This document shows positions 1 to 32,000 of a stretch of 32,000 nucleotides of DNA, one piece after another (position 1 is the first letter of the stretch; every line of letters starts with the position of its first letter). The stretch is from positions 1 to 32,000 of the forward strand of contig CP006913.1 in the NCBI GenBank assembly GCA_000503875.1. Reading direction: 5' to 3'. The translations under genes and the position numbers were made by a program. This stretch comes from Candidatus Saccharimonadota bacterium. Lineage in GTDB: Bacteria > Patescibacteriota > Gracilibacteria > Absconditabacterales > Absconditicoccaceae. The notes below the pieces were generated by a model. It did no database searches, was not told where the DNA came from, and saw nothing but the letters and a program-made list of their open reading frames with translations.

Positions 1-1200
1 TTAAACAATATTATTCTTTTTTTCATAATCATCTAATTTTGTAAATAATTTTGTATTAACCCTTCAATTTTCTATAACATATCTAAAATTTTCACCTGTT
101 TTAAAAAAGCTTCATTTTCAAGGATTAATTAAATAATCAACATTATTTCTAATGTCAATTCTCGTTTGTTTATCAAAAGAGTTCCATTTTTCTTTCGGAT
201 ATTTAATATTTATTATATTATCTGTAAAATTTATTAATGCTTTATTTTTTGCAGTAGACATATCTGAGGATATGGCATTGATATTTCCGCTATTGATTTT
301 TTTTGTAGAAAAAACGATTTCTCAATCCTTATTATATTTTATATCATATCAAAAGTTTTTTAATTCATTTTCAAGATTCTTAATTAACTCTGTATTTAAA
401 GATTCGTTAACTTTGTCGGTTTCAACTCTCGGTTCAACATCTTCGGTAACTTTGATATCGTCTCTTTTTGTAACATCTTCGGTAACTTTGATATCGTCTC
501 TTTTTGTAACATCTTCGGTAACTTTGATATCATCTCTTTTTGTAACATCTTCGGTAACTTTGATATCATCTCTTTTTGTAACATCTTCGGTAGTCTTAGG
601 AGTAATAACTTCAGGGGTAACAACTTCAGGAGTAATAGGTTGCGGTGTATTTTTTTCTTCTTTAATCTTGATAACATCTCCAGGGTAAATTAGACCACCA
701 TCTTGTTTGCGTAATTTTCATTTACTATCTTTTCATTCTTTAAATAAATCAAAATTTAAATCTTGGATTTGAGCTAAAGTTATTCATTTTTCTTTTGCTA
801 TTTTTGATAGAGTATCTCATGGTTTTACCGTACATGTTTCAAATTTATTTTCTACAGGTTTTTCTGTATTTTGCGTTACAAAAGGTTTTAGTAAAGCTTG
901 TAGATTTTCTAAAGTTTGCTTATCTTGCTTTTGTTCTTCAGTTAATTCTCAAGTAAATCAGGTTAAGGCACTAGTTACGACAGTATTGAGAGAATTTAAT
1001 TTATCTTTATTATCCTTTCAAAAATCAGTTAAAGCTTTGTTAAAAGCATCATCCAAAATATGAGATAAAGTATCTGCATTATCTTTATTTTGCAAATGCT
1101 CATTTATTTTTTGTAAAGTATTTCAAAAATTTTCTTGTTTCAATTCTTCTTGTTTTAATTCAAATTTTGGTGTTGCTGTTTCCGCCGTATTTCCGCCCAT
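1..1200 (-). CDS. LysM-domain protein with 12-aa tandem repeats (399 aa under code 25)
   Basis: ATG at 1198-1200, TAA at 1-3. The frame is open when TGA=Gly, and I found no in-frame TAA/TAG codon by codon. LysM-like segment: CTVKPGDTLSKIAKEKGITLAQIQDLN...GGLIYPGDVIKI (about 690-830). It is followed by Pro/Thr linkers and (DVTKRDDIKVTE)x4. The N-terminus has no hydrophobic segment. Confidence 0.75.
437..592 (-). repeat. 36-bp perfect tandem repeat, about 4.3 copies, in frame within the LysM gene
   Basis: The unit acatcttcggtaactttgatatcRtctctttttgta repeats head to tail at 437, 473, 509 and 545, with a partial copy at 581. Copies 1-2 differ from 3-4 only at one synonymous position (atcg vs atca). 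It encodes DVTKRDDIKVTE on the minus strand. Confidence 0.9.
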
Positions 1201-1224
1201 TTTAATATCTATAAAAAATAAAAA

Positions 1225-1515
1225 TTACATAGTTTCCAATAATTTGTCTAAATCCGCCAAAGAAATTTTATCTTGTTCTTGTGAAACAGTTTCTGCTGAT
1301 TTAACTTTTTCTAGGTACTCTTTGAGTCACGTAAGTTTTTTCTTTTCTTCTGATTCTTTAGCTTGTTCTAGAGACGTATCAATTGTTTTGATAATGATAT
1401 CCAAAATGGCTTCATCGACCTCCATTTGATTTATGATTATAATCCATGCTCTAGCCAAATCCCAGGTATCTTTCAAAAGTTCAAGTGCCTTAAGTACATA
1501 TGTTTTTTTGTCCAT
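1225..1515 (-). CDS. hypothetical small protein (96 aa)
   Basis: ATG at 1513-1515. The track ORF 1327..1515 continues through one TGA to TAA at 1225-1227. It sits 24 nt upstream of the LysM gene start, so the two are probably co-transcribed. No recognisable family. Confidence 0.6.
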
Positions 1516-1542
1516 GTATCGAATAGTAAGTAAAACATACTA

Positions 1543-1571
1543 AGTATATCCCAAAAAGTGAATTTTGTCAA
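1543..1571 (-). promoter_or_regulatory. sigma70-like promoter for the 1515..1 operon
   Basis: Minus strand reads TTGACA (1571-1566), a 17-nt spacer, then TATACT (1548-1543). It lies 28 nt upstream of the ATG at 1515. Confidence 0.45.
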
Positions 1572-1867
1572 ATTTTAACAAATTCGATAAATCAAATTTT
1601 AATCTCTTTTATAGTAGGTAAAAAAAGTGTGTAAAACCGCTATTTCCTGTTGATTTTTGTAATAATATGCGTAGATATTTAGTATAGAAATAGATGGTAA
1701 AATAAAAAATTTCACAATAAAATGTGAAATATAGAAGAGAGAGTCAAAGGTTTCTTTGATTCTAATACCATAGAAGTATATAATAGAGAAGAGGATTTTT
1801 ATTCTTTTCAAAATATCCAAGGTTTACAGATATGAATGTAGGCCTTTTTTATATTTTCAAAATTCTC

Positions 1868-1896
1868 TTGAAATTTTATTTGAATTTTTTATAAAT
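1868..1896 (+). promoter_or_regulatory. sigma70-like promoter for groES-groEL
   Basis: TTGAAA (1868-1873), a 16-nt spacer, then TATAAA(T) at 1890-1896. It lies about 50 nt upstream of the groES ATG. Confidence 0.45.
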
Positions 1897-1920
1897 AGCA
1901 CGTAAACAACTTTTGTGATA
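1896..1920. promoter_or_regulatory. possible degenerate CIRCE (HrcA) operator
   Basis: TAGCAC (1896-1901), N13, GTGATA (1915-1920). The CIRCE core is TAGCAC-N13-GTGCTA, taken from TTAGCACTC-N9-GAGTGCTAA. The spacing is exact and 11 of 12 core positions match. It sits directly after the -10 element of the groES promoter. The flanking consensus bases are poorly matched. Confidence 0.3.
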
Positions 1921-1945
1921 TTTTTATTTTTTATATGTTTGAACA

Positions 1946-2239
1946 ATGACAAATAAAGCGCAACTTACTCCTTTAGAAGATCATATTTTGATAGAAGCTA
2001 TCGAAGAAGAAAACAAAACAAGATCAGGAATTCTTTTACCTGACAATAAGGAAAAACCAAGCAAATGAAGGGTTGTAGCCGTGGGTAATGGTAAAATTCT
2101 TGATAATGGAAATAGAGCCCCTATTGATGTAAAAGTCTGAGATATCGTTTATTTTACCAAATACGCACCAGATGAATTAGACGTAGATGGAACAAAATAT
2201 TTAGTGATCAAACAATCTTCAATCTTAGCAAAGCAATAA
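1946..2239 (+). CDS. groES: co-chaperonin GroES (97 aa)
   Basis: Translation [55 protein letters not shown]...VKVGDIVYF. Two in-frame TGAs fall at the typical GroES Gly positions (PSKGRV, VKVGD). Ends with TAA. Confidence 0.95.
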
Positions 2240-2264
2240 TACTTTATTATAATATCAATAAACA

Positions 2265-2414
2265 ATGCCAAAAAACAATTACGAAAAAGAAGTAAAAGAA
2301 CTTCAAGAAAGGCTAAAATTTGAAGATATTGCTGATGCATTGATAGCAGATGTAAAAGCAACTCTTCGTGATGAAAAGAAGAACGAAAATAGTAACGAAA
2401 AAGAATCAGATTAA
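2265..2414 (+). CDS. small ORF (49 aa) between groES and groEL
   Basis: ATG at 2265 in the same aaACAATG context as groES and groEL, TAA at 2412-2414. Translation MPKNNYEKEVKELQERLKFEDIADALIADVKATLRDEKKNENSNEKESD, charged and probably helical. No known family. It fills an unusually long 212-bp groES-groEL gap. Confidence 0.4.
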   Translation: MPKNNYEKEVKELQERLKFEDIADALIADVKATLRDEKKNENSNEKESD

Positions 2415-2451
2415 TTAAATTCTGAAATTTTAAATTTTAATTTTATCAACA

Positions 2452-4095
2452 ATGGCAAAGACAATACATTATGGCGACGAAGCTCGCAAAAATATTTTCC
2501 AAGGAATCGAAATGGTTGCAAACGCGGTTAAAGTTACTATGGGACCAAAATGAAGAAATGTGATATTGGAAAAATCTTACGGTGCTCCGACTATAACAAA
2601 TGATGGAGTAACGGTTGCCAAAGAAATTGATTTAGAAGATAAAGCACACAATATTGGTGCTTCTATGATCAAGGAAGCAGCTGAAAAAACCAATAAAGAA
2701 GCTGGAGATGGGACGACAACTACTGTTGTTCTTGCACACGCAATGGCAAAAGAAGGACTTAGATATATTAGATCTGGAGTAAATCCATTTGCACTCGGAA
2801 GAGGACTTCATAAGGCAGTTGCTAAACTGATTGAAGATCTTGCAGCAAAAGCAAAACCTATCAAAAATAAAGAAGAAATCAAACAAGTTGCAACTATTTC
2901 TGCTCAAGATGAAGAGGTAGGAAGCTTGATTGCTGAAGTGATGGAAGAAATTGGAAATGAAGGAACAATTACGGTTGAAGAAGGTAAATCAATCGGACTT
3001 ACCAAAGAAATCAAAACAGGAATGCAATTTGACCAAGGATATAGTTCACCTTATTTTGTGACAGATCCTCAAAGAATGGAAGCAATTATTGAAAAGCCAT
3101 ATATTCTGGTTACGGACAAGAAAATATCATCTATCAAAGATATATTACAATTGTTGGAAGCGGTTGCTATGAGCGGTAAAAAAGATTTCGTGATTATTGC
3201 AGAAGATGTAGAAGGAGAGGCATTAGCTTCGCTTGTTCTCAATAAAATCAGAGGTATGCTCAATGTTTTGGCAATCAAGGCTCCAGGGTTTTGAGATCGT
3301 AAAAAAGAAATGCTCAAAGATATTGCTACTGTTACGGGTGCAACATTAATTACTGAAGAACTTGGACTCAAATTGGAAGAAGCTACAATTGATATGCTCG
3401 GTAAAGCAGATAAGGTAATTTCTAGCAAGGACAACACTATTATCGTAGACGGAAAAGGTGAACAAAAAGAAATCCAAGCAAGAGCTGATACTATTAGAGC
3501 ACAATTAGAAAATACGACTTCAGAATACGACAAAGAAAAACTTGCCGAAAGATTAGCAAAACTAGTTGGCGGAGTTGCGGTGATTAAAGTTGGTGCCGCT
3601 ACTGAAATGGAAATGAAGAATAAGAAATACAAAATCGAAGATGCACTCAATGCTACGAGAGCAGCAGTACAAGAAGGAATTGTTGCAGGTGGAGGAGTTG
3701 CTCTGCTCAAGGTTTCAAAGATTTTGGATACCCTCTCATTTGATGATGAAGATGAAAATATTGCGATAGAGATAGTAAAAAATGCTGTCCAATATCCTGT
3801 TATCCAGATCGCAAACAATGCTGGATATAAAGGAGATCGAGTGGTTGAAAAGATCAAAGAAGAAAAAGATTTTAACCATGGTTTTGATGCCAAAACCGGA
3901 GAGTTCAAGGATCTTTTCAAAGCCGGAATAATCGACCCTGCAAAAGTAATCAGAGTTGCTCTGGAAAACGCAGTTTCCACTGCAGCCATGTTCCTCACTA
4001 CTGATGCAGTTATTGTAGATTCTCCAACAAAAGAAGCGCCACATGATCACGCCCCAGCTGGTATGTGAGGAATGGGTTGAATGGATATGTACTAG
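2452..4095 (+). CDS. groEL: chaperonin GroEL (547 aa)
   Basis: Starts [59 protein letters not shown]. Track fragments 2560..3294 and 3310..4068 are in the same frame and are joined by TGA at invariant Gly (APGF-G-DRKKEML). The C-terminal GMGGMGGMDMY has two TGA-encoded Gly. Ends with TAG at 4093-4095. Confidence 0.98.
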
Positions 4096-4110
4096 AAAAT
4101 TTTATGATAT

Positions 4111-4139
4111 AAAAAATCTCCCAATTGGGAGATTTTTTT
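4111..4139. terminator. bidirectional rho-independent terminator
   Basis: aaaaaATCTCCCaattGGGAGATttttttt: an 8-bp stem with an A-run on one side and a T-run on the other. It lies between the convergent groEL stop (4095) and the minus-strand gene stop (4141). Confidence 0.7.
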
Positions 4140-4140
4140 G

Positions 4141-5901
4141 TTAAGATGTTTGTTGTGCTTCTTTTATTGCCCATGTTTTATTATTTAATCTGATTGTAAG
4201 TCATCATCATTTTTCAAAAGTTTTTAAATTTTCTTTGAAATCATTTATTATAATTTTTAATCAAGATAATTTCATATTATGACTATTAAATCTTCAGTTA
4301 TATTGCATCGAGTTCATTCTAACATCACTTGTTAATAACATATAATCCATATTATCGTTTTCTACTCATTTTTCTCTATATAATTTAATACTTTCTTTTA
4401 AGTTATCATAATCTTTATTTAATTGTTTTCTTCAGTTTATTAGTTCATTAGAAAATAATTCTATATGTTTTTTAGTTGTTTCCATATAATCTTTTATCTG
4501 AGATTTATCTTCCTCTGTATATTTATTATTAATTTTAGGATCAGAAATGTTTTTTAAATTATTTTGTAAACCATCAACTTCTTTTTCTAATTTATCCATA
4601 AATTTAATATTATTTATTCCTATTTTTTCGTCTTTATCTAATGAGATTTCAAACTCTTCTATATTTTCATCTTTTTCAAGATCGGCTAATTTAGAATAGC
4701 TATTATTAGAATCTATTTGTTTTTTTGTAAATAAAATTTTCTTTTCGTTAATACTTACAATATGGTTTTTTCAATCGAAAGCAATTTCCTGATTAGCAAC
4801 TAAATTCCCCGCATTATCAAAGTCTACTCTTATCTTTTGGTCTGCTTTTTGGAAAACGAGAGTTATTTTATCATTCTGAGAAAAATCAAATTTACCATTT
4901 CATACGGTTTCATTTCAAAGCATTAAGTTATCCTTGTAGCTAAGAAATTTTTCTATAACAACCGCTGAATCTGGTACAACAACTATTTTATTTTTAGTAC
5001 TTCATTCCTGAGGAATTTCATAAACATTATATTCTTTATCTCCTCTTATAAGTCTAGGATTGGTATAATTTCAATCAAACAAAATAGATACATCATCATT
5101 TCAAACCTTTCATTTTGCAAGAACCTTGTCCCCTGATTTTTCTGTAGAAGTTAGTGTTATTAGACTATTATTATTTCCTGCTACATCATATTTAGTAGTA
5201 ATTGCAGTCAATCTTTCTGTATTTTGCAAGACTTCAGGATTTGTGGTAATTTCTTCTGTGTGTTCTTGAACATCAGGAGTAGTAATAACAGTTGGTACTA
5301 CATTAGTTGACGCTTCTGCAGTTGATACTTCAGTAGTAGTTACCTGAACAGTAGTAGTTACTTCGGCATCAGTAATTACTGGAATTTCTGGGGTTATGCT
5401 TATTGTTGTAGCAGTTGTTGTTCCTTCGAGTTTTTCCAATATTTTAGCAATAGTCAAAGGACCGGCCCAGCCATCTTGTGTTAAATCATTTTTGCTTTGA
5501 AAAGATTTTACCGCTTTTCGTGTATTGCTGTTTTTGTATTGTTCGGGATCTTTTGAGTCTCTATCGTTTTGATTCATATAAACTCCATCAATTATTCCTG
5601 GATTCAAATCTTCATTTCCAGCCGTTTTACTTAATTCTTTCAATGCAATTTGGAGACTCATCACTAATCCTGCTCATTGTTGTTTATAGGATTCTGCATA
5701 TCCAAGATTTTTTGCTTTTGTTAAAACATCCTTCACATTTTCTAGGGTGAGGGTCTCTTCAAGCTTATTATCTTTTATAAGATCTTTCAAATTTATCAAA
5801 TCTGATCTTGTATCTTTATATGCTTTTCCAACTTCTTCTTTTGCCCAATCTCTCATACTATCATGAATATCAATTTGCTTACTAGATAATGTTTCACTCA
5901 T
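4141..5901 (-). CDS. peptidoglycan-binding (PG_binding_1-like) domain protein with Thr-rich linker (586 aa)
   Basis: Track ORFs 5674..5901 and 5110..5664 share a frame and are joined by TGA. The frame stays open (TGA=Gly) down to TAA at 4141-4143, checked codon by codon. PG_binding_1-like motif: NTRKAVKSFQSKNDLTQDGWAGPLTIAKIL. A T/V/E-rich linker follows, then a C-terminal half of about 320 aa that I do not recognise. No N-terminal signal peptide. Confidence 0.7.
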
Positions 5902-5933
5902 GGTTTTAAATTATATATTAAAATCCTATATAA

Positions 5934-5962
5934 ATTATATTCCAAAAGCCCGAAAAAAGCAA
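5934..5962 (-). promoter_or_regulatory. candidate promoter for the PG-binding gene
   Basis: Minus strand reads TTGCTT (5962-5957), a 17-nt spacer, then TATAAT (5939-5934). The AT-rich context makes this less specific. Confidence 0.35.
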
Positions 5963-5976
5963 ATTTTCCCTATGAT

Positions 5977-6005
5977 AAAAACACCCCTTTTTTGAGGTGT
6001 TTTTT
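5977..6005 (-). terminator. rho-independent terminator after the giant surface-protein gene
   Basis: aaaacacc(c)c-tttttt-g(a)ggtgttttt hairpin, 21 nt downstream of the TAA at 6026-6028 on the minus strand. A T-run is at the 3' end. Confidence 0.5.
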
Positions 6006-6025
6006 ATCTATATTTTCAAATATTA

Positions 6026-9000
6026 TTATGCGGCAGGGGTTTGGGTTTCCTCTTGTTCTTCTTGTTCTTGTTTCATCTTAGCTTTTACTGCAAAAACAAC
6101 AACAATACCAATAAATCCTACAACAAGAATTCACAAAACGATAAAGATAATTTTGAGCCAGTTTGTTGATTGTGTCCCTGTTTCCAAAGGAACATTATCT
6201 GGTACAGATTTGATATCTGTTGTACTACAAAGTGAACTTGGAATAGAATAAATATTCATAATAGTACAAATATTTGGAAGTACAATAGTATCCATATCAG
6301 TTTTATCTATTTGTGTATTTGTTGGTGTTGATCAATCCGGAGCAACATTTTTACTAATAACATTAATGATCTTTTGGAGAGATTCTTTTCTCTTGTCTTG
6401 TTGACTAATACCCAAAGAAGCATCACCTACAATAGTTTCAAATTCTTTAAATAAACCATCAACATCTATTGCTAGATTTGTAGGAAGAATAGAGAGAATA
6501 TCTTGTTTTGCAATACCGTATTCTCCAAGTCATTCTGCTGCTGCAGTTGATCTATTAGAAAGTTCCAAAAATATTTTTTTGAGCATATCGTCTTGTTTTT
6601 CATCGAGTTTGATGGTGTTTCTTCCAAGATAATCTTTGAGTGAAACCACTGTCGAAAGAGTTGATGATTTGTCAGAAATATTATCTCTAAGTCCTTTCAA
6701 CATATCTTTGAATACTTTATTCGTTCCTGTAAACCACTCTGGTCCACCAAGTTCTTTTATCAAAACAGTAATTTGATCATATACTTTTTTATCTTCTGCA
6801 TTTAATGCAACTTCAAAATCAATAAATCAGATAGTGAAATCTTCAGAAACCAATTTTTTATTTCTATCTGAATAATAAAGTCTTCATATACTACTATCAT
6901 ATTTAGCTTCGTATTTTTGGAGATACAATTCATTACATTGAGAATCAGCATCATCCAAAGGATTACCATTACCATTACTATCTTCATTGACGTCTATATC
7001 TATATAACAAGGTCCAAGATTTTCGTTATGTTTGATATAAAAAAGAATAGTATTATCCAAATTATTACCTACAAAAAGTTCTATACCACTACTAGTAACT
7101 GTTGCTTCAGGAATAGATAAAAATTCATAATTTTTGGTGCTTGATCAAGTTTCTGTAGTTATGATTAGTCTTTTTTTTGCTTCATTAGCGTGTTGATCAG
7201 CTAAATCAATTGACGCAAAGTATTTTCCTGGTCCAGGATATATATAAGAAAATGCTGATCCTGTAGCTATTGCATTTGCATCAGTACAAGTTTTGGCATC
7301 TGGACAAATTCTTTTTTGTGCAATATCTCCAAGACTTACATCTCTAAATATAACAAAATTTCCCGCTACATCAAAAAGTAATCTTGGTTTTAAACCATTT
7401 CTGACGATAATATTTCCTCCATTAGAAACTCATCTGTATCATCTATAGAGTACAGAAGCTCTTGGTTTAAATCCACTAGTATCACTAGGTTTTGTATAAG
7501 CATATGTTACACGATCTTTTTTTGTTACTAGATCCCAAGTTCAATCTCCATCAAAATCATAATAAAGAGTTCTTTCTTTGACAAAATCTGGTCTGTCAGA
7601 AATCACTTTTGAAACAATATCAAAGGTAACTTCATCTCCAACTTCAACAGCAGAACTACTCATTCTAAGTGTTACCAAAGGTACATCTGGTCTAGATGAA
7701 TCAGGTGGGAAAAAGACGATAGGTCAATTTCCGATAATATCTTGACTAGATTTTTTTCCCTCGTCGTTGTCGTACATCATTACACCAAAAGAGTATTCAC
7801 CAGGAATTTTTGGCAATGAAAAGAATGCATATGGAATATCTCCTGGAGTAATTTTTGTTTCAATAAATCTTGTTGGATCATCTTTGAGATAATAATACCA
7901 TTTATAGTATGATATAAATCAATCAGGATCTATAGAATTGGTCGCACTAACTTTTACAATCAATGGATCAAAATTGCTATTGAAAATATCTCTTACTTGA
8001 TTTTCGTTGAATCCAACGCCAATTTCATTTCCATATTGAGGGAAAAAGAGAACGATATTGTCTAATTTTGGCAAAGAATTTACCACACGAAACCAAATTC
8101 TTGTTACATTATTTTTGCCAATAGAAGTATCTTCAGCAGTCAGATCAACATAGTTACAACCTAGTTCATCGAATTTGTAAGTGAACGTTGTTTGTTTGTA
8201 AATTTCCTTGTTCTTTGGTTGAAAATAAAATTGTAAATCTGATTTTTCTCCTTTTGTATTAACAGATATTAATGGATTAATTACTATTTCTTGATATCTA
8301 TCGATTTGATAAGCGGGGTATTCTGCAATTCCTCAACTTACGGTAAGATCGGCTTCTTTGCAGGCTTCATTTTGGGTAAGGATAATATTTGTTTTATCAT
8401 AAACTTCATAAGCAGCTATTGGATAATCTTTTTCTCCCACAAAAACCGTTTTGATAATTTCATTGTAAGTTTCATTTGCTCCACTTACCTTTAATTTTAC
8501 AATATAAATACCAGTCTTTTTATAAAGGTGGGTAATGGTATCTGCTTGAATAGTTCTTTGATCACCATCAGCAAAATTCCAATCATAAGCAAATATTGGT
8601 TGGTTTGTTGTGACAGTAAATGTCATTGGATTTCCCCATGACATAGCAATAGGCGAAACAGAAATTTCTGGTCTAAGTATAGATTTTATTTCTATATCTT
8701 TTTCCAATTCTCCCATTTTTCCATACTGATCTTTTACAATAAGTTTATATTTAAATTTTCCAATACTGTTAAATTCTGCAACAATTTTTCCATTATTATC
8801 TTCGGTAGAAACAATGTTTACTTTGGCTGCCTCTGGGAAAATCCATTCATAACTCAATGTATCTATACCATTTGTTTTGTCTACATCAGAACTAATAGTT
8901 GCATCAATAAGAAATTTAGAAGGGTTGAGCCATTCACTTGATGGAGTAACAGTAAATTGAGGAATAGGGTCAGTTGATTCTACATATACTTGGATAGTAT

Positions 9001-10282
9001 CAATATTGGTCTGCCCAAGATCGTCTTCGACAGTAAGTTTGATAGTATAGAAGCCAGGTTTTTTAAACTGTTGTTTAATATCTTTGCCTTGATACGTTTC
9101 TAATTTATTTCCGTTTTGATCAAAGATTTCCCAAGTATAAAGTTTTAATGAAGAAACAACAGAATAAGAAGGGCTTCCATCAAAAAGAAATACGGTTGAT
9201 GTTGTTCCATCTTCTGGTTGTTGTTTGATTACCGCAACAGGATCCGATGCAATTAAATCAAATTTTTCTGAAGTAATATTGTTTTCATTATCAGTTACGC
9301 TCAATGAAACCTTATATTCTCATCTTCAAGGAAGAGAAACTCTAATTAAATCTGGTTTGTTTTCGCTAGTTTTGATATATTTAAATCAATCGCTTGAAGT
9401 GATTTGTCGAGTATGAGAAAGGATTTGTCTTCATCCCATAGCAATAGTAGAAGTAGCATCTAATACTACACCTTTTTCAGCTTCCAAGGTTCCAATCTTT
9501 ACTTTACCATTTTTGTCCATTTTTTGTCAGTTAGCATGGACAGAAATAACTGCTGATTTTGGCGCAACATCAATAGATATTGTTTGATCTCCATCCAAAA
9601 TTCCTTTTGCTTTATTGGAGCTTCTTACCGTAAGATGTACAATATAATTTCCTTCCTTTTCAAATGTATACGTAAGGACAGGACCATTTCCTATAATTTG
9701 ATCAATACCATTGATATCTCTATAATACCAGAAAAAATTTCTTGAAGGAATTGTTTCATTTGATGGATCAGTACTTTCTCTTCAATCAAATGTTACAGTC
9801 AAAGGAGCAGCCCCCAATCTTGGTGACGCAGTAGCCTTGGGATAAGCAGTAAATTGTGTATTAATTTTTTTGAGCACATCAGTAAATGGTTTATAACAAT
9901 TTGACATAAATGACGCAAAAAGAGATCTATAATTAGGGTCATTAGAAGAAATTGTTCCCAATTGATTTGCTAATAAAGAACATTGTTGATATGTTACTTT
10001 AAATGAATATTCCTGCGGTAATTTTGGAAAAAGAGCTGTAAAATGTTGATTAAGTTCTTTAAATTTATCTGGATGAATACTATTTCCAAGTTTTGTATAC
10101 GCATCAATTTCCACGAAAATTCCTAGGGTTTTTTCCCAAGAAGTTTTGATTTCATAGTTAGCAATATATTCGTTGGGAACAGCTGCTTTTGTGGTTTCTT
10201 TAAGTGTCAAGAAGGAAATTCCGAGGAGAGAAAAGATTCCCACAAAGAGTATAATTCCAAGATGATGGCGATAGTTCTTCAT
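6026..10282 (-). CDS. giant PKD-repeat cell-surface protein with N-terminal signal/anchor and C-terminal TM anchor (1418 aa)
   Basis: Track ORFs 9782..10282, 8333..9304 and 6530..6763 are all in one frame. I checked every codon between them and found only TGA, no TAA/TAG. N-terminus is MKNYRHHLGIILFVGIFSLLGISFLTL (hydrophobic). Several PKD-like modules are present, e.g. FDGSPSY...YTWEIFDQNGN...GFYTIKLTVEDDLGQT and YDWNFADGD...GIYIVKLKV. C-terminus is WLKIIFIVLGILVVGFIGIVVVFAV followed by KAKMKQEQEEQEETQTPAA, then TAA. Confidence 0.8.
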
Positions 10283-10315
10283 ATCTAGTTTTTGACGGTA
10301 AATAAATCTTAATTA

Positions 10316-10343
10316 AGTATATCTTTTTTCATCTATTTTTCAA
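10316..10343 (-). promoter_or_regulatory. candidate promoter for the giant surface-protein gene
   Basis: Minus strand reads TTGAAA (10343-10338), a 16-nt spacer, then TATACT (10321-10316). It lies about 34 nt upstream of the ATG at 10282. Confidence 0.4.
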
Positions 10344-10435
10344 AGAACAGAAGGCAATTCTGATTATTATTAATTGACATTTTGCTTATTTTTGTTGGGT
10401 TAGTGCTAAATACATATATTCAATCAAACTTAAAC

Positions 10436-10463
10436 TTGAAAACAAGCTTCCATTTCCTACAAT
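10436..10463 (+). promoter_or_regulatory. candidate promoter for frr-yidC
   Basis: TTGAAA (10436-10441), a 16-nt spacer, then TACAAT (10458-10463). It lies about 42 nt upstream of the frr ATG. Confidence 0.45.
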
Positions 10464-10504
10464 CCAAAAAGCCAATATTTTTATATTATGTAAAACTGTA
10501 TACA

Positions 10505-11056
10505 ATGGATATAGCTCCATATAAACAACAAATGCAAAAAGCAATTGAATACCTCGAAAAAGAGTTAAAATGACTACAAATGTGAAGAGCTTCAGCTTGA
10601 TTAGTAGAAAATATTGAAGTAAATCTTAGTTATGGATGATCACTTAAAATTCCTCAAGTAGGACATGTTTCTATTATGGATGCTCAGACGATAAAAATCG
10701 AAACCCGAGACAAAGGTGAACTCAAAAATGTAGAAAAAGCTATCTATGATTCTAATTGTGGATTAACACCAAAAAATGAAGGAAGCTATATTATTATTAA
10801 AGTTCCTCCATTGACACAAGACAGAAGATTGGAAATTGTTAAACAAGTAAAAGCCTTATGAGAAGAGATTAAAGCTCGTATTAGACTTGTAAGACAAGAT
10901 GCAATGAAAGATACCAAAAAACAATTTGATGATAAATTAATTGGTGAAGATGCTCACAAATTCAATGAAAAAGAAATCGATGCCTTGGTAAAAAGTATGA
11001 ATGATAATATCGATTCTATAGTAAAAATTAAATCAGAAGATGTTATGAAAGTATAA
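10505..11056 (+). CDS. frr: ribosome recycling factor (183 aa)
   Basis: Translation MDIAPYKQQMQKAIEYLEKELKGLQMGRASAGLVENIEVNLSYGGSLKIPQVGHVSIMDAQTIKIE...PPLTQDRRLEIVKQVKALGEEIKARIRLVRQDA. TGA falls on the conserved Gly of the TGRA and YYG motifs. Ends with TAA. Confidence 0.95.
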
Positions 11057-11088
11057 TCAAAAAACTCTTTTATTTTTAAAAACAAACA

Positions 11089-11880
11089 ATGAATATTTTT
11101 TCGCTCTTATTTATGGAAATATTGTATCGTCCGATTTTCAATGTAATGGTTATCTTCTTGGCAATTTTTGGAGGAAATTTGGGTATAGCTATTATCTTGT
11201 TGACGGTTATTACAAGATTGGCAATGATCAAACAAACATCTATCGGAAACGATATGCAAAAAGGAATGGGCGATCTTCAACCAAAACTTCAAGAAATTCA
11301 AGAAAAGTACAAAGACGATCCAAAACAACTTTCAGCAGAAACGATGAAAGTTTTCAAAACTCATGGAAAATGACCACTTAAGGGATGTCTTATGATGCTT
11401 ATTCAAATACCAGTTTTTATAGGACTTTATACTGTTATTAGAAAAATTTCCAACAACGATATTCCAGCAGAATGGCTATATAGTTTCATGCCATTTGGAC
11501 AAAAATATCTAGATCCAGCAAATATCAATCATATGTTTTTGGGAATAGATTTATTGGCAACAAAAAATATTGCATTAACTATTATAGCAGCTGTTTTTAC
11601 CTTTCTTCAAATGAAACTTACAACACTTGCAAAACCTATGACACCAAGTATTCCTGGTGCAAACGTACCAGATATGGGGAAAATGATGGGTTTTATGAAT
11701 GTCTTTATGGTGTTTATGATAGGATCATTTGTATATGGAACTCAAGCTGGAGTTGGTCTTTACATCGCAACAACATCTATTTTTAGCGTAGCACAATATG
11801 CTATCCAATATAGAGCATTGCTCAAAGCAAAATTCTTAGAATGGAGAAGTAAAGGACAAAATGTGATAGTTGGAAAATAA
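11089..11880 (+). CDS. yidC: membrane protein insertase YidC/Oxa1 family, short form (263 aa)
   Basis: Track ORFs 11089..11373 and 11392..11880 share a frame and are joined across TGA. Contains the typical motifs RPIFN..., LQPKLQEIQEKYKDDPKQLSAETMKVFKTHGKGPLKGCLMMLIQIPVFIGLY and multiple TM segments. Confidence 0.9.
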
Positions 11881-11890
11881 ATAATTAGAT

Positions 11891-11922
11891 AAAAAAACCT
11901 CTGAGTGATCAGAGGTTTTTTT
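11891..11922. terminator. bidirectional rho-independent terminator
   Basis: aaaaaaACCTCTGAgtgaTCAGAGGTttttttt lies between the convergent yidC stop (11880) and the minus-strand gene stop (11938). Confidence 0.7.
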
Positions 11923-11937
11923 GATGAAAATATATTG

Positions 11938-14900
11938 TTATGAAGTAACAAGCGCTCAAGCTAGATTATTTGCTGTTTGTTGAGTTGTTTGTTGGACTGT
12001 TGTAGATGCCGGTTTATATATAGCAAGATCCAAACTATTAATAAATGTATTTAATGTATCTTTGTCTATAGTAGTGGATAGAATTTCAGATAAAGATTTT
12101 GTTTTTTCTAACCAAGATGTTCGACCATTAAGGTCAAGTAATTCATCATTAAGTTTAGTATTTTCTAATTTAGCTGTTGCTTTATCATTTTGTGCAGTAT
12201 TTTTTTTACTATTAGCCAGTTTTAATTTTGAAGGATCTCAAGATCATTTTACCCCTGGTGTTGGTGAATATGCTGAAATTTCACTTTCTGCTTCATTAAT
12301 ATCCGTTTGAGCGTTAATTATTAAATTTTGTTGGTAAGCTTTTGATTTAGTATTTGTTTTATCTGTATCAAGTATATCTTTGATTTTTTCTTTAGCTATT
12401 GTTAAGAATCATTTTGTGCTATTATCGATAAGATCAATAATTTCAGATAATATTCTTTTTATATCAGCATCTTTTTTAATAGGATCTTTAAGAAGAGGTA
12501 GGAGTGATTCAAATTTGATTTTAATTTGGCTAATCATTCAATCTTTTGTTTGAATTTGGCTGAGTTTAGAGAAAAAATAATCTTGATTATTATCATTATT
12601 TTCTTCAATAGCTTTCGTTATTCTTTTTTGAATATTTGATTTTTCTTCTTCAATACCTTTTTGAAGATCTTGAAGTTGTTCTTTTAACTTTTTAATAATA
12701 TTTTTACCTGCTTTGATTTCTGGACAATCTTCTTCTGGTTTATCAACCGGTAAAATTCTACCATCATCATCAAAGAGTTTGGGTCAGATATTTTTTAGAT
12801 TGAGTACATTTTCTAGTCCTCCACTTGCCATCAAATCTTTCCATCGGTCTTCTTTTTGTCAAGCATCATAGAGAGCTCACAAGACATTTCTTTGACTAGC
12901 TACAGTATATTTATCTTGCATCCATTGTCATGAATCCGCCACAGTTTTACCAAAGAATTCGGTAATTGATCAAATTCCTCTAGTAAGCCATTGAAAAAGA
13001 TATTTAGTTTTTTTCTCTTCTCATTCTTTTACAGGCAAAGCTTCTGTTCATACTTTATATCAGTTAGAAAGTACATCAGTAATAGCTGTTCTTTCTCCAT
13101 CTTTTCCTGTTTTGATTCATTTACTCAAAGGATTCAAAAGCCATTGCATAGGTTTAGTGGCAATCATTCCAAGTTTAATAGGGTTCCAATTTGATTGTTT
13201 ACCCATCCACTCATTTATCTTCTCTAGAGGAGTATTAATAATGTTTGCTCATTTTTGAACCGTCCAAGCGGCAGCGCCTACAGCTCATTTTACTGTGGTT
13301 TCCGTTGCTTTCAAAGCAAGATTGGTTGCAGGAGCAAATTTATCTCTCACTGCCTGTCTTCATTTTTCAGCACCAGCAACTTTTTTGAATATTTTTGAAT
13401 ATCGTTTTGGTTTTACTTCAAAAGGATCTTTTTCTTCATAAAATAATTTGTTATTTGCTTCATTTTGAAACATAATAGTCATAGCAATAATACTTGCATC
13501 ATCAGCATGTTCTATTTGTCTATCAATCCAATTAAAGATTCCTCTTTGGTCTCATTTTAATGCGTGGCGAGCCCAATCTACAATAATTTTAGGATATGAT
13601 CCTCTTCTAATTCTATCACTACTTCTCAAAGCGGGAACTCTTCTTCTTAGGATTGCAGCCAAGATACTTCTCATTTTATCAAAATGAAGCGCATTTCTAT
13701 CAGCAGGATTTTCTCCTTCTACATGGTTATAGTTATCATCAGGACTATTAAAAAACAAGTTTGGAAATTTTGTAAAATAACTATTCATACGATCAAAATC
13801 AGCATCATCAGCAAAATCTCGGTCTCTACTAGCTGCACCACGTAATGCTACATTTCTATCATATACTTCAAAAATTTTATTTCTCATCATTCATCTTCGT
13901 GAGTTACAATCTTCTTCATATTTTTTCTTTTCGCCACCAAATGCTTCAGATTTTTTCTTAGTCAGAAGGCTATGTGCTCAATGAGTAAGTTCAAAGGTTA
14001 CCCAAGAGAGAAACCAATGATCAAAATCATTTTCTATTCCTATTGCAGATATTACTTCAGTAAATTTTGTTGATCATTTAATTGTTTTTAGTAATTCCAT
14101 AGGAGTTCAATGTTCAGTGTTTTTATCAAAATTTTCTTCTTTATTAAAGTCTACTATACGATCTTCAATTATTTTTCTAAGTTCCAATTTATCCATGACT
14201 TCTTCCAATTGTTTTTTCTGTTTAGGAGTAATCATAGATTTATCCGTATTTTTTGCTGTTTCATGCACCATCTGCAAAGTGTTAGTCAGATGTTTATATG
14301 CTTTATCTACAGATTTTAATTTTTCAATATGTCTTTCGAATCAATTAATCGTTTTCCCATTTTTATCTTTTTCTCCATTTCCAGAAAATTCTTTGAGAAT
14401 ATCATCAGGAATCACGACACCCATAGCAGAAAGCTGAGCTAGCACCTCATTAAGTTTAATGATTTTTTGAGCATCAGACTCAAAAGTAAAATGACTGCTT
14501 TCTGCCAATATATCAAATCATTGATCACTACAAAGTTTTTTTACTTTGTTTGCAAAAGTATTTAATTTAGCTCTTTCAGCTGTATCTAAATTACAAGAAA
14601 ATCTATTTATAGCTGCATGACGAAGAATCCATGATTCAGTAAATTCTTGTTTAGTTAAGAGATTTTCTTCAACATCTTGAATAACTTCATCAAGTCTTTT
14701 TTTCAATGTTTCTTCGACGATTCCATGAGGATTTATATGAGGAAGAATTTTTTCATCAACAATAACATCATTTGGATTAGCTGGATAAAGTGTATGTGTA
14801 TGTTCTATAGCAACAGCATAAGCAATTTTATCTTTGATACTCATTAATTGTCTAAGAGTTGTCCATTGATATCACAATGTTGAATTAAGTCCTCTTATTC

Positions 14901-15075
14901 TATTATCTAAAAAATTATCTATTTGATCTCTAAGATAAAAAGAGCCTTCTCCAGCTTCCAATAGAGAGAACATCTCATCCGATATTTTAGAAGACAGTGA
15001 ATTGTTTGTATCCATTGCTTTTCTAGCTATGTTTTGAGATTGCTTTAGATAATCTTCTGCTTGTGTGCTTGTCAT
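11938..15075 (-). CDS. large hypothetical protein (1045 aa), last gene of a four-gene ORFan operon
   Basis: Track ORFs 14872..15093, 14518..14844 and 13552..13890 share one frame. I checked all codons from 11941 to 15075 and found only TGA interruptions. ATG at 15073-15075 (MTSTQAEDYLKQ...), TAA at 11938-11940. I recognise no family, signal peptide or TM segment. Confidence 0.7.
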
Positions 15076-15101
15076 AATAGATAATATAAACAATAAAACG
15101 A

Positions 15102-15776
15102 TTATTTTTTAAATGGTTTCTTTATTTTCTTCCATATCCATTCTGCGGGTTCCTTAACTAAATGTTTTCCTAGCCAGGTATGCTTCAATGGTCGATTAAT
15201 AACATTTTTGGTAACTTTCCAAAGTTTAGATTCTGATTTTTCTTCTTGTTTATCTTCCTTCTTATCTTTTTTATTATGTTCTTCTTTTGTATTTGTCTTT
15301 ACTATCTGTTCAATAATAGGATTTTTTTCTTTCTGTAGTTCTTGTTTTAATTCATCAATATGTTCGTTTTTGTTTTTCTCTTTCTCTTTCACATTTTCTT
15401 TCAGCCAATGATACAAGTTCTCGTTTTTTCCAAGTTCTAGATTTTCATCATCACCATCTTTCCCTCTTTTTAGGATAGATAAAGCGTCTTCTATCGTAGT
15501 ACTTTCTTTAAAAATATCTGGCATATTATCTTTAAGTGTTTTGAGAACTCCTTGAGGTGTGAGGTCCACAAACGTTTCTACAAACTCTTTTTCCATCTTT
15601 TTTGTATCATTATAGGACAATGGTCCATTAGCTTTCAAAAATTCTTTCTTGGCTTCTTCTACCACTTCTTTTGTCTTTTCTCACTCTTTATTCTCTTCAA
15701 CAACTTCAGAAACAACATCCTTTTTTTCAGGTGTCTCAACAATTTCTGGAGTGAGTGTTGTTGCTTCTTTTTTCAT
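15102..15776 (-). CDS. hypothetical Lys/Glu-rich protein (224 aa)
   Basis: ATG at 15774-15776 (MKKEATTLTPEIVE...). It reads through TGA at 15681-15683 into track ORF 15102..15665 and ends with TAA. It starts 1 nt after the upstream gene's stop. Confidence 0.6.
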
Positions 15777-15777
15777 A

Positions 15778-16098
15778 TTATTCGTTTGTAGAGGGAGGTA
15801 AATCGTTTTCTTCAGAGTCTTGATCGTTGATAATATAGTCAGTAATTGTTTCTGCTGTAGCTTCTTCCAATAATGTTGTATAGTTTTGAATCTTGTGAAA
15901 GAGGTATGCATCTAAGTCTTCTTCCTTTTCAAAATGTTGATTTTCAATATCTTGTTCACTCACAATGTTTTCTATTTTTGCAAAAAAAGTTTCTTCTAAC
16001 AAAGTATCTAAAATATCTTTTTCAATATTTTCTAATGGCAAATATTCAGCTATTTTTTCATGAACAAATGTTTTTGCTTGAGATAATGTAGTTAACAT
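15778..16098 (-). CDS. hypothetical acidic protein (106 aa)
   Basis: Intact standard-code ORF running from ATG to TAA. Translation MLTTLSQAKTFVHEKIAEYLPLENIEKDILDTLLEE...DSEENDLPPSTNE. It starts 2 nt after the upstream stop. Confidence 0.65.
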   Translation of the reverse strand: MLTTLSQAKTFVHEKIAEYLPLENIEKDILDTLLEETFFAKIENIVSEQDIENQHFEKEEDLDAYLFHKIQNYTTLLEEATAETITDYIINDQDSEENDLPPSTNE

Positions 16099-16100
16099 AT

Positions 16101-16901
16101 TTATTTATAATCTGGTAAAGAATTTTGTTTAATTAACTTGTTTTTGTGCTCTTCAAGGGCTTGTTGAATTTCTTTGTATAACGCCTTTTTGATAGCAGCA
16201 TTCCATTTAGAATCACTAGAGTCTGTTTTTGTTTTATCTAACATTATTTTTAAATTTTTCACAATATCATCTTCTTTTCGTTTCCAGGCAAGAGTAACCC
16301 AGCCTCTTTTTAATTTTTGTCTTGTTCATAAAATTTTACTATTGGTAATTCCCATACTATAGATCAAAAGATTTTTAGGATAATTTTTTGAATCTTTTTT
16401 GAATGTATCAAATTTCTTTAGCATACTAGATCATCTTCTTCTTTCCAAACTAAAATATTCTTTAAGACTAGGCATATCTGTTAATATTTCATTGTTTGTT
16501 GTCTTTTCTTCTTTCAATAAAGATGTTAATCTATCTATTTCAGATTGTTTGCTATCTATTTGTTTTTTTGTTTCAGTATCAGGCGTTTTTGCTTTTTTGA
16601 TTTCTTCAAGAATAAGATTATAGAGTTCTTCCTTTTCCTTTTTAGATAGTTTTTTCGTTTTTTTATCTTTGAAAAATTCATCCAATTTTTCTTTAGAAGT
16701 TTTTTCTGGGTCTGAATTATTTTTTTCTCTTCTTCTAATCTCGTTTTCTACTTCCTTACTTTCTTTTTGAGAAGCAGGATCTGTTTTGTCTCTTAGCTCA
16801 AAAGCTTTCTTATAAAGTTCTTCAGAAGAAAGAGATTCTAAAGTGTTTTGAACAACATTGCTATTACTATTAAGACCTGTCATTATAATAATTTTATACA
16901 T
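16101..16901 (-). CDS. hypothetical Lys/Glu-rich protein (266 aa), first gene of the operon
   Basis: Track ORF 16431..16901 ends at TGA. It continues in frame (..ERRR-G-SSMLKKFDTF..) to TAA at 16101-16103, verified codon by codon. An alternative ATG is at 16881-16883. Confidence 0.6.
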
Positions 16902-16919
16902 CTAAAAGTCCTTAAGATA

Positions 16920-16947
16920 ATTCTACCCGACAAAAAAAAATTGTCAA
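16920..16947 (-). promoter_or_regulatory. sigma70-like promoter for the four-gene operon
   Basis: Minus strand reads TTGACA (16947-16942), a 16-nt spacer, then TAGAAT (16925-16920). It lies 19 nt upstream of the ATG at 16901. Confidence 0.45.
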
Positions 16948-16972
16948 TTTCCCCGAAGAAAAACTGACAATT
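16932..16972 (-). terminator. rho-independent terminator after the MFS gene
   Basis: Minus strand reads AATTGTCAGTTTTTC-TTCG-GGGAAATTGACAATT followed by T9. This is a long stem with a UUCG-type loop. Its 3' arm contains the -35 hexamer of the next promoter. Confidence 0.55.
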
Positions 16973-16976
16973 AAGG

Positions 16977-17004
16977 TTGACATAATTTGCAAAAATTATA
17001 TAAT
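16977..17004 (+). promoter_or_regulatory. near-consensus promoter pointing antisense into the MFS gene 3' end
   Basis: TTGACA (16977-16982), a 16-nt spacer, then TATAAT (16999-17004). An ATG lies at 17013, about where transcription would start. There is no convincing plus-strand gene downstream. Confidence 0.35.
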
Positions 17005-17017
17005 ATATTAGTATGAT

Positions 17018-18400
17018 TTACATACTATTGATTATCTTTTTTGTTTTCAAAGTATTAATTCTATATTTCATTTTTTTACCAATTCCCCAAATTGCCAAGA
17101 CAAATAAACTTAATCCTACCAAAATAAATGTTGTTTGCATTCCAAAAATTTCTGAAAAAAATCAGAATCCAATACTTCCAAAAATACACGCTAACATTGC
17201 TACAAATTGTTGTACACCAGTTATTGTTCCTGTATCATTTATATGAGTTTGTTCCGAAATTAGACTTGAAATAACGGGTCTTATCATAGAAAGCCCAAGC
17301 GATATTCCAAAAGATATAATTAAAATACTTCAAAAAGATTCGTTGAATCCAAATGAAGCAAAAAGGAAAGATAAGAACAAAATAACTATGATAATGAAAA
17401 GCTTTTTGTCATAACGATCAAACCATCCATTAGTAAAAAAATTAGTTACATAGGGTAGTCTCATAAGTCAAAATACCAAAGCAATTTCAGATAGACTAAG
17501 ATTGTTTTTGATAGCCACTAGAGGAATAAATAAGAATCAGATATATGCCATAATATTAAACAAAGCTTCAAATCCCAATGTATATATCATCGATTTTGAA
17601 TATCATTTCACTGCAATATAAGCCCTTTTTAGTGGCGCAAAAGAAAAGACTTCTTTTATAAATTGATGAAGAAAACTTTCTTTGGAAAAAACTTCTTTAA
17701 GGTGTCTTTTTTGATGAATAACAATTTTTTTGTCAGTAAATAGAGAAAGTATACCAAAAATAATTACAAAGATATATACATAAGGAAGTTCTATTCGATT
17801 AATAATAACGGCACTAAGAATTGCTCCAATTAGATATGCGGCATTGATACTAGAAAAATAGAGACCTCGAGAATTTCCCGGAGAATGTTTTTTACTTTCT
17901 AAACGAATATAACTTTCATAGGTAGTAAACATAGTTGCACCAGCAAAACCATTTAACACAACAGCAATAATAAGTATAATTGGTTGATGAAAAATACCTG
18001 CAAATAAAAATAAGAATCCGGCAATAATATAAAATATTTTGCTCATAAACAATAATATTTTCATGTTTCCACGATCATTTAATTCTCATATAGAAAGAGA
18101 CAAAATCATTTTGCTAAAAGGTAACAATGCTCAAATAATTGAAAGAAACAAAACATCATCAACGATACTTTTTAAATAGACAGAAAAATATGTATCAGCT
18201 CACAATCCCCAACCCAACATAAATAAAAACAATGAAAATGAAACAACTCTAATAGAAACAGGTATAGAAAAAAGATTTTTCTTAATAACAGAAAATAATC
18301 AGTTATGTATCTCCTGTTCGTTTGTTTGAAAAAGTTTATCTTTTGTTTCAAGAATTTTATCATTTACATTTATCAATACTTTTTTAATTTTTTGTTTCAT
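17018..18400 (-). CDS. MFS-type transporter (460 aa)
   Basis: ATG at 18398-18400, TAA at 17018-17020. Track ORF 17603..18064 is extended in both directions through TGAs, with all codons checked. About 12 hydrophobic segments. MFS motif-A-like GELNDRGNMK after TM2, and a second DRYDKK loop. Confidence 0.8.
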
Positions 18401-18435
18401 ATAAAATTTTCACGAATATAAAGTACGTTTCTAAA

Positions 18436-18463
18436 AGTATACTAAAAAATTTAATTCTGTCAA
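18436..18463 (-). promoter_or_regulatory. candidate promoter for the MFS gene
   Basis: Minus strand reads TTGACA (18463-18458), a 16-nt spacer, then TATACT (18441-18436). Confidence 0.45.
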
Positions 18464-18478
18464 AAAATCATCGAAAAT

Positions 18479-18506
18479 TTGCAAAATTTGTGTTTTGGTA
18501 TAGAAT
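18479..18506 (+). promoter_or_regulatory. candidate promoter for the 868-aa ORFan
   Basis: TTGCAA (18479-18484), a 16-nt spacer, then TAGAAT (18501-18506). Confidence 0.45.
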
Positions 18507-18539
18507 TGAAATATACTTTATATAAAAAACAATGCGTTT

Positions 18540-21146
18540 ATGGGCTGGTTAGATATATTTGGATGAGATGATACAGGGAAAAAAAACACTTGATCTGAGA
18601 AAGGTACTACTTCTCCTGTTGAAAAAAATAAAGATACACAAAAAAAGAAAGAAGAAATAGAAAAAGAACTAGAAAAAGAACTACAAAAACAAGCAAATAT
18701 AAAAAAACAAGCAAACATACAAAAACACAGAGAATTAAATAAAGCTATAAATGAAGTATACAAGGGTACAAAAAAAATAGAAATCAAATCTATAAAAGAA
18801 ATAGATCAATTAAATCCAGAAGAAAAAAGAGAACTTATTAAAGCAATAAAAGGGAAAAGAAATGAAATCATACAAGAACTTAGTTTTGAAGAGAAAAAAA
18901 CTGTAATTGAGAAGATATCAAACAATTCATGATTATCTCCAGATGATAAACTCCAATTAGCTGATTTAGTCCTTTCTTTGACCGAAAAACAACAATGGAT
19001 AAGGGATCTTCTAAAAGATAAAAATCTTTCAAAAGAGAATAGAAAAAGTAAAATAGAATGATTTTTTAAAGTATATGAATTAGTGAATTCTATGCCTCCT
19101 TATCAACGACAAAATGAATCAACAAGAAATCTTTTTGCAAAAAAAGCTGGGATAGTTGACTATAAAGAATTACGTGAACAAAACGAGAAAATAAGAGAAT
19201 GGATATTAAAGGTTATGTTGGAAATAGGTGATTTATATACATCAGGAGCCGATGTTTTAGATAAAAATCATGATAATCGATTAAAGGAAATCATAGTGAC
19301 TTCAGATAAACAATTAGCAATAGGAGATGCTTTAAGCGCTCTTTCAATCGGACAGAGAGAAAAAATAAATATGTTGACGAAAGAACAATTTCAAGATTTT
19401 ATTAATGAATTAAATAATATAGGCTCTAAAAATGCACAAAAACTTGAAGAAAAGTTTTGAGTAGAGAAAGATGCACAGAATATCTTTTGATTAAATCTTG
19501 AAATGAGTGTTATTCAGAAAAAACTTGATAATATAAAAATCCAATTTGAATCAGCTTGATGAAATCCTGCAATCACAGACCAAGATCGTAAGATCTACTG
19601 TGATAAATTTCAAATGTCTTATCCAAAAACGGCAAAAGAAACATTAGCTATAGATGTTGGTATATTAGAAGAAAAAATCAACCAATCAGATATTGATCCA
19701 ATAAAAAAAGAAGAATTAATAAAACAAGTAAATACAGTAAAAACAGATATCTATACTACGTATTCAAAATACAATCGTACAGAAGAATTAAAACAGATTC
19801 GATGACCTACGTACTATGCAAAAGTAGAACAACGTTATTTTCAACAACAAACACAAGTTGCTGAAAAATATCAAGAATGAAAAACAGGAAAAGATCTTCG
19901 TAAAATAGGTAAAAAGCTTAGTAGACAAAAAGAGTTTACAGATTTTTTCGATAAAAATAAAATAGAACATGATGATTTACAATGATCGTTTTCTCAAGAA
20001 GAATATGAGAATATTTTATTAAAAGAAAAATGAGATATAAAAGATGAAGACAAAGATAAAATTCAACAACAACAGGAAAAAGATTTATTAGATACCGCAA
20101 ATACAAAAATAAAAGATCGTTTTGTTGAGAGGGTAACATATTTTTTATGAAGTGTTCTTGATATCCAAATGGATAAAGATGGTAAAGAAAATATACTCAA
20201 AGGACTTGATATTGATGAAAAGAATATCGATAAAAATGTAATTACTATTCAAGGAAAATATCAAAATAAAAAGTTAACATTTATATATAATATTCAGACG
20301 TGAGATCTATTTACAGGAAAGTGGTTGCATGGAGCAAAAAACAATCCTCAAATAAGTATAGGTCAAAAAATGGAAAAACTTAATACGGTTTCAGGACCAA
20401 CTTTTTGAGAACATTTCAAGCAGGCAAAAACTATTTCTTATACTGATGCCATCCAAAAATCAGAATGAAATATTTCTACTTTTGAAAAAAATATAAACAA
20501 TCAATTAATTATAAAATGTCCTTTACCAGAACAATCAGATGCTTTTAGGGAAGAAATGAAACTTAATAACCTAAAAAATATTGCAGCTCAAGAAATATTT
20601 GAAATGATGTGATTAGAAAATAGACAATGGCCTGTATCATGAATAGACGGTTCTCAATATCATATATTTCCATTGTTAGCAAGAAGTCTTGATACTTATA
20701 CAAAAGATCAACTACTTCAAATAAGATCCATTATACAATGAATGAACGATTTTTATCGTAATCAAAAACAAGTAGATAATATAACTACAGAAAAAGCTTC
20801 TATAGATCCAAAATTAAATGAACTTGAAAAAGATACAAAAGATAACAGATATAAGCCATTAAAAAATATAACAAAAAAGCTCTTTTTACTTAGAGAGAAA
20901 GAACATATTAATTCAACATATATGGGAGAACAGTTTGCTTCATTTTTTGATTCTCTTCTATCTGATAGACCAGAATCTAGTGATGGACAAAAAATTATTG
21001 ATCCAGAAAAATTATATACGTATTATGAAGATCTGCAGCAAACAGAAAACAAATCTATCAACAAAGAATATTTTGCAAATCTTCAGGAAAATATGTCTCA
21101 ATATTTTGCAGAAACAGATCTTGATAAAAATTTACAAATAGCATAA
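18540..21146 (+). CDS. large hypothetical Lys/Glu-rich protein (868 aa)
   Basis: ATG at 18540. Track ORFs 19083..19460, 19614..19805 and 20742..21146 are all in this frame. I checked every codon from 18540 to 21146 and found only TGA interruptions. Ends with TAA. No recognisable family, signal peptide or TM segment. Confidence 0.7.
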
Positions 21147-21224
21147 AATTATTTTCTTCCATTGCTTTTTCACGACAAAAAACTACAACCAAATCGATTA
21201 ATTTTTATGTAACACAAAAAGACT

Positions 21225-22700
21225 ATGCAAATTTGACTTGTAGGTTCTACTAATGTCGGAAAATCAACGCTATTCAATAGATTGATTAGACAATTTAGAG
21301 CAATTGTAACCGATATTCCTGGAACAACGACTGATATATTATATCATACCACATCGATAGATGATCTTGGTGATGTAGTTTTTGCTGATAGCCCAGGACT
21401 TTTGGAATTTCACGATGAACGACCATTTATCAAAAAAATCATCGACGAATCTCATGTTATTTTATTTGTCATTGATGATACGGTAGGAATAACAGCCAAA
21501 GAACAACATATTTTTGAATATATACAACAAGCCAACAAAAAAAGTCAGACTATTTTGGTTATTAATAAGTTGGATAAAAAACGAAAGGAAGCCGAAACAG
21601 AGCTCGCATTATCTGAATATTATTCTTTAGGATTTCAAGATGTAGTTGGAATTAGTGCAAAGACAAAGAGAAATCTTTCCGAGTTACAATGAATTCTTAT
21701 AAAGAAAAAGTACTTTCTAGAAAGTAGTAAAAAAATTGCAAGAGAAGATGCTTTTACGGATAAACAAAGAGTCTCTAGAGATAATGGAATCCCTATTGCA
21801 ATCCTTGGAAAACCAAATGCAGGTAAATCAACATTACTAAATACACTAGTTGGAAAGCAACTTTCCAAAGTAGAAAATGTACCAGGAACAACTCGTGACT
21901 ATGTAGTTTGATCCTTTAATGTGGGAAATGTTCCCTATACAATATATGATACTGCGGGGATCAAAAAACAAACATCTATGCACGTTATCGAAAAAATTGC
22001 TTATGAAAAAACGATGGATATGCTCGAATATGTGAGACCAGTCGTGATTTTTGTAATAGATGCTACCTTGGGTATTTCACATAGAGATATGACCTTATTG
22101 GAAGAAATAAATCGTTTAGCGTTACCTATTATTTTCGCATTAAATAAATCTGACCTCCTTTCCAAAAAAGATATGGAGGCAATACTTAAGACTACACAAC
22201 GTATGATGGATTTTGCAAAATATATTCCTATTATGCCGATTTCTGCATTGACAGGAGCGGGGACAAAAGAGTTTTTTGCCTTCGTGCATGCTCTTCGTAA
22301 AGAATCAGAAAAAAGAATAGCTACGACAGCACTCAACAAAATTATTTCAGCAGAAATTTTTCAAAGACCACCAAGATTTTCTAAAAATAAGATTTGTAAA
22401 ATAATGTATATGACACAGGTAGATATTAACGCGCCAACATTTTTGGTCTTTGTTAATTACAAGGCTAGAGTTAATTTTTCATTTAAAAAATGGATAGAAA
22501 ATACGATTAGAAAACATTTCGGATTTGTTGGAGTTCCTCTCGTTATTAGATTCAAAGACCGCAAAGAAGGAAATGAAGATCGTCCAATGCCAGGTGAATC
22601 GATAGAAACGCTCGATAAGATCGAAGAATCAAGAGCAGAAGACCAAGAAAGAAAACAAAAGAGAATTTTAGTAAAGAGACAAATCAAAAAAGCAAAATAG
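21225..22700 (+). CDS. der: ribosome-associated GTPase Der/EngA (491 aa)
   Basis: Two GTPase domains. G1 motifs are [20 protein letters not shown] and [18 protein letters not shown]3 motifs are DSPG and DTAG. NKLD and NKSD are present, plus a KH-like C-terminal domain and a basic tail. Three track fragments share one frame and are joined by TGA. Ends with TAG. Confidence 0.95.
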
Positions 22701-22721
22701 TCTTATATATAATATTTTTTA

Positions 22722-23714
22722 ATGATTATCCAACCATCTTATCAAACATATCTTGATGCAAAACAACTTCTTCTTCAAGGAGATCTTGTTGCTTTTCCTA
22801 CGGAAACTGTTTATGGACTTGGTGCTAATGCTTTGGATAGATCTGCAGTCAGAAAAATTTTTGAAACCAAAGGCAGACCACAAAAAAATCCTATTATAGT
22901 CCATCTTTGATCTATTACTCAAATTTCCGAATATGCGGAAATAACTAGTCCTTTGGAAGAAAAAATAATCAATACACTTATGCCCGGACCGATAACAATT
23001 CTTCTCAAGAAAAAACCAAATGTACCAGATATTGTCACCGCAGGAAGCGATTTTGTCGGTATCAGAATTCCCAGCAATAAGGTGGCGCTGGATCTTTTAC
23101 AGATTTCTGAGATACCTGTCGCTGCTCCCAGCGCCAACCTCTCAACGAAACCTAGTCCAACTTCCGCACAGATGGTCTTCGATAATTTCCATGAGGCGGT
23201 ACCTATGATTATTGATGGCGGGGATTGTGAAGTGGGTATCGAATCAACGGTGGTTAAAGTCGAATGAAGCCGCGTTGTCATCACAAGACCCGGGTTTATT
23301 ACGGTTGAAGACTTGCAATCGCTTTTCCCTTCCGATGTTCAAGTCGAATATGCTCAGCATATCTCAGAAATAACACCAGGAAATATGTTTAAGCATTATT
23401 CACCCAAATCCAACGTTACTCTTCTCAACAATACAAATCAGATTTCTTTCCCTTTATCGGATGAAAAAACAGCAATCCTTGTTACTCAAGAATGGATTGA
23501 CGACCACAAAGACCGAGGTGACCAGTTCGTGGCGCAAGGTGGTATCGTGTATCTTCGATGAAGTAAATCCGCCTTGATTTCTTGCGCCAAGACCTTATTT
23601 TCTTGGTATCATCAAGCAGATAAAGATCATATTATCCATCTCCTCGTTGAGCCTCTCACAGAGACTGGACTCGGTTATGCAATCATGAATAGAGTCAAAA
23701 AATCTTGTGAGTAA
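22722..23714 (+). CDS. tsaC: L-threonylcarbamoyladenylate synthase, long Sua5-type (330 aa)
   Basis: Contains LVAFPTETVYGLGANALD, KGRPQKNPIIVHL, PGPITILL, VGIRIPS, VAAPSAN and IIDGGDCEVGIESTVVKV, plus a Sua5-type C-terminal domain. Fragments 22722, 22953 and 23313 share one frame and are joined by TGA. Confidence 0.9.
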
Positions 23715-23749
23715 AATCTAAAATAATAATTTATCTATAAGAAATTCTT

Positions 23750-24190
23750 ATGAAAAAAATTCCAAGACATTTCCGATGGTTTCTCATACTTATGTTTGGG
23801 TTATTGATTGTAGATCTTGCTACGAAATATTTCTTTTTTGATAGGCAATTAGCCTCAAATATTTTTTTTATTCAACCAATGTTTAATTTAGGCATCTCTT
23901 GGTCAATGCAAGTTCCAGGATTTGTTTCCATATGTGTTGGGCGAATATCTTTGTTGTTATTTATTTTGATTTATCACAAAAAATATATTTCTTGGTGGAT
24001 GGCTGCTTTATTGGTTGCGGGAACCTTGGGAAATATGATAGATAGAATATGGTTAGGGGGAGTGAGAGATTTTTTAACGGTTGGTGTCTGGTTTCCTATA
24101 TTCAACATCGCAGATGTTCTTCTTAATGTATGAATCTTAGCCTATTTTCGAAAAGAATTTTTTACTTGAAAAAACAAACTAAAAGGATAA
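23750..24190 (+). CDS. lspA: lipoprotein signal peptidase II (146 aa)
   Basis: Four hydrophobic segments. Signature motifs [23 protein letters not shown] and [10 protein letters not shown]. It reads through two TGAs to TAA at 24188-24190. Confidence 0.85.
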
Positions 24191-24237
24191 AATTACTTTC
24201 AGAATAAAATAAATGTTTTACATTCTTATGAAATATT

Positions 24238-24555
24238 ATGAATTACCAAGGAATCGTTAAGTTTATCGGACAAAAGGAGTCAATCGCTGATGGTGTAGAC
24301 AAACAAACAATCGTTTTGGAAGAAAACACAGACAGAGAATTTAAAGGAAGCCTCGCAGTAGATTTCTTCAGAGACAAGATCCAATTATTGGAAAATGTAA
24401 AAGTTGGAGATATGGTTACTGTTCATCTCAATACAAGATGTAATGAATCAAAAAACCAACCAGGAAGATATTTCAACAGTATTACTTGCTGGAGAATAGA
24501 ATCAGGTGCTCAATCAGCTCCTGCTCAAGGATCAAATGATGATTTACCATTCTAA
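24238..24555 (+). CDS. DUF3127-like OB-fold protein with SSB-type C-terminal tip (105 aa)
   Basis: Intact ORF. The pattern G.VKFIG...KQTIVLEE......LAVDFFRDKI.....VKVGD.VTVHLN...NES....YFNSITCWRIE resembles DUF3127 as I remember the family. The tail is SGAQSAPAQGSNDDLPF. Confidence 0.65.
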   Translation: MNYQGIVKFIGQKESIADGVDKQTIVLEENTDREFKGSLAVDFFRDKIQLLENVKVGDMVTVHLNTRCNESKNQPGRYFNSITCWRIESGAQSAPAQGSNDDLPF

Positions 24556-24583
24556 GTCCTTAAAATTTAATTATATAGTAGAG

Positions 24584-24610
24584 AACCTCTTTCGTAGAGG
24601 TTTTTTATTT
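24584..24610 (+). terminator. rho-independent terminator
   Basis: AACCTCT-ttcgt-AGAGGTT followed by a T-run. It lies 29 nt after the DUF3127 stop and overlaps the TAA of the convergent glycosyltransferase gene. Confidence 0.6.
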
Positions 24611-25765
24611 TTGTAAAAAATGTTCCAAACAGAAAATTTTGTTTTTAGAAATTTGATGAGATTTATGAAGAATATCTACAAGAAATGGAGAGGGAACAAG
24701 ATGCTTATCAATAGTAGAAAGTTTTCTTTTTAAAAGATTTAAAGATATAAATTTTCCTACAACAAAAATAGAAGTAGTTATAGCTCTTTGTTTTGCCATA
24801 GATAGGAAACTAAAGAATGTGAGAGGCGTTTTTATCTGTTGTTCATAAAGAAGTTTTTTGGGAAATGGGAAAAAATATCAAAAATCATGGTACATCATCC
24901 ATCTTTCCTTAGCGAAAAAACCACCAACCCAAACGGACATTCGCCCCAATCGTCTCAATGTGCTATTATACCAAATAATATCTGGCTGCCATTTTTTACA
25001 AAATCTCCATAAACGAAAAGCATCAATAAAATTGAATGCTCCCCATCAGATTCCAAAAAGTTTTTTCACGGTTCATTTCCATCATTTTGGTAGTTCTCTT
25101 CATCGGATTTTTACTTCATATCCATGGCTTTCCAATAATTCCTTAACATCATGAATATAGGTTTCAATACCTCCTACTTTATTTATAAAGTCACTTACGA
25201 GCAGTATTTTTTTATGTTTACCAAGCAGAGGATAAATAGTAGTAATCCAATTCTCTTTACTATATTTTTCTAGAGAAATAGTTGGTTTAGTTGTTTTTTT
25301 CTTGGCCGTTAAAAGCTCTGATACACAATTGAATAATTTTTCATCAGTACAAATTCCTTCGTAATTTTCTAAATTATGATCTTCTTCTATAAAAGGTACC
25401 AAGCCTCATTTTTTATATCAGATAACCGGTAATCCTCGAGAAATAGCAGTCAATGCTGTCAATCAAAACGTTTCCAGAAATGTAGATGGCATCAAACAAT
25501 ATTCACAATTTTCTACGTATCTTTGGATTTCTGGTAATTTTTTCCATCCAAAAAAATGAATATTTTTGCTTTCATTAGCCAACTCCAAAAGCTCATTTTC
25601 ATAACTTCCTGCACCAAAAATAAACAAAGAGAATGGTAATTCTCCATTGTGCAAAAACATACGAAGCATTCCCAAAATTGCATCGAATCCTTTTTCTTTT
25701 TCCAATCTTCCAAAATATAAGAATCCTTTCATAATTTGCGTAAAATTTATAAAGTTATTTTCCAT
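24605..25765 (-). CDS. GT-B (GT4/GT1-like) glycosyltransferase with permuted domain order (386 aa)
   Basis: One continuous code-25 ORF, ATG 25763-25765 to TAA 24605-24607, all codons checked. Track ORFs 25463..25765, 25100..25402 and 24605..24799 share this frame. The first half carries C-terminal-domain motifs: FLYFGRLEKEKG, LFIFGAGSYE, LMPSTFLETFGLTALTAISRGLPVI. The second half starts like a GT4 N-terminus: KKILLVSDFINKVGGIETYIHDVKELLESHGYEV...QPDIIWYNS. Confidence 0.7.
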
Positions 25766-26370
25766 AAAATTTTTTTATCATAACTCCTTAATCAAATAGT
25801 ATCTATGATGATTTCTTTCGGTAATTTTGTTTTTATATATTCAATAGCTTCGTTTGCCTTTTGAGGAAGTGTATAATTACAAAGGTTTAAATGGTTTGCT
25901 ATATGGTCTATCATGCCTTTGGTTTGTATATTTTTTTGTTTAATTGTTTTTATGCGTTTAACTAGTTCTTCTGTATCATCGACGTTCAATTGTTTTTGAA
26001 TTAATACAAGCTTTTTTGCCAGTTCCTTTAGAGGTGTTTTTTCAAAAAACAAAGCAATTCGATGAGATCAATTTGGATATTTCTTTTGTAATTTTTTATC
26101 GTTTTTTACTCGATCTTGATATTCATTAACCAAGTTGCTACAAGACAATATAAATGGTTCACAAGATATTTTTTCTTTTCTAATTTTTTGTTGTAACAGA
26201 TTAATTTCTTTCTTTTCTAATAATGTTTGAGTTAATGTAATGTGTATGTCATTTTCATTATTTTTGTTCTCATATCTAAATCAATTCATATACAAATAAT
26301 TCTGAATTTCATTTAATATTTTCAAACTTTTATTTTCTGGTAGTGCTACAATTCGATAGACTTCTTTCAT
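25747..26370 (-). CDS. possible 2H phosphoesterase (LigT-like) family protein (207 aa)
   Basis: ATG at 26368-26370. It reads through TGAs to TAA at 25747-25749 and overlaps the next gene's start by 19 nt. HITL is at residues 43-46. A second, degenerate H-x-N-x motif (HLNL) is at residue 160, with beta-strand-like hydrophobic patterning around both. The family call is tentative. Confidence 0.45.
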
Positions 26371-26382
26371 ATTAATTTTTAA

Positions 26383-27075
26383 TTATAAACAGGCAGAATT
26401 GTCTTTTTTCCATTCTTCAATTTTTTTCGTATGGCCGCTCAAAAGAATTTCTGGGACTTTATATCACTGTACTGTTTCTGGTCTAGTGTATTGAGGATAT
26501 TCTAGGTTGTTCATATTTGTTTCCACACTATAACTTTCATTTTTCCAACTATCTTCTTCCTTGATGACGTTGGGGATTAATCTCACAATGCTTTCGGTCA
26601 TAGTCATGGCAGGAATTTCACCACCAAGTGTTATAAATTTTCCCAAGGATACTTTTGCAAAATGATTTGGATATCTCTCTGTCATATATTGTTCAAAGCG
26701 AAAATCTATCCCTTCATATCTTGCACACACAAAAATTATATGTTTCATTTTCGCAAATGTATGAGCGTCTTTTTGGCAAAAGATATCTTTACTTGGAGAG
26801 AGAAAAACAATTCTTCGCCTTTTACATCTTTTACTCAGTTTATTTGTTTTGATAACCGATTCAACAGCATCAATTAATGGTTGCGCTTTCATTAATAATC
26901 CAGCTCATCATCCATAAATTTCATCATCAACTTGTTTATGTTTGTCTGGACAAAAATCTCTTGGATTTACACAAGAAAAGGAAAGTATCTTTTTTTTCTG
27001 CGCCTTGGCAATCAATGACGTTGCCAAAAAGCTTTCAAATATTTCTGGAAAAATTGATATATAAGTTATTTTCAT
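26383..27075 (-). CDS. trmD: tRNA (guanine37-N1)-methyltransferase TrmD (230 aa)
   Basis: Starts MKITYISIFPEIFESFLATSLIAKA. Contains VDDEIYGGGAGLLMKAQPL, FVCARYEGIDFR, SLGKFITLGGEIPAMTMTESIVRLIP, EYPQYTRPE and VPEILLSGHTKKIEEW. Track ORF 26464..26892 is extended in both directions through TGA. Confidence 0.92.
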
Positions 27076-27093
27076 AGAAAAATTTACAGTAAA

Positions 27094-27720
27094 TTAAAGT
27101 CCTTTAGCAATATACTGAACAACTCTAATTATAGAATAAGAACACACAACGAGAAGCAACCCAATAAATGAATTTTTAAGTCCTGCTTTTGCTTTTGTTG
27201 GATCTTTGCCTGTTGCTCACGCAAATACAAACATTAATCCTGAAACAATAATAGCAATAGTTACAACCGTTCATATAAAGAAGGTAGCAGACAACAAAAT
27301 GTCTTGAACAAATAATTCTGGAGAGCTATTATCAGCTATACTTTTTCTAATACCTAGAAATTCATAGATATTAAAACTACATTGCCCATTAAGAAGACAT
27401 GTTTCATTCATTCTGATTCATTGAACCGCAGCGGCTCCTTTACTTGAAGACATATCACATTTCCAATCTATATAATCTCGTAATCATCCATTTTCTTTAC
27501 ATGTATCTACAAGTTTAACATCTTCATCAGTAATTTCTCTTTTTGTGGCTGTTTCAGTTTTTTTTGAGGCAGCTTCTTTCGCTGCAGAGCTACCCACAAT
27601 TCATGGTATATTATCAAATGTTTCTCAACCATATTCATCTAAATTACCAGCGGCATTAATAAAAGAAAAATTATTTAATAACATTCCTCCCAAAATCAGA
27701 ATTCCAAGTATTTTTTTCAT
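27094..27720 (-). CDS. secreted TrbC/VirB2-like (T4SS-pilin-type) protein (208 aa)
   Basis: Signal peptide MKKILGILILGGMLLNNFSFINA. The middle region has four Cys. The C-terminus has two TM helices flanking a short basic loop: TVVTIAIIVSGLMFVFAGATGKDPTKAKAGLKNSFIGLLLVVCSYSII. That layout is characteristic of the pilin-like family abundant in candidate phyla radiation genomes. All codons checked, ends with TAA. The trmD start is 18 nt downstream. Confidence 0.55.
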
Positions 27721-27849
27721 ATACATATATAAGGTAGAAAAATAAAATCAGATTCTTAAATTCGTTTTTTATACATATTTTATATTTTATTGCAAACAAA
27801 ATCTTTTTCATTAGGTATATAAGGTATCTATTATTTATTATCTAGTATT

Positions 27850-28137
27850 ATGTTCCTCCTCAAAGACAGACTTCGCCAAGTAATAGCGAAAAAACATCTT
27901 ACCAAGAATATGACAGGGGTGATTGCAGTTAATGCAGTTAGAGATCATTTTTGATTTACCAAAAATTCTTTATTACTAGATGGATCATTGAGATTTGATA
28001 TTCTTTTTATTAAGACAACGCAACAACACATCAAGATAAAAATTTTTCAAGAGAAACAGGACCTTCTAGCCAAAGTAAATGCATCACTTCAATCTGTTTG
28101 ATACGATAAAACAATCAAAGATATCCGTACAAAATAA
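27850..28137 (+). CDS. hypothetical small protein, possibly DUF721-like (95 aa)
   Basis: ATG at 27850, two in-frame TGAs, TAA at 28135-28137. The size and pattern (AVNAVRDHFGF...LLLDGSLRFDILFIKTTQQHIKIKIFQEKQDLLAKVNASL) loosely recall DUF721. This assignment is weak. Confidence 0.45.
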
Positions 28138-28176
28138 GAAAATTACATGCGTTTTATACTTTTTTTAAAAAAGCAC

Positions 28177-28206
28177 TTGCATTTTTTGGCTATATTTGTA
28201 TATAAT
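28177..28206 (+). promoter_or_regulatory. promoter for the tRNA cluster
   Basis: An A-tract, then TTGCAT (28177-28182), an 18-nt spacer and TATAAT (28201-28206). An alternative is TATATA with a 16-nt spacer. It lies about 42 nt upstream of tRNA-Ile. Confidence 0.5.
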
Positions 28207-28247
28207 GGTCCGCCGCGATATTTTTCGCAGTATAAAAAAACAGTTGA

Positions 28248-28324
28248 GGGCATATAGCTCAGTTGGTTAGAGCGCGTCTCTGATAAGGACGAGGTCGGTG
28301 GTTCGAGTCCACCTATGCCCACCA
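28248..28324 (+). tRNA. tRNA-Ile (anticodon GAT), CCA encoded
   Basis: Cloverleaf folded by hand. Acceptor GGGCATA/TATGCCC, D arm GCTC..GAGC, anticodon stem CGTCT/GGACG with loop CTGATAA, T arm GGTGG-TTCGAGT-CCACC, discriminator A plus CCA. Confidence 0.9.
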
Positions 28325-28343
28325 ATTATTACGTTAAAGATTA

Positions 28344-28418
28344 GCCAGAGTAGCTCAGTGGTAGAGCAGAGGCCTGAAAAGCCTTGTGTCGGCAGTTCAA
28401 TTCTGCCCTCTGGCACCA
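28344..28418 (+). tRNA. tRNA-Phe (anticodon GAA), CCA encoded
   Basis: Acceptor GCCAGAG/CTCTGGC, anticodon stem GAGGC/GCCTT with loop CTGAAAA, T arm GGCAG-TTCAATT-CTGCC, discriminator A plus CCA. Confidence 0.9.
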
Positions 28419-28428
28419 CTTATTATCT

Positions 28429-28502
28429 CGGGGATTAGCTCAGATGGCTAGAGTGCCTGGTTTGGGACCAGGAGGTCGCGAGTTCGAGTCCCGCATCCCC
28501 GA
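28429..28502 (+). tRNA. tRNA-Pro (anticodon TGG), CCA not encoded
   Basis: Acceptor CGGGGAT/ATCCCCG, anticodon stem CCTGG/CCAGG with loop TTTGGGA, T arm GCGAG-TTCGAGT-CCCGC with one A-C mismatch. The downstream sequence is aaatg, not CCA. Confidence 0.85.
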
Positions 28503-28648
28503 AATGTCTACGTTTGTCTATTGCTGTGATGTTGCTAGTACAATGATCTGCTTGCAGATTAATTACCGGCGAACCACGTTTCGAAAACAATGATGTGCTC
28601 AAAATCAAGGAGCGATCATAGGTTACGAGACAGAACTTTTTTTTACAA
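28503..28648 (+). ncRNA. candidate structured spacer RNA between tRNA-Pro and tuf
   Basis: About 140 nt with clearly higher GC than other intergenic DNA here. The ends can pair (tgtct...agaca). Internal hairpins are at 28543-28562 (tgatctg-cttg-cagatta) and about 28591-28618. It ends in T8 (28637-28644). I recognise no known RNA family. Confidence 0.25.
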
Positions 28649-28655
28649 AAAAGAC

Positions 28656-28683
28656 TTGCAATACATAGACAAATCAGTAAACA
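28656..28683 (+). promoter_or_regulatory. weak candidate promoter for tuf
   Basis: aaaaaagacTTGCAA (28656-28661) mirrors the A-tract plus TTGCA layout of the tRNA promoter. After a 16-nt spacer the -10 is only TAAACA. Confidence 0.25.
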
Positions 28684-28729
28684 GAGTCAGATTGAAAAGT
28701 ATCTTATTTTAGTTTTTAAATAGATTGTT

Positions 28730-29908
28730 ATGGCAAAATTACACGTAAATGTAGGAACAATTGGTCACGTAGATCATGGTAAAACTACATTAACAGCAGC
28801 TATTACTGCAGTTGCTGCTACAAAAGGTTGGGCAAAATACACTGCTTACGACCAGATTGATAATGCACCTGAAGAAAAAGCAAGAGGAATTACTATCAAC
28901 ACAAGACACGTAGAGTATGAAACTGAAACTAGACATTACGCTCATATTGACTGTCCAGGACATGCCGATTACGTTAAGAACATGATCGTTGGTGCTGCGC
29001 AAATGGATGGAGCTATTCTTGTTGTTGCTGGAACAGATGGTCCTATGCCTCAAACAAGAGAACACATTCTTTTGGCTAAACAAGTTAATGTACCAAAGGT
29101 TGTCGTATTTTTGAATAAATGTGATATGGTTGATGATCCTGATATGTTGGATCTAGTTGAAGAAGAAATTAGAGATTTGTTGAAAAAACAAGGATATGGA
29201 TTGGATACACCAGTACCTATCATTAGAGGATCTGCTCTTAAAGCAGTTGAAAATGCATCTGATACTGAAGGAGCTGCAAAACCTATTTGGGATTTGTTAA
29301 ATGCTCTTGATACTTATATTCCAGTTCCAGTAAGAGATAATGAAAAACCTTTCTTGATGCCAGTAGAAGATGTATTCTCTATTAAAGGTAGAGGAACTGT
29401 TTCTACAGGAAGAATTGAAAGAGGTATTGTAAAAATGAATGATGAAGTTGAAATTCTTGGATTAGGAGCTGAACCAAAGAAAACAGTTATTACTGGAGTA
29501 GAAATGTTCCACAAACAATTTGATACAGCTGAAGCTGGTATGAATGTTGGTCTTCTTCTTAGAGGTATCGACAAAGACCAAGTTGAAAGAGGTCAAGTTC
29601 TTTGTAAACCAGGAACAGTAAAAGCTCACAAAAAATTCGAAGCTGAAGTATACGTATTGAAAAAGGAAGAAGGAGGAAGACATACTCCATTTATGACAGG
29701 ATACAGACCTCAGTTTTTCCTTAGAACAACTGATGTTACTGGAAATATTACATTAAAAGCAGGTATTGAAATGATTATGCCTGGTGATAATGCAAAAATA
29801 GATGTTGAACTTATCTATCCAGTTGCTATGGAAGATGGATTGAGATTTGCAATTAGAGAAGGAGGAAGAACAGTTGGAGCTGGAGTTGTTACAAAAATAG
29901 CTGATTAA
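28730..29908 (+). CDS. tuf: elongation factor Tu (392 aa)
   Basis: Intact ORF even under the standard code. Contains [18 protein letters not shown] and NKCD, and the full-length EF-Tu sequence is recognisable. Ends with TAA. No in-frame TGA. Confidence 0.99.
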
Positions 29909-29922
29909 TTTGTTATTTAGTG

Positions 29923-29949
29923 CCTGGTTCCGCCGTGCGCGGAGCTAGG
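29923..29949 (+). promoter_or_regulatory. GC-rich hairpin between tuf and rpsJ (processing or attenuation element?)
   Basis: CCTGGTTCCGC-cgtgc-GCGGAGCTAGG forms an 11-bp stem with two G-U pairs. It starts 15 nt after the tuf stop. A T-run begins only about 16 nt downstream, so it is not a canonical terminator. Confidence 0.4.
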
Positions 29950-29987
29950 ACCTAAGTATTAAGTTTTTTATTTACTTGTTTGTTGAT

Positions 29988-30335
29988 ATGTTAGAGAAAC
30001 AAAAAGCAGTTAAGGCCAAAAAAGACACGAAGGCAAAATTGAGAATCAAATTGAAAAGTTATGATGCAAAGATGTTGGAGTCTTCTGTTTGAAAAGTTGT
30101 TGGTTTGCTTATTAAATCATGAGCAGAAATTAAAGGACCAATACCTTTGCCAAAAAAAAGAAAATTGTATACAGTTTTGAGAGCAAACTTTAAACATAAA
30201 GATTCTAGAGAACAATTTGAAAGAATTACTTATGCTAGAATGATAGATGTTGTAGAAACGGGTTCTAAAACTATGGAATATCTCCAAAATTTAGCAATAC
30301 CTGTTGGTGTTATGGTTGATGTAAAGGTTTTCTAA
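29988..30335 (+). CDS. rpsJ: 30S ribosomal protein S10 (115 aa)
   Basis: Translation MLEKQKAVKAKKDTKAKLRIKLKSYDAKMLESSV-G-KVVGLLIKS-G-AEIKGPIPLPKKRKLYTVLRANFKHKDSREQFE...MIDV. Two in-frame TGA codons read as Gly. Ends with TAA. Confidence 0.95.
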
Positions 30336-30375
30336 TCAAGATGTTTCTTTTTTAATTTAATGAATAATCGTACTA

Positions 30376-30978
30376 ATGAATAAAGGAGGATTAGTGGTAA
30401 AAAAACAAGAAATGACCAGGGTTTGGGTAGAAGATAAATTTGTCCCAGTAACTATAGTAAAAGTTGTGCCACAAGAAATTGTAAGATATAAAACAGCTGA
30501 AAAAGATGGATATGCCGCAGTAGTTGTTGGTGTAGATAAAAAGGAAAAAGAAGCTAAAAAATGAAAAAAAATAGTTTACAAAGATACTATTGAATTCAAA
30601 ATAGATTCTGATTATGAACAAAATAATCAGGTCGGTAAAGTTTTTGATGTAGATATGGTACAAGGAATTGAATCTGTTGATGTAATGGGAATATCAAAGG
30701 GTAAAGGATTTCAAGGTATGGTAAAAAGATGTAACATAAAAGGAATGCCTGCAACCCATGGTCATAAATTCACAAGAACTTGAGGTTCAAAAGGAAATAG
30801 AAAACCAAGAAGAACACTTAAAGGACATCCACATGCTGGACATATGTGAGTAGATCGCGTTACACTAAAAGATATTAAAATTCTTGATATCGTAAAAGCA
30901 AATGGCGAACAACTTATTGCTCTAAAATGATCATTACCAGGAGCATATAATGGACTATTAAAAATTACACTAAACTAA
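30376..30978 (+). CDS. rplC: 50S ribosomal protein L3 (200 aa)
   Basis: Translation MNKGGLVVKKQEMTRVWVEDKFVPVTIVKV...GISKGKGFQGMVKR...ATHGHKFTRT-GG-SKGNRKPRR...GHMG. Several in-frame TGA codons read as Gly. TAA at 30976-30978. Confidence 0.95.
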
Positions 30979-31019
30979 TTATTACCCCAAATTAATTCTT
31001 AATTCTTAATTTATATAAC

Positions 31020-31649
31020 ATGGTATATTCTGTAGATATATATGATAAAAAATGAAAAGTTGTTTCGACTGTAGATCTTAACGAAGATATTTTTGCAGAC
31101 GGAAATGTAAATGAATCTTTGATTCATGAATATGTTATTTTGCAAGCAAGTAATGCTCGTCATAATATTGCTTGTACAAAATGAAGATGAGAAATCGCAT
31201 GATCTGGAAGAAAAATATTTAAGCAAAAAGGAACAGGAAACGCAAGGGCTGGAGATAGAAATTCCCCAGTAAGAAAATGAGGATGAGTTGCTTTTGGGCC
31301 TAGATGAGAAAGAAATTTTGAAAAGGCTATGAATAAAAAAGCAAGAAGAAATGCATTGATGGGTATTATTACCTTGAAAGCAAAGGATAAAGCTCTTTTG
31401 GGATTAAAAGATTTCGATCTTACTGAGCCAAAAACTAAAGATCTTCTTGATATAGTAAAAAATATTGGAATAGAAGGAAAGAAAGCATTATTTGTCTTGG
31501 GAAGTAAAAATCAAAATATTGAAAAATCCTTGAGAAATATTGCAAATGTAAAATACATTACCGTAGGATATCTCAATCCCTTGGATGTGATGTCTGCTAG
31601 TAAAGTAGTATTCTTTGAAACAGCTTTACAAGCAATTAATTCAAAATAG
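31020..31649 (+). CDS. rplD: 50S ribosomal protein L4 (209 aa)
   Basis: Translation MVYSVDIYDKK-G-KVV...[48 protein letters not shown]. Seven TGAs fall in the first ~100 codons, at positions that are Gly in L4 proteins. Ends with TAG. Confidence 0.95.
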
Positions 31650-31674
31650 TTTATTTGATCTTACGAAAATAAGC

Positions 31675-32000
31675 ATGGTATTCACGCAAAAATTACAACA
31701 AAGAGCTAAAAAGAACGTTGAGAATAAAATAGTAAAAAAATTCTCAATCTATGATGTTATTTTGGCTCCTATAGTAACAGAAAAAACCTACAAATTTCAT
31801 GATACTGCAAACAAATATTGTTTTAAAGTGCACAAAGGTGCTAATAAAAACGATGTAAAAGCAGCTATCCAATATTTGTATAAGGTTACTCCTGAATCTG
31901 TTAACATCGTAAATGTTGTTTCTAAAAACAGAACTCAGAGAGGATTGGTTAGAAAAGCTTACAAAAAAGCTGTAATTACTTTGTCTAAAAAAGACAAAAT
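31675..32000 (+). CDS. rplW: 50S ribosomal protein L23 (3' partial at window end)
   Basis: ATG at 31675. Contains ...YDVILAPIVTEKTYKF...KYCFKVHKGANKNDVKAAIQYLYKV.V.SVNIVNV..K........G..RKAYKKAVITL. It follows rplD in the canonical S10-operon order. Confidence 0.9.
   Translation, partial: MVFTQKLQQRAKKNVENKIVKKFSIYDVILAPIVTEKTYKFHDTANKYCFKVHKGANKNDVKAAIQYLYKVTPESVNIVNVVSKNRTQRGLVRKAYKKAVITLSKKDK

Follow-up and report, generated by a model that had tools for sequence, protein, structure and literature searches.

Reading of UGA as glycine, and probably of CGA as tryptophan, in a chromosomal stretch of the SR1 genome RAAC1_SR1_1

In SR1 bacteria (Absconditabacteria), UGA reportedly encodes glycine (NCBI translation table 25), a reassignment that Campbell and colleagues are said to have described in PNAS in 2013; release factor 2 (RF2) is said to have been lost, leaving RF1 for UAA and UAG. 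For the genome RAAC1_SR1_1, glycine at UGA and a tRNA-UCA gene have been in print since 2013 (Kantor et al. 2013, mBio, PMC3812714). UGA is also read as glycine in Gracilibacteria (BD1-5) (Rinke et al. 2013; Hanke et al. 2014, PMC4032931). Reassignment of CGA/CGG to tryptophan was predicted with Codetta in Absconditabacteria, with six species analysed (Shulgina and Eddy 2021, eLife, PMC8629427).

The DNA analysed here, which we call the window, is a stretch of 32,000 nucleotides. With a probability of about 0.96, it comes from the chromosome of the candidate division SR1 (Absconditabacteria) bacterium RAAC1_SR1_1, in which UGA is an ordinary glycine sense codon and UAA and UAG are the only stops. 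Translated with table 25, its EF-Tu, GroEL and L4 proteins are identical to the RAAC1_SR1_1 GenBank entries AHB40843.1, AHB40823.1 and AHB40846.1. An earlier note on this DNA had proposed glycine at UGA and an SR1 or Gracilibacteria origin; glycine and the SR1 assignment are both supported. Since the reassignment was published for this very genome in 2013, the finding is already known, as the note had also said of the recoding. Because CGA appears to encode tryptophan beside glycine at UGA, the working code is probably table 25 plus CGA to tryptophan rather than table 25 only.

With TAA and TAG as the only stops, the window holds 27 complete genes and a partial rplW at a coding density of 91.9%. 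Read in frame, these gene models have TGA 158 times and TAA or TAG not once; shifted by +1 or +2, the same models are rich in TAA and TAG (289/440 and 246/155). Compared with table 11, stop-to-stop ORF content grows from 7,191 to 19,218 aa, and the longest ORF from 394 to 1,428 codons; the fused ORFs of 1418, 1045, 868 and 586 aa described earlier were reproduced exactly. TAA ends 24 of the 27 complete genes and TAG the other three (groEL, der and rplD). The earlier note was thus right that none ends in TGA and about which three use TAG, and its totals of 28 genes and 25 TAA stops become 27 and 24. TGA makes up 26.6% of glycine codons window-wide, and GC content is 30.8%, low as in SR1. The claim that every conserved gene is broken at TGA mostly holds; a 106-aa ORF, the DUF3127 gene and tuf are free of TGA. 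In tuf (EF-Tu; 28730..29908, plus strand, 392 aa, ending in TAA), TGA accounts for 0 of 37 glycine codons (P = 1e-5 under the window-wide share).

We aligned 48 TGA columns of ribosomal proteins with about 16 standard-code genomes and, to keep the test independent of annotators' translations, read the codons of the orthologues from raw DNA. The mean glycine share was 66% in TGA columns and 78% in GGN columns, with backgrounds of 8.4% for glycine and 0.7% for tryptophan, and 26 of the 48 TGA columns were at least 80% glycine. Log-likelihoods for TGA were +67.2 for glycine, −80.3 for alanine and −120.9 for tryptophan. For each codon with five or more samples, the method returned its standard meaning. 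In alignments with PDB structures, TGA fell on glycine at every alignable site of GroEL (4/4), GroES (2/2), TrmD (3/3) and LspA (1/1), and in SR1 relatives the partners of window TGA codons were TGA (148), GGA (51), GGT (35) and GGG (13). Glycine rather than tryptophan, as the earlier note had it, is thus borne out, and tryptophan dominates no TGA column. Its description of the sites as near-invariant glycines fits about half of them, the rest lying in variable or non-glycine columns: as we read the alignments, glycine holds the majority at about 19 of the 35 in-window TGA sites that could be aligned. The L14 aa80 TGA column, which is aspartate in 16/16, goes against glycine conservation.

The groES gene (1946..2239, plus, TAA) has TGA at 2066-2068 (aa41) and 2138-2140 (aa65), both glycine in the solved GroES chains aligned with one serine exception at aa65. 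In groEL (2452..4095, plus, 547 aa, TAG), TGA occurs at 2551-2553, 3292-3294, 4066-4068 and 4078-4080, and CGA at 3838-3840. Positions aa34 (GPK-G-RNV) and aa281 (APGF-G-DR) are glycine in 3/3 GroEL chains aligned, and the tail GM-G-GMG-G-MDMY pairs with MGGMGGM of 1iok; the context given earlier as TLGPK actually reads VTMGPK-G-RNV. These four coordinates and 21234-21236 in der had all been placed correctly in frame. The three TGA codons of trmD (26383..27075, minus, 230 aa, one CGA, TAA), at 26908-26910, 26905-26907 and 26464-26466 (YG-GG-xG motif and aa204), all face glycine in the alignment with four TrmD chains of known structure. In lspA (23750..24190, plus, 146 aa, TAA; TGA at 24131-24133 and 24167-24169), aa128 is glycine in 3/3 chains aligned (6ryo, 9emz and 5dir), and the three CGA sites lie within hydrophobic stretches.

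In rpsJ (S10; 29988..30335, plus, TAA; TGA at 30090-30092 and 30120-30122), aa45 is glycine in 16/18 standard-code genomes and aa35 is variable. In rplC (L3; 30376..30978, plus, TAA; TGA first bases 30562, 30781, 30847 and 30928), aa158 and aa185 are glycine in 16/16, and aa63 and aa136 are proline, alanine or histidine columns. The rplD gene (L4; 31020..31649, plus, TAG) does carry seven TGAs in about 100 codons, as had been claimed (codons 12 to 96; first bases 31053, 31182, 31188, 31200, 31278, 31284 and 31305): glycine is found at aa87 and aa89 in 15/16, at aa61 in 10/16 and at aa12 in 6/9, with aa55, aa57 and aa96 variable. The rplW gene (L23; 31675..32000, plus), truncated by the window end, has no TGA. 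Only aa27 (LQM-G-RASA) is mainly glycine among the five TGA sites of frr (10505..11056, plus, TAA; first bases 10571, 10583, 10598, 10637 and 10859; CGA at 10706-10708), the other four columns being serine, asparagine, threonine or alanine. In der (engA; 21225..22700, plus, 491 aa, TAG; TGA at 21234-21236, 21690-21692 and 21909-21911; CGA at 21420-21422 and 21582-21584), aa4 is alanine in 4/4 solved Der chains aligned and the other two columns are variable. The TGA columns of sua5/tsaC (22722..23714, plus, 330 aa, three TGA, two CGA, TAA) are mostly alanine or variable, and aa280 alone matches glycine, in one structure. The single TGA of yidC (11089..11880, plus, 263 aa, TAA), at 11371-11373 (aa95), faces asparagine (NP motif) in aligned E. 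coli-type YidC and YidC2 chains and is therefore not a conserved glycine. Four glycine examples cited earlier consequently fail: Der aa4 (alanine), L3 aa136 (TRT-G-G; proline/histidine), Frr aa45 (alanine/threonine) and L4 aa96 (variable).

The remaining protein genes all end in TAA. On the minus strand lie a LysM-domain repeat protein (1..1200, 399 aa; TGA in 13 of 20 glycine codons), with a 36-bp tandem repeat of 4.4 copies at 436-592; a hypothetical gene (1225..1515, 96 aa, one TGA); a peptidoglycan-binding domain protein (4141..5901, 586 aa, 15 TGA, one CGA at 5518-5520); and a PKD-domain surface protein (6026..10282, 1418 aa, 18 TGA, one CGA). These are followed on the same strand by hypothetical genes at 11938..15075 (1045 aa, 25 TGA, five CGA), 15102..15911 (one TGA, one CGA), 15778..16098 (106 aa, no TGA) and 16101..16901 (266 aa, two TGA, one CGA). 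The longest model of 15102..15911 overlaps its upstream neighbour by 134 nt, and its true start is likely a downstream ATG near 15776. Further hypothetical genes lie at 18540..21146 (plus, 868 aa, 19 TGA, three CGA), 25747..26370 (minus, 207 aa, three TGA, three CGA) and 27094..27726 (minus, 210 aa, six TGA, one CGA; a membrane or secreted protein), and the DUF3127 gene at 24238..24555 (plus, 105 aa, no TGA). The weakest model is a hypothetical gene at 27850..28137 (plus, 95 aa, two TGA), for which a minus-strand ORF at 27831-28031 is an alternative. Genes for tRNA-Ile(GAU), tRNA-Phe(GAA) and tRNA-Pro(UGG) occupy 28248..28503 (plus).

The long ORFs come back unchanged if UGA is read as tryptophan under translation table 4, the code of Mycoplasmatales and several insect endosymbionts. 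Prodigal selected code 4 for these scaffolds (Kantor et al. 2013, PMC3812714), and a GroEL in the ENA/Logan collection has tryptophan at the four TGA sites, that is, table 4 as picked by gene callers. This reading, which we consider extremely improbable, is refuted by the orthologue alignments: of the 48 ribosomal-protein TGA columns none has a tryptophan majority (log-likelihoods: tryptophan −121, glycine +67), TGG columns of the same genes are 46% tryptophan, and relatives show GGN opposite TGA, not TGG. Table 4 would also raise tryptophan from the 0.8% of residues encoded by TGG to 2.4%. We give still less credence to the standard code with TGA interruptions from pseudogenisation, sequencing or assembly errors, as the code-11 annotation of GCA_003543185.1 would have it; the NCBI MAG record of the same DNA does contain fragmented gene calls, such as an L4 fragment of 106 aa. 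All 158 interruptions are TGA, with TAA and TAG at 0, and they would break the essential groEL, frr, rplC, rplD, der and trmD. Moreover, independent assemblies agree (13,271 bases identical), and other SR1 genomes have TGA or GGN at the same positions. The TGA-only pattern and this cross-genome conservation refute the standard code with errors. A dual or context-dependent UGA, glycine within genes and stop at some ends, or partially read through with RF2 kept, is very unlikely. The window offers only 27 complete genes in which to see it, but no gene end is at TGA, and expected lengths are reached at the first TAA or TAG (GroEL 547, GroES 97, Frr 183, EF-Tu 392 and Der 491 aa). L4, with seven TGA per 85 codons, would pay heavily for competition with a release factor.

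Glycine at UGA leaves CGA to be considered. The window has 32 in-frame CGA codons, which the earlier note missed, which table 25 alone would mistranslate and which, from sequence comparison, probably encode tryptophan, because CGA swaps with TGG and not with arginine codons in SR1 relatives. Partners of window CGA in these related, non-independent genomes are CGA (44), TGG (21), TAT (9) and CGG (1), and no arginine codon is among the twelve commonest partners listed. Relatives align at 18 of the window's CGA sites; at ten of these a relative has TGG or CGG, and at none an arginine codon. Both CGA sites of the MFS transporter (17018..18400, minus, 460 aa, nine TGA, TAA; CGA at 17867-17869 and 17795-17797) are TGG in the two aligning relatives. 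All four of the glycosyltransferase (24605..25765, minus, 386 aa, eight TGA, TAA; CGA first bases 25436, 25103, 24950 and 24941), whose domain order is reversed, match TGG in two or more relatives; at the two Der sites, up to 18 relatives have CGA, CGG, TGG or TAT, and none has an arginine codon. Conversely, a relative has CGA or CGG at 20 of 61 TGG sites versus 1 of 307 arginine sites (Fisher p = 2e-16, the genomes being related and non-independent); these codons stand opposite window TGG 39 times and opposite AGA twice. In S3, invariant tryptophan columns (16/16) are occupied by CGA in relatives, whose CGA codons give log-likelihoods of +18.3 for tryptophan and −8.6 for arginine. The relatives' tRNA(UCG) genes have A1:U72 and G73 and lack A20; they carry tryptophan identity and are without that of arginine. 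Standard-code orthologues offer little direct evidence at the window's own CGA sites: CGA faces an aromatic column at Frr aa68 (Tyr, Tyr, Trp, Tyr and Phe in solved RRFs), tryptophan or histidine at L6 aa63 (outside the window) and valine at GroEL aa463. Retention of arginine, with table 25 alone, agrees with GenBank entry AHB40823.1, in which CGA is translated as arginine, and with a few CGA sites that face lysine or glutamate codons in relatives (Sua5 aa265 and TrmD aa87); CGA to tryptophan is, moreover, a computational prediction only, so far. Against the codon exchanges, the S3 columns and the tRNA features, we consider arginine unlikely. CGA is rare (33 per 10,000 codons), and CGG is absent from window genes, so only CGA is assessable. 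The earlier claim that recoding decides every other call falls short in this one point: table 25 does not settle every call, because 32 CGA codons behave as tryptophan, not arginine.

Mechanistically, genome and lineage literature suggests that GlyRS would charge a dedicated tRNA-Gly(UCA) and that this tRNA would decode UGA. The reported loss of RF2 would leave RF1 alone to read UAA and UAG, and in the same genome CGA would be read by a tRNA(UCG) with tryptophan identity. None of tRNA(UCA), tRNA(UCG), prfA and prfB lies within the window or among the 22 related clade loci read for the RAAC1 genome, so the decoding machinery is taken from the literature.

The closest known system is table 25 of SR1/Absconditabacteria, which has the same organism, UGA reassignment, low GC and TAA and TAG as sole stops, with no difference at UGA. 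The published RAAC1_SR1_1 annotation differs in keeping CGA as arginine, and the present data argue against this. Gracilibacteria share glycine at UGA and are a sister lineage within Patescibacteria, distinct from SR1; EF-Tu identity with Gracilibacteria loci L027 and L069 is 68-69%, unrelated phyla being at least as close. The Codetta prediction is matched by rare CGA, interchange with TGG and tryptophan or aromatic columns in the window, and by G73 and no A20 in the relatives' tRNA(UCG) genes, two features that served as criteria in that study, its CGG part being without counterpart in window genes. With table 4 of Mycoplasmatales, Entomoplasmatales and insect endosymbionts, the window shares UGA as a sense codon, a small AT-rich genome and UAA as the dominant stop, but UGA encodes tryptophan there and glycine here; the table 4 lineages use a modified tRNA-Trp, and SR1, according to the literature, an extra tRNA-Gly(UCA) (PMC3812714).

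Read with the standard bacterial code (table 11), the window (30.8% GC) contained stop-to-stop open reading frames (ORFs) of at least 100 amino acids that totalled 7,191 amino acids, the longest having 394 codons. Keeping TAA and TAG as the sole stops raised the total to 19,218 amino acids and the longest ORF to 1,428 codons, and freeing TAG or TAA in place of TGA gave no comparable gain in the window. Gene models that stop only at TAA or TAG (27 complete and one partial, rplW) covered 91.9% of the window and contained 158 in-frame TGA codons but no in-frame TAA or TAG. The 27 complete genes ended at TAA (24) or TAG (3; groEL, der and rplD) and none at TGA. We found only TAA or TAG stops also in 17 additional genes on the same contig outside the window. 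A codon check confirmed every TGA coordinate cited in the earlier note, and the fused ORFs of 1418, 1045, 868 and 586 amino acids that it had described were reproduced. Pfam matches in the window comprised GroES, GroEL, Frr, YidC, Der, Sua5, LspA, DUF3127, a glycosyltransferase, TrmD, an MFS transporter, EF-Tu, S10, L3, L4 and L23, together with the surface-protein domains LysM, PG-binding and PKD.

The longest model of a 269-amino-acid gene (15102-15911, minus strand) overlaps the upstream 106-amino-acid gene (15778-16098, minus strand) by 134 nt, and its true start is probably an internal ATG near 15776 (MKKEATTL...). A 36-bp tandem repeat at 436-592 (4.4 copies, 99% identity) encodes TEDVTKRDDIKV repeats of the LysM-domain protein. 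The largest gap in the window is a 430-bp non-coding stretch upstream of groES (1516-1945); no match to CIRCE, the HrcA operator, with three or fewer mismatches was found in the whole window, this upstream region included. We also observed that the GT-B domains of the glycosyltransferase (24605-25765, minus strand) are reversed, with Glycos_transf_1 (amino acids 15-130) ahead of Glyco_transf_4 (amino acids 197-268). Because three relatives (L083, L085 and L087; 52-78% identity) share this 386-amino-acid arrangement collinearly and over nearly its whole length, it represents a conserved permuted or fused architecture and no assembly artefact.

To read the meaning of UGA from orthologous positions, we compared raw DNA, since the annotators' translations would have made the test circular. 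An extension of the same contig beyond the window (L081) added the remainder of the S10-spc ribosomal operon, and the standard-code set consisted of the approximately 16-18 genomes carrying this operon among 80 fetched around tuf. We scored only those TGA columns of ribosomal proteins that had at least eight standard-code orthologues (n = 48). These columns were on average 66% glycine, compared with 78% for the GGN columns of the same genes and with backgrounds of 8.4% for glycine and 0.7% for tryptophan; 26 of the 48 reached at least 80% glycine. Summed log-likelihood ratios over the TGA columns were +67.2 for glycine, -80.3 for alanine and -120.9 for tryptophan, as expected from the earlier note's reading of UGA as glycine. 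When the same procedure was run on all codons, each one sampled five or more times came out with its standard amino acid, and TGA was singled out as glycine. UGA is thus a sense codon for glycine, and none of the 27 complete genes uses it as a stop.

Individual proteins gave a more varied picture. By our own reading of alignments to solved structures, TGA fell on glycine at all sites in GroEL (4/4), GroES (2/2) and TrmD (3/3) and at the single alignable site in LspA, and at 1/5 sites in Frr, approximately 1/3 in Sua5, 0/3 in Der and 0/1 in YidC. With S10, L3 and L4 included, glycine-majority columns accounted for approximately 19 of 35 alignable TGA sites in the window, and tryptophan columns for none. 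The description of these positions as near-invariant glycines therefore held for about half of the sites and failed for the remainder, including three that had been cited as examples: Der amino acid 4 is alanine in all four aligned Der chains, L3 amino acid 136 lies in a proline or histidine column, and Frr amino acid 45 lies in an alanine or threonine column. Such mixed columns are normal behaviour for a glycine codon, because GGN columns are themselves only 78% glycine. Outside the window, a TGA at L14 amino acid 80 (L081:16698-16700) faces aspartate in 16/16 standard-code genomes; two relatives carry GGN (L001) and glutamate (L002) there, and the TGA seems to be a substitution particular to this lineage in an otherwise invariant position.

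The alignments also bear on other readings of TGA. Decoding as tryptophan, as in table 4, is excluded: none of the 48 ribosomal columns had a tryptophan majority against the standard-code genomes, and the tryptophan log-likelihood of -121 bears out the earlier view that this code does not fit. That the TGA codons mark pseudogenes or sequencing errors is likewise excluded, as the interruptions are of TGA only, independent assemblies are identical and the TGA positions are conserved in relatives. A dual meaning, in which UGA would serve both as glycine and as a stop, is unlikely because conserved proteins finish at their expected length at TAA or TAG. Selenocysteine was judged improbable, as the 158 sites occur in all gene classes and align with glycine and not cysteine.

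Consistent with UGA as glycine, the codons facing window TGAs in 22 loci of other SR1-type genomes were mainly TGA (148), GGA (51), GGT (35) and GGG (13). The TGA share of glycine codons, 26.6% in the window, ranged among relatives from 6% (L002, 38% GC) to 67-73% (L001, at 29% GC, L093 and L095), and lower-GC loci tended to have a higher share. This spread from 6% to 73% illustrates the rise in use of a captured stop codon after its reassignment. Usage also differed among the window's genes: TGA made up 0/37 glycine codons in EF-Tu (tuf, 28730-29908; P = 1e-5), 4/47 in GroEL and 1/21 in YidC, as well as 13/20 in the LysM protein, 25/55 in the 1045-amino-acid protein and, more generally, 40-65% in lineage-specific large proteins. 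The EF-Tu gene of L001 contains 17 TGAs, and avoidance of TGA in EF-Tu is therefore not a rule of the clade.

We observed a second deviation from the standard code, missed by the earlier note, at CGA. Codetta predictions have indicated that Absconditabacteria read CGA and CGG as tryptophan (Shulgina and Eddy 2021, PMC8629427). The window's genes contain 32 CGA codons and no CGG. In SR1 relatives, window CGAs faced CGA (44), TGG (21), TAT (9) and CGG (1), with no arginine codon among the twelve commonest partners listed. In the other direction, window TGGs stood opposite CGA 33 times and CGG 6 times, and 6 of the 9 aligned CGG codons in relatives faced a window TGG. Of the window's CGA sites, 18 had aligned relatives; TGG or CGG occurred in a relative at 10 of these and an arginine codon at none. 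Conversely, CGA or CGG appeared in a relative at 20/61 TGG sites versus 1/307 arginine sites (Fisher p = 2e-16). Comparison with standard-code genomes gave a similar result: CGA in L002 occupies two S3 columns that are tryptophan in 16/16 genomes, and over 11 instances the CGA columns had log-likelihoods of +18.3 for tryptophan and -8.6 for arginine. This codon-substitution evidence provides independent support for the 2021 prediction.

Individual CGA sites could be placed in several proteins. Relatives have TGG at two sites in the MFS transporter (amino acids 178 and 202; 17867-17869 and 17795-17797) and at four in the glycosyltransferase (amino acids 110, 221, 272 and 275; first bases 25436, 25103, 24950 and 24941), and two Der codons (21420-21422 and 21582-21584) were also among the CGA sites that behave as tryptophan. 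The first of the MFS sites had been considered a genuine conserved arginine (NS-R-G); this was dropped, as both relatives that align there have TGG. Solved RRFs have Tyr, Tyr, Trp, Tyr and Phe opposite the CGA at Frr amino acid 68 (10706-10708), and in GroEL the CGA at amino acid 463 (3838-3840) is given as arginine in GenBank AHB40823.1. CGA thus behaves as a synonym of UGG in the window's genes, and it very probably encodes tryptophan in the RAAC1_SR1_1 genome, to which the window belongs. The literature searched yielded no experimental confirmation of CGA as tryptophan. We put at roughly 0.85 the probability that the working code is not table 25 but one with three changes, in which UGA is glycine and CGA and CGG are tryptophan, CGG having been seen only in relatives.

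The tRNAs of the window are tRNA-Ile, tRNA-Phe and tRNA-Pro, with nothing else at the Rfam gathering threshold. No tRNA(UCA), for which the glycine identity elements G1:C72, C2:G71, G3:C70 and U73 are expected, was found in a search that covered the window, a further 8 kb of the contig and the fetched SR1 and Gracilibacteria loci. Neither prfA nor prfB is present in the 32,000-nt window, and RF2 (prfB) has reportedly been lost in SR1. According to the literature on RAAC1, UGA would be decoded by a dedicated tRNA-Gly(UCA), and the RAAC1 tRNA-UCA gene differs very little from its counterparts in other SR1 genomes (Kantor et al. 2013, PMC3812714). For CGA, we found a tRNA(UCG) with A1:U72, discriminator G73 and no A20 in seven related loci (L092-L095, L097, L100 and L101; for example L092:6069-6142 and L095:1382-1455, both of which encode the 3' CCA, and L093:7794-7866, all on the minus strand). 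In SR1-type metagenome contigs it lies a few kb upstream of der. G73 and the absence of A20 are the published criteria for tryptophan identity of a tRNA(UCG), with A1:U72 supportive (Shulgina and Eddy 2021, PMC8629427), and judged by these elements the relatives' tRNA(UCG) looks like a tryptophan acceptor rather than an arginine acceptor.

By exact-sequence look-up, three proteins of the window, namely EF-Tu, L4 and GroEL (translated with table 25), proved identical to AHB40843.1, AHB40846.1 and AHB40823.1, respectively, of candidate division SR1 bacterium RAAC1_SR1_1. EF-Tu also matched residue for residue in an ENA sediment-metagenome contig and in GCA_003543185.1, each of which is identical to the window across 13,271 overlapping bases; the next-nearest EF-Tu proteins came from two MAGs, one of Absconditicoccaceae (85%) and one of Absconditabacterales (78%), and all others were at 73% or below. 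Public records translate this same DNA in three ways: as fragments under code 11 (such as the 106-amino-acid L4 of GCA_003543185.1, labelled Patescibacteria or Gracilibacteria), with TGA as tryptophan (ENA/Logan gene calls) and with TGA as glycine (GenBank RAAC1_SR1_1). The decoding of UGA as glycine was already reported, with the tRNA-UCA, in the description of the RAAC1_SR1_1 genome (Kantor et al. 2013, PMC3812714), and our UGA result is therefore a rediscovery of a known property of the same organism. Both the observation and the interpretation in the earlier note are correct, and both concern a result already published for this organism.

The value of these results lies in annotation, not discovery. 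Every downstream reading of the window depends on taking TGA as glycine, and its 32 CGA codons should be treated as probable tryptophan. If the three-change code is true, the public RAAC1_SR1_1 annotation has arginine in place of the cellular tryptophan at 32 window positions, or 29% of the window's tryptophan codons, GroEL amino acid 463 and Frr amino acid 68 among them. To our knowledge, none of the NCBI tables encodes CGA as tryptophan. The window agrees with table 25 in having UGA as a glycine sense codon, in having UAA and UAG as sole stops (27 complete genes and 17 more on the contig) and in belonging to Absconditabacteria/Gracilibacteria by protein identity and EF-Tu relatives. It departs from table 25, in which the other 63 codons are as in table 11, at CGA, an exception where codons sampled five or more times are otherwise standard; CGA here aligns with tryptophan and behaves as a synonym of UGG, as predicted by Shulgina and Eddy (2021, PMC8629427).

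Follow-up and report, generated by a model that had tools for sequence, protein, structure and literature searches.

Sequence and model evidence for a circularly permuted GT4-type glycosyltransferase in Absconditabacteria

Glycosyltransferases have two large folds, and GT-B is one of them. For catalysis, GT-B enzymes depend on two Rossmann domains closing about a hinge, the domains being connected both by a linker and by a C-terminal helix that runs back. The two halves can also be encoded separately, as in Alg13/Alg14 and in the bacterial EpsE/EpsF and Cps14F/G. Fusions of Alg13 with Alg14 in reverse order have been documented in Entamoeba histolytica and Dictyostelium discoideum (PMC8993221, citing Bickel 2005 and Averbeck 2007) and are considered to stem from a gene split followed by inverted re-fusion, with split forms occurring in the same family. 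An earlier note on the DNA studied here was aware of no permuted GT4 enzyme, and our literature searches likewise found no description of one, the matches to 'permuted' being to GH70, to methods sections and to unrelated proteins.

The gene that we describe lies in positions 1-32,000 of contig CP006913.1 (assembly GCA_000503875.1, Candidatus Saccharimonadota bacterium), and it is this whole 32-kb stretch that we refer to as the window. Judging from sequence and from predicted models it very probably encodes a functional GT4-type GT-B glycosyltransferase whose two Rossmann domains are circularly permuted, which is the best fit among the three options put forward in the earlier note (a functional permutant, a fused arrangement like that of split Alg13/Alg14, or an assembly artefact).

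Reading frame, start and domain order

Translated with table 25, the ORF at 24605-25765 consists of 386 codons and a stop with eight in-frame TGA, bearing out the uninterrupted 386-aa frame that had been claimed for code 25, and with table 11 it breaks into pieces. It is found on the minus strand, the strand having been left unstated in the earlier note. The start that is conserved among homologues is the equivalent of M12 (25732), and an in-frame ATG further upstream (25763-25765) would extend the protein by 11 non-conserved residues; comparison with the homologous sequences thus makes M12 probably the start, giving 375 aa. The overlap of 19 nt that had been described between this ORF and the one upstream holds only if the upstream ATG is used, since with M12 as the start the overlap vanishes and a 14-nt gap is left. 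That neighbor, a 207-aa ORF, has no Pfam match at E<=0.01, and its label of '2H-like' could not be confirmed.

In an alignment of 120 homologues the columns of seven of the eight TGA codons show G or W in every or nearly every sequence, where W reflects databases having translated TGA as Trp, and this supports both the reading of TGA as Gly and the integrity of the gene; at the eighth, residue 240, the column is variable (I/F/W/G/A). TGA as sense is also needed by many other long ORFs of the window. No tRNA-Gly(UCA), which would lend code 25 direct support, was found in the 32 kb. The stable hairpin at the end of the gene (Table 1) sits between it and a convergent DUF3127 gene on the plus strand and is probably a terminator; a scan for consensus promoters and terminators was uninformative and did not call it.

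Table 1. Features of the locus, in window positions. Residue counts refer to 271 aligned permuted members here and in the text, unless stated otherwise.
Feature	Position	Strand	Evidence
Probable CDS, permuted glycosyltransferase	24605..25732	-	375 aa from M12 plus stop; code-25 translation, homologue starts
Donor-binding Rossmann domain, normally C-terminal (Glycos_transf_1), placed first, including the terminal helix	25223..25732	-	PF00534, PDB profile and Foldseek matches, AF2 strand/helix pattern
GRLEKEKG motif	25688..25711	-	R9 and K14 in 263/263 members aligned there, of 271
PSTFLETFG, first half of EX7E motif	25463..25489	-	S83, E87, F89 invariant in 271 members
Helix KENWITTIYPLL, equivalent of the conventional C-terminal helix crossing back onto the N-domain	25223..25258	-	DSSP H159-170, then E175-182
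Junction GKHK, linker joining old C-terminus to old N-terminus	25211..25222	-	Position in code-25 translation
Acceptor-side Rossmann domain, normally N-terminal (Glyco_transf_4), placed second, strongly basic	24608..25210	-	PF13439, half-model matches, charge
SDFINKVGGIETY, strand 1 and Gly-Gly loop of N-type domain	25157..25195	-	D181 270/271; E190 invariant
MMYHDFGYFFPFP, conserved His-Asp loop of N-type domain	24860..24898	-	H282 invariant; D283 is D in 265/271
New C-terminus HFLQK	24608..24622	-	Alignment to conventional subfamily; H371 in 256/271 members
Stable hairpin, probable terminator	24577..24608	.	MFE -15.7 kcal/mol, z -5.15; overlaps stop codon of the permuted gene

In the canonical GT4 order the acceptor N-domain comes first and the donor C-domain second, and here the order is C then N. 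Pfam places the donor-type Glycos_transf_1 (PF00534) at residues 15-130 (E 1.3e-15, 57.8 bits against a gathering cut-off of 26.4) and the acceptor-type Glyco_transf_4 (PF13439) at residues 197-268 (E 1.2e-7, 32.4 bits against 28.5), so that the profile search recommended as a check in the earlier note returned N-domain homology in the second half and no N-then-C order, in agreement with the reversed order of halves that the note had proposed. Membership of the Alg13/14 family was rejected, no Glyco_tran_28_C or Alg14 Pfam match being found even at E<=10, and so was a reading as two adjacent gene fragments.

The junction, previously estimated as GKH at about 25214-25228, could be located at 25211-25222. 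The returning helix KENWITTIYPLL is retained, now runs straight into strand 1 of the N-domain and is modelled at pLDDT 88-92 even with the C-domain omitted. Junction length is variable (median of 4 residues, range 0-43, 244 members; ~70 residues in member P0209), as expected where old termini have been joined, and the tail after the N-domain has a median of 0 residues in the family. Conventional relatives have, after the equivalent H/N-F, a linker of ~20 residues (P0240) that leads into C-domain strand 1, and alignment to the conventional subfamily shows the end and the start of the ORF to match exactly the two sides of this linker, just as had been anticipated from the apparent fit of one to the other. 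A further point of the earlier note, that no second N- or C-domain lies nearby, also stands, since two half-profiles searched against all ORFs of the window match no other ORF and reveal no partner half-gene.

Active-site elements and predicted structure

No variation is seen among aligned members at R9, K14, S83, E87, F89, E190 and H282, and D181, K327 (267/271) and H371 are nearly invariant. By analogy, GRLEKEKG would be the nucleotide-phosphate-binding Arg/Lys loop of GT4 type. Position 187 is G or W (TGA as Trp) in 266/271 members and position 188 is G/W in all 271, and the His-Asp motif is also found in conventional-order relatives. The first Glu of EX7E (E87) is invariant and the second Glu position (95) is Thr in this protein, the counts across the family being N 104, E 80, T 56 and D 22, with Glu accounting for 30%. 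By analogy with characterized GT4s the second Glu binds ribose, and with Thr in its place donor binding may therefore differ or activity may be lower. The net charge of the N-type domain is +20 here (family median +17; donor domain median +2), and the helices tested are not strikingly amphipathic. The protein is most likely an active, probably membrane-associated, GT4-type enzyme.

None of the named GT4 subfamilies of NCBIfam (WaaB, BshA, GlgA, GtfA, MGlcDAG synthase, GlcNAc-PG synthase and others) was reached; the best match was to WaaB (46 bits against a cut-off of 385), all matches covered the donor domain only, and sequences rotated in silico gave the same sub-threshold donor-domain matches. 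That no curated enzyme-family cut-off is reached, that the second EX7E Glu is Thr here and unconserved in its clade, and that stand-alone N-half ORFs of ~200 aa exist in seven genomes (L061, L063-L068), so that this half may function by itself, would all suit a conserved protein that is catalytically dead or repurposed, for example as a sugar-nucleotide- or polymer-binding scaffold. We consider such a pseudo-glycosyltransferase unlikely, however, because the Arg and Lys of GRLxxEKG, the first Glu with FG, the GG loop and the HD loop are invariant or nearly so in the 271 members, and near-invariant GT4 active-site elements are hard to account for without catalysis; in several GT4 and GT5 enzymes, replacement of the second Glu is compatible with activity.

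In the AF2 model of the full-length protein (pLDDT 92.3, pTM 0.87) the two domains form a single compact monomer. With this model as query Foldseek gave TMq values of 0.30-0.38 on GT4/GT5 C-domains, the aligner being sequential and covering one domain, and PDB profile and Foldseek matches to GT4/GT5 C-domains extend over 145-186 columns. The N-half model alone matched GT-B N-halves, mostly of GT4 enzymes (BshA, MshA, PglA, WaaB), with TMq of 0.50-0.54. PDB sequence searches (single-sequence and profile, with native and rotated queries) detected the donor domain and nothing else and, because the N-type domain is too divergent, provide no test of colinearity. Order-dependent tools, that is, full-length NCBIfam models and sequential structure search, saw one half of the permuted protein.

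The two domains are tied by a single short crossover of four residues, and genes for stand-alone N-halves are present in three or more clades, so that halves of the permuted family can exist as separate proteins. Both observations would be in keeping with a domain-swapped homodimer, or with pairing in trans with a half-protein, where the cleft would be intermolecular as in split Alg13/Alg14. Such an arrangement is nevertheless improbable in our view, since AlphaFold gives a compact monomer and the window holds no partner half-gene, and since in the GT-B fold the conventional termini are close together on the N-domain, so that few linking residues are needed for the chain to fold intramolecularly.

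Comparison with a conventional-order subfamily and distribution

Code-25 bacteria also contain a sister subfamily with N-then-C order (25 clusters; P0240, P0249 and P0270-P0291; 407-425 aa), which has a homologous donor domain and shares with the permuted family the N-domain motifs SDY/F..GGIETY, YHDLGYF, VPSxFM and PHF. It differs not only in domain order but also in a linker of ~20 residues past PHF/PNF (in P0240 VFDSDISNRINKFQDKVNLI, then SFGR), in a large donor-domain insertion, in the presence of the second EX7E Glu in nearly all members (19/20 aligned) and in its genomic context, the genes not being beside trmD and one of them following a class A PBP.

BLAST of the native sequence against P0240 yields two swapped HSPs (q175-373/s2-194 and q7-108/s215-347), and the rotated sequence yields a single HSP (q3-310/s2-347, E 1.8e-31). 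When the permuted family is rotated, hhalign aligns it with the conventional subfamily over 358 colinear columns (score 484, E 1.6e-67), as against 203 columns (score 316) covering the N-half alone in native order. Homologues of the other order thus exist and rotation turns two swapped alignments into one, the behavior of a natural circular permutant. The circularly permuted GT4 that had first been read from the letters of the DNA is in this way borne out by Pfam order, by BLAST, by profile-profile rotation and by the start and end at the linker sides.

Homologues number 494, and the best 120 of the 494 are 351-440 aa long with 89-99% query coverage and 39-100% identity; the 215 representatives of 50%-identity clusters at E<=1e-30 are nearly all full-length and colinear. 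Comparison with orthologs, a further check that had been recommended, shows the permuted order to be shared by 280/329 collected proteins (about 280 clusters) and by ~62/71 loci in species-representative genomes, where C-then-N is found within one code-25 ORF. The family spans hundreds of sequences from Absconditabacteria/Gracilibacteria, and automated annotation names the protein merely 'glycosyltransferase'. Synteny with trmD is kept in 35 loci, a further sign of a real gene, and the conserved neighborhood of the 71 loci comprises trmD, a T4SS-pilin-like membrane protein, a PD-(D/E)XK-like protein and RNase J, with no glycan or lipid genes that would offer a pathway clue.

An artefact of assembly or gene calling, a chimera in which misassembly or the wrong code would have joined the 3' half of one GT4 gene to the 5' half of a second, might be suspected from the fact that the ORF exists only with TGA as sense and that metagenome-assembled genomes can be chimeric. 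It can for all practical purposes be excluded because the same architecture, junction and ends recur in ~62 independent species-level genomes with unrelated flanks and, at identities as low as 28-40%, in ~280 protein clusters taken from assemblies of NCBI, JGI, ENA and Logan, because 7/8 TGA are aligned with G/W in all or nearly all homologues, and because many other long window ORFs need TGA as sense too.

Proposed mechanism, origin and relation to known systems

In the permuted layout the chain opens at donor-domain strand 1, continues through the donor domain to the former C-terminal helix and then, via the four residues GKHK, enters acceptor-domain strand 1, ending at HFLQK where the conventional linker would begin; the conventional interdomain linker is thus cut and the conventional termini are joined. 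The nucleotide sugar would be bound by the first domain (GRLxxEKG, PSxxExFG), as in ordinary GT4 enzymes, and the acceptor by the second (GG loop, HD loop), with sugar transfer in the interdomain cleft, probably with retention of configuration. One interdomain crossover would be present in place of two, and hinge opening and closing should therefore be altered. Going by charge alone, the basic second domain (~+17 to +20) may dock on an anionic membrane or, alternatively, on an acceptor that is anionic and either lipid-linked or teichoic-acid-like, and the enzyme would then be one that builds the envelope.

The permutation would have arisen once in the lineage, either through fission of the halves and their re-fusion or through duplication and deletion. 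The evidence neither favors nor rules out tandem duplication with loss of the outer halves, the origin proposed in the earlier note: when scored with the two half-profiles, the 329 collected proteins include none of the type N-C-N-C, while stand-alone N-halves exist and hint at fission followed by re-fusion. For these reasons fission and re-fusion appears at least as plausible as tandem duplication. No gene for a partner C-half was found up to 6 kb to either side of the stand-alone N-halves, and a relaxed search detected no donor-domain remnants near them. A tree of the N-domains, being a rough NJ tree that could not be rooted, gives no verdict on the conventional subfamily as ancestral or revertant.

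We lean towards regarding this family as the first recognized case in nature of circular permutation in a GT4 (GT-B) glycosyltransferase, syntenically conserved in Absconditabacteria/Gracilibacteria, and towards reading the natural series of conventional, split and permuted forms as indicating that the halves are modules which evolution can separate and that catalysis can do without the linker; a large natural family in which the linker is cut and the termini are fused would imply that one tether is enough. The family provides a ready-made system for studies of domain motion and for the design of permuted or split glycosyltransferases, with conventional and split relatives as controls, and it flags a conserved, possibly envelope-related enzyme in the Absconditabacteria, code-25 bacteria that depend on hosts and are poorly understood. 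The permuted GT4 alone opens no long-standing question, Alg13-Alg14 being a reverse-order precedent in another GT-B family.

Conventional GT4s (BshA, MshA, PimA, WaaB/WaaG, archaeal glycogen synthase) share with the permuted protein both Pfam GT4 domains, the GRLxxEKG and PSxxExFG motifs, the GG loop and His loop of the N-domain, and structural matches. The permuted protein is unlike them in its reversed order, in lacking the interdomain linker, in having the old termini joined by ~4 residues, in the absence of the second EX7E Glu and in matching no curated subfamily model. The split enzymes Alg13/Alg14, EpsE/EpsF and Cps14F/G resemble the permuted family in that stand-alone half genes occur, whereas the gene in the window encodes a single fused polypeptide. 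The Alg13-Alg14 fusions (PMC8993221) are like the permuted GT4 in being GT-B enzymes with the donor half ahead of the acceptor/membrane half in one polypeptide, and differ in being eukaryotic, inverting UDP-GlcNAc transferases of the GT1/GT28-like MurG/Alg13/14 lineage. The permuted family is GT4-type, bacterial and large and spans a whole lineage, so that in comparison with Alg13-Alg14 the architecture alone is analogous.

Reversed domain order and its conservation

In the window protein the Pfam match to Glycos_transf_1, the donor-binding domain found at the C-terminus of ordinary GT4 enzymes, covers residues 15-130 (E 1.3e-15), and the match to Glyco_transf_4, normally the N-terminal domain, covers residues 197-268 (E 1.2e-7). 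Both exceed their gathering scores, so that the reversal of the two halves claimed in the earlier note is real; the junction that it had read as GKH near 25214-25228 is the GKHK of the Table. No other ORF in the window was matched by the two half-profiles. Judged by its domains and motifs, the protein is a GT-B enzyme of the GT4 type that lacks the canonical topology of its family.

We found 494 homologues among 5.8 billion proteins searched; the best 120 of them are 351-440 aa long with 89-99% query coverage and 39-100% identity (the nearest named relative, at 78%, is from a 'Candidatus Absconditabacteria' genome). Of 1.84 billion cluster representatives searched with a profile, 215 score E<=1e-30, nearly all of them aligning full-length and colinearly. 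Scanning one genome per GTDB species located 71 loci, with labels including SR1, Absconditabacteria, Gracilibacteria, 'Peribacteria' and Patescibacteria, that we translated with code 25, scoring the two halves by separate profiles. The orthologue comparison that had been proposed as a check bears the reading out: donor half precedes acceptor half within one ORF at ∼62 of the 71 loci and in 280 of 329 collected proteins, and synteny downstream of trmD is kept in 35 loci. Recurrence of this order in so large a family excludes the assembly artefact that had been offered as one option, with a misassembly at about 25220 or 25770, and we have very high confidence that the gene encodes a true GT4 whose circular permutation is conserved.

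Position of the cut and its possible origin

Two proteins from the representative search, P0240 and P0249, carry the family N-domain motifs (SDF/Y..GGIETY, YHDLGYF, VPSxFM, PHF) at the N-terminus, followed by the donor domain. They belong to a conventional-order sister subfamily of ∼25 clusters (407-425 aa; P0240, P0249, P0270-P0291) whose donor domain bears a large insertion and which is not adjacent to trmD, a class A PBP gene and a 212-aa ORF preceding the copies at loci L073 and L074. A search directed at this type gave 24 clusters of 407-425 aa. Against P0240 the native window protein gives two swapped BLAST HSPs (q175-373/s2-194, E 2.7e-19; q7-108/s215-347, E 1.5e-10), and the rotated sequence, with the N-half placed first, a single colinear one (q3-310/s2-347, E 1.8e-31). 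Profile-profile comparison of the rotated family with the conventional subfamily likewise yields one match of 358 columns (1-369 / 3-411, E 1.6e-67, score 484), the native-order alignment matching through the N-half only (203 columns, score 316).

In conventional relatives a linker of ∼20 residues separates ..LPHF (PNF in most) from a downstream xFGR(L/I)xxEK, while permuted members start with M-x-G-x-L-Y-F-G-R-L and end in ..HFxQE; since these ends match both sides of the linker, the cut is, as read from the aligned termini, exactly in the conventional interdomain linker. The segment joining the former termini has a median of 4 residues (range 0-43; about 70 in one representative, P0209).

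The earlier note had suggested that the gene was duplicated in tandem and then lost its outer halves. Among the 329 proteins there is no N-C-N-C intermediate, and seven species-level genomes each have an N-half ORF standing alone, about 200 aa long and with its stop directly behind ..PHF.. (Table; that of L065 runs to the contig end), with no donor half within +-6 kb. A rough, unrooted tree separates them into at least three clades, one beside the conventional subfamily, and they could be a split enzyme, degenerate genes or of independent function. Given the stand-alone halves and the missing N-C-N-C form, fission and re-fusion would be no less plausible than duplication and deletion, both being candidate routes; the Alg13-Alg14 fusions of Amoebozoa, with their reverse order, have been proposed to have arisen by fission and re-fusion too (PMC8993221).

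Reading frame and gene neighborhood

Under the standard bacterial code eight TGA codons interrupt the frame; read with code 25 (TGA = Gly), it forms a single uninterrupted ORF, as had been described. When 120 homologues are aligned, seven of the eight TGA codons coincide with columns holding G in all or almost all sequences, or W, the latter reflecting database translation of TGA as Trp; the eighth is in a variable column. This placement argues that the ORF is intact and the recoding real. TGA as sense is required throughout window 1-32000, many other long ORFs included, and many database homologues have W at conserved Gly columns, having been translated with code 4, not code 25. No tRNA-Gly(UCA) was found in the window; a cluster of three other tRNA genes lies just upstream of tuf.

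The homologues start at the position corresponding to M12, and in some (e.g., loci L001 and L003) no ATG lies upstream; the gene therefore probably encodes 375 aa. With this start the 19-nt overlap reported with the upstream ORF gives way to a 14-nt gap. The '2H-like' label of that 207-aa ORF is not confirmed by Pfam, which gives no match at E<=0.01. Further upstream is trmD, the convergent downstream gene encodes a DUF3127 protein, and neighborhoods of the related loci provide no clue to a pathway.

Several other features were noted. Between the glycosyltransferase gene and the convergent DUF3127 gene lies a strong hairpin, followed by a T-run, that overlaps the stop codon of the former and was not called in a consensus terminator scan. 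A 210-aa ORF, which has a signal peptide and, in its C-terminal part, two hydrophobic helices, and which matches T4SS_pilin weakly (E 0.004), is kept near trmD and the glycosyltransferase in 22 related loci. An ORF of ∼350 aa with a C-terminal Cys cluster, judged PD-(D/E)XK/Cas4-like from its sequence alone, is frequent on the opposite strand downstream (19 loci), and RNase J adjoins the glycosyltransferase in 10.

Table. Coordinates of features in the window and at related loci (L numbers, species-representative genomes)
Feature	Coordinates (strand)	Remark
Glycosyltransferase ORF	24605-25765 (-)	386 codons, ends in TAA
Probable start	25732	
GKHK	25211-25222	
PSTFLETFG region	25463-25489 (-)	
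Upstream ORF	25747-26370 (-)	207 aa
T4SS_pilin-like ORF	27094-27726 (-)	
Hairpin	24577-24608	-15.7 kcal/mol, z -5.15
tRNA-Ile(GAU), tRNA-Phe(GAA), tRNA-Pro(UGG)	28248-28503 (+)	
Long ORF	6026-10282	18 in-frame TGA
Long ORF	11938-15093	25 in-frame TGA
Long ORF	18540-21146	19 in-frame TGA
1418-aa ORF		18 in-frame TGA
groEL		4 in-frame TGA
Conventional order, L072	8001-9233	
Conventional order, L073	8001-9224	
Conventional order, L074	4317-5540	
Stand-alone N-half, L061	472-1110	
Stand-alone N-half, L063	5737-6648	
Stand-alone N-half, L064	524-1126	
Stand-alone N-half, L065	5983-6540	
Stand-alone N-half, L066	5971-6612	
Stand-alone N-half, L067	2589-3335	
Stand-alone N-half, L068	2923-3600	
Cys-cluster ORF, L029	6061-7116	

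Structural model, active site and known systems

An AlphaFold2 model from the 120-sequence alignment (pLDDT 92.3, pTM 0.87) consists of a Rossmann domain (residues 3-142), a helix (159-170) and a strand (175-182) opening the second Rossmann domain. Foldseek aligns only 145-186 columns of the full model with GT4/GT5 enzymes (sucrose-phosphate synthase, the Pyrococcus glycogen synthase C-domain, MshA, BGluT, WaaB, PimA; TMq 0.30-0.38), a one-domain match that is expected for a permutant because Foldseek aligns sequentially. Modeled alone, the stretch from the returning helix to the C-terminus has pLDDT 86.7 (88-92 for the helix itself), which suggests that the helix lies against the second domain, the arrangement seen in canonical GT-B enzymes. 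Its best matches are GT-B enzymes, mostly GT4 (BshA, MshA, Rickettsia GT4, PglA, WaaB, BA1558), at TMq 0.50-0.54 with weak E-values of 1e-3 to 1e-2.

Among 271 full-length permuted members R9 and K14 (GRLxxEKG; gapped in 8/271), S83, E87 and F89 (PSxxExFG), E190 (GGIE) and H282 do not vary, and D181 (SDF; 270/271), K327 (267/271), D283 (265/271) and the C-terminal H371 (256/271) are nearly as constant, a pattern that indicates a working active site. The first Glu of EX7E is invariant and the second position is N/E/T/D across the permuted family (Glu in only 30%; Thr in the window protein, alignment position 95), Glu being kept in 19 of 20 aligned conventional-subfamily members and in distant permuted members. 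A strongly basic character marks the second domain (net charge +20, family median +17; donor domain +2), and from the analogy of peripheral-membrane GT-B enzymes (MurG, PimA, WaaG, glycolipid synthases and the like) we infer that it may dock on the membrane or on an acceptor that is anionic and either lipid-linked or teichoic-acid-like. No NCBIfam subfamily is approached that would name a donor or an acceptor. The full explanation, catalytic activity and an intramolecular GT-B cleft included, appears likely to us.

Public annotation of homologues is limited to 'glycosyltransferase' or 'hypothetical protein', and in full-text searching, incomplete in coverage, neither a permuted GT4 nor this family turned up. 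As an example of how protein topology evolves, the family is clear and fairly surprising, offering natural controls and relevance to engineering; another GT-B family provides a precedent, and no major open question is directly touched. Membership of the Alg13/14 lineage is rejected, as the window protein has no Glyco_tran_28_C or Alg14 Pfam signal. The Alg13-Alg14 fusion of Entamoeba and Dictyostelium, from that different GT-B lineage, has the reverse domain order and is the closest architectural precedent.
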